DNA of 64,000 nt from Sphingobacteriaceae bacterium. Its GTDB lineage: Bacteria; Bacillota; Sulfobacillia; Thermaerobacterales; RSA17. The DNA lies in contig DATGRI010000058.1 in NCBI GenBank assembly GCA_035303785.1, positions 2,306 to 66,305 of the forward strand, given 5' to 3'. How positions within the stretch are numbered: position 1 is the stretch's first letter; each line of letters begins with the position of its first letter. This document shows, one piece after another, positions 1-64,000 of the stretch. Made by a program: the position numbers and the translations under genes. The notes under the pieces are model-generated. The model searched no databases. It was given only the letters and a program-made list of their open reading frames with translations, and had not been told where the DNA came from.

Positions 1-285
1 CAGGGACACGAAGGTGACCATCACCATGATGGACGCTTCCAGGGCCCCCACTTGGAACCCCCAGGGCACATACAGCCGGCCCACTTCAATCCACGGCACC
101 TGGACATGGACCGTGGCGCCGGCGATGACCTCCAGGAGGACCTTGATGGCCATCCCTAGGGAACCCGCCATGGCGACCATGCCCACCAGCGGCCCGCCCA
201 CGGGACCGAGGCGCCGGCCGATGAAGGCCTGGATGATTGCCGCCCCCAAGGGCAGCGCCGCAATCAACCATGCATGCTCAATCAC
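1..285 (-). CDS. nuoL: NADH-quinone oxidoreductase subunit L, N-terminal fragment (gene runs off window start)
   Basis: Minus-strand frame reads (GTG)IEHAWLIAALPLGAAIIQAFIGRRLGPVGGPLVGMVAMAGSLGMAIKVLLEV..., a NuoL/ND5-type N-terminus. GGGGGTGA SD lies just upstream of the GTG at 285. It follows nuoK in operon order. It is absent from the ORF track because it has no in-window stop. Confidence 0.8.
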   Translation of the reverse strand, partial: MIEHAWLIAALPLGAAIIQAFIGRRLGPVGGPLVGMVAMAGSLGMAIKVLLEVIAGATVHVQVPWIEVGRLYVPWGFQVGALEASIMVMVTFVSL

Positions 286-360
286 CTGTTGTCACCCCCA
301 GTGGCCTGGGCAAACCGAATGAGGCATGAGGCATGTACATCGGTACACATGGCGGTTGAT

Positions 361-669
361 CTATCCCTTCAGCAGGTTCAGCTTGTTGATGTCGGTAATG
401 CCGCGGCGCCGCACGATCATCAGTACGATGGCCAGGCCGATGGCCACCTCCGCCGCCGCAATGGTGATGACGAAGATGGAGAAAATCTGACCCGTCAGGA
501 GCTGGGGCGTCAGATACCGGTTGAAGGCCACCAGGTTGATGTTGACGGCGTTGAGCATCAACTCGATGCACAGCAGCACCCGGACGGCGTTGCGCCGGGT
601 CAGGGCCCCCCACAAGCCCAGGGAGAACAATACCGTCGACAGGAAGAGGAAGTAATACAGGGGAATCAT
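361..669 (-). CDS. nuoK: NADH-quinone oxidoreductase subunit K
   Basis: 102-aa three-TM ORF (MIPLYYFLFLSTVLFSLGLWGALTRRNAVRVLLCIELMLNAVNINLVAF...) typical of NuoK/ND4L. Its ATG overlaps the nuoJ stop (ATGA). Confidence 0.9.
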   Translation of the reverse strand: MIPLYYFLFLSTVLFSLGLWGALTRRNAVRVLLCIELMLNAVNINLVAFNRYLTPQLLTGQIFSIFVITIAAAEVAIGLAIVLMIVRRRGITDINKLNLLKG

Positions 670-1244
670 TGGTCCGCTCCTTCCCGCCGGGCCAGGATGA
701 TGGCGCCGATCATGGCCACCAGGAGCACGATGGACGCCAATTCAAAGGGAACGAAATACCGGGTGAACAGCTCCCGGCCGATGGCCGCCGCCGTGTTGTC
801 CACCGCCGGAGCGGTGGGCACCAGGGCGGTGATGCCGCCGAAGGATCGGATGATCAAGACGGCCATGGCCAGGGACACCACCAAGGGCGTCCAGCCCAGC
901 AGGGGCGACCGGGCCATCCGGGCCCACCGGCCCACCGGGCCTGGAGCGGCCACCGATTCGTCCACGTCCCTGTCCTTCCCCAGCTCATCCTTGATGGAAA
1001 GCATGACGGCAAAGACGAAGACCGTCAGAACGGCGCCCACGTACACCAGGATCTGGGCCATGGCCAGGAACTCGGCGTTCAGGAGGACGAACACGCCGGC
1101 CACCGTCACCAGCACCAGCCCGAAGTAAAGGGCCGCGTGGGTGACCAGTTCGGCCGTGACCACCTTGTAGGCGCCCAGCACGGTAATGCCGGCCAGTACA
1201 GCGAAGATGACAACCTGGGGAGTCAACTCACCCAATCTTTTCAC
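666..1244 (-). CDS. nuoJ: NADH-quinone oxidoreductase subunit J
   Basis: Polytopic membrane ORF between nuoI and nuoK with NuoJ/ND6-like sequence (...LNAEFLAMAQILVYVGAVLTVFVFAVML...). The start is uncertain: GTG 1244, or TTG 1235 six nt after GGAGGTG. Confidence 0.85.
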   Translation of the reverse strand: MKRLGELTPQVVIFAVLAGITVLGAYKVVTAELVTHAALYFGLVLVTVAGVFVLLNAEFLAMAQILVYVGAVLTVFVFAVMLSIKDELGKDRDVDESVAAPGPVGRWARMARSPLLGWTPLVVSLAMAVLIIRSFGGITALVPTAPAVDNTAAAIGRELFTRYFVPFELASIVLLVAMIGAIILARREGADQ

Positions 1245-1710
1245 CTCCGGCTATACGGACCGAGTCGAAGTTCTGCCAGATGGTGGCCAACTGGTTCTTG
1301 TCGAACACCAGATCTTCGGGAGCATAGCCCGACAGTTCGAAGTGCACCGCCATCTCCAGGGCGTCGAAGGGGCACGCCTCGATGCACAGGTTGCAGACCA
1401 TGCACTTGCCCATGTCGATGTTGAAGACCAGGGGCCGCCGCATGCGCTTGCCGTTGGCGTCGGTCTCTTCGATGACCTCGATGCACGACGGCGGGCAGCT
1501 GCGGGCGCACAGGCCGCAGGCGGTGCAGTTCAACTCGCCCGTTTCCGCATTGACCTTCAGCACCGGAATGCCCCGGGAGCCCGTGGGCAGGTCCGGCTTG
1601 TCGTCAGGGTAGTGGACGGTGGCCGCCGGCTGGAACATCTGGCGAAAAGTGATGCCCATGCCTGTCACGAAGCTGCGGGCCATCCGGACAGCATCTCTAA
1701 CGACGCTCAT
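1228..1710 (-). CDS. nuoI: NADH-quinone oxidoreductase subunit I (2x[4Fe-4S] ferredoxin-type)
   Basis: Two CxxCxxCxxxCP motifs (CTACGLCARSCP, CMVCNLCIEACP). ATG 1710 is preceded by GAGGTG; the track start (GTG 1713) is one codon upstream. Confidence 0.9.
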   Translation of the reverse strand: MSVVRDAVRMARSFVTGMGITFRQMFQPAATVHYPDDKPDLPTGSRGIPVLKVNAETGELNCTACGLCARSCPPSCIEVIEETDANGKRMRRPLVFNIDMGKCMVCNLCIEACPFDALEMAVHFELSGYAPEDLVFDKNQLATIWQNFDSVRIAGGEKIG

Positions 1711-1714
1711 CACT

Positions 1715-2695
1715 TCACCTCATCACGACGAAGATGCCGGTGATCAGCATGTTCAACAAGGACACGGGCAACAGGAACTTCCAGCCCAAATCCATCAACT
1801 GGTCGATGCGCACCCGGGGCAGCGTCCACCGGATCCACATCATGACGAATACGAGGCAGTAGGACTTGATCATGAACCATACGACCGGCGGCAGGAAGGG
1901 CGGTCCGTGCCAGCCGCCCAGGAACAGCAGGGTGGCCAGGGCCGAGATGGTGAACATGTTGGTGTACTCGGCCCACAGGAAGAGGCCCCAGCGGATGCCG
2001 CTGTACTCGGTGAAGTAGCCTGCCACCAATTCCTGCTCCGCTTCCGCCATGTCGAAGGGCGCCCGGTTAAGCTCGGCCAGGCCGGCGATGAAGAAGACGA
2101 TGAAGCCGAGAATCTGGGGGAACAAATACCAGGCGTTCTGCTGGGCATCGACGATGTCCCGCAGGTTCAGGGAGCCGGCCATCATCACGACCCCCAGGAC
2201 CGACACCACCAAGGGGATCTCGTAGGCCAGAAGCTGGGCGGCCGCCCGCATTGAGCCCAGCAGGGAGTACTTGTTGTTGCTGCCCCAGCCGGCCATGAAG
2301 ATGCCCACCAAGGTAAAGGAACTGATGGCAGCCAGGTAGACCAGGCCGATGTTGAGATCGCTGCCTACGGTCCAGTTGGGGCTGATGGGAATGGTCATGT
2401 AAAGCATTACGGCGGGGAAGAATGTAACCAGAGGCGCCAGGGTCCAAATCCAGCGGTCGGCCGTGGCGGGACGCACGTCTTCCTTGCTGAGCATCTTGAC
2501 GCCGTCGGCCAGAAGCTGGAGGGAGCCGTGCTTACCTACGGAGTAGGGGCCTACGCGGCTCTGCATCCGGGCGCTGATCTTCCGCTCCATCCATACGAGA
2601 AACAGGAAGTTGACGCCGACAAAGCCCAACAGGATGGTTACCTTGATTACGGTGATGATCAACTGCTGCGCGATGGGGGGAAGGCTTTCCCACAT
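1715..2695 (-). CDS. nuoH: NADH-quinone oxidoreductase subunit H
   Basis: 326-aa membrane protein with NuoH/ND1 signatures (WMERKISARMQSRVGPY, LAELNRAPFDMAEAEQELVAGYFTEYSG). TGATG overlap with the nuoD stop. Confidence 0.92.
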   Translation of the reverse strand: MWESLPPIAQQLIITVIKVTILLGFVGVNFLFLVWMERKISARMQSRVGPYSVGKHGSLQLLADGVKMLSKEDVRPATADRWIWTLAPLVTFFPAVMLYMTIPISPNWTVGSDLNIGLVYLAAISSFTLVGIFMAGWGSNNKYSLLGSMRAAAQLLAYEIPLVVSVLGVVMMAGSLNLRDIVDAQQNAWYLFPQILGFIVFFIAGLAELNRAPFDMAEAEQELVAGYFTEYSGIRWGLFLWAEYTNMFTISALATLLFLGGWHGPPFLPPVVWFMIKSYCLVFVMMWIRWTLPRVRIDQLMDLGWKFLLPVSLLNMLITGIFVVMR

Positions 2696-3933
2696 CAGCG
2701 GTCCACCTCCCCGAGGACGATGTCGATGCTGCCGATGATGATGACCAGGTCGGCCAGCAGGTGATTCTTGGCCAGCTTGGGCAGCATCTGCAGGTGGATC
2801 AGGCTGGGCGCCCGCCAGTGGATGCGGTAAGGCTTGGTGCTGCCGTCGCTGATGAGGTAGACGCCCGTCTCACCCCGGGGCGATTCCACCCGGTGGTAAA
2901 CCTCGCCCTTGGGCGGGCGGATGGCCCGGGGCAGCTTGGCCATGACGGGCCCGTCCTCCAACTGGTCCAGCACCTGGCGGATGATCTTGATGCTCTCCTG
3001 CATCTCCCGGATCCGCACCAGGCAACGGGCATGGGCGTCGCCGCCCGTTTCCACGGGAATGTCGAACTCAAACCGGTCGTAGGGCAGGTAGGGATCCACC
3101 TTGCGCAGGTCCCACTTGACGCCCGAGCCCCGGAGGACCGGACCGCTGGCGCCCCAGGCCACGGCGTCCTCGGGGCTGATGTAGCCTACCCCTTTGACCC
3201 GGTGGATGAAAATTTCATTCTTGATGAGGAGATTGATGAATTCAGGCAAGGATTCGTGTTCCAGGCGATCCAGGAACTCCTTCAGTTCGTCCAGCCACCC
3301 CGGCGGGACGTCGTTGCGGAGGCCGCCGATGCGCAGGTAGTTGTACAGGAGGCGCGCACCGGTGAGCTTCTCAAACAAGGTGTAGCACATTTCCCTGTCC
3401 CGGAAGGCCAGGAGGAAGGGAGTGACGGCCCCCGAGTCCATGCCGAAGGTGCCGAACCAGATGAGATGGCTGGCAATGCGCTGCAGTTCGAAGACCAGCA
3501 CCCGCAGCAATTGGGCCCGTTCGGGGATCTCCAGTTCCAGCAGCTTTTCGATGGCCCCGGTGATGACCTGCTCGTTGGCGATGGCCGCCAGGTAGTCGTT
3601 CCGATCGGAGAAGGGAATGACCATGGGGTAGGTCCAGCCTTCTACGATCTTCTCCCAGTTCCGATGCAGGTAGCCGATGTCCGGCTGGGCATCGATGATG
3701 GTTTCCCCTTCGACTGTGAGCAAAACCCTTAAGACACCGTGGGTGCTGGGATGCTGCGGGCCGAAGTTGATGGTCATCCGCTCGCGCCGATCCAGTTCTT
3801 CGGCCTCAAAGCGCCGCCGGATGGCTTGTTCCATTGTTTCGGTGTCTTGGGGCTGCAGTACGACCCCACGGGCCATGTCTTTATCCGCCATGGCTTCTTG
3901 CCGGTCGGCCATACGGGTCGCCCCCGTTCCCAT
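2695..3933 (-). CDS. nuoD: NADH-quinone oxidoreductase subunit D
   Basis: NuoD/49-kDa motifs (INFGPQHPSTHGVLRVLL, RIREMQESIKII, C-terminal IDIVLGEVDR). The start is ATG 3933 or one of the Met codons just downstream. Confidence 0.9.
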   Translation of the reverse strand: MGTGATRMADRQEAMADKDMARGVVLQPQDTETMEQAIRRRFEAEELDRRERMTINFGPQHPSTHGVLRVLLTVEGETIIDAQPDIGYLHRNWEKIVEGWTYPMVIPFSDRNDYLAAIANEQVITGAIEKLLELEIPERAQLLRVLVFELQRIASHLIWFGTFGMDSGAVTPFLLAFRDREMCYTLFEKLTGARLLYNYLRIGGLRNDVPPGWLDELKEFLDRLEHESLPEFINLLIKNEIFIHRVKGVGYISPEDAVAWGASGPVLRGSGVKWDLRKVDPYLPYDRFEFDIPVETGGDAHARCLVRIREMQESIKIIRQVLDQLEDGPVMAKLPRAIRPPKGEVYHRVESPRGETGVYLISDGSTKPYRIHWRAPSLIHLQMLPKLAKNHLLADLVIIIGSIDIVLGEVDR

Positions 3934-3955
3934 GTAATCCTTCGTTGATCGCCGG

Positions 3956-3991
3956 CTGCCCCTCCCCGGGATGACCGTCTCCCGGGGGCAG
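3956..3991 (-). repeat. GC-rich inverted repeat (stem-loop) in the nuoC-nuoD spacer
   Basis: CCCCGGG (3964-3970) and CCCGGGG (3981-3987) are perfect complements around a 10-nt loop. The stem is extendable with a bulge (CTGCC...GGCAG). It lies inside an unusually long ~137-nt intra-operon gap. Confidence 0.4.
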
Positions 3992-4070
3992 CCCTCCGGT
4001 TTTCATACCAGCGGCCGCCGGAAATCGGCGGCACGCCATCCGCAGAAGCTTTGCCACGCCCCTGGAACCG

Positions 4071-4838
4071 CTACCGGGGTCGTACCAGCCGCTGCCGCTT
4101 AGGCCGCTTATCCACGAAATCCTTGCGCAACGGATAGCCGCCTTGCCAGTTGGGCGGCAGCAAAAGGGTCTTCAAATTGGGATGGCCCGTGAAACGGATG
4201 CCGAACATGTCGAATATTTCCCGCTCTTGAAAATCCGCTGCGGGCCATACTTCAAACACCGACGGCAGCACCGGGTTGTCCCGGTCCACATCCACGTGGA
4301 CGGCCAGGCGGAACAGGCCTTCCGCGGGCACCTCCCCCTGGCCCGGCAAGGGCACCTGGGTCAAGTGATAGACGCTGGACAGCCGGTCCTTCCAGTCCAC
4401 CCCGGAAATGGAGCGGAGATAGTTCAGGCCTTCTTGATCCCGGAGGTGGACAGCCACGTCCGACCACTTGTCGGCCGGCACCGTGATGGCCAGTTCCCCG
4501 TCGGGATTTTCCCGGCCTTGAAAGTCCACGCCGGCAAAGGCCTGCTGCAGCCGGGCAATGAACTCCTTGTGGCGCGGGGACAGTTCCTTCGGCTTCTCTT
4601 CTTCCTTGTCTTTGCCCTTGGGCGGCACACGCCGGGCAGGCTTTTCGCCGTCGGCCCCTGCGGCCTTGGCGGCCCGCTCCGGGCGGGCAGGGCGCTCCGG
4701 CCGGTCGGGACGGGCCGGGCGCTCAGGACGCTCCGGCCGGGCCGACTTCTGTTCAGCTTCCTGGGCGGGCTTCTCTTCGGGCGCCTGTCCGTCGCCGGCT
4801 TCTGCGTCGGGGGCCCGGCGTTCTTCATCCTGGGTCAA
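4071..4838 (-). CDS. nuoC: NADH-quinone oxidoreductase subunit C with low-complexity N-terminal extension
   Basis: The C-terminal ~170 aa are NuoC/30-kDa-like (FQEREIFDMFGIRFTGHPNLKTLLLPPNW). TTG 4838 lies 6 nt after the nuoB stop with GGGGGTGAAGG upstream, so the ~85-aa E/R/P/A/K-rich N-terminus is probably translated. An internal GTG near 4628 is an alternative start. Confidence 0.85.
   Translation of the reverse strand: MTQDEERRAPDAEAGDGQAPEEKPAQEAEQKSARPERPERPARPDRPERPARPERAAKAAGADGEKPARRVPPKGKDKEEEKPKELSPRHKEFIARLQQAFAGVDFQGRENPDGELAITVPADKWSDVAVHLRDQEGLNYLRSISGVDWKDRLSSVYHLTQVPLPGQGEVPAEGLFRLAVHVDVDRDNPVLPSVFEVWPAADFQEREIFDMFGIRFTGHPNLKTLLLPPNWQGGYPLRKDFVDKRPKRQRLVRPR
4674..4739 (-). 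repeat. Short tandem codon repeat encoding RPERPERPARPDRPERPARPER
   Basis: The DNA shows reiterated cgggc.gg.cgctc(c/a)gg units. They translate to repeated (E/D/A)RP triplets inside the NuoC N-terminal extension. Confidence 0.6.
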
Positions 4839-4844
4839 GGACCT

Positions 4845-5450
4845 TCACCCCCGTACCTTGGCGAGGCGGCCCTGGGCACCTTCCAGGTTGGCCCGCGCGA
4901 TCTTTTGCTGCAGGCGGACGATGCCGTGGATGAGCGCCTCAGGTCGAGGCGGGCACCCCGGCACGTAGACATCCACGGGCACGAACTTGTCGACGCCGTC
5001 CACCACGTTGTAACCCTGCCAGTAGGGGCCGCCGTTGGAGGCGCAGGCGCCCATGGCGATGACCCAGCGGGGCTCCGCCATCTGGTCGTACAGCCTGCGG
5101 ACCACCGGCCCCATCTTCTCCGTAACGGTGCCGGCAACGATCATCAGGTCGGCCTGCCGGGGCGAGGCCCGGAACACGGAGCCGAACCGGTCCATGTCGT
5201 ACCGGGCGGCGCCCGAGGCCATCATCTCGATGGCGCAGCAGGCGATGCCGAACAGGAGGTACCAGAGGGAATTGCTCCGTCCCCAGTTGAGCAAGGTCTG
5301 GACGTTGGTGGTGACTACCCCCGGCAGCACCTGCCATACACCGGGCAGCTTCTGGCCGGCTTCCGACCACTGCCCCGTGAGTTCCCCTTCCAGGACGAAG
5401 TCTTCCTGGCGGCCGGAGGCTTCGGCAGCGCGCCGTTCCTTTATATCCAT
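4845..5450 (-). CDS. nuoB: NADH-quinone oxidoreductase subunit B
   Basis: Cluster-N2 cysteine motifs ([32 protein letters not shown]). The start is set at ATG 5450 (MDIKERR...) because the longer track ORF overlaps nuoA in another frame. Confidence 0.9.
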
Positions 5451-5797
5451 CGCAGCACACCCTTTTTGTAGGCGTATACCAGGCCCTCCACCAGGGTCAA
5501 CGCGAAGAGCAGCATGACGACATAGCCGAAGACCCCGAGGTCCCGGAGCACTACTGCCCACGGATACATGAACACTACCTCGACGTCGAAGACGAGAAAG
5601 ATCATGGCGTAAAAGTAGTACTGGATGCGGAAGCTGACCCGGGCATCGCCGAAGGGTTCTTCACCCGACTCGTACGGGTCCAGCTTGAGGGAGTAAGGAT
5701 AGTCCCGGCGCAACAGCCGGCTGAGACCTAAGTTTACCAGGGGAAAAGTAAGGCCTGCGATGAAGAAAACGACAACGTCGATCCATGGGTTGACCAC
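5441..5797 (-). CDS. nuoA: NADH-quinone oxidoreductase subunit A
   Basis: NuoA/ND3-like sequence ([43 protein letters not shown]). The start is set at GTG 5797 (AAAGGGG 9 nt upstream). The track start at 5878 would lie upstream of the predicted -10 box. Confidence 0.85.
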
Positions 5798-5861
5798 GGG
5801 CGGTCGCCCCTTTCGGCGATGTCGGCGCCGCCGGCCCATCGACCTGCCGCAGCGCCAACCC

Positions 5862-5891
5862 ATTATAATGACAGGCAAAATTGAGTGTCAA
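5862..5891 (-). promoter_or_regulatory. Sigma-A/sigma-70-type promoter of the nuo operon
   Basis: Minus strand: TTGACA (5891..5886), 18-nt spacer, TATAAT (5867..5862), about 65 nt upstream of the nuoA start. Both consensus hexamers are conspicuous in this GC-rich DNA. Confidence 0.6.
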
Positions 5892-5903
5892 GGTAACCGC
5901 CGG

Positions 5904-5931
5904 GGGGCTCGTGAAAACATGCACAAGCCCC
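5904..5931 (-). terminator. Hairpin directly after the HAD-hydrolase stop (possible terminator)
   Basis: RNA: GGGGCUUGUG, 8-nt loop, CACGAGCCCC (10 bp including one G.U). It begins 1 nt after the stop codon. There is no clear U-tract. Confidence 0.4.
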
Positions 5932-6717
5932 TCAAGCCGCCGCCGGGCCTTGTTTTATGATGTCCGGAACGTCCTCCAGACGGCCCAGATAAGTAGGCTG
6001 GGGAACGGCGGTCACTCCCTCCAATCCGGCCTCCGCCAGCCACCTTACCTCCATGGCCGGCCCCTTGCCCGGGGGCGGCTCCAGCAGGAATGTATGGATG
6101 CCCAGGCTGCCGGCGGCCATGTCCAATATAGGATCATTGCCCACCATCAGGACCCGGCGGGGATCCCCCGCCCCCACCAGGTCCAGGATGGCCTGGTAGT
6201 ATTGCACCCACGGCTTGCAGGCCCACATGTTCTCCATGCTGGTGATCAGGTGGAATTCCGCCGGCGCCAGCCCCGCCCACCGGACCCGCTCGCCGATGGC
6301 GGCGGCGGGATAGAGGGGCTGGGTGGCCAGCACCAGGCGGCGGCTGTAGCGGCGGGCCGCATCCACGGCCCGGCGGGCGCCGGGGGCCGGCTCCGCCAGG
6401 TGCCGCAAAGCCGGCAGGTGCCGGCGGTGGAAGGAGTCCACCGCCGCCATAATGACGTTCCGGTCGGCGCCGCTCAGTTCCCGGAAGGCTTCCCAGAAAA
6501 CTTCTTCATTTGAAATATCGGGGCGGGTGTCCAGCAGCACCGCCCGGACCGCCGCCTGCACCCACCCGGGCAGCCGGTCCGGGTCCAGGTGGTCCTTCAG
6601 TTCCTGGGCCATCCCCGTCAGGTACTGCTCCAGGAACTGAGTCATGCTCAATTCCAGGAGGGTGCCGTCCAAGTCGAACAGCACCGCATCCCATTTGGGC
6701 TCGACGGGATCAGCCAC
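5932..6717 (-). CDS. HAD-superfamily hydrolase (substrate unknown)
   Basis: N-terminal DxDGT motif (AVLFDLDGTLLEL) and a late GNDPILDM motif. GTG start overlapping the dat stop by 8 nt. Confidence 0.6.
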   Translation of the reverse strand: MADPVEPKWDAVLFDLDGTLLELSMTQFLEQYLTGMAQELKDHLDPDRLPGWVQAAVRAVLLDTRPDISNEEVFWEAFRELSGADRNVIMAAVDSFHRRHLPALRHLAEPAPGARRAVDAARRYSRRLVLATQPLYPAAAIGERVRWAGLAPAEFHLITSMENMWACKPWVQYYQAILDLVGAGDPRRVLMVGNDPILDMAAGSLGIHTFLLEPPPGKGPAMEVRWLAEAGLEGVTAVPQPTYLGRLEDVPDIIKQGPAAA

Positions 6718-7552
6718 CCTTGGTCACCGCCTGAAAGGCTTCCCACACCCTGCGGTAGACGGGACCCGGGCGGCCGTCGCCCACGGGCCGGCCGTCCAAG
6801 GATGTCACCGGCAGCACCTCGATGACGGTGCTGGTCAGCCAGATCTCGTCGGCCCGGCGCAGGCGAGACAGGGACACCGCCTCCTCCCGGAGGGTCAGCC
6901 CCATCTCCCGCACCAGTTCAATAACCACGTCCCGGGTCACCCCCGGCAGGATGTTGGCCAGGGGGTGGGTGTACACAGTCCCGTCCATGACGGCGAAGAC
7001 GTTGCTGGAAGTGGCCTCGGTGACCAGGCCGTCCCGGACAAAGATGGCGTCGTAGAAGCCGTAGGACTGGGCTTCCTGGCGGGCCAGCACGTTGGGCAGG
7101 AGCCCCGTGGTCTTGATCTGGCACAAGCCCCACCGGTTGTCGGGCACCGTCATGCAGGCCACGCCCTGCTCCACCAGTTCCCGGGCGGGTCCCGACACGG
7201 GGCGGGCGATGCCCACCACGTTGGGGGTCATGCCCTCGGCGGGCAGGTGGTTCCTGGGGGCCGCCCCCCGGCTCACCTGGAAGTACAAGGTGGCGTCGGC
7301 CAGGTTGTTCCGGGCCAGCAGATCGGCCCCGATGCGGCGCCATTCCTCCAAAGTGTAGGGCACGGGGATGTTCAGGGCGCCGGCGCTGTTGAACAGGCGC
7401 CGGATATGCTCATCAAAGCGGAAGGGCCGGCCCCCGTAGCACCGGATTACCTCGTAGATGGCGTCGCTGAACAGGTAGCCCCGGTCTTCCACGGGGACCA
7501 CCGCCTGCTCATAAGGAACCCAGTTACCGTTGAGAAAAACCGTCTCACTCAA
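6710..7552 (-). CDS. dat: D-amino-acid (D-alanine) aminotransferase, class IV
   Basis: Collinear with Bacillus Dat as I recall it (VEDRGYLFSDAIYEVIRCYGG, SRGAAPRNH, LVTEATSSNVFAV, ILPGVTRDVV, GRPGPVYRRV). TTGA overlap with the pcrB stop. Confidence 0.75.
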   Translation of the reverse strand: MSETVFLNGNWVPYEQAVVPVEDRGYLFSDAIYEVIRCYGGRPFRFDEHIRRLFNSAGALNIPVPYTLEEWRRIGADLLARNNLADATLYFQVSRGAAPRNHLPAEGMTPNVVGIARPVSGPARELVEQGVACMTVPDNRWGLCQIKTTGLLPNVLARQEAQSYGFYDAIFVRDGLVTEATSSNVFAVMDGTVYTHPLANILPGVTRDVVIELVREMGLTLREEAVSLSRLRRADEIWLTSTVIEVLPVTSLDGRPVGDGRPGPVYRRVWEAFQAVTKGG

Positions 7553-8277
7553 GCAAATTCCCCCCCTGGGCCGGGTCGGCCGCGGTCCAAGGCGCGGACG
7601 GCCCGGACCGTGGCCCGCAGCCGCTCCACGCCGTCGGGACGATATATGACGTTGCCTATCACGACGGTATGGGCGACGGCCGCCATGGCGGCCGCCTTCG
7701 CGCCGTCATCGATGCCGCCACCGTAAACAAGCCGGGTCGAGGCGCCCATCTGCCGGTTAAGGTGGTCCACCGCCCGGCGGGCCCGGGCCACCAGCCCGGG
7801 GGAGCCGTACCGGCCGCTGTACTCCAGGTAGACCACGGGCAGGCGCCAGAGCCCCGCCGCCAGGCGGACGCAGGCCAGCACCCCCGACAGGTCGGGAGCC
7901 TCCGCCACCCCCACCTGGCGGGCCGCCGCCGAAGCGGGGTTCATCATTATATAACCCATGGCGGCGGTGCGCCGCCAGGGCACCCGGGCGCCCCAACGGG
8001 CCAGGGCTTCCAGATGCAGCCCCGCCACCCACCGGTGGTGGGGGCTGTTCAAGGCCACGGGCACCAGGTAGCCGTCGGCGCCCGGCAGCACCGCCTGGGT
8101 GGATGACACCTCGATGAAGACGGGGACGGGCGCCGGCCGCAGGGCGGCCAGGAGCCCCATCACTTTGGTTCGGGTTATGCCTTGGGTGCCGCCCAATATG
8201 ATGGCATCGGTCCCCGACCGGGCCACCGCCCGCAGCTGGGAGCGGGACAGGGGCTTGTCCGGGTCCAGTTTCACCAC
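7549..8277 (-). CDS. pcrB: Heptaprenylglyceryl-phosphate synthase (GGGP-synthase family)
   Basis: PcrB/GGGPS-like sequence (VKLDPDKPLS..., DAIILGGTQGIT, VYLEYSGRYG, LVYGGGIDD). The start is set at GTG 8277. The N-terminus of the 407-aa track ORF overlaps gatB out of frame. Confidence 0.7.
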   Translation of the reverse strand: MVKLDPDKPLSRSQLRAVARSGTDAIILGGTQGITRTKVMGLLAALRPAPVPVFIEVSSTQAVLPGADGYLVPVALNSPHHRWVAGLHLEALARWGARVPWRRTAAMGYIMMNPASAAARQVGVAEAPDLSGVLACVRLAAGLWRLPVVYLEYSGRYGSPGLVARARRAVDHLNRQMGASTRLVYGGGIDDGAKAAAMAAVAHTVVIGNVIYRPDGVERLRATVRAVRALDRGRPGPGGEFA

Positions 8278-8333
8278 GTGGCGCCATCCCTGCCAAAGGG
8301 ACGGCACGGCGGGCTGCACCCCCGGCGACCTCC

Positions 8334-9815
8334 TCAAGAATTCAAATGTTCCCGCAGCAGCCGGTTGGCCAGCTGGGGATTGGCCTGGCCCCGGGTCAGG
8401 CGCATGACCTGGCCCACCAAGGCTCCCAAGGCCTTTTCCTTGCCGGCCTTGTAGTCGGCCACAGGGCCGGGGTTCTCCTCCACCACCTGGCGGATGATGG
8501 CGGCCAGTTCCCCTTCGTCGCTGATCTGCCGCAGGCCCTTGGCCTCCACCACTTCTTCGGCGGTGCGACCGCTTGCCAGCATGTCGGCCAGGACTTCCTT
8601 GGCCATGGTGCCCGACAAGGTGCCTTCCTTGACCATGGTCAGGAGATGGGCCAGTTCCTTGGGGCCCACGGCCAATTGGTCCACCGTCAAATTGTTGGCC
8701 CCCAAGTAGGCCAGGATTTCCGTGGACACCCAGTTGGCCACCGTCTTGGCGTCGCCCAACAGCCGGGCGCACTCCTCGAAGTAGTCGGCCAGGGCCTTCT
8801 CGGCGGTCAGCACCCCCGCGTCGTAGGCGCTGAGGCCCAACTCCTCCATGTAGCGCCGCCGGCGGGCCTGGGGCGGCTCGGGCAGCTGGGCCTTCAAGGC
8901 TTCCAGCCGCTCCCGGGTGATGATGTAGGGCGGCATGTCGGGCTCGGGCAGATAGCGGTAGCCTTCGGCTTCGTCCTTGGCCCGGGAGGGAACGGTCACC
9001 TGGGCGTTTTCATCCCAGTGGCGGGTTTCCCGGGTCAGGGCTTCGCCCCGCTGGAGGAGCTCCCACTGCCGCCGGCCCTCGTACTGAAGAGCCCGGACTA
9101 CAGAGCGGAAGGAATTGAGATTCTTCACCTCGGTGGGGGGATTCATGGAGTCGCTGCCCCGGGGGCGCACCGACACGTTGGTGTCCACCCGCAGGGAGCC
9201 TTCCTCCATGCGCACGTCGCTGACGCCGGCGTAGGCCAGGATGTCCCGCAGGTTGGTCAAGTACTCCCGGGCTTCTTCGGGGCTGCGGATGTCGGGCTCC
9301 GACACGATCTCCAGCAGCGGCACCCCGGCCCGGTTGAAATCCAGCAGGGATCCGCCGGCCACGGCATCGTGGATGGACTTGCCCGTGTCTTCCTCCAGGT
9401 GGGCCCGGTTGATGCGGATCACCTTTGGCCCGTCGGGCCCCTCGATGGTGATGGAGCCGCCGCTGCCCACGGGCAGGCCGTACTGGCTGATCTGGTACCC
9501 CTTGGGCAGGTCGGGGTAGAAATAGTTCTTCCGGTCGAAGGTCAGCCGGGGCGCAATCCGGCAGTTCAAGGCCAGGGCCGCCTTGATGGCCTGGTTCACC
9601 GCCCCTTCGTTCAAGACGGGCACCGCCCCCGGCAGCCCCAGGCAGACGGGGCACACCTGGCTGTTGGGCGGGGCGCCGAAGGTGGTGGCGCACGGGCAGA
9701 ACACCTTGCTCTCGGTCTTCAATTCCACGTGGACTTCCAGGCCGATAACCAGTTCGTAGGGGGTTTCCCCGTCCTGATGCAATGTCGTCAAGTCTTCATC
9801 CTGCCGCAGGCTCAC
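8334..9815 (-). CDS. gatB: Asp/Glu-tRNA(Asn/Gln) amidotransferase subunit B
   Basis: YELVIGLEVHVELKTESKVFC, NRAGVPLLEIVSEPD and a C-terminal YqeY-like tail (GKEKALGALVGQVMRLTRGQANP). GTGA overlap with the gatA stop. Confidence 0.93.
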   Translation of the reverse strand: MSLRQDEDLTTLHQDGETPYELVIGLEVHVELKTESKVFCPCATTFGAPPNSQVCPVCLGLPGAVPVLNEGAVNQAIKAALALNCRIAPRLTFDRKNYFYPDLPKGYQISQYGLPVGSGGSITIEGPDGPKVIRINRAHLEEDTGKSIHDAVAGGSLLDFNRAGVPLLEIVSEPDIRSPEEAREYLTNLRDILAYAGVSDVRMEEGSLRVDTNVSVRPRGSDSMNPPTEVKNLNSFRSVVRALQYEGRRQWELLQRGEALTRETRHWDENAQVTVPSRAKDEAEGYRYLPEPDMPPYIITRERLEALKAQLPEPPQARRRRYMEELGLSAYDAGVLTAEKALADYFEECARLLGDAKTVANWVSTEILAYLGANNLTVDQLAVGPKELAHLLTMVKEGTLSGTMAKEVLADMLASGRTAEEVVEAKGLRQISDEGELAAIIRQVVEENPGPVADYKAGKEKALGALVGQVMRLTRGQANPQLANRLLREHLNS

Positions 9816-11356
9816 TGCCCTTCACCTCCCCCATGGGATCCGCCGTCCCCGGCGGTGCCGGCGGTCGGGGCCCCCGCCCCGGCGGCGTTCACCGGCGGCA
9901 GCCGCCGGTGGTGGTCAAAGGCTTCCTGGTATGCCAGGGCCGCCCGGAGCAAGGTTTCCTCCCCGTAGGCCCGGCCCATAAGTTGCAACCCCACGGGCAT
10001 CCCTTCCACAAAGCCGCAGGGGATGGACAGGGCGGGGATGCCCGCCAGGCTGGCGGGCAGGGCTACAAAGTCGCCCCGGTACACGGCCCGGGTGCCGGCC
10101 CGCCAGGAATCGAAGGGGAAAGCCGTGGTGGGCGCCGCGGGGGCCGCCAGCAGGTCGTACCGGCTCAGGGCCTGCTCCAGTTCTTCCTTGATGACCCGCC
10201 GGAGGCGCAGGGCCTGCATGTAATAGGACTCGTACTGATCCCCGCTGAGAAGATGGGTACCCAGCAGGATGCGCCGCTTCACCTCGGGGCCCAAACCGGC
10301 GCCCCGGCTCTGCTCGTACAAGGCCGCCACGCCCTGCTGGTCGCCCAGGCGCAGGCCGAAGCGGACGCCGTCGTACCGGCTCATGGTGGACGAGGCCTCG
10401 GCGCTGACCAAAACGTAGTAGACGCCCAGGGAATAGGTCAGGGCCGGCAGGTCGCACTCCTCCACCTGGGCGCCCATGCCCGCCAGTTGATCCAGGGCTT
10501 CCCGCACGGCCGCCTTCACCGCCGGGTCCACAGGCTCCTGGAACAACTGCCGGGGCAGGCCGATGCGCAGCCCGTCCAGGCCCTTGGGGCCGGCTTCACC
10601 GGCCATTCCGGCCCAGTCTCCCACGGGTTCGGCCTCCGCCGATGCATCCCGGTCGTCGGGCCCCGCCACCACCTGCAGGGCCAGGGCGCAGTCCCGGGCA
10701 TCCAGGGCCAACAGGCCCACCGTGTCCATGGAGCCGGCCAAGGCCAGCAGCCCGTAGCGGGACACGCGCCCGTAGGTGGGCCGCAGCCCCGTGATGCCGC
10801 ACATGGCGGCGGGCTGGCGCACCGACCCGCCGGTGTCGCTGCCCAGGGACAGGGGCACCAGCCGGGCGGCCACCGCCGCCGCCGAGCCGCCGCTGGACCC
10901 CCCGGGCACCCGGTCCAGGTCCCACGGGTTCTTGGTCGCCTGGAAGGCTGAGTTGACGGTGGTGGCGCCCATGCCCATCTCATCCATATTGGTCTTGCCC
11001 ACGATGACGGCGCCCGCGGCCCGCAGCCGGGCCACCGCCGTGGCGTCGTAAGGAGGGATGTAGCCTTTCAAAATGTTGGAGCCGGCGGTGGTGGCCAGCC
11101 CTTTGGTGCTCAAGTTGTCTTTGACGGCCACGGGCACCCCTGCCAGGGGCCCCGGGTCTTCCCCGGCGGCCACCTTTTGGTCCACGGCCTCGGCCGCCGC
11201 CAGGGCCCCGGCTTCGTCCACCGCCAGGAAGGCCCCCAGGTCCTTGTCCAAGGCGCCGATGCGGTCCAGGGCGGCCTTGGTGATCTCCACCGCCGAAGCC
11301 TGGCCGGCCCGCACCGCCGCCGCCGTTTCCCGGGCCGTCATGATGTCGCCGGCCAT
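9812..11356 (-). CDS. gatA: Glu-tRNA(Gln) amidotransferase subunit A (amidase signature intact)
   Basis: Amidase signature GGSSGGSAAAVAA...GSDTGGSVRQPAA and VAVKDN lysine. ATG 11356 in a TGATG overlap with the gatC stop (TTG 11359 is an alternative). G/A-rich C-terminal tail. Confidence 0.93.
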   Translation of the reverse strand: MAGDIMTARETAAAVRAGQASAVEITKAALDRIGALDKDLGAFLAVDEAGALAAAEAVDQKVAAGEDPGPLAGVPVAVKDNLSTKGLATTAGSNILKGYIPPYDATAVARLRAAGAVIVGKTNMDEMGMGATTVNSAFQATKNPWDLDRVPGGSSGGSAAAVAARLVPLSLGSDTGGSVRQPAAMCGITGLRPTYGRVSRYGLLALAGSMDTVGLLALDARDCALALQVVAGPDDRDASAEAEPVGDWAGMAGEAGPKGLDGLRIGLPRQLFQEPVDPAVKAAVREALDQLAGMGAQVEECDLPALTYSLGVYYVLVSAEASSTMSRYDGVRFGLRLGDQQGVAALYEQSRGAGLGPEVKRRILLGTHLLSGDQYESYYMQALRLRRVIKEELEQALSRYDLLAAPAAPTTAFPFDSWRAGTRAVYRGDFVALPASLAGIPALSIPCGFVEGMPVGLQLMGRAYGEETLLRAALAYQEAFDHHRRLPPVNAAGAGAPTAGTAGDGGSHGGGEGQ

Positions 11357-11691
11357 CAAGCGCCGCCCCCTTCCCCTTCGGCGCCGGCCATCATGGACGG
11401 CACCCGGAAATAACCGTCGCAGGCGTCGGGGGCGTTGGCCAGGGCCTCCTCCTGGGTGAGGCCGGGACGCACTTCATCGGGGCGGAACTCTCCGGGGCGC
11501 TCCGAGGGCTCCACCAAGGGCTCCACCCCCTGGACATCGGCGTCCTGAACCTCCCGGCACAATTCCAAAAGACCCGTCAACTCCTCGGCCAGGGCGGCGG
11601 CCTCCTCGGGGCTCACCGCCAGGCGGGCCGTCCGGGCCAATTCCATCACTTGCTGCTGGGATAGAGACAAAGGGTTTCCCTCCTGCACCAT
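11356..11691 (-). CDS. gatC: Glu-tRNA(Gln) amidotransferase subunit C
   Basis: Starts [43 protein letters not shown]... and contains the GatC-type block RPDEVRPGLTQEEALANAP. ATG 11691 overlaps the oppF stop (TGATG). Confidence 0.85.
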   Translation of the reverse strand: MVQEGNPLSLSQQQVMELARTARLAVSPEEAAALAEELTGLLELCREVQDADVQGVEPLVEPSERPGEFRPDEVRPGLTQEEALANAPDACDGYFRVPSMMAGAEGEGGGA

Positions 11692-12683
11692 CAACTGCCC
11701 GCCGGCGGGGAGACCAGGTGGCAGGCGGCCCGGTGCTCCGGGCCCGCTTCCACCATGGGCGGCTCCACCTGCCGGCAAATCTCTTCGGCCACGGGGCAGC
11801 GGGGATGGAACCGGCACCCCGCCGGGGGATCCGCCGGGTTGGGCAATTCCCCCGTCAACACCACCTTGGGCCGGCGACGCTGCTCCACCGGGTCGGGAAT
11901 GGGCACCGCGCCCAGCAGGGCTTGGGTGTAGGGGTGCCGGGGCTGCCGGAACAGTTGGTCCACCGGCGCCATCTCCACCAATTTGCCCAAGTACATGACC
12001 CCTACCCGGTGGCTCACATGCTTGACCACGCTCAAATCGTGGCTGATGAACAAATAGGTCAGGCCCAGCCGCTCCTGCAGTTCCAGGAGCAGGTTGAGCA
12101 CCTGGGATTGGATGGACACGTCCAAGGCCGACACCGGCTCGTCGCAGACGATGAATTTCGGCTCCAGGGCCAGGGCCCTGGCGATGCCGATGCGCTGCCG
12201 TTGCCCCCCGGAAAACTCGTAGGGATACCGGTGGGCGTGGCCGCCGTCCAACCCCACCAACTCCAGCAAATATTCCACCCGCCGGTCCAAATCCCGCCCC
12301 CGGGCCAGGCCGTGGACCAGCAAGGGCTCGCCGATTATTTCCCCGGCGGTGTGCCGGGGGTTCAGCGAGGCAAAAGGATCCTGAAAAATAATCTGCATGT
12401 CCCGCCGCAAGGTGCGCAAGACCTTGGGCGGCAGGGCGCCCAGATCGTGGCCGGCGAACAAGACCCGGCCGGCCGTGGGCTCCAGGAGGCGCAGGATGAC
12501 CCGGGCCAAGGTGGTCTTGCCGGAGCCGCTCTCCCCCACCAGGCCCAAGGTCTCCCCGGGCCCGATGGTGAAGGAGACGCCGTCCACCGCCCGCACGGGG
12601 CCCGGCCCCCGCCGGAACCAGGAGCCGCCGGCGGGAAAGTGCTTCACCACATCCCGGACGTCCACCAAGGCCTCCGCCGCCAC
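11691..12683 (-). CDS. oppF: Oligopeptide/dipeptide ABC transporter ATP-binding protein (OppF/DppF-type)
   Basis: Walker [10 protein letters not shown], signature [15 protein letters not shown], Walker [13 protein letters not shown] and a Cys-rich Opp C-terminal domain (GCRFHPRCP...C). GTG 12683 lies 2 nt after the oppD stop, with a GAGGGGG SD. Confidence 0.88.
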
Positions 12684-12685
12684 CG

Positions 12686-13687
12686 TCAGGCAGCCCCCTC
12701 GCCCGGCAGGAGCTTTTCCCAATGCCAGCAGGCGGTGCGGCGCTGCCCCGCCACCGGCTGGAGGGGAGGCTCCTGGGTGCGGCACCGTTCGTCGGCCAGG
12801 AAGCAGCGGGGATGGAAAGGACAGCCCGGCGGCACCGCCAGGGGGTCGGGCACCGTCCCCGGAATGGTGCCCAGGCCCTGGCCCCGGGGCATGTCCAGCC
12901 GGGGGACGGCTTCCAGCAAACCTTTGGTGTAAGGGTGCAGGGGCCGGGCGAAAAGGGGTTCCACGGGGGCCTCCTCCATCACCTTGCCGGCGTACATGAC
13001 CAGCACCCGGCGGGCCATCTGGGCGATGACGCCCAGGTCGTGGGTGATGAGGATGACGGCCATCCCCAGCCGCTCCTGCAGGTCCTGGAGCAGATCCAAT
13101 ATTTGCGCCTGGATGGTCACGTCCAGGGCGGTGGTGGGCTCGTCGGCGATGAGGAGCTTGGGGCCCGCCGCCAGGGCCAGGGCGATCATGACCCGCTGGC
13201 GCATGCCCCCCGACAGTTCGTGGGGATACTGGCGGGCCCGCAGCCCGGGGTTGTTGATGCCCACCATGGCCAGCATCTCCTCGGCCCGCCCCAGGGCTTC
13301 CCGCTGTCCCCCGCCTTGGTGGCGGCGGACCACCTGGGCGATTTGCCGGCCTACGGTGTAGACGGGGTTCAAGGAGGTCATGGGCTCCTGAAAGATCATG
13401 GCCGCCCCGCGGCCCCGCAGGCCCCGCCGCTCCGGCGGGCCTTGGGGTGAAAACTCCCGGCCGTCAAAATGGATGGCGCCGCTGCTGACACAGCCCGGGG
13501 GGTCGGGCAGGAGGCCCATGAGGGACAAGGCGGTGACCGTCTTGCCGCAGCCGCTCTCCCCCACGATGCCCAGGGTCTCCCCGGGATCAACGTGGAAGGA
13601 GATGCCGTCCACGGCCTTGACGGTGCCGGCCTCGGTATGGAACCGGGTATACAAGTCTTTTACTGCCAACAGCCTGGCTGCCGCCAT
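12686..13687 (-). CDS. oppD: Oligopeptide/dipeptide ABC transporter ATP-binding protein (OppD/DppD-type)
   Basis: Walker [38 protein letters not shown]-terminal GCPFHPRC. The start is set at ATG 13687 ([16 protein letters not shown]). Confidence 0.88.
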
Positions 13688-13718
13688 GACCTCACCGCCA
13701 CCCTTTATGCCGGCTCCT

Positions 13719-18052
<4,334 letters not shown>

Positions 18053-18082
18053 CGGGCACGGACCAGGGATGGGGCCGGCAGC

Positions 18083-20464
18083 CTACCGGCCTCCTTGGTC
18101 CGGGGCGGCCACCAGGACACCCCGCTCCTGCCGGCACGGCAGGTGGATCACCACCAAGGTGCCCTTGCCCGGTTCCGAATGGACGGTCAAATAACCATCA
18201 TGGGCCTCGACGATTTCCTTGGACACCGGCAGGCCCAAACCGGTGCCCGTGGGCTTGGAGCTGAAATACGGCTCGAAAATCTTGTTTTTGTGCACGGGCG
18301 GGATGCCCGCGCCCGTATCCCCCACCGACAACATCACCATATCAGTCTGGGGAGAATAGTGGGTCCGAAAAGTAATTACACCACCACCGGCCAAAGCCTC
18401 CACGGCATTCAAGCCGATGTTGAACAGCACCTGGCGTATTTGGTTCTCGTCCACGGGCACCGGGGGCAGGTCGGGCTGCAGCATGGCGTGGATCAGAATG
18501 CCCCGGCCCCGGACCTGGGCCCACAGCAGCTTGATGACCTGCTGGGCCAATCCGTTCAGATCCACCCGGCGCCGCTCCCGGCCGGCGGGTCGGGCCAGGC
18601 CCACCAGACCCTCCAGCAGCTGCTCCAGGCGCACAGTTTCATCGATGATCAACTGGGAACTGGCGGCCAAAGCCGAGGGATCCTCCTGAACCCACTGCAG
18701 CATGCCCCGGATGGCCGCCAGGGGATTGCGCATTTCGTGGGCGGCGCCCGCCGCCACCTCCCCCAGGCTGGCCAGGCTGGCCGCCCGCTGGGCCTTGGCC
18801 GCCATGGCCTCCACGGCGGTGACATCCTGGATGCCCGCCACCACCGCCTCCAAGGTGCCGTCGGGTTCCCGCACTGAGAAGACCCGGAGCTCCAGCTTGT
18901 AGGTGTGCCCTTCCCAGGTCACCGGCAGCCGCCGCCGGGCTTCATCCCGGTCCCCCCGGAGGATGCTTCCCATTATATCCCACACCCTGGCCAGGGAGCC
19001 CCCTTGGGGCAGGGGCCGGTCCTTGATGCGAGCCCATTCATACCCGAAGACCGTCAGGAGGGCCCGGGCCTCCCGGTTGATGAGGGTGACCGTACCCTTC
19101 CGGTCGCACACGATGAAGCCCCGGCCCAGCCGGTCCAGGAGCATGCTTTGAAAGCGCTTCCGGGCCGTCACTTCCTGGAGGTGGCGCTGGGCTTCTTCGT
19201 AATTGGCGGCGTTGGCCAGGGCCAGGGCTGCGGCGCCGGCGATGAGGGTGACCAGTTCCTCCTGGTGGGGGTGGAGGGGCTCCTCCTCCCCCCTTTGGGC
19301 CAGTTCCAGCACCCCCAGGGCCCGCACCCCGTGGATCAAGGGGACCGTCAGCAGACGCCACCGGCCCGGCGTCAAGTAGAAGTAGGGCTCTCCCGGGCCG
19401 GCCGTCACCGCAAATTCGGTGGTCATGACCCGGCGGGCCAGCAGGGCTTCGGTGGCGGCCCCTTGATGGAGGCCTTGGTCCACCCCTTGCACCGCCGGGG
19501 CTATGCCCGCCGAGCGCACGATGGTGAGGCCGCTGCCGTCCTCAGCGGGCAGGGAGATCCAGCAGGGGCAGCCGGTGACACCGTGGACGGCTTCCAGCAC
19601 CCTGGCCGCCACGGCATCCACCGCCTGGGGGCTGGAGATCACCTGGAACAGCCGGTACATGGTGGCCACCCCATCGATGCGCAGCCGGGCCGGGGCGGCC
19701 TGCCGGCCGTTGAAAGGGTGAAACAAGGGACCGAGGGATAAGCCGCAGGCCCGCACCTCGGCGGAGTTTTGCCGGCGGCAGGCGTCGGCCAGGGCGGCGA
19801 ATTCATCCCGCCGGTCCGTCACCATTTGCACGAAGGTGGCCGTCATGGCCGGGTCCAGCTGGCTGCCCGCCGACCGCTCCAGTTCCGCCAGGGCCTCGTC
19901 CAGGCTGAGGGGCTCCCGGTAAGGCCGGGGGGTGATGAGGCTGTCGAAGGTCTCCAGCAATAGGAGGATGCGGGCGTTGAGGGGAATGTCGGTGCCCGCC
20001 AGGCCCATGGGGTAGCCTTTGCCGTCCCATCTCTCGTGATGATGGCGCACCACCTGGGCCACGCCGTTCAACTCGGGCCGGCCGGCCAGGCGGGCGGCGG
20101 AACGCTCGGGATGGGCGTGGACGGCCATCCATTCCCGTTGGGTCAGGGGACCGGGCCGCCGGTACTGGGGCAGGTCCCAGTCCGCCATGACGATGGCCCG
20201 GCGCAGTTCCAAGAGCTGGGAAGGAGAGAAGCTCAGGCGGCGGCTCAGCAACTCACCGTAATGGAGCAGGCGGGCGACCCGCTGGAGCTTGGAGCTCTTC
20301 CCGGCCCACTGCCCCCGGACCACCCCGGCGGTGCATTGCCCCACCATGCGGTCCATCCACCATAAAAGGAGAAAAGGCTCTGCAGCCTTGGCCAGAAGGC
20401 CGACGGACAAAGCAACACCCACTACCAGGACCCAGCGGTATGCGGATATGGCGATAAACGGCAT
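18083..20464 (-). CDS. Membrane-anchored hybrid sensor: HD-GYP-like domain + GAF + PAS + HisKA/HATPase_c histidine kinase
   Basis: N-terminal hydrophobic segment. HD-GYP signature HHHERWDGKGYPMGL, but with MADWDL where LHD(I/V)GK is expected. Central GAF-like and PAS-like regions. H-box AAHEMRNPLAAIRG. N/G boxes (LFNIGLNAVEA, VGDTGAGIP, GTGLGLPVS). No adjacent response regulator. Confidence 0.8.
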   Translation of the reverse strand: MPFIAISAYRWVLVVGVALSVGLLAKAAEPFLLLWWMDRMVGQCTAGVVRGQWAGKSSKLQRVARLLHYGELLSRRLSFSPSQLLELRRAIVMADWDLPQYRRPGPLTQREWMAVHAHPERSAARLAGRPELNGVAQVVRHHHERWDGKGYPMGLAGTDIPLNARILLLLETFDSLITPRPYREPLSLDEALAELERSAGSQLDPAMTATFVQMVTDRRDEFAALADACRRQNSAEVRACGLSLGPLFHPFNGRQAAPARLRIDGVATMYRLFQVISSPQAVDAVAARVLEAVHGVTGCPCWISLPAEDGSGLTIVRSAGIAPAVQGVDQGLHQGAATEALLARRVMTTEFAVTAGPGEPYFYLTPGRWRLLTVPLIHGVRALGVLELAQRGEEEPLHPHQEELVTLIAGAAALALANAANYEEAQRHLQEVTARKRFQSMLLDRLGRGFIVCDRKGTVTLINREARALLTVFGYEWARIKDRPLPQGGSLARVWDIMGSILRGDRDEARRRLPVTWEGHTYKLELRVFSVREPDGTLEAVVAGIQDVTAVEAMAAKAQRAASLASLGEVAAGAAHEMRNPLAAIRGMLQWVQEDPSALAASSQLIIDETVRLEQLLEGLVGLARPAGRERRRVDLNGLAQQVIKLLWAQVRGRGILIHAMLQPDLPPVPVDENQIRQVLFNIGLNAVEALAGGGVITFRTHYSPQTDMVMLSVGDTGAGIPPVHKNKIFEPYFSSKPTGTGLGLPVSKEIVEAHDGYLTVHSEPGKGTLVVIHLPCRQERGVLVAAPDQGGR

Positions 20465-20583
20465 GGCGAAAAACCTGTCCCCCTTTTGCCAAAATGCCGA
20501 ATATCGCTTCTATTAGGTCGCTGGGTTCCGATTCCTGCATCGATTGCCCGATTCTTGCAAAATAGACGAGATTTCCTATAAAT

Positions 20584-20618
20584 GGGCCTTGCCTGGACGC
20601 AACGGCCAAGCAAGGCCC
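20584..20618 (-). terminator. Intrinsic terminator downstream of purD (end of pur operon)
   Basis: RNA: GGGCCUUGCUUGG, 9-nt loop, CCAGGCAAGGCCC (13 bp, one G.U) followed by AUUUAU. It lies 35 nt after the purD stop. Confidence 0.65.
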
Positions 20619-20652
20619 CTAACGTACATATGGCCAGGATCTTGAGGCCGGT

Positions 20653-21933
20653 TCAGCCGGCGGCGGCGGCGGCGATGTCCCGGCGGAAGTGCATGCCGTC
20701 GAAATGAATCTTCTCGATGGCGGCGTAGACCGTCTCCCGGGCGCCGGCCAGGGACGGGCCCCGGGCCACCACGTTCAAGATGCGGCCGCCGTTGGTGACC
20801 CAGCCCTTGTCGGAATCCCAGCGGGTGCCGGCGTGGAACACCTGCACGTTGGGCATGCCGGGCACGTGGCCCGTCTCATCCAGCCCTTGGATGACGTCGC
20901 CCTTGCGGGGCTCCCCGGGATAGCCGTGGGCCGCCAGGACCACGCATACGGCCGCCTCATCCCGCCACACCCAAGGCTGCTGGGCCAGATTGCCCTGGGC
21001 GCAGGCCAAGGCCAAGGCGGCGAAATCGCTTTCCAGGCAGGGGAGGATGACCTGGGCCTCGGGATCTCCCAAGCGGCAGTTGAACTCCAGCACGTAAGGG
21101 CCGTCCTCCGTCAGCATCATGCCGGCGTACAGCACGCCCCGGAAAGGAATGCCCTCGGCGGCCATGCCCGCCACCGTCCGCTGCAGCACGTCCTTCTCCA
21201 GGCGGCTCACCAGGTCGGGATCCAGGAAGGGCACCGGGGAGTAGGCGCCCATGCCGCCGGTGTTGGGCCCCTCGCCCCCGTCGTACAGGGCCTTGTGGTC
21301 CTGGGAAGCGGGGCAGAGGCGCACCGTCTCGCCGTCGGTAAAGGCCAGGAGGGTGACTTCAGGACCCTGCAGCCGCTCCTCGATGACCACCCGCCGGCCC
21401 GACTCGCCAAACCGGCCCCGGCGCATCATGGCATCCACCGCCTCCAGGGCCGTTTCCGTGTCGGCCGCCACCACCACACCCTTGCCGGCGGCCAGGCCGT
21501 CGGCCTTGACCACGATGGGGCCGCCCCGGGAGCGGATGTAGTCTTCGGCTTCGGCGGGGTCGTCGAACACCTTGCCGGGGGCCGTCGGAATGCCGTGGCG
21601 CTCCATGAACGACTTGGCGTAGGCCTTGCTCCACTCCAGCCGGGAGGCCTGCTTGGTGGGGCCGAAGGCCGGTATGCCCGCCTCCTGCAGTCCGTCCACC
21701 ACGCCGGCGGCCAAGGGCGCCTCGGGGCCCACCAAAACCAGGTCCACCTTGTTGGCCTGGGCCGCAGCCACCACGTCGGCAGGCGACAACGGGTCGCCGG
21801 GGAGGCACGTGGCCCGCTTGCCGATGGCGTCACTGCCGGGCAGGGCGAAAATTTCGGTCACCGAGGGCGAAGCCAGCAAGGTCTCCACCATGGTGTGCTC
21901 ACGGCCGCCGCTGCCGATCACCATTACCCGCAT
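20653..21933 (-). CDS. purD: Phosphoribosylamine--glycine ligase
   Basis: [50 protein letters not shown]. Typical PurD throughout. Confidence 0.93.
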
Positions 21934-21959
21934 GAATGCATCCCACCCTTACGAAAAGG

Positions 21960-23648
21960 TCAATGACGGAAATGCCGAACCCCAGTCATCAACATGGCCA
22001 CACCCAGGCGGTCGCAGGCATCCACCACCTCCTGGTCGCGGATGGAGCCGCCGGGCTGCACCACCACCTTCACTCCCCCCTCGGCGGCCACCTCCACCCC
22101 GTCGGGGAAAGGGAAGAAGGCGTCGGAAGCCATGACGGCCCCTTGGGCCGCCTCGCCCGCCTGGGCCACCGCCTGGCGCACCGCATCCACGCGGCTGGTG
22201 CGGGCGGCGCCGATGCCCACGGCCCGCTGGTCCTTCACCAGGACGATGGCATTGGAAGGCAGGTGGCGCACCAGATGCCAGGCGAAGAGCATGTCGTCCC
22301 ACGCCTCCGCCGGGGGCTGGGCCTTGGTCGCCACCCGCCACTGGTCCGGCTGGACGGGCAGGTCATCCTCGTCCTGGAGGAGCACACCCCCTTGGATGCG
22401 GCGCACGTCCCAGCCGGCCAGGCCCACGCCCACGGGTCCCGTGGAGGCGCCGCCGCCCACGGGCCCAGCGCCCGCGGGCCCTTGGCCCGAACCCCCGTCA
22501 TCACCCGACGCAGCCGGCGGCAGGGGCATGGTCAACACCCGCAGGTTGGCCCGTCCCGCCAGGATCTCCTGGGCTTCAGGGGAAACTCCCGGCGCCAGCA
22601 CTACTTCCAGGAAGATGTCCGCCAGCAGCCGGGCCGTCTCCTCGTCGATGACCCGGTTCAAGGCCACGATGCCGCCGAAGATGGAAACGGGATCGGCGTC
22701 CCGGGCGCGGCGGAAGGCCTCGGCCGGGTCGGGGCCGCAGGCGGCGCCGCAGGGGATGGTGTGCTTCACCGCCACCGCCGCCGGCGGCACCAGGGTGCTC
22801 ACCAGGCGCCAGGCGGCCTCGGCATCCTGCAGGTTGTTGAAGGACAACTCCTTGCCCTGCAGCTGCCGGGCGGCGGGCAGCCCCAACTGCCAGCCCGGGG
22901 CCGTGGGGGGTATGGCGGCGTCCCGGTAGACCGCCGCCTTCTGGTGGGGGTTCTCGCCGTAGCGCAGGCCCGCTGTCCGCCGGAGGGGCAGCACCAGCCG
23001 CTGGGGGGGCTCCACCCCGGCCTCACCCGTCTCCCCCGCTTCCTGGCCCAGGGCCGCCGCCACCACAGCGTCGTAGTAGGCGGTGTGGGCGAAGGCCCGG
23101 GCCGCCAGGCGGCGGCGGAGTTCCTCGGAAATACCGCCGGCCCCTCCTTCCTGCAGGGCCTGGATGACGGCCGGATAGTCGTCGGGGTCCACCACCACCG
23201 TGACCCAGGGCCAGTTCTTGGCCGCCGCCCTGATCATGGCGGGGCCGCCGATGTCGATCTGCTCCAGCAGGTCCATGCCCTGGGCGCCGCCGTGCCAGGC
23301 CGTCTCGAAGGGATACAGGTTGACGGCCACCAAATCGATGGCCTGCAGGCCGTGGCGGGCCCAGTCGGCCATGTCCTCTTCCCGGTCCCGCCGCCCCAGG
23401 ATGGCGCCGTGGACGGCGGGGTGCAAGGTCTTGACCCGGCCTCCCAGCATTGCGGGAAAGCCCGTCAGTTGGTCCACGGGCACCACCTGCAGGCCGGCGG
23501 CAGCCAACGCCGCCAGGGTCCCGCCGGTGGAAACCAATTCAAACCCGGCCGCCGCCAGGGCGCGGCCCAAATCTTCGATTCCCCGTTTGTCCGCCACGCT
23601 CAGCAGGGCCCGCCGGACCCGGCCGGCGCCGGCATCGTTAGCGGTCAT
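21960..23648 (-). CDS. purH: Bifunctional AICAR formyltransferase / IMP cyclohydrolase
   Basis: IMPCH N-domain (RALLSVADKRGIEDLGRALAAAGFELVSTGGT, KTLHPAVHGAIL) and AICARFT C-domain (SDAFFPFPDG, GGSIRDQEVVDACD, MLMTGVRHFRH). It contains a G/P/A-rich inter-domain insertion. Confidence 0.93.
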   Translation of the reverse strand: MTANDAGAGRVRRALLSVADKRGIEDLGRALAAAGFELVSTGGTLAALAAAGLQVVPVDQLTGFPAMLGGRVKTLHPAVHGAILGRRDREEDMADWARHGLQAIDLVAVNLYPFETAWHGGAQGMDLLEQIDIGGPAMIRAAAKNWPWVTVVVDPDDYPAVIQALQEGGAGGISEELRRRLAARAFAHTAYYDAVVAAALGQEAGETGEAGVEPPQRLVLPLRRTAGLRYGENPHQKAAVYRDAAIPPTAPGWQLGLPAARQLQGKELSFNNLQDAEAAWRLVSTLVPPAAVAVKHTIPCGAACGPDPAEAFRRARDADPVSIFGGIVALNRVIDEETARLLADIFLEVVLAPGVSPEAQEILAGRANLRVLTMPLPPAASGDDGGSGQGPAGAGPVGGGASTGPVGVGLAGWDVRRIQGGVLLQDEDDLPVQPDQWRVATKAQPPAEAWDDMLFAWHLVRHLPSNAIVLVKDQRAVGIGAARTSRVDAVRQAVAQAGEAAQGAVMASDAFFPFPDGVEVAAEGGVKVVVQPGGSIRDQEVVDACDRLGVAMLMTGVRHFRH

Positions 23649-23650
23649 CT

Positions 23651-24346
23651 TTATGCTTCTGCCTCCTCCGGCACCGGGGGTGCCACATGGACCCGCCGCC
23701 CTTCAACCCGGAGGCGTCCCTGGGCGTACAGCCGGATGGCCTCGGGCAGGAGCCGGTGCTCCACCGCCTGGATGCGGCGATGAAGGGTGCCGGGGTCGTC
23801 TTCGGGCAAGACCGGCACCGCCTCCTGCAGGATGATGGGCCCGGTGTCCATGCCGTAATCGACGAAATGAACGGTGCAGCCGCTCACCTTGACGCCCCAG
23901 TCCAAGGCCTGGGTAGGAGCCTGCAGACCGGGGAAGGCGGGCAGCAGCGAGGGATGAACGTTGATGATCCGGTTGGGAAAGGCGTCCACCATGGGGGCGC
24001 TCAGCAGCCGCATGAAGCCGGCCAGCACCACCAGTTCCACCCGGTGGGCCACCAGCACGTCCCGCAGCTGGCGATCATAGTCGGCCCGGGTGGGCCAGGG
24101 GCCGGGATCCAGCCACAAGGCCGGCACGCCGGCGGCCCGGGCTTTTTCCAATGCCGGCGCATCCCCCTTGTCGGATACCACCAGAACTACTTCCGCCCCC
24201 AGGTCTCCCCGGGCCTGGGCGGCCAGGACCGCCTCCATGTTGCTGCCCCGGCCCGAGGCCAGGACGGCCACCCGCACCGGTTCCCGGGCAGGCCGGCCTG
24301 AATCGGGGGCGCTGCCCTCCTCCCGCTGGGCACCGGCCGTGTTCAT
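23651..24346 (-). CDS. purN: Phosphoribosylglycinamide formyltransferase
   Basis: VLASGRGSNMEAVL, INVHPSLLPAFPG, GCTVHFVDYGMDTGPII. ATG 24346 overlaps the purM stop (ATGA). The longer track ORF is rejected. Confidence 0.9.
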   Translation of the reverse strand: MNTAGAQREEGSAPDSGRPAREPVRVAVLASGRGSNMEAVLAAQARGDLGAEVVLVVSDKGDAPALEKARAAGVPALWLDPGPWPTRADYDRQLRDVLVAHRVELVVLAGFMRLLSAPMVDAFPNRIINVHPSLLPAFPGLQAPTQALDWGVKVSGCTVHFVDYGMDTGPIILQEAVPVLPEDDPGTLHRRIQAVEHRLLPEAIRLYAQGRLRVEGRRVHVAPPVPEEAEA

Positions 24347-25410
24347 GACCAAATCACCTCCGGCTTGCTGTCGGGCGGCGCCTCCTCTACGACGCCGATG
24401 GGCCAGGCGCCTCCCGTCAGGGGCGCCATGGCGGCACAAAATTCTTGGGCTTGGGCTGCCGGCACCACCACGGTGAAGCCGATGCCCAAATTGAAGGTGC
24501 GGCGCATTTCTTCTTCCTCCACGGGACCCAGGCGCCGGATCAGCCGGAAGACAGGCGGCTCCGGCCACGACCCGGCGTGGAGCCGGGCCCTGGTCCCCGG
24601 GGGCAGGGTGCGGGCCACGTTGTCCGTAAGGCCGCCGCCGGTGATATGGGCCATGGCCCGCAGGGAAAAACGGCCCCGGGCGGCTTTGACGGCGCCCGTG
24701 TAAAGGCGGGTGGGCTCCAGCAGCACTGTGCCCAACGGCGCCTCCAGTTCATCGATCTCCGTGGCTAAAGTCCAGCCGGTCCCCGCCAGCAGCACCCGCC
24801 GGGCCAGGGAAAAGCCGTTGCTGTGGAGGCCCGAGGAAGCCAAGCCCACGATGACGTCCCCCGGCTCCACCGACCGGCCGTCAATCAAGTCCCCGGCGGC
24901 CACCCCGCCCACGGCGAAGCCCGCCAATTCCATGTCGTCGGGGCCCATCATGCCGGGCAGCTCCGCCGTCTCGCCCCCCAGCAGGGCGCAGCCGGCCTCC
25001 CGGCAGGCGGCGGCGATGCCCGACACCACCGCTTCCGCCTGGTCCGGCCGGAGCCTGCCCATGGCCAGGTAGTCCAGGAAGAACCAGGGCTCGGCCCCGT
25101 ACACCAAAATGTCGTTCACATTCATGGCCACCAAGTCCCGGCCGGCCCCCTCCAGCCGCCCGGCTTCCCGGGCCAGGAGCAGCTTGGTGCCCACCCCGTC
25201 GGCCGCCGCCAGCAGGATGGTTTCCGGCTGGGCCCCCGGCACCCGGAACATGCCGGCAAAGCCCCCCACCCCGGACACCACCTCGGGCCGGGCGGTGGAG
25301 GCCGCCAGGGCCCGGAACCGTCCCACCAAGCTTTCGGCGGCATCGATGTCGACGCCGGCGGCCCGGTAGGTCACGGGCCGGCGGGCGTCGTCGCCCCGGC
25401 TTTCAGTCAT
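24343..25410 (-). CDS. purM: Phosphoribosylformylglycinamidine cyclo-ligase (AIR synthetase)
   Basis: YRAAGVDIDA, GVGGFAGMF, DGVGTKLLLA, HSNGFSLAR. ATG 25410 overlaps the purF 3' end by 8 nt. Confidence 0.92.
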   Translation of the reverse strand: MTESRGDDARRPVTYRAAGVDIDAAESLVGRFRALAASTARPEVVSGVGGFAGMFRVPGAQPETILLAAADGVGTKLLLAREAGRLEGAGRDLVAMNVNDILVYGAEPWFFLDYLAMGRLRPDQAEAVVSGIAAACREAGCALLGGETAELPGMMGPDDMELAGFAVGGVAAGDLIDGRSVEPGDVIVGLASSGLHSNGFSLARRVLLAGTGWTLATEIDELEAPLGTVLLEPTRLYTGAVKAARGRFSLRAMAHITGGGLTDNVARTLPPGTRARLHAGSWPEPPVFRLIRRLGPVEEEEMRRTFNLGIGFTVVVPAAQAQEFCAAMAPLTGGAWPIGVVEEAPPDSKPEVIWS

Positions 25411-26896
25411 GGGGGTCCCGATCTCCTTCCCGGTTCCCGTCGCCGGCTGCCGGCCCCTGCTCCCCCACCGGGGGGAAGCGGCCGGTGAAGCAGCCGTGAC
25501 AATAGGCATTTTCGTCTTGGCCGGTAACGGCCAACATTCCTTTCAAGGAAAGAAAGTACAAACTGTCGGCTCCCACCAGGCGCCGCATTTCCTCCACATC
25601 CCGGCCGGCCGCCATCAACTCGCCCCGGCGGCCGATGTCCACGCCGAAGGGGCACGGGTGGCGGAAGGGGGGCGAGGTGATGCACAGGTGGACTTGGGCG
25701 GCCCCCGCCTGGCGGACGGCGTTGACCAAGGGCCGGATGGTGCTGCCCCGGACGATGGAGTCATCCACCAGCACCACCCGCCGTCCGGCCACCACGTCCC
25801 GGATGGGGTTCAGCCGCCAGCGCACCCCGGCGGGCACGTAGCGGCCCCGGGGTCCGATGAAGGTGCGCCCCACATACCGGTTCTTCACCAAGCCCAGTTC
25901 GAAGGGGATGCCGGTAGCGGCGCTGTAGCCCATGGCCGCGGGCAGGCTGGCGTCGGGCACCCCCAGGACCACGTCAGCGTCCACCACGTGCTCCTGGGCC
26001 AGCTGCCGGCCCAAGGCCTGGCGGATGGCATAGGTGGAGCGGCCGCCGAAGAGGCTGTCGGCCCGGGCCAGGTAAATCAATTCGAAAACGCAGAAAGCCT
26101 GGGGGGTGTTTTCCAGGGAGGGCAGCCGCCCCCACTGCAGCCCCTGGTCATCGATCCAAACCCAGTGGCCCGCGGGCACTTCCTGGAGGGTGTCGCCGCC
26201 CACGGCATCAAAGGCGCAGCTTTCCGAGGCCAGCAGGTAAGCCTGGTCCAGGCGGCCCAGCACCAAAGGCCGGATGCCGTGGCGATCGCGAAAGCCGAGG
26301 ATGCCTTGGGGGGTGGCGTAGACGGCGGCCATGCCCCCGTCCACTTGGGTGAGGGAGTGGCCCAGGGCTTGGGGCCAGCCGTCGCCCGGAGCCCGGGCCG
26401 CCAGGTGGGCCAGGATTTCCGCGGCGTCGCCGGAGCGGAAGACGGCCCCTTGGGCCTCCAGCCGCTGCCGCAGGGCATCGGCCCCGGCCAAGGCGCCGTT
26501 GATGGCCACGGCCAGGTGGCTGTCCCGGCACCGGACCACCAGGGGCTGCCGGTCCGCCGGCTCCGTGGACTGCTGGACGTGGCCCAGGACGATGGTGCGG
26601 GCTCCCCGGGGACCTAAGGCCAGGTCGGCCAGCTCCTCCCCGGAGAACACGTCGGTGACCAGGCCCCTGCCTCCCAGCCGGGCGAACTGGTCATCCCCGG
26701 GACCCCAGGCGGCCATGCCCGTCCTTTGCTGCCCCCGGTGCTGGAGGGCGAACAAGCCTTGGTAGGCAATGTGAACCCCTTCGGGATGCCCGAAGACGGC
26801 GAACAGGCCCGAGTGGTCCCCGGCGGCGCCCCCGCCGGAGCCCGACCGGGCGCTCCCCGACCCTCCCGCCGGCGGCCTCACTGCCGGGGCGCCCAT
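25403..26896 (-). CDS. purF: Amidophosphoribosyltransferase homologue with non-canonical glutaminase active site
   Basis: The PRTase and Fe-S parts are conserved (VVLVDDSIVRGST, SPPFRHPCPFGVD, YCHGCFTG, FCVFELIY). The position of the Ntn nucleophile Cys reads Ser (DHSGLFAVFG; TCG codon at 26812..26810). GHVRY is replaced by GHVQQ. The start is ATG 26896 or GTG 26881 (GTGA overlap with the purL stop). The 813-aa track ORF is rejected. Confidence 0.85.
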   Translation of the reverse strand: MGAPAVRPPAGGSGSARSGSGGGAAGDHSGLFAVFGHPEGVHIAYQGLFALQHRGQQRTGMAAWGPGDDQFARLGGRGLVTDVFSGEELADLALGPRGARTIVLGHVQQSTEPADRQPLVVRCRDSHLAVAINGALAGADALRQRLEAQGAVFRSGDAAEILAHLAARAPGDGWPQALGHSLTQVDGGMAAVYATPQGILGFRDRHGIRPLVLGRLDQAYLLASESCAFDAVGGDTLQEVPAGHWVWIDDQGLQWGRLPSLENTPQAFCVFELIYLARADSLFGGRSTYAIRQALGRQLAQEHVVDADVVLGVPDASLPAAMGYSAATGIPFELGLVKNRYVGRTFIGPRGRYVPAGVRWRLNPIRDVVAGRRVVLVDDSIVRGSTIRPLVNAVRQAGAAQVHLCITSPPFRHPCPFGVDIGRRGELMAAGRDVEEMRRLVGADSLYFLSLKGMLAVTGQDENAYCHGCFTGRFPPVGEQGPAAGDGNREGDRDPHD

Positions 26897-29727
26897 GGCG
26901 GCTTGACTCCCCGGCCCGGCTCGGGCAGGTGATCGACAGGAGTGGACAACAAGGAGCGGCCCGCCACGGTTACGGCCAACCGCCCGCCGCCGGCGGCGCC
27001 CAGCACCGCAGCCGGGACACCCGCCGACCGGGCGGCCGCCAGCACTTGATCCGCCGCCGCCGGCGGCGTGCTCACCAGCACCCGGGAGGGCCCTTCGCCG
27101 AAGAGCAGGGCTTCGGCGTCGCCGTCCCACTGGTCCGGGGACAGGTCCACCTGCACCCCCAAAGGCCCGCCGGCGGCGGTGCGGCAGGCCCGGGCCAGGG
27201 CGGCGGCCAGGCCGCCCAGGTCTATGCCGGCGGCCGAAGCCAGCAGCCCGTCGCTGTGCAGCTGCTGGAGCAAGGCCCACAGGCGGGCTTCCAAATCCGA
27301 ATCCACTTGGGGCGGGCGGCCCTGCACCCGGCCGTAGCGGACGGCCAGGTACTCGCTGCCTGCCAGGTCGCCGGCCAAGGGCCCCAAGACGAGCACCGCA
27401 TGGCCCGCGGCCAGCCAGCCGGGGCCCAGCACCGGCCGTCCCGGCGGGAGAACCCCCACCACCCCCACCACCGGGGTGGGGTAGACGCCTTGGCCGCCCC
27501 GTTCGTTGTAAAGGCTCACGTTGCCGCCCGTCACCGGCACGTCCAGGCTGCGGGCGGCGGCGCCCATGCCTTCGATGATCTCGGTGAATTCCCACATGAT
27601 GGCGGGATCTTCGGGGCTGCCCAGGTTGAGGCAGTTGGTCAGCCCCAAGGGCTTGGCCCCGGTGCAGGCCACCCGCCGGCCCGCCTCGGCCACGGCGGCG
27701 GCGGCGCCCCGCCGGGGATCCAGCCACGTCAGCCGGCCGTTGCCCGCCAGGGCCACCACCAGATGCTGGCCCGTCCCGGGCACCGGCACCGCCGCCGCTC
27801 CCGTGGCCAGCAAGGTGTTGTCGTCGTGCTTGCCGCCCAGCCAATGGGCTTCCGTCAGGTTGGGGCCCGCCAGCAAATCCACCAGGGCTTCGTCATAGTC
27901 GGTGGAGCCGGCTCCGGCGGCGGCCTCCCCGCCGGCGGGGGCAGGCTCCCAGCGCCGGGCCAGGTCGGCGGGCTCCGCCACAGGCCGCCGGTAGGCCGGC
28001 GCCCCCTCCGTCAGAATGGTGGCCGGCAGGGCCGCCAGTTCCACATCGCCCATGGTCACCCGCACCAGGCCGTGGTCGGCCACCCGGCCGATGCAGGCCC
28101 CGGGCACGTTCCACTGGGTCAGGATTTGCTCCACCTGGGACTCCTTGCCCGCCTTGACGATGAGCAGCATCCGCTCCTGGGTTTCCGAAAGCATGATCTC
28201 GTGGGGGCTGAGGCGGGGCTCCCGGCAGGGCACCAGGTCCAGGTCCAGGTCCACGCCCTGGCCGGCCCGCCCGGCCGTCTCCGAGGCCGCCGAGGTGATG
28301 CCCGCCGCGCCCAGGTCGTTGACGCCCACCAGCAGGTCCGCCTCCATCATGGCCAGGCAGGCCTCCACCAGGCGGCGCTTCAACTGGGGGTTGGCGGCAG
28401 GCACCGTGGTGGGGGGGATGACCTCGTCGTCCAAGCCCCGGGACGAGGCGCTGGCCGCCCGCACCCCGTCGGGCCCCGTGCGGGCGCCCACCAGGTAAAT
28501 GGGGTTGCCCACCCCTTCTGCCCGGCCCCGGAACACCCGGTCCCGGTCCACGAAGCCGGCCGCCAGCACGTTGACCAGGGGCGCGGGGCGGTACCCCTCG
28601 CCGGAAAAGACGCTGGCGGTGAAGGTGGCGATGCCGGTGCCGGCAGCGTAGTCGGCCATGCCCTCGGCCGCCCCCAGCAGGATGTCTTGGTTGTTGCCTT
28701 CCTCCAGGGGGCCTACCCGCAGGGCCCCCGCCAGGAGGGCCGGCCGGGAGCCCACGGCCAGGATGTCCCGGACGATGCCCCCGGCGCCGGTGGCGGCGCC
28801 CCGGTGGGGATCCAGGCTGGAAGGATGGTTGTGGCTTTCACAGCGCAGGGCCACGGCCACGGGGCCGCCCAGGTCCACCACGCCGGCGTTCTCCCCGGGG
28901 CCCAGGAGCACCTGGGGCCCTTCCCGGGGCAGCCGGGCCAGGTGGATGCGGGTGCTCTTGTAGGAGCAGTGCTCCGACCACATGGCTCCTACCATTTCTA
29001 ATTCCAACTGGTTGGGGGCCCGGCCCAGCCCCTGGACCAAATCGTCGTATTCCTCCCGGGTCAGGCCCACGGCCTGCCAGGGCTCCCGGTGGGCCGCCAC
29101 CCGGTCGTAAACTTCCTGCCACCCCGGCTGGGCCTGCTGCTCGGCGAGGGCCAGCCGGAGGGTCCGGGGCGAGAGCTCGCCGGCCAGGAGGAGGGCGCCG
29201 TCTTCCGTGCGGCCGAACTCCAAACGCAGGTGGATCAGGTCCAGGCCCCTTTCCTTAAGGAATGAGCCCAGCACATCGTTGACGGCCAGGGCCACCTGCT
29301 CCAGCCGCTCCACTTCGTCGGGGCCGGCCAGCCCCAGCACCTGCACATGATGGTGGTTGACCAGAACCTCCTGGGACTCGTCCCCCCGGTAATAAAGCTC
29401 CACCACGGGCCGGGGCAGGGTGGAGCCGGGGGTCAGGCCCAGGCGCCGGGCCCAGGGCTCTTCCGCGGCGTTCCGCACCAGCACCGCCAGGGGGATGGGG
29501 GCTGTCCCCTGGACCAGCATCTCCCGGGGGTTCACCCGGGCGATGAAGTGGTTGGGTATGCCGGCTTCCGTCAAAACTTGAAACAGGCGGGCGGAAATCT
29601 CGTTGCCGGCCTCTTCCTTGAAATGAATCAAACAGCGATCGGGCCGGGCCGTGCCGTAAACGATCTTCGCCTCGTCTTCCCGCAGCTTCGGCCTGGCGCC
29701 GGCGTCCGGCGGCGATTGTCTATCCAT
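26878..29727 (-). CDS. purL: FGAM synthase subunit PurL fused to an N-terminal degenerate PurC (SAICAR synthetase)-like domain
   Basis: A single uninterrupted 949-aa ORF with ATG 29727 after GGGGAGGGGGAGGG. Residues ~225-949 are PurL (MWSEHCSYKS, ESHNHPS, GAATGAGGIVRD, MLSETQERMLL, GGNVSLYNE). Residues ~15-215 are collinear with PurC (GIPNHFI, PLAVLVRN, VVELYYRGD, LRLEFG, LAGELSPRTLRL) but lack the YEGKAK and DSATAFNG...GKG segments. Confidence 0.85.
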   Translation of the reverse strand: MDRQSPPDAGARPKLREDEAKIVYGTARPDRCLIHFKEEAGNEISARLFQVLTEAGIPNHFIARVNPREMLVQGTAPIPLAVLVRNAAEEPWARRLGLTPGSTLPRPVVELYYRGDESQEVLVNHHHVQVLGLAGPDEVERLEQVALAVNDVLGSFLKERGLDLIHLRLEFGRTEDGALLLAGELSPRTLRLALAEQQAQPGWQEVYDRVAAHREPWQAVGLTREEYDDLVQGLGRAPNQLELEMVGAMWSEHCSYKSTRIHLARLPREGPQVLLGPGENAGVVDLGGPVAVALRCESHNHPSSLDPHRGAATGAGGIVRDILAVGSRPALLAGALRVGPLEEGNNQDILLGAAEGMADYAAGTGIATFTASVFSGEGYRPAPLVNVLAAGFVDRDRVFRGRAEGVGNPIYLVGARTGPDGVRAASASSRGLDDEVIPPTTVPAANPQLKRRLVEACLAMMEADLLVGVNDLGAAGITSAASETAGRAGQGVDLDLDLVPCREPRLSPHEIMLSETQERMLLIVKAGKESQVEQILTQWNVPGACIGRVADHGLVRVTMGDVELAALPATILTEGAPAYRRPVAEPADLARRWEPAPAGGEAAAGAGSTDYDEALVDLLAGPNLTEAHWLGGKHDDNTLLATGAAAVPVPGTGQHLVVALAGNGRLTWLDPRRGAAAAVAEAGRRVACTGAKPLGLTNCLNLGSPEDPAIMWEFTEIIEGMGAAARSLDVPVTGGNVSLYNERGGQGVYPTPVVGVVGVLPPGRPVLGPGWLAAGHAVLVLGPLAGDLAGSEYLAVRYGRVQGRPPQVDSDLEARLWALLQQLHSDGLLASAAGIDLGGLAAALARACRTAAGGPLGVQVDLSPDQWDGDAEALLFGEGPSRVLVSTPPAAADQVLAAARSAGVPAAVLGAAGGGRLAVTVAGRSLLSTPVDHLPEPGRGVKPPWAPRQ

Positions 29728-29760
29728 GGGCCCTCCCCCTCCCCGGCAGATAGGCGGCGG

Positions 29761-31059
29761 TCACAAGCCCGCCCGGCGGTAAATGTGGTCCATGTGGCGC
29801 AAGGCCCGGGCCGGATCGAAGCATTCCCGGATCTGCTCCTCCGTCAGCTTGTCCCGGATGCGGGGATCCTGCATGACCAGGTCCGGGAACCGGCCCCGCC
29901 CTTCCCAGGCGTCCATGGCCAGGCCCTGGACGATGCCGTAGGCTTCCTCCCGGCTGAGGCCGGCGTCCACCAGAGCCAGCATCAAAGCCTGGGAGTAGAT
30001 CAAGCCGCCGGTCCGCTCCAAGTTGGCGGCCATGGCCTGGGGGTACACGTGCATGCCTTCCAAAACTACGGTCATCAGGTGGAGCATGTAGTCCAGCAGG
30101 ATGGTGGTGTCGGGCAGGATGATGCGCTCCACCGACGAGTGGGAAATGTCCCGCTCGTGCCACAAGGGCTGGTTCTCCAAGGCCGCCAGGGCGTTGCCCC
30201 GCACCACCCGGGCCAGGCCGCTGATGCGCTCGCACAAAACGGGATTGCGCTTGTGGGGCATGGCCGAGGAGCCCTTTTGGCCCGCCCGGAAAGGCTCCTC
30301 CACCTCCCGGGTTTCCGTCTTCTGCAGGTGGCGGATTTCCACGGCCATGGTCTCCAGGCTGCCGGCCAAAATGGCCAGGGCGGCCATCAATTCGGCGTGC
30401 CGGTCCCGCTGCAGCACCTGGGTGGACACCCCCGCGGGCTCCAGGCCCAAGGCCCGGCAGACGTACTCTTCCACCCGGGGGTCCACGGTGGCGAAGGTGC
30501 CCACGGCCCCCGACAGGCGGCCCACGCTGATGGTCTCCCGGGCCCGGACCAGCCGCTCCCGGTTGCGGCCGGCCTCGGCATACCACAAGGCCAGCTTGAA
30601 GCCGAAGGAAATGGGCTCGGCGTGGACGCCGTGGGTGCGGCCCACCATGATGGTGTCCCGGTGCTCCCGGGCGGCGGCGGCCAGAACCTCCCGCAGGCGG
30701 TCCAAGCCTTCCAGCAACATGTCCACCGCTTCCCTTAGGGCCAGGGACAGGGCGGTGTCCACCACGTCGTAGGAGGTGAGGCCGTAGTGGATCCAGCGGG
30801 CGTTGGGCCCCATGACCTCCCCCAGCCAGGTGGTGAAGGCTATGACGTCGTGGTGAACTTCGGCTTCGATGGCGTTGATGCGGTCTTCGTCGAAATATTC
30901 CGGCCGGCGGGCCTTCAAGTCTTCCACCGCTTCAGGGGGTACGTGCCCCAACCGGGCGAAGGCCTCGCAGGCCAGCAGCTCCACTTCCAGCCAGCGGCGG
31001 TACTTGGCCTGGTTGCTCCACAGGGCGGCCATGGCGGGGCGGGAATAACGGGGAATCAT
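29761..31059 (-). CDS. purB: Adenylosuccinate lyase
   Basis: [27 protein letters not shown], and fumarate-lyase signature GSSAMPHKRNP. ATGA overlap with the purE stop. Confidence 0.94.
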   Translation of the reverse strand: MIPRYSRPAMAALWSNQAKYRRWLEVELLACEAFARLGHVPPEAVEDLKARRPEYFDEDRINAIEAEVHHDVIAFTTWLGEVMGPNARWIHYGLTSYDVVDTALSLALREAVDMLLEGLDRLREVLAAAAREHRDTIMVGRTHGVHAEPISFGFKLALWYAEAGRNRERLVRARETISVGRLSGAVGTFATVDPRVEEYVCRALGLEPAGVSTQVLQRDRHAELMAALAILAGSLETMAVEIRHLQKTETREVEEPFRAGQKGSSAMPHKRNPVLCERISGLARVVRGNALAALENQPLWHERDISHSSVERIILPDTTILLDYMLHLMTVVLEGMHVYPQAMAANLERTGGLIYSQALMLALVDAGLSREEAYGIVQGLAMDAWEGRGRFPDLVMQDPRIRDKLTEEQIRECFDPARALRHMDHIYRRAGL

Positions 31060-31622
31060 GGGCTCTCACCGCTGCCGGCGGTTTCTTGGGGGCTGCCCGC
31101 CCCGGCAAGCCGGCGGCGCAGTTCATCGCCGGCGGCGGCCACCTGGGCCGCCATCTGCTCCCGGTGGGCCGCCAGGCGGGGCACCAGTTCCGGGTAGCGC
31201 AGGGCCAGGATGCGGGCCGCCAGGAAGGCGGCGTTGGCGCCCCCGTCGATGGCTACCGTGGCCACGGGCACGCCGCTGGGCATCTGCACCGTGGCCAGGA
31301 GGGCGTCCAGGCCGTCGGTGGCCCAGGCTTTCACGGGCACGCCGATCACCGGCAGGTGGGTGTAGGCGGCGATGACGCCGGCCAGGTGGGCGGAGCCCCC
31401 CGCCAAGGCGATGATGACGGCTATGCCCCGTTCATGGGCTGTACGGGCGAATTGGGCTACGGTGTCGGGGGTGCGGTGGGCGGAAGCGACGGTGACTTCG
31501 TAGGGAATGGCCAGTTGGTCTAGTGTAGTGGTGACCTTGGCGACCACCGGGGCATCGGAGGCACTGCCGGCCAGTACGGCCACCAGAGGCCCGGGGAGGC
31601 CGTCGCCCTGGGCGGGTGTCAC
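31056..31622 (-). CDS. purE: N5-CAIR mutase (class I PurE)
   Basis: [21 protein letters not shown] (class-I type), [22 protein letters not shown] 31622 lies 4 nt after GGAGGTGG. No purK follows it. Confidence 0.9.
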
Positions 31623-31637
31623 GGTACCACCTCCGGT

Positions 31638-31653
31638 AATGTTCGCGCTTTTC
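31638..31653 (-). promoter_or_regulatory. PurBox-like element, proximal copy (abuts purE SD)
   Basis: Minus strand GAAAAGCGCGAACATT, containing the CGAACATT core of the Firmicute PurR box (AWWWCCGAACWWT). It is followed by ACC-GGAGGTGG-TACC-GTG(purE). Confidence 0.4.
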
Positions 31654-31673
31654 CCTGGAATGTCTGTACCGAC

Positions 31674-31702
31674 ATCATGCCACATGGGCTATGGCCGGGC
31701 AA
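31674..31702 (-). promoter_or_regulatory. Candidate purE promoter
   Basis: Minus strand TTGCCC (31702..31697), 17 nt, TGg-CATGAT (31679..31674, with an extended -10 TG). The hexamers are weak, so this is tentative. Confidence 0.3.
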
Positions 31703-31733
31703 CGGGCAAACGAAAACGGTCGGATCCCCGGAC

Positions 31734-31749
31734 AATGTTCGTATTTTTC
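31734..31749 (-). promoter_or_regulatory. PurBox-like element, distal copy
   Basis: Minus strand GAAAAATACGAACATT, a direct repeat of the proximal copy (13/16 identical), 96 nt upstream of it. It is centred roughly 75 nt upstream of the transcription start implied by the candidate -10. Confidence 0.4.
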
Positions 31750-31763
31750 TCCGGCTCCGGGGG

Positions 31764-32414
31764 CTAGTCCAGGGTGACGAGCCCCTTGCGGATGGCGTAC
31801 TTGGTCAACTGCACCGCATCGTGGAGCTGCAGCTTCTCCATGATGTTGGCCCGGTGGGCCTGCACCGTCTTGATGCTGATGAACAGGCGGTCGGCGATCT
31901 GCTGGTTGGTGAGGCCGTCGGCCACCAGCTTCAGCACTTCGATCTCCCGCTCCGTCAGGCCGTCGTAATCTTCCCGCTTCTCCCCGGCGCCCCGGCCGTG
32001 GAAGGCCATCCGGGCCACCTCGGGGTGGAGAATGGTGTGGCCCTGATGGACGGCCCGCAGGGCGGTCTTCAACTCCGAGGCCGCCGACCGCTTCAGCACG
32101 TAGCCCGCCGCGCCGGCCTGCATCAGCGGTGCCACGTATTCCTCGTCATCGTGCATGCTCAGGATGAGCACCTTGGTCTCGGGGAAGTCCTTGCGGATCT
32201 TGCGGGTGGCCTCGATGCCGTTCATGCGGGGCATGCCGATGTCCATCAGCACCACGTCGGGCCGCAGTTCGGCCACCATGGCCACGGCCTCTTCCCCGTC
32301 GGCGGCTTCGCCCACCACTTCCACATCGTCCTCCCGCTCCAGCAGGGAGCGGATCCCCTGGCGCAATATGCTGTGGTCGTCCACCAGCAGCACCCTGATG
32401 CGCTCTTCAGCCAT
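31764..32414 (-). CDS. Response regulator, NarL/LuxR (DegU/LiaR-like) family
   Basis: REC domain (RVLLVDDHSILRQG, DVVLMDIGMPRMNG) plus LuxR HTH (LTEREIEVLKLVADGLTNQQIADRLFISIKTVQAHR). ATG 32414 lies 6 nt after GGAGGGG. Confidence 0.9.
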   Translation of the reverse strand: MAEERIRVLLVDDHSILRQGIRSLLEREDDVEVVGEAADGEEAVAMVAELRPDVVLMDIGMPRMNGIEATRKIRKDFPETKVLILSMHDDEEYVAPLMQAGAAGYVLKRSAASELKTALRAVHQGHTILHPEVARMAFHGRGAGEKREDYDGLTEREIEVLKLVADGLTNQQIADRLFISIKTVQAHRANIMEKLQLHDAVQLTKYAIRKGLVTLD

Positions 32415-32428
32415 CTGCACCCCTCCCC

Positions 32429-33481
32429 TCATAGGTTGGCCACGGTGCGGGGAATCACCACCTTGACGGTGGTGCCCCGGCCGCGGATGGATGCTACCGT
32501 CAGGCGGCCGCCCACCAGTTCGGCCCTTTCCCGCATGCCGAAGAGCCCCATGCCCCGCCCGTTGGCGTCGGCCTTCTCCAGCTCCAGCAAGGAGAAGCCG
32601 ACACCGTCGTCGGTGATTTCCGCCGTCAGGGACTCTTCCGTCTCCCGCATGGTCACCGTCACGCTGCGGGCCCGGGCGTGCTTCTGCACATTGGTCAGGG
32701 CTTCTTGCACGATGCGGAACAAGGCCGTTTCCACTTCGTCGGGCAGCCGGCCCTGGAAGCCTTCTACGTCCATCTCCACGTGGATGCCCAAGGGGTCCAA
32801 TTTATGTTTAACATACCAGCGCAAGGCGGGGACGAGGCCCAGATCGTCCAGGATGGTGGGGCGCATGTCGAAGGTGATGCGCCGGGTTTCCGTCAGGGCG
32901 TCGGCGGCCATGTCCCGGATGCGGCCGATCTCCTCCGCCAGTTGGGCGTGGTTGGGGGAGCCGGCCAGGGAGTCCTTGATCAGGTCCAGCCGGATGACCA
33001 GGTTGGTCAAGGCCTGGCTCGTCTCGTCGTGGAGTTCCCGGGCGAAGCGCTTCCGCTCGTCCTCCAGGGCCCGCAGGATCTGGGAGGCCACGCTGCGCTG
33101 GTGCCGGGCCAGTTCGTCCAGCATCTGGTTCAAGGTGGCGGCCAGTTCCGCCACATCGGGGTCGCCGCTGATCTCCGGCGCCCGCTTTTCCCGGTCACCG
33201 CGGCGGATTTCCTCCATGGTTTCCCGCAGCAGGAACAAGGGGTGGAAGGCCACCCGCATCAGCAGGTAGTTGATGAGGAGACTGGCGCTGATGGCCGCGG
33301 CCAGGATGACGGTGGAGCCGGTGTAGGCGCCGGCCAGATCGGGCGCCGGCTCCCGAACGATGACCCAGGCCGATGCCAGGGCGGTGCCGGCGATCAAGGC
33401 CACGTTGGCCACCAACACCTTGTAGAAGATGGGTACCTGGGCATTCAGCCGGCGGATTACGTCGGCCACTGCCTGCAACAC
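32429..33481 (-). CDS. Sensor histidine kinase, HisKA_3 (NarX/DesK/LiaS-like) family
   Basis: Two TM segments, a HAMP-like linker, H-box ERKRFARELHDETSQALT and HATPase_c (VQEALTNVQKHA, DDGVGF, GMGLFGMRERAELVGG). GTG start 7 nt after GGAGG. Confidence 0.88.
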   Translation of the reverse strand: MLQAVADVIRRLNAQVPIFYKVLVANVALIAGTALASAWVIVREPAPDLAGAYTGSTVILAAAISASLLINYLLMRVAFHPLFLLRETMEEIRRGDREKRAPEISGDPDVAELAATLNQMLDELARHQRSVASQILRALEDERKRFARELHDETSQALTNLVIRLDLIKDSLAGSPNHAQLAEEIGRIRDMAADALTETRRITFDMRPTILDDLGLVPALRWYVKHKLDPLGIHVEMDVEGFQGRLPDEVETALFRIVQEALTNVQKHARARSVTVTMRETEESLTAEITDDGVGFSLLELEKADANGRGMGLFGMRERAELVGGRLTVASIRGRGTTVKVVIPRTVANL

Positions 33482-33496
33482 TGGCGGTCCTCCGTT

Positions 33497-34726
33497 TCAT
33501 TCCCATTCGATGGTGCCGGGGGGCTTGGCGGTAATATCATAGGCCACCCGGGTGATGCCGGGCACTTCCCGCAGGATGCGGTCCGACAGCCGGGCCAGCA
33601 GGTCGTGGGGCAGGCGGGCCCACCCGGCGGTGACGGCATCCTGGCCGGTTACGGCCCGCAGCACCAGGGCCTCGCCGTACACCCGGCGGCCGTCGTCGGT
33701 GCCCACGGCCCGGGCGCCCGTCAAGACGGCGAAATACTGCCAGATGTCCCGGTCCAGCCCCGCCTGCCGGATCTCCTCCCGGAGGATGGCATCGGCCCGG
33801 CGCAGGACGGCCAGGCGCTGCGGCGTTACCTCTCCCAGCACCCGGATGGCCAGCCCGGGGCCGGGGAAGGGCTGGCGCCAGATGAGTTCCGGCGGCAGCC
33901 CCAGGGCGACGCCCACATCCCGCACCTCGTCCTTGAACAAATAGCGCAGGGGCTCCAGCAGGTCCAATTCCATCCGCTCGGGCAGCCCCACGTTGTGGTG
34001 GGTCTTGAGGGCTTTCCCCGACAGGAGCCCGCTTTCCAAGACATCGGTGTAGAGGGTGCCCTGGAGAAGGAAATCCATGTGGCCCAGGCGCCGGGCCTCC
34101 TCTTCGAAGACGGCGATGAATTCAGCCCCGATGCGGCGCCGCTTTTCTTCGGGGTCGGCCACCCCGGCCAGGGCCGCCAGGAACCGCTCCCCCGCATCCA
34201 CCGTGACTACGTTCCAGCCGAAGCTGCTGAAGGATTGGGGCACTTCCCGGGCCTCGCCCTCCCGCAGGAGGCCGTGGTCCACGAACAGGCACACCAGGCG
34301 CCGGCCGATGGCCCGGTGGACCAATGCCGCCGCCACCATGGAGTCCACGCCCCCGCTGAGGCCGGCCACCACGGTGCCGTCGCCCACCTTGTCCCGAATG
34401 GCCTGCACCGCCTGGTCCACCTGGGCCGCCGGCGACCAGCCGCCCCGACAGCCGCACTCCCGGAACAAGAAATCCCGCAGCCGGTCTTCGGCCACGGGCT
34501 CGCTGCCGGCCGCCAGGACGGGCAGTTCCGCCAATCCCGAAGCAGGGTCCTGATGGGTCGTCAACACCACGCCCCGCACCGCGGGCAGATCCCAGCCCTT
34601 GGGCGCGGTGCCGGGGGGCTGCAGTTCACAGTAAACGCCCAAGCTGCGAATTTGCCGCACCAGGCGGTGGCCCGCGCCGGTGCCGCCATCCACCACGATG
34701 ATGGCTTCGTCCCGGGAACGGAACAT
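33497..34726 (-). CDS. guaA: GMP synthase with intact ATP-pyrophosphatase/dimerisation domains but a truncated GATase domain
   Basis: The ATP-PPase P-loop ([11 protein letters not shown]) and C-terminus ([39 protein letters not shown]) are conserved. The N-terminus keeps only [27 protein letters not shown]... and then joins directly to the ...[10 protein letters not shown] linker. There is no G(V/I)CYGMQ Cys or HPE His/Glu segment. The protein is 409 aa, versus about 510-525 aa for fused GuaA as I recall. Confidence 0.85.
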
Positions 34727-34727
34727 G

Positions 34728-35321
34728 CTACGCTCCCCCGCCGTCGTCGTCCCGGCCGGCGGCGCCCGTGGCCGATTCCTTCAGCACCGCCACATGGGGC
34801 AGGTTGCGGAAGTGCTCGTCCCAGTCCAGACCGTACCCCACCACGAAGGCGTCGGGGATGGTGAAGCCCCGGTAGTGGACGGGGGCCTCCACCTCCCGCC
34901 GGTCGATCTTGTCCAGGAGCACGCACACCCGCAGGCTGCGGGGGCCCCGGCTCAAGAGATGGTCGTACAAGTAGCGCAAGGTGAGCCCGGTGTCGATGAT
35001 GTCCTCCACGATGAGGACGTGGCGGCCGGCGATGGACAGGTCCAGGTCTTTCAAAATGCGCACCACGCCCGAGTGGCGGGTGGCGGCGCCGTAGCTGGAC
35101 ACGGCCATGAAGTCGAAGGTGACGGGCACCGTTATGGACCGGGCCAGGTCGGCCAGGAAGATGACGGCGCCCTTCAAGATGCCGACGCAGATGAGTTCGT
35201 TGCCCACGCTCAGGCCGGCATAGTCTTGGGAAATGGTCTCCGCCAGTTCCTTGACCCTGGCGGCGATGACCTCTTCCGACAGGAGAACGTGATCGATGTA
35301 ATCGCCAGTCAAAGGAAGCAT
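34728..35321 (-). CDS. hpt: Hypoxanthine-guanine phosphoribosyltransferase
   Basis: PRPP motif [14 protein letters not shown], plus [14 protein letters not shown]. The start is set at ATG 35321. The stop lies 1 nt before the guaA ATG. Confidence 0.88.
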
Positions 35322-35409
35322 CCCTCCCAGCACCCGGGGGCCGCGGGGGCATGATCCCGGGGCCCGCCGGACCGTGCCGGAATCTTCGTGGATACTATAC
35401 ACCATAAGG

Positions 35410-35453
35410 AATGACAAAGCCCCCGGCAGTCCCCCAAGGGGACCGCCGGGGGC
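35410..35453 (-). terminator. Intrinsic terminator of groES-groEL
   Basis: RNA: GCCCCCGGCGGUCCCC..GGGGACUGCCGGGGGC (about 15 bp, one G.U) followed by UUUGUCAUU. It lies about 40 nt after the groEL stop. Confidence 0.7.
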
Positions 35454-35494
35454 CGGCGTAATGGGCCTCTTCCGATGCCGGGACGGCAGGATGC

Positions 35495-37156
<1,662 letters not shown>

Positions 37157-37211
37157 TCAGGGAAGGGGGCGGCTGATTCCCATCAAACCGGCCGGAAACT
37201 AGGGCCGGGGC

Positions 37212-37526
37212 TCACTTTTCGACGACGGCCAGAATGTCCCGCTCGCTCAAGATCAGGTACTCTTTGTCGTCGATCTTGATTTCGGTGCCGGCGTACTTGG
37301 AGTAGATGACCGTGTCGCCGACGGACACTTCCGGCTCCACCTTCTGGCCGTTCTCCAGCAGGCGGCCGGAGCCGACGGCTACAACGCGGCCCTCCTGGGG
37401 CTTTTCCTTGGCGGTGTCGGGCAGCACGATGCCGCCCACGGTCTTCTCCCCCTCTTCGATCACCTCGATAACTACCCGATCACCGAGGGGGCGAACCTTG
37501 AGGGCCGTGCCTTCCGTGACGGCCAT
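37212..37526 (-). CDS. groS: Co-chaperonin GroES
   Basis: [49 protein letters not shown] 37526 lies 6 nt after AAGGAGGGA. Confidence 0.93.
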
Positions 37527-37570
37527 GGGCATTCCCTCCTTGTTGGGGATGAGATTGTTCCTAGGGATTG

Positions 37571-37597
37571 TTAGCACTCGACCCTGGTGAGTGCTAG
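37571..37597. promoter_or_regulatory. CIRCE element (HrcA operator)
   Basis: TTAGCACTC-gaccctggt-GAGTGCTAG matches TTAGCACTC-N9-GAGTGCTAA with one mismatch. It lies between the predicted promoter and the groES start. Confidence 0.9.
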
Positions 37598-37614
37598 GTT
37601 CGATGCCAGTACAT

Positions 37615-37643
37615 ATCATAAGGAGCCGCCTGGGTGGCGTCAA
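37615..37643 (-). promoter_or_regulatory. groES promoter
   Basis: Minus strand TTGACG (37643..37638), 17 nt, TATGAT (37620..37615), immediately upstream of CIRCE. Confidence 0.6.
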
Positions 37644-37669
37644 GAGTTTTCCAGCCCCGGCGCCCCCGC

Positions 37670-38194
37670 CTACAAAAGCCTTATCTGAGCCTCCGTCCGG
37701 TGCTCCTGGAGCCGGGACAGGGCCGCCCGCAGCACCGGCGCCGTGATGTGGACGGCGGCGGCGATGTCGTTGGGGGCCTCGGGCAAGTTGACCACCAAGG
37801 TGCGCCCCCGCAGGCCGGCCTGGGCGCGGCTGAGGAGGAACTCGGGCCGGGCGGCGCCCAGCTGGGCCCGCATGGCCTCGGCGATGCCGGGCACCAGGCG
37901 GTGGATGACCAGCATGGTTCCTTCGGGCGCCACGTCTTCCCGGTGGAAGCCGGTGCCGCCTACGGTGAAGACCAAGGGGAAGCGGTAGTGATCGGCAAAG
38001 CGGGCGATGTTCTCCGCCACCGCTTCGGGGTCGGGCTTGACGCCGGTGTACTCCCGCACCCTCAGCCCCAAGGGGGCCAAGGCCGCCGCCAGGGCTTCGA
38101 CGCAGGCGGCCTCACCGTATTGGACAATCTGCCTGGTCCGCAGAATTACTACACCCACGTCGCCGGCATGCAGGTCGTCGGTTGACAGGCTCAT
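37670..38194 (-). CDS. mogA: Molybdenum cofactor biosynthesis protein, MogA/MoaB family
   Basis: MoCF_biosynth-type pattern ([48 protein letters not shown]). Confidence 0.7.
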
Positions 38195-38338
38195 GAGCGG
38201 TGACCTCCCGCGGGGTCAGGGTGTCCGAGGACCCGGCAGATGCACCATGCCCCATGGGACACTGCACCCCCACATGGTATTAGTGGGCCGGGCGGCCCTG
38301 CCTATATACACAGTACCCCCTAAAGAGTACCCCAAGGT

Positions 38339-39163
38339 TTACCTGTCTGTCCGGGGATCCAGGGCGTCCCGCAGCCCATCCCCCACAAAATTGATGGCCA
38401 GCACCGTTATGAAGATGAACAAGCCGGGGAAAAAGGTGTACCAAAAGTTGTTGAGCACCATGTACTCCTTGCCGTCCCGCAGCAGCTGCCCCCAACTGGC
38501 GGTGCCCGGCACGCCCAGGCCCAGGTAGCTCAAGGCCGACTCCCCCAGGATGGCGCTGCCCACGGTCAAGGTGGCGTAGACGACGATGGGGCCCGTCAAG
38601 TTGGGCAGCAGGTGGCGCAGGATGATGCGGCCCGTGGGGACGCCCACGGCCACCGCCCCTTCCACGAATTCCTGCCGGCGCAGGGCCAGCACCTCGGCCC
38701 GGGCGATCCGGGCCATGCCGGGCCAGGAAATCAAGGCCAGCACCCACACCAGCACCCAGAAGCCGGGCTCGAACAGCACCACCATGGCCAGGGCCAGGAA
38801 CATGAAGGGGAAGGTGAGCATCACGTCGGTGAAGCGCATCAACAGGCCGTCCAGGGGGCCGCCCCAGAAGCCGGCCACGGTGCCCACCACCACCCCCACC
38901 CCGGTGGCCAGGACGGCCGTCAGCAGGCCGATGGCCAGGGAGATACGGGAACCGTGCAGCACCCGGCTGAACAAGTCCCGGCCCATCTGGTCGGTGCCCA
39001 TCCAGTGGGTCCTGCCGGGCCGGGCGTGGCGCGGGCCTACAAAAGGCTCGTCGGGGTCATAGGGCGCCAGCCAGGGCGCCCCCGCCGCCGCCAGCCCCAG
39101 CAATATCAGGACTATGAGCCCGGCCACCGCGGCCCGGTTGCGCCGGAAGCGGGTTCTAGTCAT
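38339..39163 (-). CDS. oppC: Oligopeptide/dipeptide ABC transporter permease (OppC/DppC-type)
   Basis: Six-TM BPD_transp_1 permease with N-terminal RRNRAAVAGLIVLILL and an EAA-like loop (ARIARAEVLALRRQEFVEGAVAVG). Start overlaps the oppB stop. Confidence 0.88.
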   Translation of the reverse strand: MTRTRFRRNRAAVAGLIVLILLGLAAAGAPWLAPYDPDEPFVGPRHARPGRTHWMGTDQMGRDLFSRVLHGSRISLAIGLLTAVLATGVGVVVGTVAGFWGGPLDGLLMRFTDVMLTFPFMFLALAMVVLFEPGFWVLVWVLALISWPGMARIARAEVLALRRQEFVEGAVAVGVPTGRIILRHLLPNLTGPIVVYATLTVGSAILGESALSYLGLGVPGTASWGQLLRDGKEYMVLNNFWYTFFPGLFIFITVLAINFVGDGLRDALDPRTDR

Positions 39164-40115
39164 AGCGGATCCGGGGGTCCAGCAGGGCGTAGGCGATGTC
39201 CGCCGCCAGATTGCACAGCAGGGTCAGCAGGGCGGCGATGGTGAGCACGCCCATGATGGCGGGGTAGTCCCGGCTCATGACGCTGCGCCACGTGTAGAAG
39301 CCCAGCCCGGGCCAGCCGAAGACCTGCTCCGTCACCAGGGCCCCGCTCAGCAGGACGGGCACGTCCATGCCCAGCATGGTAATGAGGGGAAGCAGGGCGT
39401 TTTTCAAGGCGTGGCGGTAAAGGACCACCTTTTCCGGCAGGCCCGCCGCCCGGGCGGTGCGGATGTAGTCGGACCGGAGCACCGTCATGAGGCTGGCCCG
39501 GAGGAAGCGCATGTAGGCTGCCGCCCCCGCCGTGCCCAGCACCACCGTGGGCATGATGAGCCGCCTGCCCGTCTCTGCCGCCGACCGCCATCCTCCCTGC
39601 ACGTCCAGGCTCTCCATGCCGAAGCTGGGCAGCCAGCCCAGGCGGACGGAAAACACCCAGATGAGCAGCAGGCCCAGCCAGAAGTTGGGCATGGCCAGGC
39701 CCATGAGGCCCAGGCCCGAGGCCAGGTGATCCACGGTGGAACGGGGGCGCAGGGCGCTGAGGGTGCCCAGGGGCACCGCCACGACCAGGGCGAAGGTCAA
39801 GGCCGACGCCGCCAGCAGGGCGGTGGCGGGGAACCGCTCCTTCACCTCGGCCAGCACCGGCCGGTTGGAGGACAGGGATACGCCCAGGTCGCCCCGCAGG
39901 AAGTTGGTGAGCCAGCGCCAGTACTGGACATGCAGGGGATCGTCCAGCCCCCACCGCTGGCGGAGGCGGGCCAGCTGGGCGGGGTCCACGTTGGCGCCGG
40001 CGTACTGGGCCAGGGGATCGCCCGGGGCCAATTTGATGATCACGAAGGTGATCACGGTGATGAGGAGCAAGGTGGGCACCAAGCCCAGCAATCGGCGGAT
40101 GACATAGGCCGTCAT
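39156..40115 (-). CDS. oppB: Oligopeptide/dipeptide ABC transporter permease (OppB/DppB-type)
   Basis: MTAYVIRRLLGLVPTLLLITVITFVIIKLAPGDP (classic OppB N-terminus), plus DYIRTARAAGLPEKVVLYRHALKNALLP. Confidence 0.9.
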   Translation of the reverse strand: MTAYVIRRLLGLVPTLLLITVITFVIIKLAPGDPLAQYAGANVDPAQLARLRQRWGLDDPLHVQYWRWLTNFLRGDLGVSLSSNRPVLAEVKERFPATALLAASALTFALVVAVPLGTLSALRPRSTVDHLASGLGLMGLAMPNFWLGLLLIWVFSVRLGWLPSFGMESLDVQGGWRSAAETGRRLIMPTVVLGTAGAAAYMRFLRASLMTVLRSDYIRTARAAGLPEKVVLYRHALKNALLPLITMLGMDVPVLLSGALVTEQVFGWPGLGFYTWRSVMSRDYPAIMGVLTIAALLTLLCNLAADIAYALLDPRIRYD

Positions 40116-40171
40116 GGGGGCTCGCCGTCCCTAAGCCGGCGGGGGGCCGGAGACTGGAAATGTCCCCGGCC

Positions 40172-41929
40172 TCACCAAGCCAGGCGCCACAGGTTTGTGT
40201 ACCAAGCGGACGGGTGTACCGGGGCTATGCCCTGGAGTTCCCTCTTGGCCGCCAGCAGGCCGTCGGGATAGGCCAGCCAGATGTAGGGCAGATCCCGCAG
40301 CAAGATCTCGTTAGCCTCCCGGTAAATCTCCATCCTGCGGTCGGGATCCATCTCCTTGCGCCCCGCCTGGTCCAATTCCGTCAACCGGCCGGGCTTTTCC
40401 TCAATGACGCCCCCCTCGGAGCAGTAGTGGAGCCAGTTGTAGCCGTTTTGGGCCGGCGTGCGGGTGCACCCGAAGATCAACTCGTAGCCGCCGCCGGGGT
40501 CGCCGCCCAGGCGCCAGGCGGCGATGGCCGTCTGCCAGGGCTCCTTCACCAGGTAGTCGTTGTAGAAGGTGTTGCTTTCCAAAGCCAGCAGGCTGACTCG
40601 GAAGCCCAGGGAGTTCAGGTCCCGCTGGATCAACTGCTGGAAGTCGGTCCGGACCTTGTCCTCGTGGATGGTGACGATCTCAAACTCAAATTCCTGGCCG
40701 TCCTTGGTCCAGACGGCCCCGGGCACGATGTTGCCCTGGTCGTCCTTTTCGATGGTCCAGCCGGCCTCTTCCATCAAGGCGATGGCCCGGTCCGGATCGT
40801 ACTGGGGGTGCAGTTGGGTGAACTCGTCGGTGTAGTCCCAGCGGATGGGGTGGGTGTGGCCGCCCGAAGCCACGGTGCCCAGGCCCTGCAGCACCGTCTC
40901 CACCATCTGGTCCCGGTTCATGGCGTGGCCGATGGCCCGCCGCACCCTCACGTCCTGGAACTTGGGATCCCGGAAGTTGAACATGAACTGGTAGTAGTAC
41001 AGGTACGGATACTGGTGGGCCTGGAGTTCAGGATCCTCCAAGGCATCGAGGAACTGATCGGCGGTCAGGCCGTCCATCAAGTCGATGTCGCCGGCCTTCA
41101 ACGCCTGGTACATGGCGTCGCTGTCGGGAATGAAGCGGACCCGCACTTCATCCAGGCGGGCTTGGGCCGTCTGGCCTTCCACCTCCGGCTCTTCCCGGAA
41201 GAAGTCTTCGTTCTTGGTCAGGACGATCCACTGGCCGGGACGCCATTCCTTCCACCGGAAAGGCCCGGCCCCCACGGGGGGCAGGGTCCGCTCCGAGCCC
41301 CGCAGGGCCTTCACGCCGTTTTCCTCGACAAAAGGCTCGTAGTAATGCTTGGGCATGATGTAGACGCTGCTGCCGCCGTAGAGCAGGAAGGAGGCGTCCT
41401 TTTCCGCCAAGGTCACCTGCACCGTGAAGGGGTCGGGGGCCGACAGGCCCTCCACATCGTCGGCCCGGCCCTCCCGGTAGTCCGCGGCGCCCCGGATGGA
41501 CTGGAGGTACTGGAAGAAGGTGCCCTCGTAGTCGGGGTGCATGGCGTACTTGAAGGTCCAGATCACGTCCTCGGCGGTCAACTGCCGGCCGTCGTGGAAA
41601 TAGACGTCGTCCCGCAGGTAGAAGGTGTAGGTGAGGCTGTCTTCATCCCATTCCCAGCTGTGGGCCACACCGGGAATGACGTTGTAGTTGTAGTCCACCT
41701 CCGTCAAGGCGACGAACAACTGGCTGGTGAAGAAGCTTTCCCACACGCTGTCGGTGAGGGTGGGGAGCACGCTCTTGGGTTCGGCGGGTGTGGCGATGGT
41801 CAAGATTTTCGGGTCGTCTGCCGCCCCGCCGCCACCATTATCCGCCGGCCCAGAGCCGCAGCCGGCCACAAGAAGGGAAATCAACAAAACCAGCAAGAGA
41901 TGACCAATATATTTGTTCAATACCCGCAT
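40172..41929 (-). CDS. oppA: ABC transporter substrate-binding lipoprotein, family 5 (OppA/DppA-type)
   Basis: Lipoprotein signal MRVLNKYIGHLLLVLLISLLVAG|C, followed by an SBP_bac_5-like body. The start is set at ATG 41929 (track GTG 41947 is an alternative). Confidence 0.85.
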   Translation of the reverse strand: MRVLNKYIGHLLLVLLISLLVAGCGSGPADNGGGGAADDPKILTIATPAEPKSVLPTLTDSVWESFFTSQLFVALTEVDYNYNVIPGVAHSWEWDEDSLTYTFYLRDDVYFHDGRQLTAEDVIWTFKYAMHPDYEGTFFQYLQSIRGAADYREGRADDVEGLSAPDPFTVQVTLAEKDASFLLYGGSSVYIMPKHYYEPFVEENGVKALRGSERTLPPVGAGPFRWKEWRPGQWIVLTKNEDFFREEPEVEGQTAQARLDEVRVRFIPDSDAMYQALKAGDIDLMDGLTADQFLDALEDPELQAHQYPYLYYYQFMFNFRDPKFQDVRVRRAIGHAMNRDQMVETVLQGLGTVASGGHTHPIRWDYTDEFTQLHPQYDPDRAIALMEEAGWTIEKDDQGNIVPGAVWTKDGQEFEFEIVTIHEDKVRTDFQQLIQRDLNSLGFRVSLLALESNTFYNDYLVKEPWQTAIAAWRLGGDPGGGYELIFGCTRTPAQNGYNWLHYCSEGGVIEEKPGRLTELDQAGRKEMDPDRRMEIYREANEILLRDLPYIWLAYPDGLLAAKRELQGIAPVHPSAWYTNLWRLAW

Positions 41930-42042
41930 GCAGGCTCGGGCCTCCACTCAGATATGGCGTGTATTTTGGGGAAAGAGATTTTGCTCTCAGGGCACAAATC
42001 CTTTTTTCCAGCCGTCGATTTGGATAATTTGTTGGTTTTCCG

Positions 42043-43494
42043 TCAAAATTGGCAGGTCCGCGCCCACCCTGCCAAATATAAGGAGCCGCACACGATGACC
42101 ACGCCCTCGGGGCCGGCGGCCCGGGCTGCCTGCTCCAGGGCCTCCCCCGGCCCGTCCCATGGACGGGCTGCCAGCCCGGCGGCCCGGAAGGCGGCGGCCA
42201 CCTGATCCGGGGCATAGCCGGCCACCCCCGGCACCGGCACGGCGTGGACCATTCCCAGGCCCGGGGCGCCCGCCCAGGCGGCGGCCATGCCCGCCAGGTC
42301 CTTGCCCTTTACGACGCCGCACACCAAGGCCAGGGGCCGCCCGGGGAACAACTCTTCGATATTGCTGCGCAGGACGGCCATGGCGGCGGGGTTGTGGCCG
42401 CCGTCCACCACCAGGCTCGGGCTGCCGGGGAGGGTCTCCAGCCGGGCCGGCCAGCGGACCTGGTCCAGGCCCGCCTGGATTCGGGCCTTGGTCACAGGGC
42501 CCACGGCTTCCCGCCGGGTCCGGCCCAGCACGTACAGGCCGGCCAGGGCGGCGGCGGCGTTTTCCCCCTGGTGGCGGCCCGCCAGGGGCACCCGGTAAAT
42601 GCCCGACAGGGGCGCCCCGGGGGGAGCCATCAGTTGGAAGGTCACTCCCCCGGGCTCGTTGGCCAGCACCCGGTACCGCCACAGCACCACACCATGGTCG
42701 CCGGCCGGGTCATCCACCGGTCCCGGGGTGGCGGGCATCTCCACGATCCGGTGCACCGGGCAGCCCTGGGCCCGGGCGGCTTGGGCCACCACCCGCCAGG
42801 GCTCTCCCCGGAGGGTGGTCACCACGGGGACCCCTTCTTTGATGATGGCCGCCTTTTCGGCGGCGATGGCCGCCAGGGTGCCCCCCAGGCGATCGGCGTG
42901 GTCCACGGCGATGGAAGTGATGACGGCCAAGGCGGGACGGGCCACCAGATTGGTAGCATCCAGGCGCCCGCCCAGGCCCGTCTCCTGGATGAGCCACGGA
43001 AACCCTTCCCGGGCGGCCAGCAAGTACATGGCCGCCGCCAGCACTTCGAACTGGACGGGCTCCTCCCCCAGCCGCTCCGTCACCGCCGCCACCGCCGGCC
43101 AGACGGGGGCGACGGCGGCGGCGAAGGCTTCCCGGTCCAGGGGCCGGCCGTCCAGGCAGAAGCGCTCGCCGTAGCAGGTCAGATGGGGGGAGGTGAAAAG
43201 GGCGGTGCGCCGGCCCATGGCCCGGAGCAGCGCCCCCAGCAGGGCGGTCACCGAGCCCTTGCCGTTGGTTCCCGCCACGTGAACAATATTTGGGATGGTT
43301 TCATGGGGATTGCCCAGATGGTCCAGGAGGGCCGCCATCCGGTGGAGGCCCGGCCGGACGCCGAAGGCGTTGAGACGGGCCAGCCTGTCCACCACGGCCT
43401 GGTAGTCTCCATGGGTGGGGGGCGCCCCGGGCAGGACGGCTTCGGCCCCGGCCCCCGGGCTGTGGGGCAGGCCTAAGGACGGGCCGGTGCTCAC
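42043..43494 (-). CDS. folC: Folylpolyglutamate synthase / dihydrofolate synthase
   Basis: Mur-ligase P-loop VHVAGTNGKGSV, then ...ITSIAVDHADRLG.... GTG start directly after the guaB TAA. Confidence 0.88.
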   Translation of the reverse strand: MSTGPSLGLPHSPGAGAEAVLPGAPPTHGDYQAVVDRLARLNAFGVRPGLHRMAALLDHLGNPHETIPNIVHVAGTNGKGSVTALLGALLRAMGRRTALFTSPHLTCYGERFCLDGRPLDREAFAAAVAPVWPAVAAVTERLGEEPVQFEVLAAAMYLLAAREGFPWLIQETGLGGRLDATNLVARPALAVITSIAVDHADRLGGTLAAIAAEKAAIIKEGVPVVTTLRGEPWRVVAQAARAQGCPVHRIVEMPATPGPVDDPAGDHGVVLWRYRVLANEPGGVTFQLMAPPGAPLSGIYRVPLAGRHQGENAAAALAGLYVLGRTRREAVGPVTKARIQAGLDQVRWPARLETLPGSPSLVVDGGHNPAAMAVLRSNIEELFPGRPLALVCGVVKGKDLAGMAAAWAGAPGLGMVHAVPVPGVAGYAPDQVAAAFRAAGLAARPWDGPGEALEQAARAAGPEGVVIVCGSLYLAGWARTCQF

Positions 43495-46555
<3,061 letters not shown>

Positions 46556-46650
46556 GAACATCATCCCCTGCCGCCCGCGCATCGGCCCATGCGCAGTGAA
46601 TGTCAAAACCGGTTTATTTTATGATTTGGCCGCCCGCAAATGGCCGCCCT

Positions 46651-47172
46651 TCATCCATCTTTTGCGTCGTCATCCGAGGGGTCGCCTTGGCCGCCGGGCC
46701 GCAGCACCCGGGCCGGCACCCCGCCCACCAGGGCTCCGGGGGGCACGTCCCGGTTCACCAGGGAATGGGCGGCCACCACCGCCCCGTCCCCGATGGCCAC
46801 CCCCGGCAAGATGGTGCAGTTGGCGCCGATCATCACGTTCTTGCCGATGTGGACGGGGCCCCGGCGCCATTCACCGGTCAAAAATTCATGGGTCAAGATG
46901 GTGGTGTTGTAGCCGATGATGGCGTTGTCCTCCACGGTGATGTCCTGGGGGAAGAATATGTCCACCATGGCCATGAGGCCGAAGGAGACATCCCGGCCCA
47001 CCTTCATGCCCAGCATGCGGTAGATGGCGTTTTTCACCGTCAGCCACGGCACGTAGCGGGCCGTGACGATCCAGAACAAGTTCCACCCGGAGCGCCAGAA
47101 GCCGGCCACCTGGGGCCAGTAGTGCATGCTGTTGCGGCCGGGGGGCACGGGATGACGCTGGACCCGCCGCAT
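46651..47172 (-). CDS. Hexapeptide-repeat (LbH) acyl/acetyltransferase
   Basis: Left-handed beta-helix repeats (ITVEDNAIIGYNTTILTHE..., VHIGKNVMIGANCTILPGVAIGDGAVVAAHSLV) after a hydrophobic N-terminus. Confidence 0.7.
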   Translation of the reverse strand: MRRVQRHPVPPGRNSMHYWPQVAGFWRSGWNLFWIVTARYVPWLTVKNAIYRMLGMKVGRDVSFGLMAMVDIFFPQDITVEDNAIIGYNTTILTHEFLTGEWRRGPVHIGKNVMIGANCTILPGVAIGDGAVVAAHSLVNRDVPPGALVGGVPARVLRPGGQGDPSDDDAKDG

Positions 47173-47175
47173 CCT

Positions 47176-48192
47176 TCACAACTCCCGCAGGGGCAGGCGG
47201 TCGACGGCTTCCAGCAGCAAATCGTCCACCCGGCCCCGTTCCATGGCATAGTGGCCGGCGGCGGCGATCATAGCGGCGTTGTCGGTGCACAGTTCCAGGG
47301 GCGGCACCACAAGAGCGGCCCCCAGTTCGGCGGCGGCTGCCTCCAAGGACCGGCGCAGCAGGCTGTTGGCGGCCACGCCCCCGGCCAGGAGGATTTGGCG
47401 GGCCCCGAAGTGCTTGGCCGCCCGCACCGTCTTGGCCACCAGGACGTCCACCACCGCCTGCTGGAAGGAAGCCGCCAGGTCGGCCAGGGGCGGCTCCTCC
47501 CCCCGCTGGCGAAAATCTTCCAAGGTGTACAAAACGGCGGTTTTCAAGCCGCTGAAGGAAAAGTCGAAATTGTCCCGGTCCAGCATGGCCCGGGGCAAGG
47601 GAAAGGCCTCGGGGTTGCCCGTGCGGGCCAGGCGGTCCACCGCCGGGCCGCCGGGGTGGCCCAGGTCCAGGAGGCGGGCCACTTTGTCGAAGGCCTCGCC
47701 GGCGGCGTCGTCCCGGGTGGCCCCCAAGGTGTGGACGGAGCCGTCGCCGGGCAGGTGGTACAGGCTGGTATGGCCGCCGGAAATCACCAGGCAGACCGAG
47801 GGCTCCTCAGGGTCCCCGCCGGCCAGGAAGCAGGAATGGATGTGGCCCGCCAGGTGGTGGACGCCCACCAGGGGCTTGCCCGCCAGCAGGGCCAGGGTCT
47901 TGGCGGCGGTGACCCCCACCATGAGGGAGCCGATGAGGCCCGGTCCTTTGGTGACGGCCACCAAGTCCACGGCGTCCATGGTGACGCCGGCCTCGGCCAG
48001 GGCCTCCTCCAGGCACGGCAGCAGCCGCTCCAGGTGGCGGCGGGAGGCCAGTTCCGGCACCACCCCGCCGTAGCGGGCGTGGAGATCCCACTGGGAGGCC
48101 ACCACGTTGGCCAATATGCGGCGGCCGCCGGCCACCAGGGCCACGGCCGTCTCGTCACAGGAAGTTTCAATGCCCAGACACAATGCCGTCAC
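47176..48192 (-). CDS. tsaD: tRNA N6-adenosine threonylcarbamoyltransferase
   Basis: (GTG)TALCLGIETSCDETAVALV, VGVHHLAGHI, GGVAANSLLR. GTGA overlap with the rimI stop. The longer track ORF is rejected. Confidence 0.92.
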   Translation of the reverse strand: MTALCLGIETSCDETAVALVAGGRRILANVVASQWDLHARYGGVVPELASRRHLERLLPCLEEALAEAGVTMDAVDLVAVTKGPGLIGSLMVGVTAAKTLALLAGKPLVGVHHLAGHIHSCFLAGGDPEEPSVCLVISGGHTSLYHLPGDGSVHTLGATRDDAAGEAFDKVARLLDLGHPGGPAVDRLARTGNPEAFPLPRAMLDRDNFDFSFSGLKTAVLYTLEDFRQRGEEPPLADLAASFQQAVVDVLVAKTVRAAKHFGARQILLAGGVAANSLLRRSLEAAAAELGAALVVPPLELCTDNAAMIAAAGHYAMERGRVDDLLLEAVDRLPLREL

Positions 48193-48680
48193 TGACCAGG
48201 CTCCAGTTCCTTCACCATGATGATGGCGTCTTCCCCGTTGTCGGAATAATAGCCCCGGCGCAGCCCCTGGGCTGTAAAGCCGTATTGGGTGTAAAGGTTT
48301 TGGGCCGCCAGGTTGGACTTGCGCACTTCCAAGGTGATGGCGCGGCAGCGGTTGGCCTGGGCGATTTCCACCAGCCGGTCCATGAGCCGCCTGCCCACCC
48401 CCAGGCGGCGCCAGGCGGGGTGGACGGCGATGTTGGTGATGTGGGCTTCGTCCACCACCACCCACATGCCGGCGTAGCCGATGATCTGATCGTCCTGCCG
48501 GGCCACCAGGTAGATGGCGGCCCTGTTGTAGGTCAACTCGCTGATGAAGGCCTGGCGGGACCAGGGAGCAGGGAAGGACATGTTCTCGATGGCCAGCACC
48601 TGCTTCAGGTCCGACATCTTCATGGGCTCGATGATGATGTCCCCGGTGTGCCCTTGGCCTTCAGTGGGCGCCTTCGCCAT
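48189..48680 (-). CDS. rimI: Ribosomal-protein-alanine N-acetyltransferase (GNAT)
   Basis: IEPMKMSDLKQVLAIENMSFPAPW, NIAVHPAWRRLGVGRRLM, YTQYGF...RGYY. ATG 48680 overlaps the tsaB 3' end by 20 nt. Confidence 0.85.
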   Translation of the reverse strand: MAKAPTEGQGHTGDIIIEPMKMSDLKQVLAIENMSFPAPWSRQAFISELTYNRAAIYLVARQDDQIIGYAGMWVVVDEAHITNIAVHPAWRRLGVGRRLMDRLVEIAQANRCRAITLEVRKSNLAAQNLYTQYGFTAQGLRRGYYSDNGEDAIIMVKELEPGQ

Positions 48681-49434
48681 GGGCGGGGCCTCCCGTCCCT
48701 GGGGCTGCATCGCTCCTGGGGGCGCCGGCGGGCAGGGGCGCCACCCCCGGGCCGGGGTAGCGGGGCACGAAGGCCACCGGGTCCGTCCCGGCCTCCTCCC
48801 CTTGAGCAGCACCCAAACGGGCCACCCAGGAGCCTTGGGGCAAGTCCCAGCCCGGATCGGCCCAGCGGCTGCCCCGGGGCAGCCACGGGTCCATGGCATC
48901 CCGGTACCGGCGCCCGGCCCCCACTGCCACCAGGGGACTGCCCGCCCCCTCGGCGGCCAAAGCCTGGGCCACCTGGGCGGCCTCCCCTTCGTGGAGATCC
49001 CCCGCAGGCTCCGGGGCGGCGTCGCCGGCCCGGTACAGGCGGCCGTAAACCCGGCCCCGCCGGGAGGGCAGCAGCACCGCCAGGGGCGGGACGTGGCCGG
49101 GCCGGCCCAGGGCCATGGCCTGGGCCAAAGGGGCGGCCAAGACCTGCATGGTGTCCACCCCCACCACCGGGCAGCGGGCCCACCAGGCCGTCATCTTGGC
49201 CACCATGGCTCCCAGCCGCAGCCCTGTATAGGATCCGGGCCCGGCGGCCACGGCCACCAGTTCAATGTCCCGGGGCTGGATGCCCCCAAAGTCAAAAACC
49301 TTTTCCAGCAAGGCCGGCAGGAGCCGGCTGTGGGCTTGGGGCACCACGGCCCGCCAGTCGGCCACCACCAGCCCGTCCCGGATGAGGCCGATGGCCAAAG
49401 TGTCGCCCGCGGTGTCCAGGCCCAGTGTCAACAT
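48661..49434 (-). CDS. tsaB: tRNA threonylcarbamoyladenosine biosynthesis protein TsaB
   Basis: MLTLGLDTAGDTLAIGLIRDG, VAVAAGPGSYTGLRLG. ATG 49434 lies 8 nt after GGAGG. Confidence 0.88.
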   Translation of the reverse strand: MLTLGLDTAGDTLAIGLIRDGLVVADWRAVVPQAHSRLLPALLEKVFDFGGIQPRDIELVAVAAGPGSYTGLRLGAMVAKMTAWWARCPVVGVDTMQVLAAPLAQAMALGRPGHVPPLAVLLPSRRGRVYGRLYRAGDAAPEPAGDLHEGEAAQVAQALAAEGAGSPLVAVGAGRRYRDAMDPWLPRGSRWADPGWDLPQGSWVARLGAAQGEEAGTDPVAFVPRYPGPGVAPLPAGAPRSDAAPGTGGPAHGEGAH

Positions 49435-49438
49435 TTCG

Positions 49439-49951
49439 TCATCCTCCTGTGGGCGGAAGGGCCAGGGCGGCCAGAAGCTCCCCATGGCGGGGGCCGCCCG
49501 CCCCCAAAACCACCCGGCGGCCGGAAGGGGCGCCGGGTAAGTAACTTAATTCTACCGACAGGTGGTCGGCAGGCAACCAATCCCCCAGGCGGTCGGCCCA
49601 CTCGATGATAAGCACGGTGACGCCGTCCAGGGCTTCCTCCAGTTCCGGCAGAAAACCCCCCGGGTCCAGCCCCGGCTCAAGACGGTAAAGATCCACATGG
49701 ACGGCGGGGCAGCGCCCCTGGTAGCGGTGCATCAGGGTGAAGGTGGGGCTGGACACCGGCTCCGTCACCCCCAGGCCCGCCAGGAACCCCTGGGCAAAGG
49801 TAGTCTTGCCCACCCCCAGGGGGCCCTTCAAGGCCACGATGCCGCCGCAGGGGATGAGGCGCCCCAGTTCATGGGCCAGAGCCTGCAGGGCCTCGGCCGA
49901 GGCAATAACCACCGATCGGGACGCCCCCCTGGTCTCCCCGTTGTCGCCCAC
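49439..49951 (-). CDS. tsaE: tRNA threonylcarbamoyladenosine biosynthesis ATPase TsaE
   Basis: P-loop LKGPLGVGKTTF, SPTFTLMHRY, HVDLYRL. The start is set at GTG 49951 after GAGGAGG. Confidence 0.85.
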   Translation of the reverse strand: MGDNGETRGASRSVVIASAEALQALAHELGRLIPCGGIVALKGPLGVGKTTFAQGFLAGLGVTEPVSSPTFTLMHRYQGRCPAVHVDLYRLEPGLDPGGFLPELEEALDGVTVLIIEWADRLGDWLPADHLSVELSYLPGAPSGRRVVLGAGGPRHGELLAALALPPTGG

Positions 49952-49964
49952 CGCCGCCACCTCC

Positions 49965-50717
49965 TCAAACTTCCAGCCCTGCCCCCTTGGCCGCCGCCGC
50001 CTCCACCAAGCCGGCGAACAAGGCCATGAACCGGGGCTGGTACGCCGCCATGGTCTCGGGATGCCACTGCACCCCCAGGATGAAGGAGCCGTCGCCCTTT
50101 TCCACCGCTTCCACCACACCGTCGGGGGCCGCGGCGGCCGCCTGGAAGCCCGGCGGCACCAAATCCACGGCCTGGTGGTGAAAACTGTTGACCCGCAGGG
50201 GCCCCTCTCCCAGGAGCCGGGCCAGCAGGGTGCCCGCCGCGACGGCCACGTCGTGGGTGCCGTACCAAGGGGGGGCCTGCTGCCGGTGCTTCAGGGCCCC
50301 GGGCACCTGGCTCGGTATATCTTGCAGCAAGGTGCCGCCGGCGGCAACGCACAGCACCTGGAGGCCCCGGCAAATGCCCAGGATGGGCATGCCGGCGGCC
50401 AGGGCGTCCCGGACCAGGGCCAGTTCCGCCCCATCCCGCTCCGGGGTGATGCGGCCCAGCCGCGGCAGGGGATCCTCCCCGTAGTGGTTGGGATCCACGT
50501 CGGCGCCGCCGGCCAGCAGCAGGCCGTCCACCCGCTCCAGCCAGCAGGCCGTCAACTCCGGCTCCGCCAGGGCGGGAATGAGCACGGGCAGCCCTCCCGC
50601 CTCGGCCACCACGGCGGCGTAGGCCGCCGGCAGGGTCAACTGCCCCTCCGCGGTGTGATCCGTCGGAATGCCGATGACCGGCCGCCGTCCCCTCTCCCGG
50701 ACCAGGCTGTCCCTCAT
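49965..50717 (-). CDS. Peptidase C26 / gamma-glutamyl hydrolase-type class-I glutamine amidotransferase-like protein
   Basis: RPVIGIPTD, LLLAGGADVDPNHYGE, nucleophile elbow ILGICRGLQVL, HHQAV, GVQWHPE. The catalytic Cys/His/Glu context appears intact. Confidence 0.8.
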   Translation of the reverse strand: MRDSLVRERGRRPVIGIPTDHTAEGQLTLPAAYAAVVAEAGGLPVLIPALAEPELTACWLERVDGLLLAGGADVDPNHYGEDPLPRLGRITPERDGAELALVRDALAAGMPILGICRGLQVLCVAAGGTLLQDIPSQVPGALKHRQQAPPWYGTHDVAVAAGTLLARLLGEGPLRVNSFHHQAVDLVPPGFQAAAAAPDGVVEAVEKGDGSFILGVQWHPETMAAYQPRFMALFAGLVEAAAAKGAGLEV

Positions 50718-50782
50718 GATCTCCACATCCCTTCCAGGTTGCCCGCGCAACGGGCTGCCCTTCCAGGATGTGCAGGGGAGCC

Positions 50783-52546
50783 TCAGCCGGTGAAACCCGT
50801 CAGGCCGTAGGCCTCCAGCAAGGCCTCCTCCACTTGGTCGCCGGCGGAGGCCAGCAGGGCCGCCGCCCGGGGAACCCAGGCCGCCACCTCGCCCGCCAGG
50901 AGGCCCCGCCGCCACGGCCCGCCGGCAAAGGCGGCCGCCACCTGGCCGGCAGGACTGTCGCCGGCGGCGGGACCGGGGAAACCGCCTGTGACATCGGCCG
51001 CCCCCAGGGCAGCAGCCAGCCCGTGGATCATCACCGCCGCCTCGGCCGCCGCCAAGGGGGGCCGGCGGGCCGCCAGCAGGGCGCCGGTGATGCCGGCCAG
51101 CACATCGCCGGTGCCCCCGGCGGCCAGGGCCCCGTCCACCACGGGGCTCAGGCGTTGGGGGCGTCCGGGGGAGGCCATCAAGGTGCGGGCCCCCTTCAGG
51201 ACCACCACGGCGGGCCGCCGGGCCGCGATGGCCGCCGCCGCCCGGGGCCGGTGGGCCTGCACCTCCGCCGTGGACCATCCCAGCAGCCGGGCCGCCTCCC
51301 CCGGATGGGGCGTCAAAACCAAGGGGGGATCCTCCCCGTCCCCGCCGGCGGACGGGACGGGGGGCAGGTCCCAGGCCTGCCCTTCCTGAGGGTGAAGCAG
51401 GCGGAGGGCGTCGGCATCCAAAACTACGGGCGCGCCCCGGGCGGCCGCCGCCCGCCAGGCCCCCGCCGCCACCGCCAGGGCGTCCGGCCTGCTCCCCAGG
51501 CCGGGCCCGATGACCACGGCATCGATGTTGCGCTGGTTGAAAAACTCTTCTATGACCGGCAGGGCCTCCGGTGTGAATAGTCCGCTGCCCCCGTCGGGCA
51601 GGGGCAGGGTCATGGCTTCGGGCAGCTGGCCCCAGGCCGCTGCCTGGGCGGCGGGCAAGGCTATCGTCACCAGGCCGGCGCCGGCCCGCAGGGCGCCCCG
51701 GGCCGCCAGCCAGGGGGCTCCCCCCATGCCCCGGCTGCCCCCCACGATGAGGCAGTGGCCACCCAGGCCTTTATGGGCCAGGGCGGGCTCGGGCAGCATG
51801 GAGCGCAGGTGGGCGCCCACGGCGCCGGGCAGGCTCAGCACCGCCGCCGGCTGAGCGGTGGCGGTGTCGATGCCGATGGGGGCCAGCACCACCCGGCCCG
51901 TGTAGGGTATGGCCGGGCCCTGGAGGATCCCCGTCTTGGCCAGTCCGAAGGTGACCGTCACATGGGCCCGCACGGCAGGGCCCAAGGGCGAACCGCCGTC
52001 GGCGTCCAAGCCCGAAGGCACATCCAGGGCAATGACCACGGCCCCCCGGCGTCCCGCCTCGTTGATGGCTTCTATGGCCGCAGCGTAGCGCTCCCGGGGC
52101 GGCCCGGCCAGCCCCGTGCCCAGGAGGGCGTCGACCACCAGAGGCGGGTGGCCGGCGGCCCAGTCCAGGACGTCGGGGCTGAACTCCGCCAATGGCCGGG
52201 GCTCCAGGCCCGCCGCCAGGGCCAGCTGCCGGTGATGGGCGGCGTCAGGGGTCAGACCCTGGCCCCCGGAGGCCGCCTCCCACACGGTGACCCGGGCCCC
52301 CGCCGCCGCCAGGTGCCTGGCCACCACGTAGCCGTCGCCGCCGTTGTTGCCCCGGCCTGCCAGGACGGCCGCCTCCCGCCGGGCCAAGGGGCCCAGCTGC
52401 TCCGCCATCACGGCGAAGGCCGCCCCCCCGGCCCGCTCCATCAAAGTCTCACCGCTGACACCTTCGACGTCGATGGTGTGCCGGTCCAGCCGCCGCATCT
52501 CGGCGGCGGTCACCAAACAGCTCCGGGTGGCTGCGTCGGTAGTCAT
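50783..52546 (-). CDS. nnr: Bifunctional NAD(P)H-hydrate repair enzyme (epimerase + ADP-dependent dehydratase)
   Basis: YjeF_N motif GRGNNGGDGYVVARHL, carbohydrate-kinase-like C-domain (GPGLG..., GGTGDVLAGI). ATGA overlap with the acpS stop. Confidence 0.85.
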   Translation of the reverse strand: MTTDAATRSCLVTAAEMRRLDRHTIDVEGVSGETLMERAGGAAFAVMAEQLGPLARREAAVLAGRGNNGGDGYVVARHLAAAGARVTVWEAASGGQGLTPDAAHHRQLALAAGLEPRPLAEFSPDVLDWAAGHPPLVVDALLGTGLAGPPRERYAAAIEAINEAGRRGAVVIALDVPSGLDADGGSPLGPAVRAHVTVTFGLAKTGILQGPAIPYTGRVVLAPIGIDTATAQPAAVLSLPGAVGAHLRSMLPEPALAHKGLGGHCLIVGGSRGMGGAPWLAARGALRAGAGLVTIALPAAQAAAWGQLPEAMTLPLPDGGSGLFTPEALPVIEEFFNQRNIDAVVIGPGLGSRPDALAVAAGAWRAAAARGAPVVLDADALRLLHPQEGQAWDLPPVPSAGGDGEDPPLVLTPHPGEAARLLGWSTAEVQAHRPRAAAAIAARRPAVVVLKGARTLMASPGRPQRLSPVVDGALAAGGTGDVLAGITGALLAARRPPLAAAEAAVMIHGLAAALGAADVTGGFPGPAAGDSPAGQVAAAFAGGPWRRGLLAGEVAAWVPRAAALLASAGDQVEEALLEAYGLTGFTG

Positions 52547-52935
52547 GGCTTCCCGCCGGGGGCGCCCGTCAGCACTACGACGGCCGCGGCGTAATGGTTT
52601 TCGTGGGTGAGGGACAGGTGGACGCCGGTGACCCCCATGGCCTGCAGCCGCCGGGCCAGCCCCCCGGTCACCCGCAGGGACGGCTTGCCCAGGGGGTCGT
52701 TGACCACTTCGGCATCCAGCCAGCGGCCATCCCGCAGGCCGGTGCCCAAGGCTTTGACCAGAGCTTCCTTCGCCGCCAGGCGGGCCGCCAGGCGCCGGTA
52801 GCGATGGGGGCCGTCCCCCGCCGCCGCCTGCTCCCCGGGGGTGAAGAGGCGGTTCAAAAAGGCGGCGCCCTTGCGGCCGTGGGCCTGCTCCACCCGCCCT
52901 ACGTCCACCATGTCGATGCCCAGGCCGAGGATCAT
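52543..52935 (-). CDS. acpS: Holo-[acyl-carrier-protein] synthase
   Basis: MILGLGIDMVDVGRV, FTPGEQ, KEALVKALGTG, HLSLTHE. ATG 52935 lies 6 nt after GAGGTG (track GTG 52944 is an alternative). Confidence 0.88.
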   Translation of the reverse strand: MILGLGIDMVDVGRVEQAHGRKGAAFLNRLFTPGEQAAAGDGPHRYRRLAARLAAKEALVKALGTGLRDGRWLDAEVVNDPLGKPSLRVTGGLARRLQAMGVTGVHLSLTHENHYAAAVVVLTGAPGGKP

Positions 52936-52990
52936 CACTTTCACCTCGGCCCTTAGCTTACCGATTTATGGGGCCATTTCCTCCCGGAGC

Positions 52991-53016
52991 CCCCGCCGGC
53001 CCGGCGGCCGCCGGGG
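52991..53016 (-). terminator. GC-rich palindrome right after the glmS-like stop (possible terminator/processing hairpin)
   Basis: Perfect 16-nt palindrome CCCGGCGGCCGCCGGG (53000..53015) plus flanking complementary G/C runs. No U-tract. Confidence 0.3.
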
Positions 53017-54165
53017 TCAGTCCTCGGTGAGGCTCTTCACCAGATGGCGGGGCTGGTCCACATTGCGGCCAAGGGCTACGGCCGCGTGATAGGCCAGCAG
53101 CTGCAGGGGCACTACCGACAGCATGGGCCCGAAGATGGGCTCCACCGGGGGTATGGGCAGGAAGTGGTCGGCATGGCGGGCCAGTTCACGGCTGCCGGCG
53201 GGAGCCACCGCCACCACCTGGGCTCCCCAGCGGCGCACTTCCTGGAAGTTGCGGGCCATCATCTCCTCCAGGTCGGGCCTGGTGACGATGCCCACCACGC
53301 TGTAGTCGGAATCAATCAAGGCCATGGGGCCGTGGCGGAACTCGCCGGCGGCGCACGCTTCAGCATGGATGTAGGAAGTTTCTTTAAGCTTCAATTGCCC
53401 TTCATGGGCGGTGATCCAGTCCATCTGCCGGCCGATGTAGAAGGCGTGGCGCCGCCGGGCCAAGTCCCGGCCGGCTTGGGCCACGGCTTCCTCCTCCGCC
53501 AGCACGGCGGCCACCTGGTCGGGCATGGCCGCCAGGCCCGCCAGGATGCGGGCCGCCTCTTCCCGGGGCAAGGTCTCCTGGGCCCGCCCCAAGCCGACGG
53601 CCAGCAGGACTACCGCCACCAACTGGGCCATGTAGGCTTTGGTGGAGGCCACCGCCTCCTCGGTGCCGGCCTGGGTGATGAAGGTGAAATCGGCTTCCCG
53701 GGTGATGGCGCTGCCGGGCGCGTTGGTCACCGCCAGGACAGCTGCGGCGCCCCGCTGCCGGGCAGCCGCCAGGGCGGCCAGGGTATCCTTGGTTTCCCCC
53801 GACTGGCTGACGGCCACGGCCAAAGTGCCCGGAGGAACCCGGAATTCCCCGAAGCGGAACTCCGACGCGGGTTCGGTGCGGGCGGGCAGGCCCGCCACCT
53901 GCTTGACCAGGGCGTCGCCCACCAAGCCGGCATGGTAGGCGGTGCCGCTGCCCAAAAACAAAACATGCCGCACCTGGGCCAGGGCGGCCTGATCCAAACC
54001 CGTGCCGGACCAATCCACATCCCCCGCCTGCCGTCCCAGGCGGCCGGCCAGGGTACGGCTGATGGCCTGGGGCTGCTGGAAAATCTCCTCATGCATCTTA
54101 TGACGGTGGCCTCCCGGCCGGCCGGCGCCGGCCTGGGTCCCTTCTATGGGCAGTTCCTTGACCAT
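53017..54165 (-). CDS. GlmS-like sugar isomerase (2xSIS) protein lacking the N-terminal glutaminase domain
   Basis: 382 aa, starting MVKELPIEG...HRHKMHEEIFQQPQAISRTL, which corresponds to the start of the GlmS isomerase half. SIS motifs (FLGSGTAYHAG, VSQSGETKDTL, EEAVASTKAY). GlmS-type C-tail VPLQLLAYHAAVALGRNVDQPRHLVKSLTED. ATG 54165 lies 7 nt after AAGGAGA and only 14 nt after the glmM stop. Confidence 0.85.
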   Translation of the reverse strand: MVKELPIEGTQAGAGRPGGHRHKMHEEIFQQPQAISRTLAGRLGRQAGDVDWSGTGLDQAALAQVRHVLFLGSGTAYHAGLVGDALVKQVAGLPARTEPASEFRFGEFRVPPGTLAVAVSQSGETKDTLAALAAARQRGAAAVLAVTNAPGSAITREADFTFITQAGTEEAVASTKAYMAQLVAVVLLAVGLGRAQETLPREEAARILAGLAAMPDQVAAVLAEEEAVAQAGRDLARRRHAFYIGRQMDWITAHEGQLKLKETSYIHAEACAAGEFRHGPMALIDSDYSVVGIVTRPDLEEMMARNFQEVRRWGAQVVAVAPAGSRELARHADHFLPIPPVEPIFGPMLSVVPLQLLAYHAAVALGRNVDQPRHLVKSLTED

Positions 54166-54179
54166 GGTTGTGGTCTCCT

Positions 54180-55517
54180 TTACTGTCGGGCGGCTTCCAC
54201 GATGGCGGCCGCAATGGCTTCCGCCGCCTCCCGGGCCTGGGTTTCGTCCATCGCCTCCACCATCACCCGGATGACCGGCTCGGTGCCCGAGGGACGCACC
54301 ACGATGCGCCCCTGCTCCGCCAGCCCGGCCGAGGCCGCTGCCACGGCGGCCTCCACCGCCGGCAGGGCGGCAACCCGGTGATGGTCGTCCACGGCAATGT
54401 TGCGGTGGACCTGGGGCCAAGGCTTCATCCGGGCCGCCAGGTCGGCCAGGGAGGCCCCGGTGATGTCCATTTCCCGCACCATTTCCACCGCCGTCAACAA
54501 ACCGTCTCCCGTCATCTGGCCCGTTTCGGCAAATATGATGTGCCCCGACTGCTCACCTCCCAGAGTCAAGCCCTGGGCCATCATGGTTTCGGCCACATGG
54601 CGATCGCCCACGGGGCAGCGGACCACCCGGCCGCCGGCGGCGGCCAGGGCCTGGTCCAAGCCCATGTTGCTCATTACCGTGGCCACCAAGGCCCGCTTGG
54701 GCAGGGCGTCCCGGTCCAGCCGGCCCAGGCCCGCCACGGCCAAAATGTAGTCACCGTCCAGCAGCCGGCCCTGGTCGTCCACGGCCAGGCAGCGGTCCCC
54801 GTCCCCGTCGAAGGTGAAGCCCGCCTGGGCGCCTTCGGCCAGCACCGCCTCCGCCGCCACCTGGGGGCTGGTGGAGCCGCAGTCCACATTGATGGCGGCG
54901 CCGTCGGGGGTGTGATGCAGGGCCGTCACCCGGGCACCCGCCGCCCGGAACAGGCGGGGGGCCAGTTCCCACAAGGCGCCGTGGCCGCAGTCCAACACCA
55001 GGTGGCGGCCGGCGGCTCCGTCCCCCAGGCGCTCCAGCAGGAACTGCAGGTAAGGGTTCAAGGCATCGGGATCTTGATAAAGGCGGCCCCCGGACCCGCC
55101 GGCGGGCGCCGGCTCACCGTCCCGGGCGATGAAATCCTCCAGGGCCTTTTCCGTCTCGGGGGGGATTTTCGTCCCCTGGGGGCCGAAAAACTTGAGGCCG
55201 TTGTACTCGGGCGGGTTGTGGGAGGCGCTGATGACCGCTGCGGCAGCAGCGCCGTGGACCCGGGCCAGGAAAGCCACCGCCGGTGTAGGGACCACCCCCA
55301 GCAGGAGAACCTGCCAGCCGGCCTGGACCAGGGCGGAAGCCAAGGCGGCCTCCAACTCCACCCCCGACGTCCGGGTGTCCCTGCCGATCAGCATCAAGGG
55401 CGAGGCCTCCCCGGAATGGAGAACCCGGGCCGCCGCCCGTCCCACTTTGGCGAACAACTCCGGGGTCAAATCCTGGTGGGCGATGCCCCGGATGCCATCG
55501 GTGCCGAAGGATACCAT
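54180..55517 (-). CDS. glmM: Phosphoglucosamine mutase
   Basis: MVSFGTDGIRGIA, phosphoserine loop ISASHNPPEYNGLK, TFDGDGDRCLAVD, GGEQSGHIIF. ATG 55517 lies 6 nt after GGAGG. Confidence 0.93.
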   Translation of the reverse strand: MVSFGTDGIRGIAHQDLTPELFAKVGRAAARVLHSGEASPLMLIGRDTRTSGVELEAALASALVQAGWQVLLLGVVPTPAVAFLARVHGAAAAAVISASHNPPEYNGLKFFGPQGTKIPPETEKALEDFIARDGEPAPAGGSGGRLYQDPDALNPYLQFLLERLGDGAAGRHLVLDCGHGALWELAPRLFRAAGARVTALHHTPDGAAINVDCGSTSPQVAAEAVLAEGAQAGFTFDGDGDRCLAVDDQGRLLDGDYILAVAGLGRLDRDALPKRALVATVMSNMGLDQALAAAGGRVVRCPVGDRHVAETMMAQGLTLGGEQSGHIIFAETGQMTGDGLLTAVEMVREMDITGASLADLAARMKPWPQVHRNIAVDDHHRVAALPAVEAAVAAASAGLAEQGRIVVRPSGTEPVIRVMVEAMDETQAREAAEAIAAAIVEAARQ

Positions 55518-55569
55518 GCCTTTCCTCCCCGCTGCCGGGAGGCCCTCTCCTGCCGGGCTGGGCGCCTCC

Positions 55570-56298
55570 CTACTCCTCAGGACTTTCCCCGGGCGGTTCC
55601 GGCGCACCGGGCTCATCCTCCAGGGGCGGGCTGGTGTTGACGGGGACCACCACCCGCACCGTTTCGGGCACCACGGTGACACCTGCCACCTGCCGGCCCG
55701 CCTCGTCCACGGCGAAAACCCTGACTCCTTCGAAGACCATATTCCCGGTGATGCCTTCGATATCAACGGCGCCCACCACCCGGGCCACCTCGTTGACCCT
55801 GGTCTCGGCGCCCGTCAATTTCACCTGGCTGGGAAACACCAGGGGGCTGGCCACGCTGACCTGGCCGTTGGAGTTGCCCTCCAGGGAAATTTCCACGGGC
55901 AGCTCCCGCTCGGCGAAGGACTCCAAGGCCAGCACCGCCTCCGACGGGGTGATCTCGATGGCCTGGAGGCCGTCGGGCAGTTCCACCCGGATGACCCGGG
56001 CCACGATGCCCGCCTCGGCATCGGACAAATCCACCACCGCCGTCACTTCCGACGGCTCCAAGTCGTCGAACAGGCTGGGGCGGCCCCGCACGGTGACGCT
56101 GACCCGCTCGGGGTCCATAGTAACGATGGCCAAACCTTCGGGCAGGTTCCGGGGCACCACTTCCACCAAGGGGAAGATCTGGGTGGCCTCGGGGTTCTGC
56201 TCGCTGCTCACATACAGCCAGAGGCTGATGGCCAGCAGCACCGACAAAATCTTGATGTTGATATCCCGTCGCAACAGTCGCTCGATCAATGGCGTCAC
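55570..56298 (-). CDS. cdaR: YbbR-domain protein, CdaA regulator
   Basis: N-terminal TM (NIKILSVLLAISLWLYV), then YbbR-like beta-rich repeats. It occupies the conserved position between cdaA and glmM. The start is GTG 56298 or TTG 56286. Confidence 0.75.
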   Translation of the reverse strand: MTPLIERLLRRDINIKILSVLLAISLWLYVSSEQNPEATQIFPLVEVVPRNLPEGLAIVTMDPERVSVTVRGRPSLFDDLEPSEVTAVVDLSDAEAGIVARVIRVELPDGLQAIEITPSEAVLALESFAERELPVEISLEGNSNGQVSVASPLVFPSQVKLTGAETRVNEVARVVGAVDIEGITGNMVFEGVRVFAVDEAGRQVAGVTVVPETVRVVVPVNTSPPLEDEPGAPEPPGESPEE

Positions 56299-56326
56299 CC
56301 CGGTGCCGGACCCCGGCCGGGCTCCT

Positions 56327-57154
56327 TCAATTCTTGTTGCGCTGCCCGAACAGGAAGGGCCGCTGGTTGCCCTCGGCGGCCGGCAGCAGCAGGTTGGTCA
56401 GTCGTTGCCGCAGGGCGTCGTCGTCCAATTTCTGGATCAGCTTGCCCCCGTGGGCGATGGAGATGGCGCCCGTTTCCTCGGAGACCACCACGGCCACGGC
56501 GTCGGAATGCTCGCTGATGCCCACCGCCGCCCGGTGCCGGCTGCCCAGGGAGATATCCAAAGGCTGGTCCGTCAAGGGCAGGAAGCAGCCGGCAGCCACC
56601 ACCCGGTCGCCCCGGATGATGACGGCGCCGTCGTGGAGGGGCGTGCGGGGCAGGAACAAGTTGATGAGCAGTTCTTTGGACACCAGGCCGTCGATGGGTA
56701 TGCCCGTCTCAGCCACGTCCCCCAGACCGGTAGTCCGTTCGATGACGATGATGGCGCCGGTGCGGTTCCGGGACAAGGTTCGGGCCGCATCGGCCACCAC
56801 CTGGATGACCTGGCTCACGTCGGGCTCCTGCCCCAGGTATGACAAGGAACGGCGGAACAGGCCCCCCTGGCCCACTTGCTCCAAGGCCCGGCGCAGTTCC
56901 GGCTGGAACAGGATGGGGATGCCCACCAAGAGGGCGATTTGGGCGTAGCCCAGCAGCCAGTGAAGGGTTTCCAAGCGCAGCCAGCGGCTCACGGGAGTGG
57001 CCACCAGGACGACGGCGAGGCCGGTGATGATGGCGGTGGCCCTGGTTCCCCGGATGAGGAGAAAAAACCGGTAGATGATGTAAGCGACGATTAAGATGTC
57101 GATTACGGCGAGGACCACATCGAGAAAAGTCAGGCTGCGCGCTAGGGAAATCAT
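56327..57154 (-). CDS. cdaA: Diadenylate cyclase CdaA
   Basis: Three N-terminal TMs, then the DAC domain (TGAIIVIERTTGL, PLHDGAVIIRGDRVVAAGCFLPL, LGSRHRAAVGISEHSDAVAVVVSEETG). Confidence 0.92.
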   Translation of the reverse strand: MISLARSLTFLDVVLAVIDILIVAYIIYRFFLLIRGTRATAIITGLAVVLVATPVSRWLRLETLHWLLGYAQIALLVGIPILFQPELRRALEQVGQGGLFRRSLSYLGQEPDVSQVIQVVADAARTLSRNRTGAIIVIERTTGLGDVAETGIPIDGLVSKELLINLFLPRTPLHDGAVIIRGDRVVAAGCFLPLTDQPLDISLGSRHRAAVGISEHSDAVAVVVSEETGAISIAHGGKLIQKLDDDALRQRLTNLLLPAAEGNQRPFLFGQRNKN

Positions 57155-57199
57155 AGATAGATGTTACCCCCCGGCGAAGCCTTCTGCCAGCCTCGCCCC

Positions 57200-57877
57200 T
57201 CAACCCCGGGTAGAGCCCATGTCTTCCTGGCGGCGGCCTGCAGACACGTAGTAGGCCAGGCTCCGGAGTTCGATGCTCAAGTCGATGTTTTGCACATACA
57301 CCCCCGGCGGAACCCGCAGCTGGGTTGGGGAAAAGTTCAATATGGCTTCCACGCCTACCTGCACCAGGCGGGAGGCCATCTCCTGGGCCGCTTCGGCGGG
57401 CACCGTGATGACGGCCATGCGGATGCCTTGCTCGGGGACCACCTTCTCCAGATCGTCGGTGGCAAGGATGGGCACCCCTTCGATGGACGTCCCCACCTTT
57501 TGGGGGTCGTTGTCGAAAATGCCTACGATGCGCACGTCCCGATGGCGGAGAATGTTGTAGCGGGCCAGGGCGGTGCCCAGATTGCCGGCGCCCACCAGGG
57601 CGGCGGGCACTTCCCGGTCCAGGCCCAAAATTTCCCGCAGTTGGATGCTGAGGGTCTCGGTGCGGTAGCCGACGCCGCGGGTGCCGAAGGCGCCGAAATA
57701 AGTCAAATCCTTGCGGATCTGCTCCGAGGAGAAGCCGGTCCGGCGGGCCAGCTCCGCCGACGAAACGATGTCGATTTCCCGCTGGCGCAAATCTTCCAGC
57801 ACGCGCAGGTAGACCGGCAGCCGCCGAACGGCGGCGTCAGGCACCCGTCCTGAACGTGCACCCCGTCCACTGCGCAT
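57200..57877 (-). CDS. rex: Redox-sensing transcriptional repressor Rex
   Basis: RRLPVYLRVLEDL, SSAELARRTGFSSEQIRKDLTYFGAFGTRGVGY, Rossmann GAGNLGTAL. ATG lies after GGAGGC. Confidence 0.92.
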   Translation of the reverse strand: MRSGRGARSGRVPDAAVRRLPVYLRVLEDLRQREIDIVSSAELARRTGFSSEQIRKDLTYFGAFGTRGVGYRTETLSIQLREILGLDREVPAALVGAGNLGTALARYNILRHRDVRIVGIFDNDPQKVGTSIEGVPILATDDLEKVVPEQGIRMAVITVPAEAAQEMASRLVQVGVEAILNFSPTQLRVPPGVYVQNIDLSIELRSLAYYVSAGRRQEDMGSTRG

Positions 57878-57899
57878 TAAGCCTCCTGCCTCCGTTCAC

Positions 57900-58913
57900 T
57901 CAAAAACGCCGGGCCGCCACGAAATCGGCCACGGCCAGCAGCCGCTCCCGGGCCGGTCCGGCGGGAATGTGCACCAACCCCGCCTTGGCTTCGTCGATGT
58001 ACTTCTGGGCCACCCGGTAGGCATGCTCCACGCCGCCGCTGGCCCGGACCAGGTCGATGGCCTGGGCCACCTGCTCATCGGTCAAGGGCCGGTTGGCCAG
58101 GATGGCCTCCAGTTCCCGGCCCCGGGGACCCTGCAGGGCGTACAGCACCGGCAAGGTGTAGATGCCGCTGCGCAGGTCGGTGCCGTTGCGCTTGCCCAGT
58201 TCCGCCTCCCGGCCCACCAGGTCCAGGATGTCGTCCACGATTTGAAAGCCCATGCCGATGCCGTAGCCGAAGCAGCGCAGGGCCTCCGCCGCCCCTTCGG
58301 GGGCCGAGGCCACCAGGGCTCCCACCCGGCAGCACTCGCCGATGAAGTAGGCCGTCTTCTTGTCGATTTGCCGCAGGTAATCCCGCACCGTGCGGCTGGT
58401 GTCGTAGGCGCCCGTCAACTGCTCCAGCTCGCCGCCCGACATGCGGAAAACCACGTCGGCCATGGCCCGGACCACCCGGCTGTCGCCGGCGGAGGCCAAG
58501 GTGGAGAAGCCCAGGGCGAACAGGTAGTCCCCCAGGAGGACCGACGCCCGGTCTCCCCAGCGGGAGTTGACGGTGTCCACGCCCCGGCGCAGGCTGGCCC
58601 GGTCCACCACGTCGTCGTGGACCAAAGTGGCCGTGTGGATCAATTCCACGGCGGCGGCCACGGGCACCAAGGTTTTCCACCGGTAGTCAAAGGGCAGGCC
58701 CGAGATGAGGACCAAAGCGGGCCGCAGCCGCTTGCCGCCCCCTGCCAGCAGGTGGTTGGCCAACTCCTCCAGCAACGGGTTGTCGGCCGTGAGGAGCCGT
58801 TCCATTTCGGCCTCGACCCGTAGCACATCATCCCTGACCTCGGGAAAAAGTTCGGCGATGACGGCGTGAACCCCCCGGTAGCCGGTGGGATGCTGCTGGA
58901 CTTGTGCCTTCAA
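57900..58913 (-). CDS. Long-chain polyprenyl diphosphate synthase (HepT/IspB-like)
   Basis: FARM LVHDDVVDRASLRRG and SARM FQIVDDILD motifs. TTG start after GGAGG. Confidence 0.85.
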   Translation of the reverse strand: MKAQVQQHPTGYRGVHAVIAELFPEVRDDVLRVEAEMERLLTADNPLLEELANHLLAGGGKRLRPALVLISGLPFDYRWKTLVPVAAAVELIHTATLVHDDVVDRASLRRGVDTVNSRWGDRASVLLGDYLFALGFSTLASAGDSRVVRAMADVVFRMSGGELEQLTGAYDTSRTVRDYLRQIDKKTAYFIGECCRVGALVASAPEGAAEALRCFGYGIGMGFQIVDDILDLVGREAELGKRNGTDLRSGIYTLPVLYALQGPRGRELEAILANRPLTDEQVAQAIDLVRASGGVEHAYRVAQKYIDEAKAGLVHIPAGPARERLLAVADFVAARRF

Positions 58914-58982
58914 AGCGGGTGTCCTCCTACCTGCCGGTATATGACCGATGGGCCCGGCGCCGGGAAGGGCCGGGAGGTCGGC

Positions 58983-59939
58983 TTACGTGTTTTTCGCATA
59001 GGGGATGCTCAATCCCTTTCTGCCATCATGCCCGGCGGCGTTCCCGTCGGGCGGGGCGGGCGGGCGGCCCACATCCCTATGTTCCGTAGTAACCGAGGGC
59101 AGCCGGCCCCGCAAGTGCTCCCACAGCATGTTGCCGATGACCACCGACCTGTGCCGGCCGCCGGTGCAGCCGATGGCGATGGTCATGTGGGCCTTGCCTT
59201 CGTTGACGTACTGGGGAATGAGAAAGTCCAGCAGCCCCTTGAGGCGCTCCAGCAGCTGGTGGGTGATGGGCCACTTCAGCACGTAGTCCTTCACCGGCTG
59301 GTCGTTGCCCGTCAGGGGGCGCAGGGAGGGCACGTAATAGGGATTGGGCAGGAACCGCACGTCCAGCACCAGATCGGCGTCCATGGGCAGGCCGTGCTTG
59401 AAGCCGAAGGTCAAAATGGTCAGGGTCATGCCCGAGGCCTGGGGATCGGCGTACCAGTTGCTGAGGCGCCGGGCCAGGTCCCCGGGGGTCATGCTGCTGG
59501 TGTCGATGATGCGGTGGGCCCGGCCCCGCAGGACTTCCAGGCGGCGGGCCTCCATGGCGATGCCGTCGGCGATGCGGCCGCCCAGGACCATGGGGTGGCG
59601 GCGCCGGGTCTCCTTGAAGCGGCGCACCAAGGTGGCCTCGTCGGCCTCCAGGAAGAGGACCTGATAGGAGATGCCCATGGTGTCCAGTTCATCCAAGGCT
59701 TCCACCGTACGGTCGAAGAAGGCGCCGCCCCGCACGTCCATGACCACGGCGGCCCGGCTCACCCGGCCGTCGGTTTGCAGGCAAAGCTGGGCAAAGGTGG
59801 GCAGCAGGGCGGGCGGCATGTTGTCGACACAGAAAAACCCCAGGTCTTCCAGGCATCGGATGGCCAGGGTCTTCCCCGCACCCGAAAGACCGGTGATGAT
59901 CAGGAACTGGAGGTCGTTGCGCTCCCGGCCTTGGGTCAT
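58983..59939 (-). CDS. rapZ: RNase adapter / nucleotide-binding protein RapZ (YvcJ)
   Basis: LIITGLSGAGKTLAIRCLEDLGFFCVDNMP, and C-terminal IAIGCTGGRHRSV. The start is set at ATG 59939 (the 453-aa track ORF is rejected). Confidence 0.9.
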   Translation of the reverse strand: MTQGRERNDLQFLIITGLSGAGKTLAIRCLEDLGFFCVDNMPPALLPTFAQLCLQTDGRVSRAAVVMDVRGGAFFDRTVEALDELDTMGISYQVLFLEADEATLVRRFKETRRRHPMVLGGRIADGIAMEARRLEVLRGRAHRIIDTSSMTPGDLARRLSNWYADPQASGMTLTILTFGFKHGLPMDADLVLDVRFLPNPYYVPSLRPLTGNDQPVKDYVLKWPITHQLLERLKGLLDFLIPQYVNEGKAHMTIAIGCTGGRHRSVVIGNMLWEHLRGRLPSVTTEHRDVGRPPAPPDGNAAGHDGRKGLSIPYAKNT

Positions 59940-60036
59940 CCTTTTGCCCCTTTCTGCTGCTGCAGGTCGATCAACAGACGGCCTCTTCCAGGGAACCAGG
60001 TCCGCTCCGGCGAAGGAGCCGGGAGGAGGCACCGAC

Positions 60037-61101
60037 ATGCGCATCACAGCCCGCGCACCCACCCGCATCGACCTGGCCGGCGGCACCTTGGATTTGCATC
60101 CCCTGTCTCTTTTCGTGCCGGGAGGGCTTACGGTCAACGTCGCCCTCTCTTTACAGTGTACCGTTGAATTGGTGCTGGGGGAAAATCCGGCGGCCGGCGA
60201 AGCTCCTGCGGTCATAGCCGCCCGGGACGGCGGGGAGCGGCTGGCGGCCCCTTCCGCGGCAGCCTTGCCGGAAGAGGGTCCCTTGGCCCCCGTGGCGGCG
60301 GCGGTGAAATATTTCGATCCGCCGGCGCCCTTTCGCCTGACCACCTACAGCCCGGTGCCCCGGGGCTCCGGCCTGGGGGCCTCCTCAGCCCTGCTCCTGG
60401 CAGCCTGCGCCGCCCTCAACGTGGCGGGCCGGCGCCTCCACTCCTTGTTGGAACTAATCCACCTAACGGCGGCCCTGGAAGCCCGGGCGGCGGGAGTTCC
60501 CGCCGGTTTCCAGGATCAGTACGCGGCGGCCTTCGGCGGTATGTCCATCCTCCACTGGGAACTCCGGGGGGCCCGGCGGGAAAGGGTGCCCCTGACCGGA
60601 GCCGACAGGGAGGAACTGGGCCGCCGGCTCCTGTTGACTTGGAGCGGCCAGGCCCACCGGTCGGGTTCCATCAACTGGGAGATGTTCAAGGCATACGTGG
60701 ACAGACGACAGGAGGCCGTGGCAGGCTTCCATCAAATCGCCGGGACGGCCCGGGCCATGGCCGATGCCGCCAGACAGCGGGACTGGGCTGCTGTCGGACC
60801 ATTGCTTCAACAGGAATGGGAAGCCCGCAGGGCCATCTCGCCCTTGGCCACGGGGCCTGCCCTGGAGCGGCTGGCGTCGGCCGCCGCCGCTGCCGGTGCT
60901 TCAGGCAGCAAGGCCTGCGGCGCCGGCGGGGGTGGCTGCCTCCTGACGGCGGTGCCGCCCGGCCGGCGGGATGCCGTCAAGGCCGCCTTGGAACAGGCGG
61001 GGGGCCGGGTGCTTCCCCTGGTTCCCCAAGGGCAAGGCTTGGCGGTGGAGCTGCACCGGCAGGCGCCGGTCAGTGGGACGTCTTGGGCTCCGGGGGGATG
61101 A
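60037..61101 (+). CDS. GHMP-family (sugar) kinase
   Basis: MRITARAPTRIDLAGGTLDL, motif II PRGSGLGASSAL, motif III KACGAGGGGCLL. ATG 60037 lies 7 nt after GGGAGGAGG. It is the only convincing plus-strand gene in the window. Confidence 0.8.
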   Translation: MRITARAPTRIDLAGGTLDLHPLSLFVPGGLTVNVALSLQCTVELVLGENPAAGEAPAVIAARDGGERLAAPSAAALPEEGPLAPVAAAVKYFDPPAPFRLTTYSPVPRGSGLGASSALLLAACAALNVAGRRLHSLLELIHLTAALEARAAGVPAGFQDQYAAAFGGMSILHWELRGARRERVPLTGADREELGRRLLLTWSGQAHRSGSINWEMFKAYVDRRQEAVAGFHQIAGTARAMADAARQRDWAAVGPLLQQEWEARRAISPLATGPALERLASAAAAAGASGSKACGAGGGGCLLTAVPPGRRDAVKAALEQAGGRVLPLVPQGQGLAVELHRQAPVSGTSWAPGG

Positions 61102-61264
61102 TGGCCCAGGCGATGAAGTAAAGCAGGACGCCTGCTCCCTTGAACAGGCTGAGGACGGCCCACGCCAGGCGGATAAAGGTGGGGTCCACCCCGAAGTGCT
61201 CCGCCAGGCCGCCGCAAACCCCGCCCAGCATGCGGTCCTTTTCGGAACGATACAGACGACGCAA
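61070..61264 (-). CDS. PspC-domain membrane protein
   Basis: 64 aa: RLYRSEKDRMLGGVCGGLAEHFGVDPTFIRLAWAVLSLF... plus one TM. Classic PspC domain. TTG start. Confidence 0.85.
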   Translation of the reverse strand: MRRLYRSEKDRMLGGVCGGLAEHFGVDPTFIRLAWAVLSLFKGAGVLLYFIAWAIIPPEPKTSH

Positions 61265-61288
61265 TTCCTGCCACCCCCCTGGGAAGAT

Positions 61289-62434
61289 CTAACCGTCGGT
61301 TTCCCTGGCACCTACTATGATATCACCGTGGCTCGTCTGGGCGCGGATGAACACCCGCCGGGGCTGCTCCCCGAAATGGGCGCTGCGGGCCCGGACCAGG
61401 TCCCTGCCCGTGGTGCCCAGGGGGCCCGTCTCGAACTCCAGATGGGGCAGGTCCACCTGGATGCGTCCCAGGCCGGTGGCGGCGTCGATGTCGTAGCCGA
61501 TGTCGCCGGCGGCGACGATGGTGACGCCGATGCGGGCATGGGAGGTGCCCAGGTGGATGTCGGCCCGGGGGCCGGTGATGTCCTCCAGGTCCAGTTGGAT
61601 GCGGCCGTGGCTGGTGCCGGCCCGCAGGTCGCCCCACCGGCCGGCCAGCTCGATGCTGCCGTTGGCGGTGCTGAAGGAGGCCCGGGGGCAAACCACCTGG
61701 GTGGCCGTGATCTGCCCGTTGGCGGTGGTGGCCTCCACCTGGGCGGCCTCCAGTTCGGCCAAGGTGATGCGGCCGTTGGCCGTGCGCAGGATGAGGCGGT
61801 AAGTGCGATTCCGGGGCAGCCACAGCCGGATGCCCACGCCGGCCTGGCCCGGCCCCGGCTCAGCCCGGACGTGCAGTTCCCCCTGCTTCTCGCTGACCTG
61901 GGCCATGCCCACGGCCAGCTCGGCGGCTTCTTCTTCCCGCCGGTGATGGACCAGTTTGGTCAGCAGGAGGCGGTAGCCCGGCTCGTCCCATGTGGTGACG
62001 GAAATCTGGCCGTGGTAGGTGTCCACCACCACCGTCACCGGCTCGGGGCCGGGGGGCAGTTCTCCTTTGATCTCCTCCTGGAAGCGCCAGCGGGGTCCCA
62101 GCAGGTGGCCCAGAGCCGGCAGGTCCAGCCGGGCCGCCAGGTTCTCCACCATGCCCGGCAGGCGGCTCAGCATCTTCTCCACGTCGGCGGCCACCCGCCC
62201 GGCGCCCCGGGCCACCTTGGACATGACCTTCTCGCCCTGGTGGCTCAACCTTTCCACTACCCGCTCGGCCCGGGCGGCCACCTGGGCGGCGGTGTCCCCG
62301 GGCTCCTCCCGCCGGTCGTCGTCCTCCCGGCGGTCCAGTTCTTCCTCCAAGGCCTCCAGCAGTTCGGCGCCCTCGGCGGCCGTCAGCCGGCCTTCCTCGA
62401 TCATCTTCAAAATGAGCATGCGTTCTTCATTCAA
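61289..62434 (-). CDS. YvlB/LiaX-like protein (N-terminal helical SHOCT-like region + DUF4097 beta-helix)
   Basis: N-terminus MNEERMLILKMIEEGRLTAAEGAELLEALE, an acidic linker, then a C-terminal repetitive beta-rich region with reiterated (T/S)xNG(x)I(x)L motifs (TANGRITLAE, TANGQITATQ, TANGSIELAG, TSHGRIQLD, TSHARIGVT, TSHGDIIVG). Confidence 0.65.
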   Translation of the reverse strand: MNEERMLILKMIEEGRLTAAEGAELLEALEEELDRREDDDRREEPGDTAAQVAARAERVVERLSHQGEKVMSKVARGAGRVAADVEKMLSRLPGMVENLAARLDLPALGHLLGPRWRFQEEIKGELPPGPEPVTVVVDTYHGQISVTTWDEPGYRLLLTKLVHHRREEEAAELAVGMAQVSEKQGELHVRAEPGPGQAGVGIRLWLPRNRTYRLILRTANGRITLAELEAAQVEATTANGQITATQVVCPRASFSTANGSIELAGRWGDLRAGTSHGRIQLDLEDITGPRADIHLGTSHARIGVTIVAAGDIGYDIDAATGLGRIQVDLPHLEFETGPLGTTGRDLVRARSAHFGEQPRRVFIRAQTSHGDIIVGARETDG

Positions 62435-62819
62435 GGCTGTCCTTCCCCCAGTTCCCTTTCAGGCGGCGTACCGCTTCTGCGGCCGTCAACTCCCCCCGCT
62501 CCAAGGCGGCCAGCACTTGACGACGATCTTCCTCCCGGGCGGCCTCCCGCTCCACTTCGTAGCCCAAGGCCTTCAAGACGCCATCCAAGCGATTGCGGAC
62601 CGTGGGGTAAGAAACCCCCAGCTCCCGCTCCATCTCCCGCAGATTACCCCGCACCTTCAGAAAGGTGACCACGAAGTCCCGCTGCTCAGCCGTCAACCGG
62701 GACAAGGGGGATGCTTGGAAACGGCCCTCGATGGTGGTGCCGCAGCTGCTGCAGTGGAGGCGGACAACATGGGGAGCCCCGCCGCAGACGGGACAGCGGG
62801 CAGGTGTGGGGTAAGCCAC
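62427..62819 (-). CDS. DUF2089-type zinc-ribbon/HTH protein
   Basis: CPVCGG...LHCSSCGT zinc ribbon, then LTAEQRDFVVTFLKVRGNLREMERELGVSYPTVRNRLD (HTH). GTG lies 5 nt after AAGGAGAGG. Confidence 0.7.
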   Translation of the reverse strand: MAYPTPARCPVCGGAPHVVRLHCSSCGTTIEGRFQASPLSRLTAEQRDFVVTFLKVRGNLREMERELGVSYPTVRNRLDGVLKALGYEVEREAAREEDRRQVLAALERGELTAAEAVRRLKGNWGKDSLE

Positions 62820-62869
62820 CTTATCCTCTCCTTACCGGGGCTTGGCGCCCCTGAGGGGCTTTGGGGGAA

Positions 62870-62898
62870 ATGCTAAACTCAACCTTGAACTTTGTCAA
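62870..62898 (-). promoter_or_regulatory. Promoter of the DUF2089-yvlB-like-pspC unit
   Basis: Minus strand TTGACA (62898..62893), 17 nt, TAGCAT (62875..62870), in an AT-richer spacer. The leader contains a small GCCCC-UCA-GGGGC hairpin. Confidence 0.55.
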
Positions 62899-62937
62899 TG
62901 TCGACCTGATTATCTTTAATGTCTCCTATGCATAAAA

Positions 62938-64000
62938 TCAAGCCCCGGCGCTTTGGCGCCACCGGCTACGGGCGGTCCGGAGAGGGGCGGCCCCGGCGGG
63001 CAAGGCAGCGGCCCCGGGGAGCCGCCAGCGGGCACGAAAGTCCCGGCCGTCATCCCACGGGAGGCCGGCGGCCGTCATGGCCTGCAAAGGGGCCAGGGCC
63101 CGGCGGCTGGACTGAAAGTCGGGCAGCCGGGCCAGGTCGTCCCAGATGACGCCCAGCCGGTCCCGGAAGGGAGCCTGGTCCCCCCGGTAAAAGGCGGCCT
63201 GCAGGGCCGGATCCTGAAACAGGTGCAGAGACAGGCGCCGGTGCCCCCGGGCCACCAGCCAGGCCAGGTGCAGCACTCCCCGGGTCAGGGCCGGGTCCAC
63301 CAGCCAACTGGGCAGGGTGCGGTATTCGAAGCCCCCGTGACGCTTCAAGCGCACGTCGCCCAGGAAGCCGTGGCGCCGCCGGCGGGCTGCGGCGGCTTCT
63401 TGGGGCTCCAGCATGAACACCGGCACCGCCAGGTAGGTGTCCAAAGCCCGCAGCAGGCTGCCCGACAGGGCCACCCCGCTGAAGTGGATGTGGCCGCCGG
63501 TGGGATAGCCGTTGAAGGGCTGGGCGCCGGCCAGCCATTCCAGATCCCCCGCGGCTCCTTGCCGGGCGGCCAGGGCCAGGCAGCGCCGGATTTCCCGCAG
63601 GAGGCCGTCGGGATGGGATCGGGCGTTGGGGCGCAGTTCCCCCACGGGGTATTCCCCCGGGCCGGCCCCCGACTGGGTGTCGCAGCCTACGGCACCATAG
63701 CGGGAAAAGAAATGGGATGCGGCCACCATGCGGCCGCTGTCGCGATGGCGCAGCATGAACTCGGGGTCGGCCCCCAGGCGGATGGACCCGGCCCGGTCCT
63801 GGCCCGACACCCGTTGCGCCAGGAGTTCCTTCAACTTGGCGGCTCCCTGGCGGCCCAGCATGGGTCCCAGGCGGATGCCCGCCACCGCGGGATCCCGGGC
63901 CGCCTCGCCGTCCACGGCCAGGGACACTACCGCCGAATCCAGCCCCAGGCAGTGGAGGGCCCGCAAGGCCGTGCCGGTGATCCGCTCCCACCGGCGCCAT
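62938..64000 (-). CDS. Putative amidoligase (phiEco32-like COOH-NH2 ligase type 2 / GCS-superfamily-like), 5' end possibly beyond window
   Basis: IRLGADPEFML, ELRPNA, YPTGGHIHFSG and GGFEYRTLPSW resemble, from memory, the COOH-NH2 ligase type-2 family. The reading frame stays open from the TTG at 63966 to the window edge. Confidence 0.45.
   Translation of the reverse strand, partial: WRRWERITGTALRALHCLGLDSAVVSLAVDGEAARDPAVAGIRLGPMLGRQGAAKLKELLAQRVSGQDRAGSIRLGADPEFMLRHRDSGRMVAASHFFSRYGAVGCDTQSGAGPGEYPVGELRPNARSHPDGLLREIRRCLALAARQGAAGDLEWLAGAQPFNGYPTGGHIHFSGVALSGSLLRALDTYLAVPVFMLEPQEAAAARRRRHGFLGDVRLKRHGGFEYRTLPSWLVDPALTRGVLHLAWLVARGHRRLSLHLFQDPALQAAFYRGDQAPFRDRLGVIWDDLARLPDFQSSRRALAPLQAMTAAGLPWDDGRDFRARWRLPGAAALPAGAAPLRTARSRWRQSAGA

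Follow-up and report, generated by a model that had tools for sequence, protein, structure and literature searches.

The window analysed here, a stretch of 64,000 nt, belongs to an uncultured, high-GC, spore-forming lineage of Bacillota from a hot compost setting, and contigs of the organism occur in JGI Ga0079224, a compost-pile metagenome. Its minus strand carries a purine operon in the order hpt-guaA-HK-RR-purE-purB-purC'L-purF-purM-purN-purH-purD and, in a separate cluster, the genes cdaA-cdaR-glmM (54180..57163), which define the glmS slot in the same order in the sister lineage, in a third lineage and in the relative L180. The pur operon of the window contains no purS, purQ, purK or separate purC; purE (class I, SAHRTP) and purB (29761..31622) adjoin each other without purK between them, while purM-purN-purH-purD (20653..25410), the remainder of the operon, are intact and constrained. 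The original prediction was that four glutamine-amidotransferase steps encoded here lack a functional-looking glutaminase module although their genes are intact, and all four genes indeed possess an ATG start and a Shine-Dalgarno-like sequence. The window was matched by 8 independent assemblies at a DNA identity of 99.88-99.99% with equal gene lengths, and all four loss features recur in the sister lineage (protein identity 82-100%). Assembly or frameshift errors can therefore be dismissed as their origin.

The purF gene (25403..26896, 497 aa) encodes an orthologue of amidophosphoribosyltransferase (TIGR01134, 370.8 bits at a cut-off of 350). In the alignment with B. subtilis PurF (1AO0), Ser29 (26810-26812) takes the position of Cys1 of the mature enzyme and GHVQQ, including Gln108-Gln109 (26570-26575), stands in place of GHVRY, as had been claimed, with Ala158 (26423-26425) as a further change. 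In E. coli numbering, checked against the actual sequence, the replacements are C1S, R73Q, Y74Q and D127A; R26, G27, N101, G102 and I335 are retained, and the four Fe-S cysteines are aligned with those of 1AO0. The protein deviates at 9 of 74 near-invariant columns, among them C1, R73, Y74, D127 and two flexible-loop residues, compared with a median of 2 in ordinary PurF proteins and 0 in the relative L091. Ser at the Cys1 position was found in three others among the 150 nearest cluster representatives, with an MSG start and DG replacing NG.

The dN/dS ratios, which come from one lineage pair (window versus sister) and are noisy for short segments, were 0.68 for the N-extension (residues 1-28, 26813-26896), 0.137 for the Ntn domain (residues 29-255) and 0.140 for the PRTase domain (residues 256-497). 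Constraint on the Ntn domain thus equals that on the PRTase domain, and a scaffold function alone accounts for this only in part. This constraint, the retained N101 and G102 and the fact that Ser is the nucleophile in other Ntn hydrolases would fit a Ser29 that uses another amide donor, a reading which, taken together with the trans-acting glutaminase discussed below, we consider very unlikely. The glutamine-binding residues R73 and D127 are lost as well, and Ser29 could act only once cleavage had removed the 28-residue N-extension. Moreover, the E. coli C1S and C1A enzymes keep NH3-dependent PRA synthesis and lose glutamine activity, with none detectable for C1S (PMC3261824). The PurF of the window shares the replaced nucleophile with these mutants and with natural non-Cys paralogues such as crenarchaeal PurF' and the Ser-bearing Mlab_0150 of Methanocorpusculum (PMC3261824), but it is an operon-encoded positional orthologue rather than a second copy and additionally lacks Arg73, Tyr74 and Asp127.

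The preceding ORF (26878-29727, 949 aa) combines a SAICAR_synt domain, the FGAR-AT linker and two AIRS/AIRS_C pairs. Its smPurL part (residues 222-949, 26878..29064; NF002290, 677.6 bits) has a dN/dS of 0.16 (0.164 as PurL) and retains the catalytic SEHC/SHNHPS motifs. Residues 1-221 (29065..29727) comprise the PurC-derived N-domain and the junction, with dN/dS values of 0.29 and 0.87, respectively; they match PF01259 at 2e-35 but reach only 114 bits on TIGR00081 (cut-off 190). Compared with 2YWV and the PurC of the relatives, GKAK is changed to DEAK, AGS to EEP and DEISPD to GELSPR, the SATAFDG segment is deleted and the DKDRFR region is absent; by these motifs, the fused PurC domain is catalytically dead. 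A PurL devoid of purS and purQ neighbours and preceded by a degenerate PurC-like domain was thus correctly recognised. This fusion occurs in two clusters only, out of 5.8 billion. The relatives L090 and L091 possess guaA-HK-RR-purE-purB-purC-purS-purQ-purL-purF with canonical PurF and PurC, and since purC-purS-purQ-purL lie at the same site there, purS and purQ have been deleted in place, leaving the dead-PurC::PurL fusion.

PurL deviates at 29 of 168 near-invariant positions, the ordinary median being 1. Mapped to E. coli/Salmonella numbering, the changes include the C-loop (residues 417-445, nt 28393-28479, corresponding to Ec 445-473 with the equivalent of Q471), Ec 377-393 around the tunnel residue A384 and Ec I655 adjoining the mouth-gate residue D657; the roles of C-loop, tunnel and gate residues have been described (PMC7124931, PMC13013826). 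Several changes affect the portion of the C-loop that binds FGAR, so that catalysis, not only coupling, could be impaired. By place and length, the N-domain resembles the approximately 200 extra N-terminal residues of mdPurL, which some methanogens without purS carry on their smPurL, in the position that the PurS-like domain takes in lgPurL (PMC3261824). In the window, however, the extension is a recognisable degenerate SAICAR synthetase, the locus lacks purQ as well and the PurL body is heavily altered.

In GuaA (33497..34726, 409 aa), residues 8-36 align with residues 9-37 of the E. coli enzyme (1GPM) and residues 84-409 with 195-525. The intervening 47 residues stand where E. coli has 157, including Cys86, His181 and Glu183, in agreement with the claim that only the first part of the class-I GATase domain is left. 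This GATase remnant (residues 1-95, 34442-34726) lacks the Cys/His/Glu triad, whereas the ATP-PPase and dimerisation domains (residues 96-409) cover positions 179-512 only of NF000848 and align, at residues 98-409, with the PDB subunit-B chains 6JP9 and 2DPL. The dN/dS was 0.82 for residues 37-83 and 0.138 for the ATP-PPase. In lacking the triad, the polypeptide is like GuaAb of the archaeal two-subunit GMP synthetase, an ATP-PPase type that alone makes GMP from NH4+ (PMC10526850), but it descends from a two-domain GuaA of bacterial type, shortened by an internal deletion that left a 95-residue remnant.

With the fused PurC domain dead, the genome should carry a working purC at some other place, so that the operon does not cover the complete pathway. 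The genes purS and purQ, which often travel with purC, or other paralogues might be located elsewhere too. It is accordingly conceivable, though somewhat unlikely, that glutaminase partners or intact paralogues (a second purC-purS-purQ cluster or an lgPurL, a stand-alone GuaA GATase subunit of the archaeal kind, a Cys-bearing PurF, a full-length GlmS) exist outside the window, whose genes would then be served in trans or represent diverged second copies. The constraint on purE, purB and purH next to a dead PurC', the occurrence of the known non-Cys PurF forms as second copies beside a canonical PurF, the PurQ kept by methanogens in which the mdPurL extension replaces PurS (PMC3261824) and the natural two-subunit GMP synthetases (PMC10526850) all speak for it. 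Yet the four genes occupy ancestral syntenic positions, as orthologues and not extra copies, the ancestral site itself has lost purS and purQ, and the C-loop, exit-gate Gln and mouth of PurL, for which conservation would be expected if PurQ and PurS were still partners, are heavily replaced. Four paralogue replacements are also less parsimonious than one change of selective regime. A shallow, indirect and weak screen found no member from the source MAG among 18 PurC/PurQ and 10 full-length GlmS candidate clusters.

The glmS slot encodes a 382-aa protein with two SIS domains (53017..54165, dN/dS 0.15; SIS core 0.134) that aligns to residues 234-606 of E. coli GlmS only and keeps the equivalents of K485, E488, H504 and K603; the isomerase half alone is present, as had been noted. 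Its start lies 14 nt past the glmM stop, and this spacer (54166..54179) contains AGGAG but neither the glmS ribozyme (RF00234) nor a remnant of the glutaminase domain. In L180, the order is cdaA-cdaR-glmM-ribozyme-glmS (608 aa), with a 389-nt spacer in which RF00234 scores 109.6 bits. SIS-only GlmS occurs in four lineages (window, sister and two more distant ones), at identities down to 64% and always in the same slot. A deletion of about 1 kb thus took the ribozyme and the first ~227 codons, and is the oldest of the events. The GlmS channel consists of the C-tail and Trp74; in the C-tail (53020-53046), HLVKSLTED replaces NLAKSVTVE, with A602V in 4/4 and V605L in 3/4 of the lineages.

Canonical GlmS reportedly cannot use NH3 (PMC9272926), and at this step a function in deamination or salvage is therefore a serious alternative. 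Extended to all four genes, it would mean that purines and amino sugars are salvaged from nutrient-rich compost and that the altered genes are relics or repurposed: the SIS-only protein as a catabolic GlcN6P deaminase like GlmD or NagB-II, PurF to PurM only for AIR on the way to thiamine, and PurB and PurH for AMP synthesis and AICAR recycling. In this general form we regard it as doubtful. The hpt gene adjoining guaA, an Opp-type transporter nearby, the operon without a working PurC and the loss of the GlcN6P-sensing ribozyme, which fits a gene no longer controlling synthesis, are consistent with salvage. So is the chemistry, for deamination is the favoured direction of Fru6P + NH3 <-> GlcN6P, and the GlmS-less Akkermansia relies on external GlcNAc taken up by the cell. 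It is countered by dN/dS values of 0.06-0.22 across two lineages for all of the pur genes, purE, purH and purD among them, and for guaA and the SIS gene, by the low values of the GuaA ATP-PPase and the SIS core, and by the position of the SIS gene directly behind glmM in four lineages. The GlmS profile also fits the SIS protein much better (371 bits) than those of the deaminase families, which score 112, 90 and 29 bits and in each case fall well short of the cut-off. It shares two SIS domains and homology to the GlmS isomerase with archaeal GlmD, bacterial NagB-II and the AgaS family, SIS-fold GlcN6P deaminases whose reaction is glutamine-independent and reversible, but differs from them in being a truncated GlmS by sequence in the glmS slot.

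Across the four genes, the synthase halves have dN/dS values of 0.13-0.16 and the leftover linkers 0.8-0.9. The synthase (acceptor) halves are thus kept by purifying selection while the linkers are nearly neutral, which agrees with the earlier view that this is not general gene decay. The same slots in the nearest ordinary relatives are filled by a PurF with Cys and RY, by purC-purS-purQ-purL as separate genes and by a GlmS of full length, in a comparison that covered these slots and, in part, GuaA. With relatives canonical where visible, the pattern is not due to chance; the four losses are lineage-specific, independent events, consisting of one set of point mutations and three different deletions.

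Intact glutaminase-type proteins are encoded in the same window, as originally pointed out. The amidase-type glutamine amidotransferase genes gatA-gatB (8334..11360, minus strand) provide an internal contrast, and GatA retains GGSSGGSAAAVA. A stand-alone Peptidase_C26/class-I GATase of 250 aa (49965..50717, minus strand) retains GICRG...HPE with its Cys-His-Glu triad. This protein is a candidate trans-acting glutaminase only: with its intact triad and a gene conserved in position in three lineages, it could free NH3 from glutamine or a gamma-glutamyl amide, the companion of the improbable Ser29 reading above. Its best profile match is PuuD-like (133 bits, cut-off 266), GuaA-A matches weakly (39 bits, cut-off 198), its dN/dS of 0.38 is the highest in the locus, and there is no link between this protein and any of the four synthases.

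From the loci of the window and the relatives, we consider direct use of free NH3 by the four stripped synthases the best explanation, with roughly even confidence. Of the original idea of a glutaminase-less lineage fed by NH3, the losses have proved real, separate and in place, with the synthases constrained; partners or paralogues may still be encoded elsewhere. Under direct NH3 use, the PRTase site of PurF would aminate PRPP, smPurL would form FGAM, the GuaA ATP-PPase would aminate adenyl-XMP, and the SIS-only protein would run the reversible formation of GlcN6P next to GlmM. The PurF Ntn and PurC' domains would be structural scaffolds, PurC' occupying the attachment place of PurS or of the lgPurL N-domain. 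The replaced elements (flexible loop and Tyr74 of PurF, C-loop, exit-gate Gln and tunnel wall of PurL, C-tail of GlmS) would mean that needless gating was lost or that sites were opened to solvent NH3, and a warm, alkaline habitat, assumed to be ammonia-rich, would allow the cell to do without the ATP outlay for glutamine. The four losses, the ribozyme loss, the changed coupling elements and the compost habitat point in this same direction.

Hoskins et al. are said to have found in 2004 that B. subtilis smPurL alone uses NH3. The ATP-PPase of GMP synthetase works on NH4+ without depending on the GATase (PMC10526850), and SIS-type GlmD can be driven towards GlcN6P at high NH4+, the equilibrium constant of this reaction being 0.2 M. 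The known Km(NH4+) values are high, 26-174 mM for GMP synthetases (PMC10526850) and 41 mM for a NagB, and count against direct NH3 use. Each NH3-dependent half-reaction is already known, whereas their combination in one lineage appears to be undescribed.

NAD synthetase exists as a single-domain, NH3-dependent NadE and as a glutamine-dependent NadE with a fused glutaminase in different organisms. The same synthetase chemistry with and without a glutaminase module is found there too, but as an ancient split within one family, whereas four unrelated amidotransferases are affected here within one shallow lineage.

Glutamine amidotransferases serve in textbooks as examples of how a glutaminase is obligatorily coupled to a synthase by gated ammonia tunnels. 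According to the original prediction, four such steps in this stretch, those of PurF, PurL, GuaA and GlmS, lack a functional-looking glutaminase module, and its structural observations were borne out at all four loci. The window has a GC content of 62–73% and, judged by GC3, nearly all of its genes lie on the minus strand. Matches to Pfam and NCBIfam gave, along the minus strand, the order rapZ - polyprenyl synthase - rex - cdaA - cdaR - glmM - SIS protein - acpS - nnr - C26 GATase - tsaE/B/D - murC - IMPDH - folC - opp - groEL, followed by hpt - guaA - histidine kinase - response regulator - purE - purB - purC'::purL - purF - purM - purN - purH - purD - ... - pcrA - ligA - gatCAB - nuo.

The PurF protein (25403–26896, minus strand) scored 370.8 bits against TIGR01134 over profile positions 2–432, above the cut-off of 350, and by this score it is to be regarded as a true orthologue. 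The PRTase domain is present (match to PF00156) and all four cysteine ligands of a B. subtilis-type Fe-S cluster align with those of 1AO0. The noted serine at the Ntn nucleophile position and QQ in place of RY were recovered in the alignment, where Ser29 corresponds to Cys1 of mature B. subtilis PurF (1AO0) and GHVQQ to GHVRY. This cysteine, which is normally exposed once the methionine or propeptide is removed, is found in 134 of the 139 PurF representatives with a covered N-terminus. Relative to the E. coli sequence the changes are C1S, R73Q, Y74Q and D127A, with R26, G27, N101, G102 and I335 retained; we take Arg73, Tyr74 and Asp127 to be glutamine-binding and coupling residues, as in the E. 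coli structures. A literature search on the roles of PurF residues returned nothing relevant. Altogether 9 of 74 near-invariant columns depart from the consensus (ordinary median 2; none in the ordinary relative L091), including the four glutamine-site residues and two residues in the PRTase flexible loop. The PurF proteins of the nearest relatives are canonical (EECGVF, GHVRY, HNGNL). Three PurF-like cluster representatives from the protein searches (P0428, P0448 and P0492) start with MSG, with serine right after the methionine, and have DG instead of the NG oxyanion pair; they are a different kind of non-Cys PurF, perhaps of the archaeal paralogue type.

In GuaA (33497–34726, minus strand) only the first part of the GATase domain is left, as had been noted: residues 8–36 correspond to E. 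coli 9–37 and residues 84–409 to 195–525, while E. coli residues 38–194, the stretch with Cys86, His181 and Glu183, are replaced by 47 residues. Positions 1–178 of the NF000848 profile are without a match. The ATP-PPase and dimerisation domains are present (TIGR00884, 430 bits, cut-off 339), including the SGGVDS loop. The sole GATase1 protein in the window, the stand-alone Peptidase_C26 protein (C26; 49965–50717, minus strand), reached 39 bits against the GuaAa model PRK00758 (cut-off 198).

PurL forms the larger part of a fusion, PurC'::PurL (26878–29727, minus strand). Its PurL part scored 677.6 bits against NF002290 (cut-off 648) and retains the catalytic histidine motifs SEHC and SHNHPS. 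The N-domain, described before as a degenerate PurC, reached 114 bits against TIGR00081 (cut-off 189.9) and has lost its substrate motifs: GKAK, the SATAFDG segment and the DKDRFR region are gone, AGS has no serine and DEISPD lacks two of its acidic residues. The noted lack of purS and purQ as neighbors was seen in the window operon as well as in that of the sister lineage, a close relative with all four features, and both genes are present at the equivalent place in the ordinary relatives L090 and L091. Among 5.8 billion clusters the fusion occurs in only two, those of the window lineage and the sister lineage. The next-nearest PurL proteins (53–54% identity) are from the Bacillota MAGs GCA_003387785.1 and GCA_036381855.1, which have the same gene order, separate purC, purS, purQ and purL genes and a canonical PurF. 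Hence, a deletion at this very site removed purS and purQ and fused the purC remnant to purL.

Of the 168 columns with at least 95% conservation among 118 smPurLs, the PurL part departs from the consensus at 29, compared to an ordinary median of 1; the homologue cluster representatives P0003 and P0004 have the consensus residue at all 29. In the C-loop and tunnel the changes are R419P, I422V, H423R, G424A, A428S, Q443P and G445A plus a cluster at 361–375. In E. coli numbering (Ec), verified on E. coli PurL, the PurL changes map to three places: the C-loop and its ends (Ec 445–473), Ec 377–393 around the tunnel residue A384, and positions adjoining the mouth-gate D657. A further changed group, Ec N722, H883, D884 and E896, is probably part of the auxiliary ADP site, which has a role in complex formation. 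Some of the changes fall within the FGAR-binding part of the C-loop, and the changed C-loop positions include the equivalent of human Q485. The C-loop acts as FGAR cap and as an allosteric switch that signals to the glutaminase via the N-domain, the PurS equivalent (PMC7124931), and human Q485 gates the tunnel exit (PMC13013826). Three other smPurLs (P0005, P0031 and P0072) have 16–20 departures at near-invariant columns, 9–13 of them in common with the 29 found here, and the C-loop of P0005, TGRQGVRSAS, resembles TGPDGVRAAS in the window; by these sequence features they may represent additional lineages in which PurL is uncoupled.

Since the PurC domain is dead, a working purC is to be expected elsewhere, and with it pur genes outside the operon. 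No purK lies between purE (31056–31622) and purB (29761–31059) in the window, and the same holds for the sister lineage and the ordinary relative L090; PurE is of class I (SAHRTP) and therefore needs N5-CAIR. These three also share genes for a LuxR-type response regulator and a HisKA_3 kinase between guaA and purE (31764–33481), the regulator being 100% identical between window and sister lineage (dN/dS 0.007). As neither a purine nor a ZTP riboswitch was detected, this pair may control the purine operon.

The gene directly behind glmM, hence in the glmS slot, encodes a protein with two SIS domains and without a glutaminase (53017–54165, minus strand). In agreement with the earlier reading as the isomerase half only, it aligns to residues 234–606 of E. 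coli GlmS with K485, E488, H504 and K603 conserved, and it covers GlmS profile positions 245–605 only, with 364 bits against a cut-off of 418 for TIGR01135 and 371 against 381 for NF001484. Membership in the NagB-II/GlmD/AgaS group was rejected, since NagB-II (NF046059) gave 111.7 bits against a cut-off of 430 and GlmD (NF041128) 90.4 against 580, compared to 371 for the GlmS model. SIS-only GlmS proteins were found in four lineages, down to 64% identity and in the same slot; from about 52% identity downwards all are full-length.

A glmS ribozyme in the leader is usual in Bacillota. The closest relative with a full-length protein (L180) has cdaA-cdaR-glmM, followed by a spacer of 389 nt that holds a glmS ribozyme (109.6 bits) and by a glmS of 608 aa, compared to a glmM-SIS spacer of 14 nt in the window; no Rfam match to the ribozyme was obtained in the window, in L096 or in the more distant third SIS-only lineage (L092). 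A single deletion of about 1 kb explains the loss of both the ribozyme and the glutaminase domain and predates the other events. The SIS-only proteins differ at 26–42 of 177 invariant GlmS columns (ordinary median 1), including A602 and V605 in the C-tail. The ammonia channel of GlmS is formed by the C-tail and Trp74 (PMC7948480), and Trp74 belongs to the domain that is missing here. Downstream of the SIS gene, C26 adjoins nnr; it is kept in three lineages with its triad intact and matches PuuD-like gamma-glutamyl hydrolases best. Both GatA and C26 keep their nucleophile motifs, as stated in the original prediction. The glmS of Caldinitratiruptor lies in an unrelated neighborhood, which is uninformative on the C26 neighbor.

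An assembly or frameshift artefact was rejected because the same structures recur across many separate assemblies and in the sister lineage: the window is matched at 99.88–99.99%, with equal gene lengths, by eight independent assemblies, and the sister lineage (82–100% protein identity) has every feature. All four genes are intact ORFs with ATG starts and SD-like leaders, as noted from the sequence. General decay, doubted from the outset, was likewise rejected on the basis of dN/dS, which was computed against the sister lineage (dS ~0.36), that is for one lineage pair with noise in short segments. The twelve purine-locus genes all had values within 0.007–0.22, and the second locus, around the SIS and C26 genes, had 0.07–0.38. 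Along the proteins, dN/dS was 0.82 for the GuaA remnant (residues 37–83) and 0.14 for the GuaA ATP-PPase; 0.29 for the PurC' domain, 0.87 for the PurC'-PurL junction and 0.16 for PurL proper; 0.68 for the PurF N-extension, 0.137 for its Ntn domain and 0.140 for its PRTase domain; and 0.48 for the SIS leader and 0.13 for the SIS core. Judged by these ratios in the one lineage pair, the acceptor halves are working genes.

If intact paralogues exist elsewhere, the case would be an unusual set of diverged duplicates. In a genome collection that lacks the source genome, a scan with the fusion protein returned only PurLs of about 40% identity from many phyla, and the match rested on universal PurL 8-mers. 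A chimeric PurC+PurQ search for homologues gave 120 matches (41–76% identity), none assignable to the window organism; P0276, the most promising candidate for a second locus, comes from a different organism, whose purS-purQ-purL operon is ordinary. In 28 clusters the label of the source MAG was not found on any member for PurC, PurQ or full-length GlmS, a weak negative from a shallow screen, and two metagenome scans, with the PurC' alignment and the PurF N-terminus, returned no close relatives.

The B. subtilis smPurL by itself uses NH3. For the proteins studied here we infer, as the most economical reading, that the four enzymes now use free ammonia in vivo: PurF, PurL, GuaA and the SIS protein would each take free NH3, and PurC' would replace PurS as a structural N-domain, comparable to mdPurL. 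E. coli PurF with C1S or C1A loses its glutamine activity and retains that with NH3 (PMC3261824), the ATP-PPase of GMPS uses NH4+ and does not need the GATase (PMC10526850), and GlcN6P deaminases of the SIS type catalyse a reversible reaction that can be pushed in the direction of synthesis. Against the use of free ammonia, however, GlmS was reported to be unable to use it (PMC9272926), Akkermansia meets the loss of GlmS by GlcNAc uptake, and published Km values for NH4+ are in the tens of mM (PMC10526850 for GMPS). The working purC to be expected outside the operon and the PurL changes in the FGAR-binding part of the C-loop are further weak points of this reading. Contigs of the same organism were found in many runs and in JGI Ga0079224, the metagenome of a compost pile sampled at a higher temperature (PMC8986864); ammonia in compost would make the use of NH3 viable. 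Tentatively, and at less than even chances, we propose that a free-living compost Bacillota lineage converted at least four unrelated amidotransferases (PurF, PurL, GuaA and GlmS) to obligate ammonia dependence via domain deletion and gate remodelling, among them a PurL with a dead PurC for PurS and a GlmS derivative that would be the first natural ammonia-dependent GlcN6P synthase of such origin, and thereby largely abandoned glutamine as amide donor for purines and cell-wall precursors.

For every element there is a precedent: PurF paralogues without the Cys, mdPurL with its N-extension, GMPS made of two subunits, and GlmD/NagB-II. These precedents are either second copies, the outcome of old splits within a family, or members of other families, whereas here the changes concern the positional orthologues of four amidotransferases that are unrelated to each other, all in one shallow lineage. 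In the searchable literature we found no description of natural glutaminase-lacking forms in such a combination. If true, some ecological conditions, probably a hot environment of high pH with much free ammonia, would allow a cell to do without the glutaminase module, and natural, evolution-tuned ammonia-dependent PurF, PurL, GuaA and GlmS would be at hand for the study of tunnel gating and for glutamine-free nucleotide and glucosamine biosynthesis. It would also mean that such metabolic shifts are missed by automated annotation; the public annotation names the proteins plainly "PurL" and "SIS domain-containing protein".

These entries, HLS89319.1 and HLS89343.1, are identical to the PurL and SIS proteins of the window, respectively, and lie on the same contig of one TPA MAG labelled "Sphingobacteriaceae bacterium", which is probably a taxonomic mis-assignment. 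Gene content and order, the CotE and YheC/D genes immediately upstream and the nearest homologues (Thermaerobacter, Symbiobacteriaceae and Caldinitratiruptor) indicate a high-GC spore-forming member of the Bacillota near Thermaerobacter and Symbiobacterium. A spore-coat-like cluster at 62938–63999 and, past the window end, in L120 (1–9500) comprises three YheC/D ATP-grasp genes, two phiEco32-like COOH-NH2 ligase genes, CotE and an M14/M99 peptidase. At 46651–47172 a hexapeptide acetyltransferase resembles heptaprenylglyceryl-phosphate O-acetyltransferase (206 bits, below the cut-off of 300), and in the third lineage (L092) a Lit-family gene stands in its place.

Follow-up and report, generated by a model that had tools for sequence, protein, structure and literature searches.

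Can a PurF that has no cysteine at its catalytic N-terminal position still supply purine biosynthesis, and if so, from which nitrogen donor? This question is raised by a purF-like gene in a 64-kb stretch of DNA (64,000 nucleotides; hereafter, the window) from an uncultured Thermaerobacterales-like member of the Bacillota. Glutamine amidotransferases are textbook examples of enzymes whose two sites are coupled and linked by an ammonia channel, and to our knowledge, their glutaminase-less forms, NadE aside, are regarded as laboratory artefacts or archaeal paralogues.

The gene (positions 25403–26896, stop codon included; all features given with coordinates are on the minus strand) encodes a 497-aa protein (HLS89318.1) that is a full-length Bacillus subtilis-type PurF; a first-pass annotation of this DNA had read it as a PurF homologue. 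It scored 370.8 bits against the TIGR01134 purF equivalog model (cutoff, 350), with residues 30–475 matching profile positions 2–432 of 432, and a phmmer search of the PDB aligned residues 30–476 with residues 2–447 of mature B. subtilis PurF (1AO0/1GPH; E = 6.5e-111) at approximately 43% identity. The structure predicted with AlphaFold2 (pLDDT 87.3, pTM 0.87) resembled 1AO0 (TM 0.82–0.90), and the model combines an Ntn glutaminase with a type I phosphoribosyltransferase (PRTase) in the usual two-domain fold, with no new domain or pocket-forming insertion. The Ntn-type (class II) glutaminase-fold domain comprises residues 29–262 (26111–26812; Pfam GATase_6/7; pLDDT >90), and the PRTase domain comprises residues 263–478 (25463–26110).

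The glutamine site departs from that of canonical PurFs at several positions. In an alignment of 122 sequences, the nucleophile column contained Cys in 117, Ser in three, Gly in one, and a gap in one; both this alignment and phmmer placed Ser29 of the window PurF (codon TCG, 26812..26810) on Cys1, confirming the replacement first noticed by eye. The Arg-Tyr pair of the GHVRY(S/A)T block is likewise lost, the block reading G105-H-V-Q-Q-S-T111 with Gln108-Gln109 encoded by CAG CAG (26575..26570). The corresponding residues of E. coli PurF, Arg73 and Tyr74, reportedly serve in glutamine binding and coupling. Beyond the changes listed in the first-pass annotation, the equivalent of Asp127 of B. 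subtilis and E. coli, which binds the glutamine alpha-amino group, is Ala158 (26423–26425). Arg72, Tyr73, and Asp127 (B. subtilis numbering) were retained in 117, 115, and 118 of the 122 sequences, respectively, and these columns (E. coli Arg73, Tyr74, and Asp127) are otherwise 97–100% conserved; the window PurF differs at all three. All the Cys-less homologues (4/122) also carried QQ and Ala at these columns. At I132-N133-G134-A135 (26492–26503), AINGAL stands where AHNGNL is expected: the Asn-Gly oxyanion pair, invariant in 122/122 sequences, is kept without the His and Asn that normally flank it. Altogether, 20 of 68 conserved Ntn-domain columns were altered. The sequence and the model together indicate that the domain is folded and constrained, yet probably catalytically disabled, and glutamine-dependent synthesis of phosphoribosylamine (PRA) by this PurF is predicted to be absent.

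The PRTase half is better preserved, in line with the first reading of its loop and Fe-S cysteines. The PRPP-binding motif VVLVDDSIVRGST and the flexible loop KNRYVGRTFI are kept, with the flexible-loop Arg (residue 321 in B. subtilis) changed to Val, and the four [4Fe-4S] ligands, C269, C415, C466 (TGT, 25501–25499), and C469 (TGC, 25492–25490; both codons read by hand), are all present, in invariant columns of our alignment. Conserved PRTase columns were altered at 12 of 81 positions, mostly conservatively, compared with two or three in canonical controls.

The Ser is preceded by the Gly/Ser-rich leader that had been described from the sequence (26813–26896), running from M1 to H28, or 23 aa long if translation starts at the GTG of V6. 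Residues 1–26 had pLDDT values of <50 and are predicted to be disordered. B. subtilis PurF also has an N-terminal leader, an 11-aa propeptide, whereas that of the window protein is 28 aa of low complexity. Leader lengths of 28, 35, and 47 aa occur in the Cys-less clade, with no conserved cleavage context, and a dN/dS of 0.68 points to near-neutral evolution of the leader; it probably stays uncleaved. The leader contains no Cys that could serve as an alternative nucleophile. A mis-called start concealing one was also rejected, because in-frame starts ahead of Ser29 are limited to the ATG at 26896 and the GTG of V6, and the in-frame stretch further upstream overlaps purL and lacks a CG(V/I)FG motif.

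Flanked by purL and purM, with which its start and stop codons overlap, the gene belongs to a pur operon that contains purE (31056–31622) and purB (29761–31059) upstream (29761–31622), and purM (24343–25410), purN (23651–24346), purH (21960–23648), and purD (20653–21933) downstream (20653–25410). The order purL-purF-purM-purN-purH-purD is the same in Thermaerobacter marianensis, Thermaerobacter sp., and a Thermaerobacterales MAG. The Thermaerobacter operon reads purC-purS-purQ-purL-purF; in the window, a PurC-like domain and PurL are joined in frame in a single 949-aa protein (26878–29727; HLS89319.1), with no purS or purQ between them. The PurC-like domain (residues 1–215; 29083–29727) is degenerate, scoring below the TIGR00081 cutoff, with EGKAK changed to EDEAK, AGS to EEP, approximately 17 aa deleted, and the ADEISPD and DKDRFR motifs gone. 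It appears to be catalytically dead, and the pathway would therefore need a SAICAR synthetase from another gene; the closest NCBI hits included no stand-alone PurC or second PurF with an HLS accession or the label 'Sphingobacteriaceae'. Tblastn detected no PurS, PurQ, or second PurF within the window, where the window purF was the sole match to two canonical PurFs; the search for a second purF proposed in the first-pass annotation thus came back negative for these 64 kb. An Rfam scan at gathering thresholds found no riboswitch or glmS ribozyme in the window.

Two other glutamine-dependent enzymes encoded in the window have also lost their glutaminase function or domain. The guaA gene (33497–34726; 409 aa, HLS89324.1), which adjoins hpt, encodes ATP-PPase and dimerisation domains preceded by a GATase remnant of approximately 95 aa, from which an internal deletion has removed the whole Cys/His/Glu triad. 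As both ends of the GATase domain are kept around the deletion, this GuaA seems to have decayed in situ rather than arisen by gene fission; its family comprises at least 13 clusters that are triad-less in this way. Directly after glmM, a glmS-like gene (53017–54165; ATG at 54165, RBS AAGGAG) encodes a 382-aa protein with isomerase (SIS) domains only, the entire glutaminase domain being missing. Although SIS-only GlcN6P deaminases such as GlmD and NagB-II share this architecture, the window protein scored 364–370 bits on GlmS models and 89–110 bits on GlmD/NagB-II models, and it occupies the glmM-glmS position. E. coli GlmS is not known to use free ammonia, so this part of the pattern needs a separate explanation. 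Because GatA and a PuuD-like GATase retain their catalytic residues, the losses of glutaminase appear to be selective.

The unusual PurF is neither an artefact of sequencing nor the product of a dead gene. At least 15 contigs encode an identical protein, and 10 of these contigs were traced to 10 different runs or assemblies (samples), which rules out a sequencing error at the codons concerned. Ser also stands at the nucleophile position of a relative with 88% identity, and a relative with 57% identity (P0003) has Gly there, together with the QQ and Asp-to-Ala changes common to the clade; no nucleophile would therefore be needed in that clade member. The Cys-less PurFs formed a single clade (neighbour-joining bootstraps 100/100) on a long branch inside the Thermaerobacterales-type PurFs. 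In comparison with the 88% relative, purF had a dN/dS of 0.16 overall, 0.14 in the Ntn domain, and 0.11 in the PRTase domain, close to those of purM (0.16) and purB (0.11). Values ranged from 0.11 to 0.18 across purF, purL, purM, purE, and purB, versus 0.34–0.45 in the vestigial PurC-like and GuaA N-terminal pieces (0.34 in the former). These ratios, and an ORF intact at 57% identity, rule out a pseudogene. The best PurFs from a genome-contig scan of GTDB representatives were at most 46% identical, and a scan of JGI metagenomes with P0003 gave no close further Cys-less relatives. In one related lineage (L047), an intact purC is followed directly by purL; it had no nucleotide match to the PurF variants P0003 or P0012 and is a different organism from either.

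On this evidence, the gene is probably an orthologous purF whose glutaminase half-reaction has been abolished, through the changes of Cys1 to Ser, Arg to Gln, Tyr to Gln, and Asp to Ala, and whose product most likely uses free NH3 and PRPP to form PRA. Purifying selection has meanwhile preserved the PRTase half and its union with an Ntn domain in a two-domain architecture, as well as the [4Fe-4S] site. The disabled Ntn domain is probably retained to support the PRTase domain, both structurally and allosterically, and may also provide an open entry funnel into the former NH3 channel. Precedents for such a state come from E. coli PurF, in which the C1S, C1A, and C1F mutants keep NH3-dependent PRA synthesis and lose glutamine-dependent synthesis (cited in PMC3261824), and from triad-dead GMP synthetase, which is still active with NH4Cl (PMC9312489). 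The mutants offer a functional model by analogy; they are laboratory point changes in an otherwise intact glutamine site, whereas the window state is natural and ancient and extends to the binding residues. We infer NH3 as the in vivo substrate, as well as its route of entry and the lack of any back-up gene in the rest of the genome. The glutaminase-dead, ammonia-using PurF suggested in the first-pass annotation is thus supported by the missing site residues, by purifying selection, and by the losses in neighbouring genes.

Those losses suggest a wider move away from glutamine, with PurL lacking PurQ and PurS, GuaA lacking its triad, and GlmS lacking its glutaminase domain. With the residues or parts concerned with glutamine gone from PurF and from three glutamine-using enzymes encoded nearby, free ammonia is probably the direct nitrogen source from which this lineage makes its purines and amino sugars. 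That the whole lineage, which is known only from metagenomes, has reverted from glutamine to ammonia in amide transfer throughout purine and hexosamine biosynthesis (PurF, PurL, GuaA, and GlmS), with stepwise losses in its relatives, is a more tentative proposition, plausible but falling a little short of probable. In the relatives, the losses appear to have begun with GuaA, followed by a Cys-to-Gly change in PurQ or the deletion of purS and purQ, and then by PurF.

Among the other explanations, the least improbable, though still unlikely, is that the protein is an accessory or regulatory subunit and that a canonical Cys1 PurF encoded elsewhere performs the chemistry, as proposed for the crenarchaeal PurF/PurF' pair. 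Crenarchaeota do carry a Cys-less PurF' alongside a canonical PurF (PMC3261824), the genome studied here is incomplete, and the extra changes at conserved PRTase positions could fit such a role. However, the gene stands exactly where the operons of Thermaerobacter and the Thermaerobacterales MAG have a Cys-bearing orthologue, its product is nested within Cys-bearing orthologues in the tree, and its PRPP motif and flexible loop are intact. The 64 kb hold no second purF, and the five closest canonical PurFs belong to other assemblies or have no accession. That PurQ and the glutaminase parts of GuaA and GlmS have been lost in parallel also speaks for a general switch of nitrogen donor. We consider it more improbable still that the lineage lives on salvaged purines and that the changes in PurF are neutral damage in an operon heading towards pseudogenisation. 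The dead PurC-like domain fused to PurL, the hpt gene beside guaA, the altered columns in both PurF domains, and a relative (L036) with only purB and purH visible nearby would all agree with decay; yet the ORFs have stayed intact across lineages down to 57% identity, the dN/dS values of the pur genes lie well below those of the vestigial pieces and the leader, and the damage clusters in the glutamine site and spares the PRPP and Fe-S residues, which are invariant.

Two further readings seem very improbable. The first-pass annotation had allowed for a Ser-nucleophile Ntn enzyme, in which Ser29, exposed by cleavage of the leader, would hydrolyse glutamine or a different amide. Other Ntn hydrolases do work with Ser as the nucleophile, the Asn133-Gly134 pair is kept, and the Ntn domain is under purifying selection. 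This option is nevertheless disfavoured, because a sister lineage has Gly at the nucleophile position, with the same QQ and Asp-to-Ala changes, and because the Arg and Asp that anchor the carboxylate and amino groups of glutamine are gone. Furthermore, the leader evolves neutrally at three different lengths with no conserved cleavage context, and the glutamine-dependent activity of E. coli C1S is undetectable (PMC3261824). The protein could equally little be expected to be a neofunctionalised PRPP-dependent transferase with a different nitrogen donor or acceptor; this would suit the long branch leading to the clade and the changes at several otherwise conserved PRTase positions, but not the retained purL-purF-purM position with its overlapping codons, the score above the equivalog cutoff, or the lack of any added domain or pocket-forming insertion. 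An orthologous PurF that uses free NH3 therefore remains the preferred reading.

Among the closest known counterparts is the crenarchaeal PurF' (Brown et al. 2011, PMC3261824), which lacks the N-terminal Cys, is encoded near purine genes, and was hypothesised to be ammonia-dependent. PurF' has Ala or Val at the Cys position and is paralogous to a canonical PurF that is always present as well, whereas the window PurF is bacterial, stands in the canonical slot with no second copy in 64 kb, and shares its locus with other glutaminase losses. Its nesting among Bacillota PurFs, in a tree that did not include archaeal PurF', suggests an independent origin. A Cys-less PurF was thus already known from Crenarchaeota; new here are the occurrence of an orthologue of this kind in a bacterium, at the canonical operon position, and the coordinated losses around it. 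Single-domain NadE uses free ammonia in vivo without a glutaminase component, a state that is common and probably ancestral (De Ingeniis et al. 2012, PMC3376133). In contrast, the same survey found glutaminase-less GuaA in 0 of 730 genomes and glutaminase-less PurL in 0 of 660, which indicates that the state of the window is secondary and rare. The window GuaA has the domain content of the ATP-PPase part of the archaeal two-subunit GMP synthetase. Our literature searches found no description of a lineage-wide loss of glutaminase modules.

Within a single 64-kb locus, four independent lesions each strike only the glutaminase half of an enzyme, and the synthase half stays under selection. If the lineage-wide reversion is real, it would be a natural reversal of the presumed assembly of the glutamine amidotransferases. 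If the use of NH3 is confirmed, the lineage would offer a natural system for studying the function and regulation of amidotransferases that do not use glutamine, a source of natural 'open-channel' PurF variants, and a means of asking in which environments, in terms of ammonia level and temperature, glutamine is no longer needed to carry nitrogen. The locus also calls for caution in annotation: all four proteins are named as ordinary enzymes, GuaA even as 'glutamine-hydrolyzing'.

The gene at 25403–26896 on the minus strand encodes a protein of 497 amino acids whose descent, fold, and PRTase features make it an orthologue of PurF. It aligned end to end with mature B. subtilis PurF (1AO0; E = 6.5e-111), and its score against the TIGR01134 purF model was 370.8 bits, slightly above the cutoff of 350 bits. 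Because query residue 30 pairs with mature residue 2 of 1AO0, Ser29 lies at the position of the catalytic Cys1, as claimed in the first-pass annotation; its codon is TCG at 26812–26810 (codons were read by hand on the window sequence). The same annotation had reported the loss of the Arg-Tyr pair from the GHVRY block, and this position is indeed occupied by Gln108-Gln109 (CAG CAG at 26575–26570). A further loss, which had been overlooked, is that of Asp127, whose counterpart is Ala158. The features described as retained were all recovered: the Asn-Gly pair of HNGN (AHNGNL reads AINGAL), the flexible PRTase loop (KNRYVGRTFI), and the four Fe-S cysteines (C269, C415, C466, and C469), to which the PRPP motif VVLVDDSIVRGST can be added. 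The Gly/Ser-rich leader in front of the Ser is 28 residues long and offers no alternative Cys, so that the first-pass description of the sequence held on every point. In the AlphaFold model (pLDDT 87.3, pTM 0.87), which superposed on B. subtilis PurF with TM values of 0.82/0.90, residues 1–26 were disordered and the Ntn fold began at residue 29. The protein differed at 20 of 68 highly conserved Ntn-domain columns (canonical controls: 1–5) and at 12 of 81 highly conserved PRTase-domain columns (canonical controls: 2–3). The PRTase-domain changes were mostly conservative (K→R, T→S, Y→F), and altered PRTase behaviour is possible.

In an alignment of 122 sequences (the top 120 database homologues together with the window protein and B. 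subtilis PurF), Cys occupied the nucleophile column in 117 sequences, Arg the Arg72 column in 117, Tyr the Tyr73 column in 115, and Asp the Asp127 column in 118, and the Asn-Gly pair was present in all 122. The Cys-less state was limited to the window protein and three homologues, namely P0001 (a cluster representative near-identical to it), P0002 (88% identity, with Ser at the nucleophile position), and P0003 (57% identity, with Gly), and all four had in common the QQ and Asp→Ala substitutions. The window protein, P0002, and P0003 formed one group in 100 of 100 NJ bootstraps, nested inside the Thermaerobacterales-type PurFs, all of which have Cys. In the sister sequence, P0012, the Cys is kept and Arg-Tyr has become Arg-Cys. 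This protein, which also has a long Gly-rich insertion, and the close relatives P0009 and P0010 retain Cys1, have lost Tyr73 (RH, CS, and RC in P0009, P0010, and P0012), and lack other glutamine-site residues; they may represent intermediate stages in the erosion of the glutamine site.

The exact window protein (NCBI HLS89318.1) occurs on at least 15 contigs; the 10 listed are from 10 different runs or assemblies. Relative to the 88% relative (L001/L038), the dN/dS of purF was 0.16 overall, 0.14 in the Ntn domain, 0.11 in the PRTase domain, 0.68 in the leader, and 0.90 in the C-terminal tail, and the values for purM, purB, and purE were 0.16, 0.11, and 0.18, so that the disabled glutaminase domain is constrained as strongly as the neighbouring working enzymes. 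Sequencing error, which had been raised as a concern at the altered codons, was rejected together with chance and pseudogene formation, given the identical protein on these contigs, the clade-wide substitutions, and the low dN/dS.

The glutaminase half of the window PurF is very probably dead, because the thiol nucleophile is absent, the glutamine-anchoring residues are gone, and the 28-residue leader, if unprocessed, would block the free α-amine on which Ntn catalysis depends. The first-pass annotation had also entertained an Ntn enzyme with a Ser nucleophile. This reading is disfavoured: P0003, from the same clade, has Gly at the position, and the residues that bind glutamine are lost. The sequence evidence supports the other reading put forward there, a glutaminase-dead, ammonia-using PurF. 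Such a protein would condense PRPP with free NH3 at the intact PRTase site, and the Ntn domain would still serve in folding, oligomerisation, nucleotide regulation, and PRTase-loop closure; more speculatively, the emptied glutamine pocket, with small Gln in place of Arg/Tyr at the channel mouth, could serve as the NH3 entry. We infer NH3 use from the behaviour of E. coli PurF C1S and C1A, which lost glutamine-dependent synthesis of phosphoribosylamine and kept the NH3-dependent reaction (summarised in PMC3261824), and of a triad-dead GMP synthetase that kept NH4Cl-dependent activity (PMC9312489). The window protein is thus likely to be a working NH3-dependent PRPP amidotransferase, and since it lacks the glutaminase features that define the family, "glutamine" amidotransferase is a misnomer for it.

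The pur operon runs on the minus strand from purE (31056–31622) through purB (29761–31059), a purC~purL fusion of 949 amino acids (26878–29727), and purF to purM, purN, purH, and purD. The order in Thermaerobacter marianensis and a Thermaerobacter sp. MAG is purC-purS-purQ-purL-purF-purM-purN-purH-purD, and the closest Cys-bearing orthologue, P0004 from a Thermaerobacterales MAG, has the downstream synteny in common up to a sensor kinase. The purS and purQ genes, located between purC and purL in Thermaerobacter, are missing from the window, and tblastn searches with Thermaerobacter PurS, PurQ, and PurF found neither of them, nor a second purF, within the 64 kb. The purL gene is joined in frame to a PurC-like N-terminal domain (residues 1–215) that is, by its motifs, catalytically dead: EGKAK reads EDEAK, the conserved TAFDG...KG..N segment has lost approximately 17 residues, AGS reads EEP, IDFKLEFG reads IHLRLEFG, ADEISPDTCR(F/L)WD reads AGELSPRTLRLAL, the DKDRFR tail is lacking, and the domain reaches 114 bits on TIGR00081, below the cutoff of 190. 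JGI, ENA, and Logan assemblies contain the same fusion, as does the 88% relative; dN/dS within it was 0.34 in the PurC-like part versus 0.16 in the PurL part. No functional purC was found in the window, and neither another PurF nor a free-standing PurC of this MAG turned up in look-ups by name and accession. PurE is of use only ahead of PurC in the pathway, and its gene is under purifying selection, so a working SAICAR synthetase must be encoded somewhere. In a relative with 71.6% GC and the same kinase-regulator-purE-purB synteny (L047:406–3030, L044 lineage), purC is intact and separate, purL lies 19 nt behind it, and purS and purQ are again missing, indicating that the deletion of these genes is not tied to the fusion. 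A NarL/LiaS-type histidine kinase and a GerE-type response regulator (31764–33481, minus strand), located between guaA and purE in the window and kept in this position in the 88% relative and the L044 lineage, may control the operon.

Two further enzymes lack a glutaminase. The window guaA (33497–34726, minus strand) encodes 409 amino acids that match only positions 179–512 of the 512-position GMP synthase profile. Alignment with full-length relatives showed both ends of the GATase domain around an internal deletion of approximately 100 residues, with which the cysteine of GICYGMQ and both the histidine and the glutamate of HPE have disappeared. The dN/dS was 0.45 in the GATase remnant and 0.14 in the rest of the protein. 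The same short architecture was found in at least 13 clusters (54–88% identity), and partly decayed intermediates occur (e.g., GIGYGHKL and GIGCGMEL). The glmS-like gene (53017–54165, minus strand) immediately follows cdaA, a gene in the cdaR position that had no family match, and glmM; it has its own strong AAGGAG ribosome-binding site, with ATG 54165 as the start codon. Its product of 382 amino acids consists of isomerase (SIS) domains only, the Ntn glutaminase domain being wholly absent, and matches only positions 242–599 of the 601-position GlmS profile. GlmS models score it at 364–370 bits versus 89–110 bits for the GlmD and NagB-II models, and it retains what we take, from the E. coli motifs, to be the isomerase-site Lys, Glu, and His and the C-terminal Lys. 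Roughly 20 of the 150 best representatives are similarly short. Two control proteins are intact at the corresponding motifs, GatA at its Lys/Ser/Ser signature and a PuuD-like class I GATase at GICRG and HPE, so the lesions are specific and not a genome-wide property. This GATase, a PuuD/peptidase-C26-like protein with intact Cys and His-Pro-Glu (49965–51278, minus strand), has an Arg/Gly/Pro-rich N-terminal extension of approximately 200 amino acids that is probably an over-extended ORF and not real protein.

With PurL (no PurQ/PurS), GuaA, and GlmS affected in parallel, a switch of nitrogen donor across the lineage is the most parsimonious account, and we suggest, tentatively, that the whole lineage could have given up glutamine for these pathways. 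Small PurL alone reportedly has NH4+-dependent activity; E. coli GlmS is not known to use NH3, whereas SIS-only relatives catalyse the deaminase reaction, which is reversible. In L037, a relative with 52% GC, an hpt~guaA fusion lacks the GATase domain (6820–8670) and PurQ carries a Cys→Gly change at the nucleophile elbow (GIGNGFQ; 9535–10254), while PurF still has Cys and GHVRYS, suggesting that the losses were stepwise. Another relative, L036 (4342–11215), from the same ENA sample as L026, encodes a short GuaA (58% identity); there, purB and purH adjoin groEL-hpt-guaA with no other pur genes nearby, and further downstream is a P-II gene accompanied by two DUF1538 genes.

Cys-less PurF homologues as such are not new. 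Brown et al. 2011 (PMC3261824) reported crenarchaeal PurF' proteins that have Ala or Val in place of the Cys, always beside a canonical PurF and with ammonia dependence as a hypothesis. The window protein, in contrast, is bacterial, nests among Bacillota orthologues, is encoded at the canonical purF position, the 64 kb containing no second copy, and occurs together with the loss of three other glutaminases. De Ingeniis et al. 2012 (PMC3376133) found glutaminase-less GuaA in 0 of 730 genomes and glutaminase-less PurL in 0 of 660, with only NadE commonly lacking the glutaminase. Our literature search found no description of a lineage with coordinated glutaminase loss, and this multi-enzyme loss is the more unusual result.

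HLS89318.1, HLS89319.1 (the purC~purL fusion), and HLS89324.1 (GuaA) are NCBI proteins of the source MAG, whose label "Sphingobacteriaceae bacterium" is contradicted by its gene content. The gene order, the best matches (Thermaerobacter, Thermaerobacterales, and Moorella), and the window G+C of 68.6% indicate a Thermaerobacterales-like Bacillota, and the PurC match P0439, labelled "Chitinophagales bacterium", may be similarly mislabelled. An Rfam scan of the window (1–64000) returned no family at the gathering score, and thus no purine, ZTP, or glmS riboswitch or ribozyme and no T-box, despite the pur, gua, and glm genes. The window also encodes a PcrB-like heptaprenylglyceryl-phosphate synthase with an N-terminal extension of approximately 160 amino acids (7549–8772, minus strand), a heptaprenylglyceryl-phosphate O-acetyltransferase-like protein (46651–47172, minus strand), and a heptaprenyl diphosphate synthase (57900–58913).

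What the first reader, a model, noticed from the sequence alone, without database searches (positions are those of the whole stretch)
26878..29727. Single ORF fusing a degenerate PurC-like domain to PurL, exactly where purC-purS-purQ-purL would be
The 949-aa ORF is uninterrupted. Residues ~15-215 are collinear with SAICAR synthetase (GIPNHFI, PLAVLVRN, VVELYYRGD, LRLEFG, LAGELSPRTLRL). The ATP and substrate motifs are lost: YEGKAK becomes REDEAK, roughly 17 aa of the DSATAFNG...GKG region are deleted, and ADEISPD becomes AGELSPR. The PurL part starts immediately afterwards, leaving no room for PurS. Several PurL auxiliary-site blocks also look diverged (GATFAS becomes AASASS, QVGDPF becomes PAANPQ), while the catalytic-half motifs are kept. 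A pseudo-PurC domain could be a structural substitute for PurS/PurQ docking, or an evolutionary scar. I do not know of a characterised PurC-PurL fusion.
Basis: partly seen in the sequence, partly recalled or inferred. Interest (0 to 1): 0.7.

Follow-up and report, generated by a model that had tools for sequence, protein, structure and literature searches.

The report
Dead PurC domain fused to PurL
In an uncultured high-GC Bacillota lineage, a deletion removed two helper genes of a purine-synthesis enzyme and welded the inactive remains of the neighbouring enzyme (PurC) onto it (PurL); this is one of several changes suggesting that the purine pathway here takes nitrogen from free ammonia rather than from glutamine.

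Summary
A 949-aa ORF on the minus strand (26878-29727) joins a SAICAR-synthetase (PurC) fold to a complete small PurL. The same DNA occurs in at least 6 independent sequencing runs. A sister lineage (dS about 0.37) carries the same fusion.

The PurC part is catalytically dead. The ATP loop is lost (GK to DE), the TAxN strand is deleted, Mg/substrate carboxylates are lost, and the C-terminus is cut off. It is not neutral DNA: dN/dS is 0.34, and 0.19 for residues 15-100.

The nearest relatives share the synteny but keep separate purC-purS-purQ-purL. The fusion is therefore a roughly 1.1-kb deletion scar running from PurC residue ~194 to PurL residue 2.

PurL keeps its catalytic core. It is heavily remodelled in the ammonia-tunnel wall and in the C-loop that normally contacts PurS, and both elements are now strongly conserved.

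In the same operon PurF has Cys1 replaced by Ser, and GuaA has lost its glutaminase domain.

Best reading: a PurS/PurQ-independent, ammonia-using PurL with a retained pseudo-PurC N-domain. A working purC, purS or purQ elsewhere in the genome could not be checked.

The parts
26878..29727 (-). Fusion gene: pseudo-PurC domain + linker + complete small PurL (949 aa + stop)
   Evidence: Identical DNA in 6 independent runs. Sister ortholog P0136/L090.
29728..29744 (-). Shine-Dalgarno region (GGGGAGGGGGAGGGCCC) directly upstream of the ATG, in the 33-nt gap after purB
   Evidence: Conserved in the sister lineage, so the N-domain is translated.
29155..29685 (-). PurC-derived domain (residues 15-191). 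SAICAR-synthetase fold, catalytically dead.
   Evidence: Pfam PF01259 E 2e-35. AF2 of residues 1-221 gives pLDDT 90.6, and Foldseek matches PurC structures at TM ~0.85, rmsd 1.9 A. Of 24 published active-site positions, 11 are lost or deleted and 4 are conservatively replaced. 41 of 75 family-invariant columns are lost.
29665..29682 (-). Former ATP-phosphate loop: (Y)EGKAK has become REDEAK (Gly to Asp18, Lys to Glu19)
   Evidence: Residue roles from PMC9376930.
29607..29608 (-). Site of the 17-residue deletion (between residues 40 and 41) that removed the DDATAFDG...KG strand/loop, equivalent to PAICS Thr40-Asn43
   Evidence: The same deletion is present in the sister lineage.
29107..29154 (-). 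16-residue linker (192-207) of no detectable origin. This is the deletion junction.
   Evidence: no significant match to the PurC C-terminus, PurS or PurQ of the outgroup. The junction region 193-221 is the least constrained part (dN/dS 0.55).
26881..29106 (-). PurL part (residues 208-949), starting at the equivalent of outgroup PurL residue 2
   Evidence: AF2 pLDDT 85-98 and TM 0.93 to T. thermophilus PurL 3VIU. dN/dS 0.16.
28603..28671 (-). Remodelled ammonia-tunnel wall (residues 353-375; alpha12-beta13 of lgPurL). The family consensus YGNxxGVPTVGGE reads YAAGTGIATFTAS here.
   Evidence: 10 of 14 family-invariant columns changed. Equivalents of the StPurL tunnel residues P370 and N378 are Ala. 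Outgroups change 0-1 of 14. Now constrained, dN/dS 0.15.
28375..28473 (-). Remodelled catalytic C-loop and flanks (residues 419-451). TGRDGIHGATFAS...RPxVQVGDPFxEK reads TGPDGVRAASASS...PTTVPAANPQLKRR here.
   Evidence: 12 of 18 invariant columns changed, against 0 of 18 in the outgroups. 100% identical between the two fusion lineages. C-loop role from PMC7124931.
25403..26896 (-). purF, overlapping the fusion's 3' end by 19 nt. Its glutaminase domain lacks the catalytic residues.
   Evidence: Cys1 is Ser (codon at 26810-26812) and R73/Y74 are Gln/Gln. 29 of 125 invariant columns are lost. The score is 371 vs a cutoff of 350. The Gln domain is still constrained (dN/dS 0.14).
29761..31059 (-). 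purB, canonical, immediately upstream
   Evidence: 520 vs cutoff 326. 1 of 115 invariant columns lost.
31056..31622 (-). purE, first gene of the operon. No purK follows.
   Evidence: Gene order.
20653..25410 (-). purM (24343-25410), purN (23651-24346), purH (21960-23648), purD (20653-21933): the rest of the operon
   Evidence: all above equivalog cutoffs. dN/dS 0.06-0.16.
33497..34726 (-). guaA of 409 aa. It has the synthetase (ATP-PPase) part only. Residues 1-85 (34472-34726) are a remnant of the glutaminase domain.
   Evidence: only profile positions 179-512 match; residues 8-35 align to the E. coli GATase N-terminus with z 9.5, and the Cys/His/Glu part is deleted. Shared by the sister.

Best explanation
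SHOWN
- This is one real gene. Its product is a PurC-fold domain that can no longer make SAICAR, joined by a short linker to a complete small PurL.
- It arose when a deletion of about 1.1 kb, in an ancestor with the usual purC-purS-purQ-purL order, removed the last ~45 codons of purC plus all of purS and purQ. The cut joined in frame at codon 2 of purL.
- The N-domain is under purifying selection, about two-fold weaker than on PurL.

INFERRED
- The PurL part still makes FGAM but no longer works with PurS and PurQ. It takes free ammonia instead of glutamine-derived ammonia.
- That explains why the two PurL elements that serve glutaminase coupling were rebuilt and then frozen. These are the ammonia-tunnel wall and the C-loop that talks to the PurS-type adaptor.
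- The same shift happened in PurF (nucleophile Cys1 replaced by Ser) and in GuaA (glutaminase domain deleted). The purine pathway of this lineage therefore appears to run on ammonia.

MOST LIKELY ROLE OF THE N-DOMAIN (inferred, weakest step)
- It is kept as a folded, non-catalytic domain because PurL is translated through it.
- It may give PurL stability or a partner surface, in the position where lgPurL and mdPurL carry their PurS-like domain.
- A working purC must then exist elsewhere in the genome.
For: Single real gene:
- Identical DNA in 6 runs.
- Sister ortholog with the same operon.
- Strong, conserved SD before the ATG.

Dead PurC:
- Below the equivalog cutoff.
- Lost G16, K17, T40-N43, E97, D207, D212 and R232 (PAICS numbering from PMC9376930).
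- 55% of invariant columns lost, against a family median of 4%.
- Six former site positions differ between the two fusion lineages.

Fold kept: AF2 pLDDT 90.6, TM ~0.85 to PurC structures.

Selection:
- N-domain dN/dS 0.34; neutrality rejected, p = 2e-7.
- More relaxed than PurL (0.16), p = 0.001.
- Residues 15-100 have dN/dS 0.19.

Origin:
- L098 shares the synteny guaA-HK-RR-purE-purB but has separate purC, purS, purQ and purL.
- Junction mapped.

Uncoupled PurL:
- Catalytic His motifs and the equivalog score are kept.
- Losses of invariant positions are concentrated in the tunnel wall (10/14) and C-loop (12/18), against 35/171 elsewhere (OR 8.5, p = 2e-7).
- Outgroups that keep purS/purQ score 0-1/14 and 0/18.
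- A second lineage without purS/purQ in the operon (L099) is intermediate, at 6/14 and 9/18.
- Both elements are now strongly conserved.
- Their roles come from PMC7124931.

Pathway-wide pattern:
- PurF C1S and R73Q/Y74Q.
- E. coli PurF C1S loses glutamine use but keeps ammonia use (PMC3261824).
- GuaA lacks its GATase domain.
- GMPS synthetase modules can use external ammonia (PMC10526850).
- PurB, E, N, M and D are ordinary.
- All pur genes have dN/dS 0.06-0.18, so the pathway is in use.
Against: - There is no biochemistry.
- Only 64 kb of the genome was visible. purS, purQ, a GuaA glutaminase subunit and a second purC could all be encoded elsewhere, as purK evidently is.
- The search for a stand-alone PurC from the same MAG was inconclusive.
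- The AF2 full-length model gives no usable position for the N-domain.
- The confident N-domain model is driven by an alignment of canonical PurCs.
- dN/dS of 0.34 could reflect only the need to avoid a misfolding leader on an essential enzyme.
- The limits of the tunnel-wall and C-loop segments were set after seeing the data.
- PurL has also lost 20% of invariant positions outside those segments, so a change of chemistry cannot be excluded.
- The lgPurL, PAICS, PurF and GuaA reference sequences were recalled from memory. For lgPurL 14/14 and for PAICS 24/24 published residue identities matched. The E. coli PurF and GuaA sequences had no such check.
- The selection test rests on a single pair of lineages.
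- An internal GTG start near codons 210-220 is not excluded.
Confidence: 0.55

Rival explanations
1. Tolerated scar only. The deletion fused a useless PurC stump to PurL. The stump has no function of its own. It stays open because PurL is translated through it, and it stays foldable only because a misfolded leader would harm an essential enzyme.
For: The origin by deletion is clear. The domain is about twice as relaxed as PurL, and nonsynonymous polymorphisms concentrate in it: 6 in 215 codons against 2 in 734. Former active-site positions drift between the two lineages. The junction is poorly conserved. AF2 finds no confident docking.
Against: Neutrality is firmly rejected, and residues 15-100 are as constrained as real enzymes (dN/dS 0.19). 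The domain has not been shortened or lost in either lineage. By contrast, lineage L099 lost purC from this position entirely.
Confidence: 0.3
2. PurS and PurQ are simply encoded elsewhere. PurL is still a glutamine-dependent PurLSQ enzyme, and the pseudo-PurC domain is irrelevant to it or helps docking.
For: purK is also absent from the operon, although PurE has the class I-type AHL motif (own knowledge). So some pur genes do lie elsewhere. In L093, purC and purL are adjacent without purS/purQ, yet PurF and PurC are canonical. Only 64 kb was examined.
Against: The PurL elements that mediate coupling to PurS and PurQ are the most altered parts: tunnel wall 10/14 and C-loop 12/18 invariant positions changed. 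They are unaltered in relatives that keep purS/purQ. PurF and GuaA lost their own glutaminase functions on the same branch.
Confidence: 0.15
3. Neofunctionalised enzymes. The remodelled PurL (and PurF) now catalyse a different reaction or use a different substrate, with the pseudo-PurC domain as a new ligand-binding module.
For: PurL has lost 28% of family-invariant positions and PurF 23%, and both only just pass their equivalog cutoffs. The changed regions are now strongly conserved. The N-domain keeps two of the three CAIR-phosphate binders (R85 and R191). These residue roles are from my own knowledge of PurC structures.
Against: The genes sit in an otherwise complete, canonical and constrained pur operon with no second purL or purF nearby. 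The catalytic His motifs, the DX4GxxP signature and the PRTase motifs are kept.
Confidence: 0.07
4. Bifunctional PurC-PurL: the N-domain is still a working SAICAR synthetase with unusual residues.
For: The domain is folded, constrained and of nearly full length, and no other purC was found in the window. K21, D116, E170 and R191 are retained.
Against: The ATP loop Gly-Lys, the TAxN strand, Mg ligand E97, D207, D212 and the C-terminal Asp-binding helix are all lost. It scores far below the purC cutoff. Site residues differ between the two lineages.
Confidence: 0.03
5. Decaying operon: the organism salvages purines (hpt is adjacent) and these genes are on their way to becoming pseudogenes.
For: Several enzymes carry inactivating-looking changes (PurC, PurF, GuaA). 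In 69% GC DNA, long ORFs persist by chance, and many long spurious antisense ORFs are seen.
Against: Every gene shows strong purifying selection between two lineages separated by dS ~0.37 (dN/dS 0.06-0.21). There are no frameshifts or stops in any of 9 pur genes in two lineages. Homology is continuous across full-length profiles.
Confidence: 0.03

Closest known systems
mdPurL of some methanogens (Brown et al. 2011, PMC3261824)
   Same: A small-type PurL carrying about 200 extra N-terminal residues, in genomes that mostly lack purS. The extension sits where the PurS-like domain of lgPurL sits.
   Different: That extension was described as weakly PurS/lgPurL-like, and those organisms keep purQ. 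Here the extension is clearly PurC-derived, purQ is missing from the operon, and the glutaminase-coupling elements of PurL are remodelled. I did not test whether mdPurL extensions resemble PurC. None appeared among the 150 best of 1567 hits.
PurLSQ complex and large PurL (lgPurL) with its PurS-like N-terminal adaptor domain (PMC7124931, PMC3815217)
   Same: The same FGAM-synthetase core (TM 0.93 to 3VIU). The domain order is N-domain, then linker, then synthetase.
   Different: The N-domain has a PurC fold, not a PurS fold. There is no glutaminase domain or subunit in sight. The C-loop interface and tunnel-wall residues that are conserved in PurLSQ/lgPurL are replaced.
Canonical SAICAR synthetase PurC and its natural fusions (PAICS = PurC-PurE; PurC-PurS, PurB-PurC and PurC-PurF-like proteins seen here)
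   Same: Homologous fold and collinear sequence, 42-47% identity to Bacillota PurCs. PurC is often fused to pathway neighbours.
   Different: In those fusions the PurC motifs are intact. Here the domain is truncated, carries an internal deletion and lacks the catalytic residues. A PurC-PurL fusion was found only in this clade.
Pathway-derived pseudoenzymes kept as structural partners, e.g. the inactive dihydroorotase-like chain required by Pseudomonas ATCase (PMC7053772, abstract seen)
   Same: An inactive homolog of an enzyme from the same pathway is retained under selection next to a neighbouring enzyme of that pathway.
   Different: In the ATCase case the structural requirement is demonstrated and the partner is a separate chain. 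Here the pseudoenzyme is covalently fused and its role is only inferred.
Cysteine-less PurF-like proteins (PurF') of archaea and E. coli PurF C1S/C1A mutants (PMC3261824)
   Same: PurF without the N-terminal Cys nucleophile. Ammonia-dependent PRA synthesis has been proposed for PurF' and shown for the mutants.
   Different: Here the Cys-less protein is the operon's only purF. It is under strong constraint, and it co-occurs with loss of PurQ/PurS and of the GuaA glutaminase.

Membership tests
SAICAR synthetase, PurC (PF01259 / TIGR00081) | Sequence and fold homology to the family | tested here: met
   PF01259 E 2e-35, residues 34-201. AF2 model TM ~0.85, rmsd 1.9 A to 2YWV, 4FE2 and 2GQR.
SAICAR synthetase, PurC (PF01259 / TIGR00081) | Score above the curated equivalog cutoff | tested here: not met
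   TIGR00081 114 bits against a cutoff of 189.9.
SAICAR synthetase, PurC (PF01259 / TIGR00081) | ATP-phosphate loop G-K-x-K (PAICS G16-K19) | tested here: not met
   The loop reads D18-E19-A20-K21. Gly and the first Lys are invariant in all 16 bacterial PurCs compared.
SAICAR synthetase, PurC (PF01259 / TIGR00081) | Substrate strand T-A-x-N (PAICS T40-N43) | tested here: not met
   Removed by the 17-residue deletion, in both fusion lineages.
SAICAR synthetase, PurC (PF01259 / TIGR00081) | Mg2+/substrate carboxylates (PAICS E97, D137, D207, D212) | tested here: not met
   E97 is A81, D207 is G183, D212 is R188, and D137 is E120. Roles from PMC9376930.
SAICAR synthetase, PurC (PF01259 / TIGR00081) | C-terminal aspartate-binding K228/R232 (DKDRFR helix) | tested here: not met
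   PurC homology ends at residue 191, which equals PurC residue 194 of 239. The aligned positions read R209 and H213 in the window but L and R in the sister.
Small PurL, FGAM synthase II (NF002290 / TIGR01736) | Full-length match above the equivalog cutoff | tested here: met
   677.6 vs 648 and 608.3 vs 525.75, covering residues 222-934. This passes only narrowly.
Small PurL, FGAM synthase II (NF002290 / TIGR01736) | Catalytic-core motifs (SEHC, ESHNHPS, DX4GxxP, SExQERM, GGNVSxYNE) | tested here: met
   All are present in the alignments to 3VIU and 3D54 and to 80 family members. The roles of the two His residues are from my own knowledge of the T. maritima work, which could not be read.
Small PurL, FGAM synthase II (NF002290 / TIGR01736) | Works with PurS and PurQ, with purS and purQ adjacent in Bacillota operons | tested here: not met
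   No purS or purQ in the operon or in the 64-kb window. The rest of the genome was not visible.
Small PurL, FGAM synthase II (NF002290 / TIGR01736) | Conserved C-loop and ammonia-tunnel residues | tested here: not met
   22 of 32 invariant columns changed, against 0-1 in the nearest relatives.
Small PurL, FGAM synthase II (NF002290 / TIGR01736) | ATP-dependent conversion of FGAR to FGAM | not testable with these tools
   Needs an enzyme assay with NH4+ and with glutamine.
N-terminally extended PurL (lgPurL / mdPurL) | N-terminal domain structurally like a PurS dimer | tested here: not met
   The N-domain is PurC-like. The PurS HMM finds nothing.
N-terminally extended PurL (lgPurL / mdPurL) | C-terminal glutaminase domain (lgPurL only) | tested here: not met
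   The ORF ends after the B2 subdomain and purF follows directly.
N-terminally extended PurL (lgPurL / mdPurL) | About 200-aa N-extension on a small PurL in a genome region lacking purS (mdPurL) | tested here: met
   A 207-aa extension and no purS in the window. Homology between the two kinds of extension was not tested.
Pseudoenzyme domain | Clear homolog of an enzyme, catalytic residues lost, yet under purifying selection | tested here: met

The most novel reading that the evidence does not exclude
An entire de novo purine pathway has been rewired to use free ammonia. PurF has lost its nucleophile, PurQ and PurS are deleted, and the GuaA glutaminase is deleted. In the process the remains of PurC were co-opted as a non-homologous replacement for the PurS-type adaptor, contacting the rebuilt and now invariant C-loop of PurL.
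Probability: 0.2. Interest if true: 0.8.

Novelty: new variant of a known kind. Interest (0 to 1): 0.6.

Why it matters
The role of the N-terminal (PurS-type) adaptor of FGAM synthetase is still debated. Current work makes it the bridge that couples the glutaminase and synthetase sites. Here nature has removed the adaptor and the glutaminase and put an unrelated dead enzyme in the adaptor's place. The tunnel wall and C-loop were rebuilt on the same branch.

That gives a ready-made system to ask what PurL needs an N-domain for. It also allows a test of how an ammonia-tunnelling enzyme is converted to direct ammonia use.

If PurF, PurL and GuaA all work on free ammonia, this would be a rare case of a coordinated, pathway-level loss of glutamine dependence. 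It would bear on nitrogen economy in the ammonia-rich habitats where such Bacillota may live, and on automated annotation, which calls these proteins ordinary glutamine-dependent enzymes.

Tried and rejected
1. Within-population dN/dS. The nine assemblies of this species are 99.9-100% identical, with 3-5 differences per gene, so only a weak polymorphism count was possible. I used the sister lineage instead.
2. Full-length AF2 to see docking of the N-domain. The N-domain has pLDDT 23-55, so nothing can be read.
3. Looking for purC, purS and purQ.
   - HMMs against the six-frame window gave nothing.
   - One weak PurQ-like hit is a Peptidase_C26 protein.
   - Among the top 120 PurC homologs, none is attributed to this MAG.
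   - Contigs anchored near the window's right edge were too short.
4. The closest stand-alone PurCs, P0003 and P0005, belong to other organisms.
5. Frameshift or assembly artefact. Rejected by identical independent assemblies and continuous full-length profile matches.
6. Internal translation start for a separate PurL. Only weak, badly spaced SD-like motifs were found. This is not excluded.
7. Riboswitch or RNA elements. There are no Rfam hits in the window.
8. The key Ealick/Stubbe PurL papers are not in the library. Residue roles were taken from PMC7124931 and PMC9376930 instead.
9. My automatic residue numbering after 'mafft --keeplength' was wrong. I read the mapping from the printed block alignments instead.
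Full report
OBSERVATION. The ORF is on the minus strand, 26878-29727, with an ATG start, 949 codons and no internal stop. Pfam finds SAICAR_synt at residues 34-201 (E 2e-35), the FGAR-AT linker at 220-257, and two AIRS/AIRS_C pairs. NCBIfam places the PurL equivalog on residues 222-934, just above its cutoff (677.6 vs 648). The purC equivalog scores 114 against a cutoff of 189.9.

IS IT REAL. The 2850 nt are identical in six independent sequencing-run assemblies, and the protein also exists in NCBI, JGI and ENA records. Three further runs carry variants with 3-5 differences. An exhaustive phmmer search with the N-domain alone was run against 1.84 billion representative proteins. It found exactly one other protein with this architecture: P0136, 943 aa, 77% identical in the N-domain. 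P0136 comes from three further runs and sits in the same operon. A strong Shine-Dalgarno sequence precedes the ATG and is conserved in the sister lineage. Possible internal starts near codons 210-230 have only weak signals. The fusion is therefore a genuine gene, present in two lineages separated by dS of about 0.37.

THE N-DOMAIN IS A DEAD PurC WITH A LIVE FOLD. I mapped the 24 SAICAR-synthetase active-site residues listed for human PAICS (PMC9376930) through a family alignment. The PAICS sequence was recalled from memory, and all 24 published residue identities matched. The mapping shows:
- The ATP loop G-K is D-E.
- The T-A-x-N strand is deleted (17 residues).
- Mg ligand E97 is Ala, D207 is Gly, D212 is Arg and R232 is His.
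- Four further positions are conservatively replaced.
- Only K19, D133, E193 and R215 are kept.
- Six of the 20 surviving site positions differ between the two fusion lineages.

Of 75 columns that are at least 90% conserved in canonical PurCs, 41 are changed, against a family median of 4%. With a 61-sequence PurC alignment, AF2 still predicts residues 1-221 confidently (pLDDT 90.6). The model superposes on solved PurCs at TM ~0.85 and rmsd 1.9 A. The caveat is that canonical sequences drive this prediction.

ORIGIN. The operon on the minus strand reads purE-purB-[fusion]-purF-purM-purN-purH-purD. Upstream lie guaA, hpt and a two-component pair. The closest unfused PurLs are P0286 and P0287, at 53-54% identity, from 'Bacillota bacterium' MAGs with 72-73% GC. 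They lie in purE-purB-purC-purS-purQ-purL-purF-purM operons. L098 shares the upstream synteny guaA-kinase-regulator-purE-purB. In the window protein, PurC homology ends at residue 191, which is PurC residue 194 of 239. PurL homology begins at residue ~208, which is outgroup PurL residue 2 (z 6.5-7.4). The 16 residues between match nothing, and there is no PurS or PurQ remnant. The fusion is therefore the scar of a deletion of about 1.1 kb running from within purC to the purQ/purL boundary.

SELECTION. Nei-Gojobori estimates between the window and L090 are as follows:

| Region | dN/dS |
|---|---|
| N-domain, whole | 0.34 |
| N-domain 15-100 | 0.19 |
| N-domain 101-160 | 0.44 |
| N-domain 161-192 | 0.27 |
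| Junction 193-221 | 0.55 |
| PurL part | 0.16 |
| Other pur genes | 0.06-0.18 |

Neutrality of the N-domain is rejected (Fisher p = 2e-7). The domain is also significantly more relaxed than PurL (p = 0.001) and than the other pur genes (p = 9e-6). Population variants point the same way but are few: six nonsynonymous changes in the 215 N-domain codons against two in the 734 PurL codons.

THE PurL PART. Its core is intact. It aligns over its full length to T. thermophilus PurL, with SEHC, ESHNHPS, DX4GxxP, SETQERM and GGNVSLYNE all present. AF2 gives pLDDT 85-98 and TM 0.93 to 3VIU. It has nevertheless lost 57 of 203 family-invariant columns, against a family median of 2%.

The losses are concentrated in two stretches:
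- Residues 353-375. I mapped these with an lgPurL fragment recalled from memory, for which 14/14 published residue identities matched. They correspond to the alpha12-beta13 wall of the transient ammonia tunnel of Salmonella PurL. The equivalents of P370 and N378 are now Ala.
- Residues 419-451. This is the C-loop, which caps the FGAR site and whose 'interface region' contacts the PurS-like N-terminal domain to couple the two active sites (PMC7124931).

Ten of 14 and 12 of 18 invariant columns are changed there, against 35 of 171 elsewhere (OR 8.5, p = 2e-7). I set the segment limits after seeing the data.

Controls. The outgroup PurLs that keep purS and purQ have 0-1/14 and 0/18 changes. A third lineage, L099, has the order purB-purL-purF with no purC, purS or purQ at that position. 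It is intermediate at 6/14 and 9/18, and shares several derived states with the window. In the fusion clade the rebuilt C-loop is 100% identical between lineages, and the tunnel wall has dN/dS 0.15. These elements are new fixed states, not decay.

PATHWAY CONTEXT.
- PurF has Ser where every relative has the Cys1 nucleophile. R73/Y74 are Gln/Gln, several flexible-loop residues are changed, and 29 of 125 invariant columns are lost. It barely passes its cutoff (371 vs 350). Its glutamine domain nonetheless has dN/dS 0.14.
- In E. coli, PurF C1S abolishes glutamine use but not ammonia use (PMC3261824).
- GuaA is 409 aa and matches only the synthetase part of the profile. Its first 35 residues are a recognisable remnant of the glutaminase domain (z 9.5), and the Cys/His/Glu part is deleted. 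GMP synthetase ATP-PPase modules can use external ammonia (PMC10526850).
- Both features are shared by the sister lineage. The PurF change is absent from the outgroup L097, whose PurF is canonical; no full-length outgroup GuaA was available for comparison.
- PurB, PurE, PurN, PurM and PurD are ordinary.
- GatA, GatB and a Peptidase_C26 protein in the window look intact, so the loss is not genome-wide.

MECHANISM. The best-supported reading is that FGAM synthesis here no longer depends on PurS and PurQ and uses free ammonia. This would be part of a coordinated loss of glutaminase function in the three amidotransferase steps of purine synthesis.

The pseudo-PurC domain is a deletion remnant retained as a folded N-terminal domain. 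Whether it merely has to stay harmless, or has taken a structural or adaptor role at the position where other PurLs carry a PurS-like domain, is open. The strong constraint on residues 15-100 and the frozen, rebuilt C-loop are compatible with an adaptor role but do not show it.

The rest of the pathway, including PurE, is under selection. The operon's own purC was inactivated here and lost altogether from the same position in L099. A functional purC is therefore expected elsewhere, but I could not verify this.

COMPARISON AND NOVELTY. The closest known architecture is the 'mdPurL' of some methanogens. This is a small PurL with about 200 extra N-terminal residues, found in genomes lacking purS (PMC3261824). 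The closest functional analogy is a pathway-derived pseudoenzyme kept as a structural partner. PurC fusions to other neighbours exist (PurE in PAICS; PurS, PurB and PurF-like fusions), but those keep their catalytic motifs. A PurC-derived N-domain on PurL was found only in this clade. I rate it a new variant of a known kind. The pathway-wide pattern is the more surprising part.

LIMITS.
- There is no biochemistry.
- Only one pair of lineages was available for the selection tests.
- Only 64 kb of the genome was visible.
- Four reference sequences were recalled from memory; lgPurL and PAICS were validated by residue checks, E. coli PurF and GuaA were not.
- The NCBI label of the source MAG ('Sphingobacteriaceae bacterium') conflicts with its 69% GC, its synteny with Bacillota MAGs and a neighbouring cotE gene.

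Noticed in passing
window 25403-26896 (-), codon 29 at 26810-26812: PurF has Ser in place of the Cys1 nucleophile, after a 28-residue Gly/Ala-rich leader. R73/Y74 are Gln/Gln and flexible-loop residues are changed. The glutamine domain is nevertheless under strong purifying selection (dN/dS 0.14). All of this is shared by the sister lineage and absent in the outgroups.
   Followed up: yes
window 33497-34726 (-), remnant at 34472-34726: GuaA is only 409 aa. The glutaminase domain is reduced to an ~85-residue remnant that keeps the first beta-alpha unit but lacks the Cys/His/Glu triad. No Pfam GATase hit remains.
   Followed up: yes
L099 (Logan SRR24044310 contig), 1-5050: A third Bacillota lineage (61% GC) has purB directly followed by purL-purF-purM, with no purC, purS or purQ there. 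Its PurL is partly remodelled in the same tunnel-wall and C-loop positions. Its PurF keeps Cys1 but has Y74 replaced by His. It is unresolved whether this reflects shared ancestry with the window clade or convergence.
   Followed up: partly
L093 (JGI 3300017832 contig), 6642-16489: A distant 58% GC organism has purB-purC-purL-purF with no purS or purQ between purC and purL. It also has a purM-purN fusion gene (605 aa). Its PurC and PurF motifs are canonical.
   Followed up: partly
proteins P0421, P0422, P0431, P0454, P0492, P0144; P0151, P0280, P0245: Other PurC fusions occur in public data. PurC-PurS (349-380 aa) is found in relatives of the outgroup. Single examples of PurB-PurC, PurC-PurF and PurC-PurH-like proteins also occur. 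All have intact PurC motifs where inspected. Some may be gene-calling artefacts.
   Followed up: no
window 21960-23648 (-): PurH has lost 24 of 173 family-invariant positions (14%, against a family median of 2%). It also carries a Gly/Pro/Ala-rich insertion around residues 385-425, yet its dN/dS is 0.14.
   Followed up: no
window 31056-31622 (-): PurE has the class I-type motif (GGSAHLAGV), but no purK follows it, either here or in the outgroup L098. At least one pur gene of this clade therefore lies outside the operon.
   Followed up: no
window 31764-33481 (-): A HisKA_3 histidine kinase and a GerE-type response regulator sit between guaA and purE. This placement is conserved in the sister lineage and in the outgroup L098. 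A role in regulating the purine cluster is possible. No purine riboswitch or any other Rfam family was found in the window.
   Followed up: no
whole window; NCBI protein HLS89319.1: The source MAG is labelled 'Sphingobacteriaceae bacterium'. The DNA is 69% GC, is syntenic with 'Bacillota bacterium' MAGs, has PurC relatives in Thermaerobacter and Calditerricola, and has a cotE spore-coat gene just beyond the right edge (L100). The taxonomic label is probably wrong.
   Followed up: partly
window 49965-51278 (-): A Peptidase_C26 / class-I GATase-like protein carries a ~200-residue N-terminal extension with no Pfam match. It was the only weak PurQ-HMM hit in the window.
   Followed up: partly
window 25403-27844 (-), 26929-29001 (+), and many others: There are very long spurious ORFs on other frames and strands, for example 813 aa running upstream of purF through the fusion's 3' end, and 690 aa antisense to the fusion. 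They are a consequence of ~70% GC and should not be read as genes.
   Followed up: partly

Follow-up and report, generated by a model that had tools for sequence, protein, structure and literature searches.

A GMP synthase without its glutaminase core in a purine gene cluster that may depend on free ammonia

Can a bacterial GMP synthase dispense with its glutaminase? The question is raised by a 409-aa GuaA encoded in the 64-kb window (the whole stretch of DNA analyzed here, and the genome scope of this work). Its product starts with a stub of the class-I glutaminase (GATase) domain, followed by intact ATP-pyrophosphatase (ATPPase) and dimerization domains. Reviews describe the bacterial and eukaryotic GMP synthases (GMPS) as two-domain glutamine users, with the archaea alone splitting the two functions, and published phylogenies drop sequences that lack the canonical domains. 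In the literature searched we found no description of a naturally glutaminase-free bacterial GuaA that has arisen recurrently, and the archaeal PurF' was the sole precedent found for either an ammonia-dependent purine pathway or a glutaminase-less bacterial GuaA. We consider it fairly probable that the short gene codes for an ammonia-dependent GMP synthase inside a purine pathway that depends on ammonia as well. The features discussed below are collected in Table 1.

Table 1. Features of the short guaA gene and of related genes in the 64-kb window.
Feature	Position	Strand	Evidence or remark
PurF, dead Ntn glutaminase site	25403..26896	-	alignment to B. subtilis PurF; homolog comparison
PurC-like::PurL fusion, 949 aa	26878..29727	-	Pfam; BLASTP vs Thermaerobacter PurC, PurL; synteny
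guaA short form, 409 aa	33497..34726	-	ORF, Pfam/NCBIfam matches, PDB alignment
XMP-binding motif KPPGTIEWE, C-terminal	33500..33526	-	alignments
GTDDGRRVY, residues 342-350	33677..33703	-	GV-M-G-D-x-R-T-Y motif, here changed to DG
alpha12 motif KDEVR, residues 265-269	33920..33934	-	invariant; partner of alpha1 arginines
Lid loop, residues 240-249	33980..34009	-	IK(T/S)HHNVGGLP variant, one Gly shorter
PP-loop SGGVDS, residues 124-129	34340..34357	-	invariant in two alignments
Interdomain linker helix, residues 82-97	34436..34483	-	aligns to E. coli 195 onward; AF2 helix 80-90
Vestigial GATase stub, residues 1-83	34478..34726	-	alignment; AF2
beta4 remnant LPVLAAG, residues 68-74	34505..34525	-	deletion junction directly after
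beta1-alpha1-beta2, residues 8-35	34622..34705	-	alignment
alpha1 motif R24-Q-I-R27-S	34643-34657		within beta1-alpha1-beta2
hpt (purine phosphoribosyltransferase)	34728..35417	-	Pfam Pribosyltran; abuts guaA
guaB (IMP dehydrogenase with CBS pair), XMP supplier	43495..45111	-	Pfam IMPDH, E = 1.5e-168
Peptidase_C26 family protein, ~250 aa	49965..50717	-	GICRG + WHPE motifs

Pfam matched GMP_synt_C (PF00958, E = 1.1e-34) and the PP-loop domain in the protein and gave no match to GATase (PF00117). The NCBIfam models point the same way, with 430 bits for TIGR00884 (cutoff, 339) and 11.8 bits for the GATase model TIGR00888 (cutoff, 172). A sequence-only reading of this DNA had already proposed a 409-aa GuaA without the glutaminase core and with conserved ATPPase and dimerization domains, and these searches bear it out. 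The protein also scores 474 bits with NF000848 (cutoff, 400), although profile positions 179-512 alone are matched, so that annotation pipelines would label it “glutamine-hydrolyzing,” a name that is probably wrong. Aligned with fused and split GuaA proteins, as that reading had suggested, residues 84-409 follow residues 195-525 of the E. coli enzyme (1GPM; E = 5.8e-106) and residues 8-36 align weakly to its residues 9-37; the stub sets the protein apart from the archaeal subunit. Neither the GxCxG nucleophile motif nor the HPE motif is there, and the Cys-His-Glu triad of a class-I GATase is missing. The PP-loop ATP pyrophosphatase domain is there with its lid-loop, alpha11, and alpha12 motifs (SGGVDS, DVLES, LKTHHN, and KDEVR are all found), and so is the C-terminal dimerization/XMP-binding domain that ends in KPPxTIE(W/F)E. 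The residues essential in the P. falciparum GMPS (DxxES, K-(T/S)-HHN, KDEVR, and KPPxTIEWE) are all kept; the Lys, His, His, and Asn of the lid loop have catalytic roles (bioRxiv 10.1101/808618). To judge from its sequence, the short GuaA would thus combine a competent synthetase site with no glutaminase at all.

What is left of the glutaminase domain is more than had been supposed. The first beta-alpha-beta unit is indeed preserved (beta1-alpha1-beta2), as the sequence-only reading had it, but it does not pass directly into the linker, since residues 37-83 contain remnants of a degenerate beta3 (VRGVVLTT, compared with GIILSGGP) and of beta4 (LPVLAAG, compared with VPVFGVC). In the alignments, Gly74 takes the position of the nucleophile Cys86, and the main gap of ~99 residues (E. 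coli 87-185) includes the catalytic His and Glu, in agreement with the earlier estimate of about 100 residues lost together with the nucleophile and HPE; ~11 more are gone from loops. AlphaFold2 (AF2) predicted strands at residues 8-12, 33-36, 50-55, and 70-72 and a helix at 17-28 (pLDDT, 76 to 93), and the query-normalized TM-scores of the model were 0.80 to 0.88 with two-domain GMPS versus 0.62 to 0.68 with archaeal ATPPase subunits, bearing in mind that the input alignment contained full-length homologs, which may have dictated where the stub is placed. Selection has acted differently along the stub: against the 88% relative, the dN/dS of residues 1-36 is 0.18 and that of residues 37-83 reaches 0.82. 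None of 111 sequences departs from R24 or R27. The stub forms almost all preserve the R..R of alpha1, whereas their glutamine-site motifs DFGSQY and SGGP have decayed. In the published interface, alpha1 packs against alpha11/alpha12 and its motif (K/R)(K/R)XRE is linked to alpha12 by salt bridges; even with NH4Cl as the nitrogen source, kcat falls when alpha1 is mutated (bioRxiv 10.1101/808618). We infer that in the short GuaA alpha1 probably still docks on the catalytic helices alpha11/alpha12 of the ATPPase, via Arg24/Arg27 with Asp266/Glu267, and the stub may act as a structural buttress instead of a catalytic module.

An assembly or sequencing deletion, a possibility that the sequence-only reading had raised, is excluded by the recurrence of the protein across runs and samples: the identical 409-aa protein was found in 2 independent sequencing runs and a homolog of the same length, 88% identical, in 7. 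Among the Logan runs, SRR29457790, SRR32187464, and ERR13909482 contain the lineage. The ATG of guaA lies one base past the stop of the upstream hpt, so that no further exon could be concealed there, and no GATase remnant turned up in other frames when all six were searched with HMMs; a hidden GATase exon or a frameshift is thereby ruled out. Because hpt was called with 197 aa in another locus (L081), its true start is probably near position 35321. The pairing of hpt and guaA is kept in all related loci, and in one case (P0024) the two are fused as Hpt::GuaA. The architecture of the short gene is common to relatives at 85-88% and at 61% identity. In Thermaerobacter sp., the corresponding position in hpt-guaA-HK-RR-purE is taken by a guaA of full length (516 aa), and the gene order hpt-guaA-HK-RR-purE-purB is the same, so the short gene is the ortholog of the fused guaA and not an extra copy, as expected from the in-place deletion originally proposed. 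Compared with the 88% relative, the whole guaA has a dN/dS of 0.215, its ATPPase domain one of 0.115, and its dimerization domain one of 0.24 (0.06 to 0.21 in all the neighboring purine genes). When 185,579 species genomes were scanned with the protein, the matches listed were all ordinary full-length GuaAs (51-61% identity), and there was no close relative of the short form among them. An Rfam scan of the window detected no RNA families, purine riboswitches included.

Stub-type GuaAs arose independently at least five times, according to sequence comparisons, and all of these recurrent forms keep helix alpha1. One of them is P0016, a Thermaerobacter-like short form that is 89% identical to a full-length sister in the ATPPase part and in which the excision is clean, from GVPVL|GICYG... 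to ...VQFH|PEV. In neighbor-joining (NJ) bootstraps, this short protein grouped with the full-length P0105 (97%) and with P0033 (100%), and P0047 grouped with P0032 (100%). A single origin of all the short forms is ruled out, with their monophyly recovered in 0% of the NJ bootstraps. About 17 further clusters (50% identity) of stub-type proteins were found. The loss goes with a change at a second site, the GD of the GV-M-G-D-x-R-T-Y motif, which 134 of 138 intact GuaAs have, versus 3 of 36 decayed forms. All five solved GMPS sequences compared have it, and the archaeal ATPPase subunit keeps it too; it is gone from the short GuaA, as from 33 of the decayed forms.

GuaA is not the only purine enzyme affected. 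In the PurF of the window, Ser29, behind a 28-aa extension, aligns with Cys1 of the B. subtilis enzyme, and the glutamine-binding residues are replaced (Arg73/Tyr74 by Gln/Gln and Asp127 by Ala). Among the nearest 120 PurF homologs, the Cys, Arg, and Asp are kept in 116 and the Tyr in 114. The N-terminal Cys is lost and the fold retained, as in a nucleophile-less PurF', and the glutamine domain has a dN/dS of 0.14. That the Ser could replace the Cys as nucleophile is unlikely, as it is not N-terminal and the Arg, Tyr, and Asp that bind glutamine have been replaced as well. Next to purF, PurL is fused to a PurC-like domain that looks catalytically degenerate, a fusion found also in the 86-88% relative; purS and purQ, which in Thermaerobacter both sit between purC and purL, are missing here. 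Glutaminase function thus appears to be lost in all three glutamine-dependent purine steps (PurF, PurL/PurQ, and GuaA). A single sequencing run yielded a dead PurF (57% identity) together with a short GuaA (61% identity). The PurL P0125 came from a different run, and its context was uninformative. Another short-GuaA lineage (L094) keeps purQ, which makes the triple loss peculiar to the lineage in the window. A related lineage has no hisH in its his operon, a hint that glutaminase modules may have been shed outside the purine pathway as well.

Several known systems resemble parts of this picture. With the two-domain GuaA (EC 6.3.5.2; E. coli 1GPM and T. thermophilus 2YWB), the short form shares the ATP-pyrophosphatase domain, the lid loop, the alpha11/alpha12 motifs, the dimerization/XMP-binding domain, and the beta1-alpha1-beta2 of the GATase with its interface arginines. 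It differs in lacking the Cys-His-Glu triad and ~110 GATase residues, in its decayed glutamine-site motifs, in the change of GV-M-G-D to DDG, and in a lid loop one Gly shorter. The archaeal ATPPase subunit GuaAB (M. jannaschii 6JP9 and P. horikoshii 2DPL) is likewise a polypeptide without glutaminase activity that makes GMP from XMP, ATP, and NH4+ in vitro, and the short GuaA may by analogy do the same; in the predicted model, its ATPPase and dimerization folds come close to the archaeal ones (target-normalized TM-scores of ~0.9). However, the archaeal subunit begins at the ATPPase domain (~305-310 aa), lacks a stub, pairs with a GATase encoded as a protein of its own, and retains GD, whereas the protein described here carries an 83-residue GATase remnant, derives from an internal deletion of a fused bacterial gene, and has lost GD. 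A third parallel is NadE, the NH3-dependent NAD+ synthetase (EC 6.3.1.5), a single-domain ATP pyrophosphatase of the PP-loop (N-type) class, which adenylates the substrate, draws on free ammonia, and occurs in nature alongside glutaminase-fused forms. It is similar in the PP-loop but belongs to a different substrate family and has no glutaminase stub; the likeness is one of function only. The PurF' of Crenarchaeota, a purine amidotransferase without the glutaminase nucleophile and proposed to be ammonia dependent, shows a loss similar to that of the PurF in the window (Brown et al. 2011, PMC3261824). Crenarchaeota, however, encode a canonical PurF beside PurF', while the operon in the window has no PurF but the altered one, whose change coincides with the PurL/PurQ and GuaA losses.

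The short GuaA could still be fed with ammonia by a glutaminase encoded elsewhere, either a guaAA-like subunit, the Peptidase_C26 protein, or a polypeptide contributing the C-terminal half that the GATase fold now lacks. Archaeal GMPS works with two subunits, which according to published work associate merely transiently, and 64 kb of the genome are covered by the analysis. In the window, no separate GATase subunit gene (guaAA) was found save the Peptidase_C26 homolog, the only intact class-I GATase homolog there; its gene lies between nnr and tsaE, 15 kb from guaA and unlinked to the purine genes. No GATase gene was located within ~10 kb of the short guaA in any of the six lineages examined, and in the model the alpha1 of the stub itself would fill the docking surface that the alpha1 of a partner would need. 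Complementation by a split domain is unlikely given the decay of the glutamine-site motifs in the stub. A separate partner is also at odds with GD being kept by the archaeal split enzymes and lost upon glutaminase decay, and a partner for GuaA would not rescue PurF, whose built-in nucleophile was lost in the same lineage. Altogether, we regard a two-subunit enzyme as quite unlikely.

It is also unlikely that the short gene is a redundant or specialized copy, i.e., a decayed duplicate with a side role (for example, as an isozyme for high ammonia, in salvage together with Hpt, or in a heterodimer) in a genome with a canonical guaA, and perhaps purQ, purS, and purC, elsewhere. The genome is incomplete, the apparently dead PurC-like domain implies a second purC somewhere, and both the hpt-guaA pairing and the Hpt::GuaA fusion hint at salvage. 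Yet the gene sits at the ancestral guaA locus, the constraint on its ATPPase domain matches that on the neighboring genes, glutaminase function disappeared from three different enzymes together, and the matches listed from the species genomes scanned held no close relative. The loss of several catalytic modules, the degenerate PurC-like domain, and the adjacent hpt might instead reflect a decaying pathway, with purines salvaged and guaA, purF, and purL on their way to pseudogenes. This we consider very improbable, because the purine block has no frameshifts or premature stops, dN/dS is 0.06 to 0.22 in the purine and guaA genes tested (and low in the PurF glutamine domain), the architecture is kept among both the close and the more distant relatives, and the synthetase catalytic residues are invariant.

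In the ammonia-dependent reading that we favor, an in-frame deletion took out that half of the class-I glutaminase domain which carries out catalysis, leaving a small beta-alpha-beta-beta-beta remnant, and the short GuaA would aminate adenylated XMP with free ammonia. The overall reaction, XMP + ATP + NH3 -> GMP + AMP + PPi, is the chemistry of EC 6.3.4.1. In known GMPS enzymes, the ATPPase activity does not depend on the GATase domain, and external NH4+ supports two-domain GMPS and archaeal ATPPase subunits alike in vitro, the kcat values being comparable. The change in GuaA would belong to a shift across the whole pathway, with the PurF nucleophile lost and PurL deprived of its PurQ/PurS partners, so that the three glutamine-dependent purine steps may run on ammonia. 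The published Km values for NH4Cl are high (26 to 174 mM among those consulted), and ammonia dependence would thus need either a high intracellular NH3 or an improved affinity. NH3 would drive the short GuaA in vivo, and an ammonia-rich (possibly hot and proteolytic) habitat may have been the selective setting. If there is no other purC, the degenerate PurC-like domain would mean a broken de novo pathway, and the ammonia-dependent reading would be weaker. More tentatively, a Thermaerobacterales-related lineage may have dismantled the glutaminase function of PurF, PurL/PurQ, and GuaA and run its purines on free ammonia, with the GuaA loss being recurrent and convergent, alpha1 always spared as a buttress, and the convergent change of GD to DG marking an unrecognized coupling element of GMPS.

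The longer stub, the repeated origin in other lineages, and the PurF and PurL/PurQ losses go beyond the sequence-only reading. The PurF and PurL losses turn a single-gene oddity into a pathway-level pattern. If the enzyme runs on ammonia, it would offer a natural experiment on why glutaminase domains and ammonia tunnels persist in amidotransferases and on when these are dispensable. It would in that case expose a systematic error in annotation, since the short forms clear a curated threshold for “glutamine-hydrolyzing GMP synthase.” It would also provide ready minimal enzymes for the study of the ATPPase half-reaction, and the evolutionary replicates would flag coupling residues (helix alpha1, the GD motif, and the lid-loop Ile). 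The changes in PurF and PurL suggest a pathway rewired around its nitrogen supply, which bears on the metabolic models built from metagenome-assembled genomes.

The guaA gene of the window starts one base after the hpt stop codon, and its product matched the GMP_synt_C and PP-loop domains of Pfam and no GATase domain. Among the NCBIfam models, the full-length NF000848 covers it at profile positions 179-512 only, the C-terminal TIGR00884 gives 430 bits and the N-terminal GATase model TIGR00888 gives 11.8 bits (cutoff, 172). A six-frame HMM search revealed no GATase remnant in other frames. Residues 84-409 align with positions 195-525 of the E. coli enzyme (1GPM) and residues 8-36, weakly, with positions 9-37. 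E. coli residues 87-185 have no counterpart (the main gap), whereas degenerate beta3 and beta4 remnants are still contained in residues 37-83, where Gly74 takes the place of the nucleophile Cys86. The sequence-only reading of a short GuaA with the glutaminase deleted thus stands, except that the chain does not pass directly into the linker, since these remnants remain. Its view of the ATPPase and dimerisation domains as intact agrees with the TIGR00884 score and with the presence of all the residues reported to be essential in P. falciparum GMPS, i.e., the Asp of DxxES, the lid-loop Lys-x-His-His-Asn, KD(D/E)V(K/R) and the C-terminal-loop Lys and Glu.

Features of the purine locus and other relevant genes in the window
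Feature	Coordinates	Strand	Remarks
guaA, short form	33497-34726	-	ORF, 409 aa
Altered GD motif of GuaA, TDDG	33677-33703	-	alignment
HisKA_3 histidine kinase and GerE-type response regulator	31764-33481	-	between guaA and purE
pur operon	20653-31685	-	without purK
PurC-like::PurL fusion, 949 aa	26878-29727	-	single gene between purB and purF
PurF	25403-26896	-	altered glutaminase site
guaB (IMPDH with CBS pair) with its flanking genes	42043-46606	-	guaB at 43495-45111; Mur-ligase-family genes on both flanks
Peptidase_C26/class-I GATase, ~250 aa	49965-50717	-	intact, GICRG and WHPE motifs
nnr	50783-52546		neighbor of the Peptidase_C26 gene

The gene order in the window is groES-groEL-hpt-guaA-HK-RR-purE-purB-...-purD-HK-pcrA-ligA, and that of Thermaerobacter sp. 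(GCA_017577485.2) is hpt-guaA-HK-RR-purE-purB-purC-purS-purQ-purL-purF-purM, with a full-length guaA (516 aa). This shared order indicates that the short gene is the ortholog of the fused guaA, neither an archaeal-type subunit nor an extra copy. As the same slot holds a fused gene in Thermaerobacter, an in-place deletion, proposed earlier over an archaeal split, is the better description. The kinase-regulator pair is found in Thermaerobacter and in relatives with short GuaAs as well, and the regulator has hardly diverged from that of the relative whose GuaA is 88% identical (dN/dS, 0.007). From its ORF start at 31685, purE would have a long N-terminal extension (209 aa versus 188 aa called in the related locus L081). 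The 64 kb gave no match to an Rfam family, purine riboswitches included. The neighborhood of guaB is unusual, and the Peptidase_C26 protein, which also neighbors tsaE, is the only class-I GATase homolog in the window.

An artefact was rejected, since the short protein recurs across independent sequencing runs: it is identical in two, and the 88% identical homolog, also of 409 aa, appears in seven, which rules against the sequencing deletion considered earlier. Another homolog (85% identity) has 410 aa. A pseudogene was rejected too, given the essential residues kept and the low dN/dS of the ATPPase domain (0.115, window versus 88% relative). In the same pair, the dimerisation domain has a value of 0.24, residues 1-36 have 0.18 and residues 37-83 have 0.82; the genes neighboring guaA range from 0.007 to 0.21.

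The glutamine-site motifs DFGSQY and SGGP have decayed across all the stub-form GuaAs. Residues one and four of the alpha1 motif are kept in nearly all of them (here R24 and R27) and are invariant in 111 sequences. In unrotated GMPS, GATase alpha1 forms the interface with ATPPase alpha11 and alpha12. Salt bridges link the first and fourth residues of (K/R)(K/R)XRE in alpha1 to the second and third of KD(D/E)V(K/R) in alpha12, and alpha1 mutations reduce even the NH4Cl-dependent kcat (bioRxiv 10.1101/808618). In the AF2 model the stub is folded (pLDDT, 76-93), and the query-normalised TM-scores are 0.80-0.88 with two-domain GMPS and 0.62-0.68 with archaeal ATPPase subunits, from an alignment that included full-length GuaA homologs and may therefore have influenced the placement of the stub. 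We infer that the stub persists as a buttress of the catalytic helices.

Stub-type proteins of 404-430 aa make up 15 of the 120 best GuaA homologs, and two more short forms bear N-terminal additions. Intermediates with partial deletions (466-468 aa) and full-length GuaAs with the triad inactivated by point changes were also found. In NJ bootstrap trees (312 ATPPase columns), the short P0016 clusters with the full-length P0105 (97%; 89-91% identity, versus 66% to the window protein) and with P0033 (100%), P0047 with the full-length P0032 (100%), P0006 with P0024 (100%; both 80-84% identical to full-length proteins) and the window protein with P0002, P0003 and P0004 (100%). A single clade of all short GuaAs received 0% support. 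In the codon alignment of P0016 and P0033, the segment between GVPVL and PEVVHT is cleanly excised, and the ATPPase dN/dS of this pair is 0.14. Around 17 further stub-type clusters appeared among 1.84 billion cluster representatives. Together, the tree groupings and the cluster search indicate that at least five independent decays have produced the same architecture.

Three full-length homologs (P0025, P0060 and P0064; 516-535 aa) have point-inactivated triads, e.g., GICYG to AIGYG and FHPE to FHLE, and seem to represent this decay at an early stage; P0025 shares 83% identity with the GuaA of Neomoorella humiferrea (P0014). P0024, one of the forms with N-terminal additions, is a 616-aa Hpt::short-GuaA fusion (locus L094, 6820-8670) followed by purE-purS-purQ-purL-purF, which points to a functional link of purine salvage with glutaminase-less GuaA. 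At L095 (14781-16128) and L096, the GuaA glutaminase is partly deleted (P0038, 467 aa) and the his operon reads hisZ-G-D-B-A-F-IE, with a hisB-hisA gap of only 26 bp; this locus lacks hisH, which codes for the glutaminase subunit of imidazole glycerol phosphate synthase.

A motif of the C-terminal domain, GV-M-G-D-x-R-T-Y, covaries with the decay of the GuaA glutaminase. Its GD is present in 134/138 GuaAs with an intact glutaminase and in each solved structure that was examined, among them the ATPPase subunit of M. jannaschii, whose partner is a separate glutaminase; among decayed GuaAs, only 3 of 36 keep it and 17, the window protein (TDDG) included, have DG instead. Sister pairs differ in this respect (P0016 versus P0105, P0006 and P0024 versus P0008 and P0053, P0089 versus P0074, and P0025 versus P0014), and the lid-loop Ile has become Val in 16 of 30 lineages. 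This pattern suggests that GD serves a glutamine-dependent function.

The window protein is without the GATase that defines the two-domain GMPS (EC 6.3.5.2), yet its 474 bits exceed the curated NF000848 cutoff of 400, so automatic annotation would misname it. Unlike the archaeal-type subunit B, it has a stub, has lost GD and comes from a fused gene. GMPS reviews and phylogenies describe two-domain and two-subunit types only and filter out sequences without canonical domains. A near conceptual precedent is the single-domain NadE, which is NH3 dependent. Another is the crenarchaeal PurF' (Brown et al. 2011, PMC3261824).

The other glutamine-dependent steps are also altered. In Thermaerobacter, purS and purQ separate purC from purL; here both are deleted, leaving a fusion found in this lineage alone, with parts 46% and 53% identical to Thermaerobacter PurC and PurL, respectively. 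No other homologs of PurC, PurS or PurQ were found in the 64-kb window. In PurF, 28 residues precede Ser29, the equivalent of the N-terminal nucleophile Cys1 of B. subtilis, Arg73/Tyr74 are replaced by Gln/Gln and Asp127 by Ala. The Cys, Arg and Asp are kept in 116 of the nearest 120 homologs (Tyr in 114), and the losses are shared, among these 120, by the 88% and 57% relatives and not by the other 117. The 57% relative, in which Gly replaces Cys1, and P0004, a short GuaA 61% identical to that of the window, stem from one run. Constraint on the glutamine domain of PurF persists (dN/dS, 0.14). Judged from these changes in GuaA, PurF and PurL/PurQ, glutaminase function appears to have been lost in this lineage at each of the three steps of purine nucleotide synthesis that depend on glutamine. 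Another short-GuaA lineage keeps purQ; hence, GuaA appears to shed its glutaminase more readily than PurL.

ATP- and Mg-site motifs are gone from the PurC-like part (GKAK to DEAK, AGS to EEP, DFKLE to HLRLE, and the GKG..N segment deleted), despite a dN/dS of 0.34. Since this domain is apparently dead, either another purC exists elsewhere or the de novo pathway is broken; that the purine pathway as a whole is decaying seems very improbable. A canonical second guaA elsewhere in the genome is unlikely. A separate glutaminase subunit serving the window GuaA in trans is quite unlikely, as the GD retained by the M. jannaschii ATPPase subunit is lost here, which argues against a hidden partner. The best-supported reading, and probably the correct one, is a predicted GMP synthase that depends on ammonia, as would the purine pathway to which it belongs. 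It draws on published work in which the ATPPase is active irrespective of the GATase domain and GMPS enzymes accept external ammonia with comparable kcat and high Km. The window GuaA would then aminate with ammonia rather than glutamine, and the whole purine pathway of this lineage would be supplied with ammonia.
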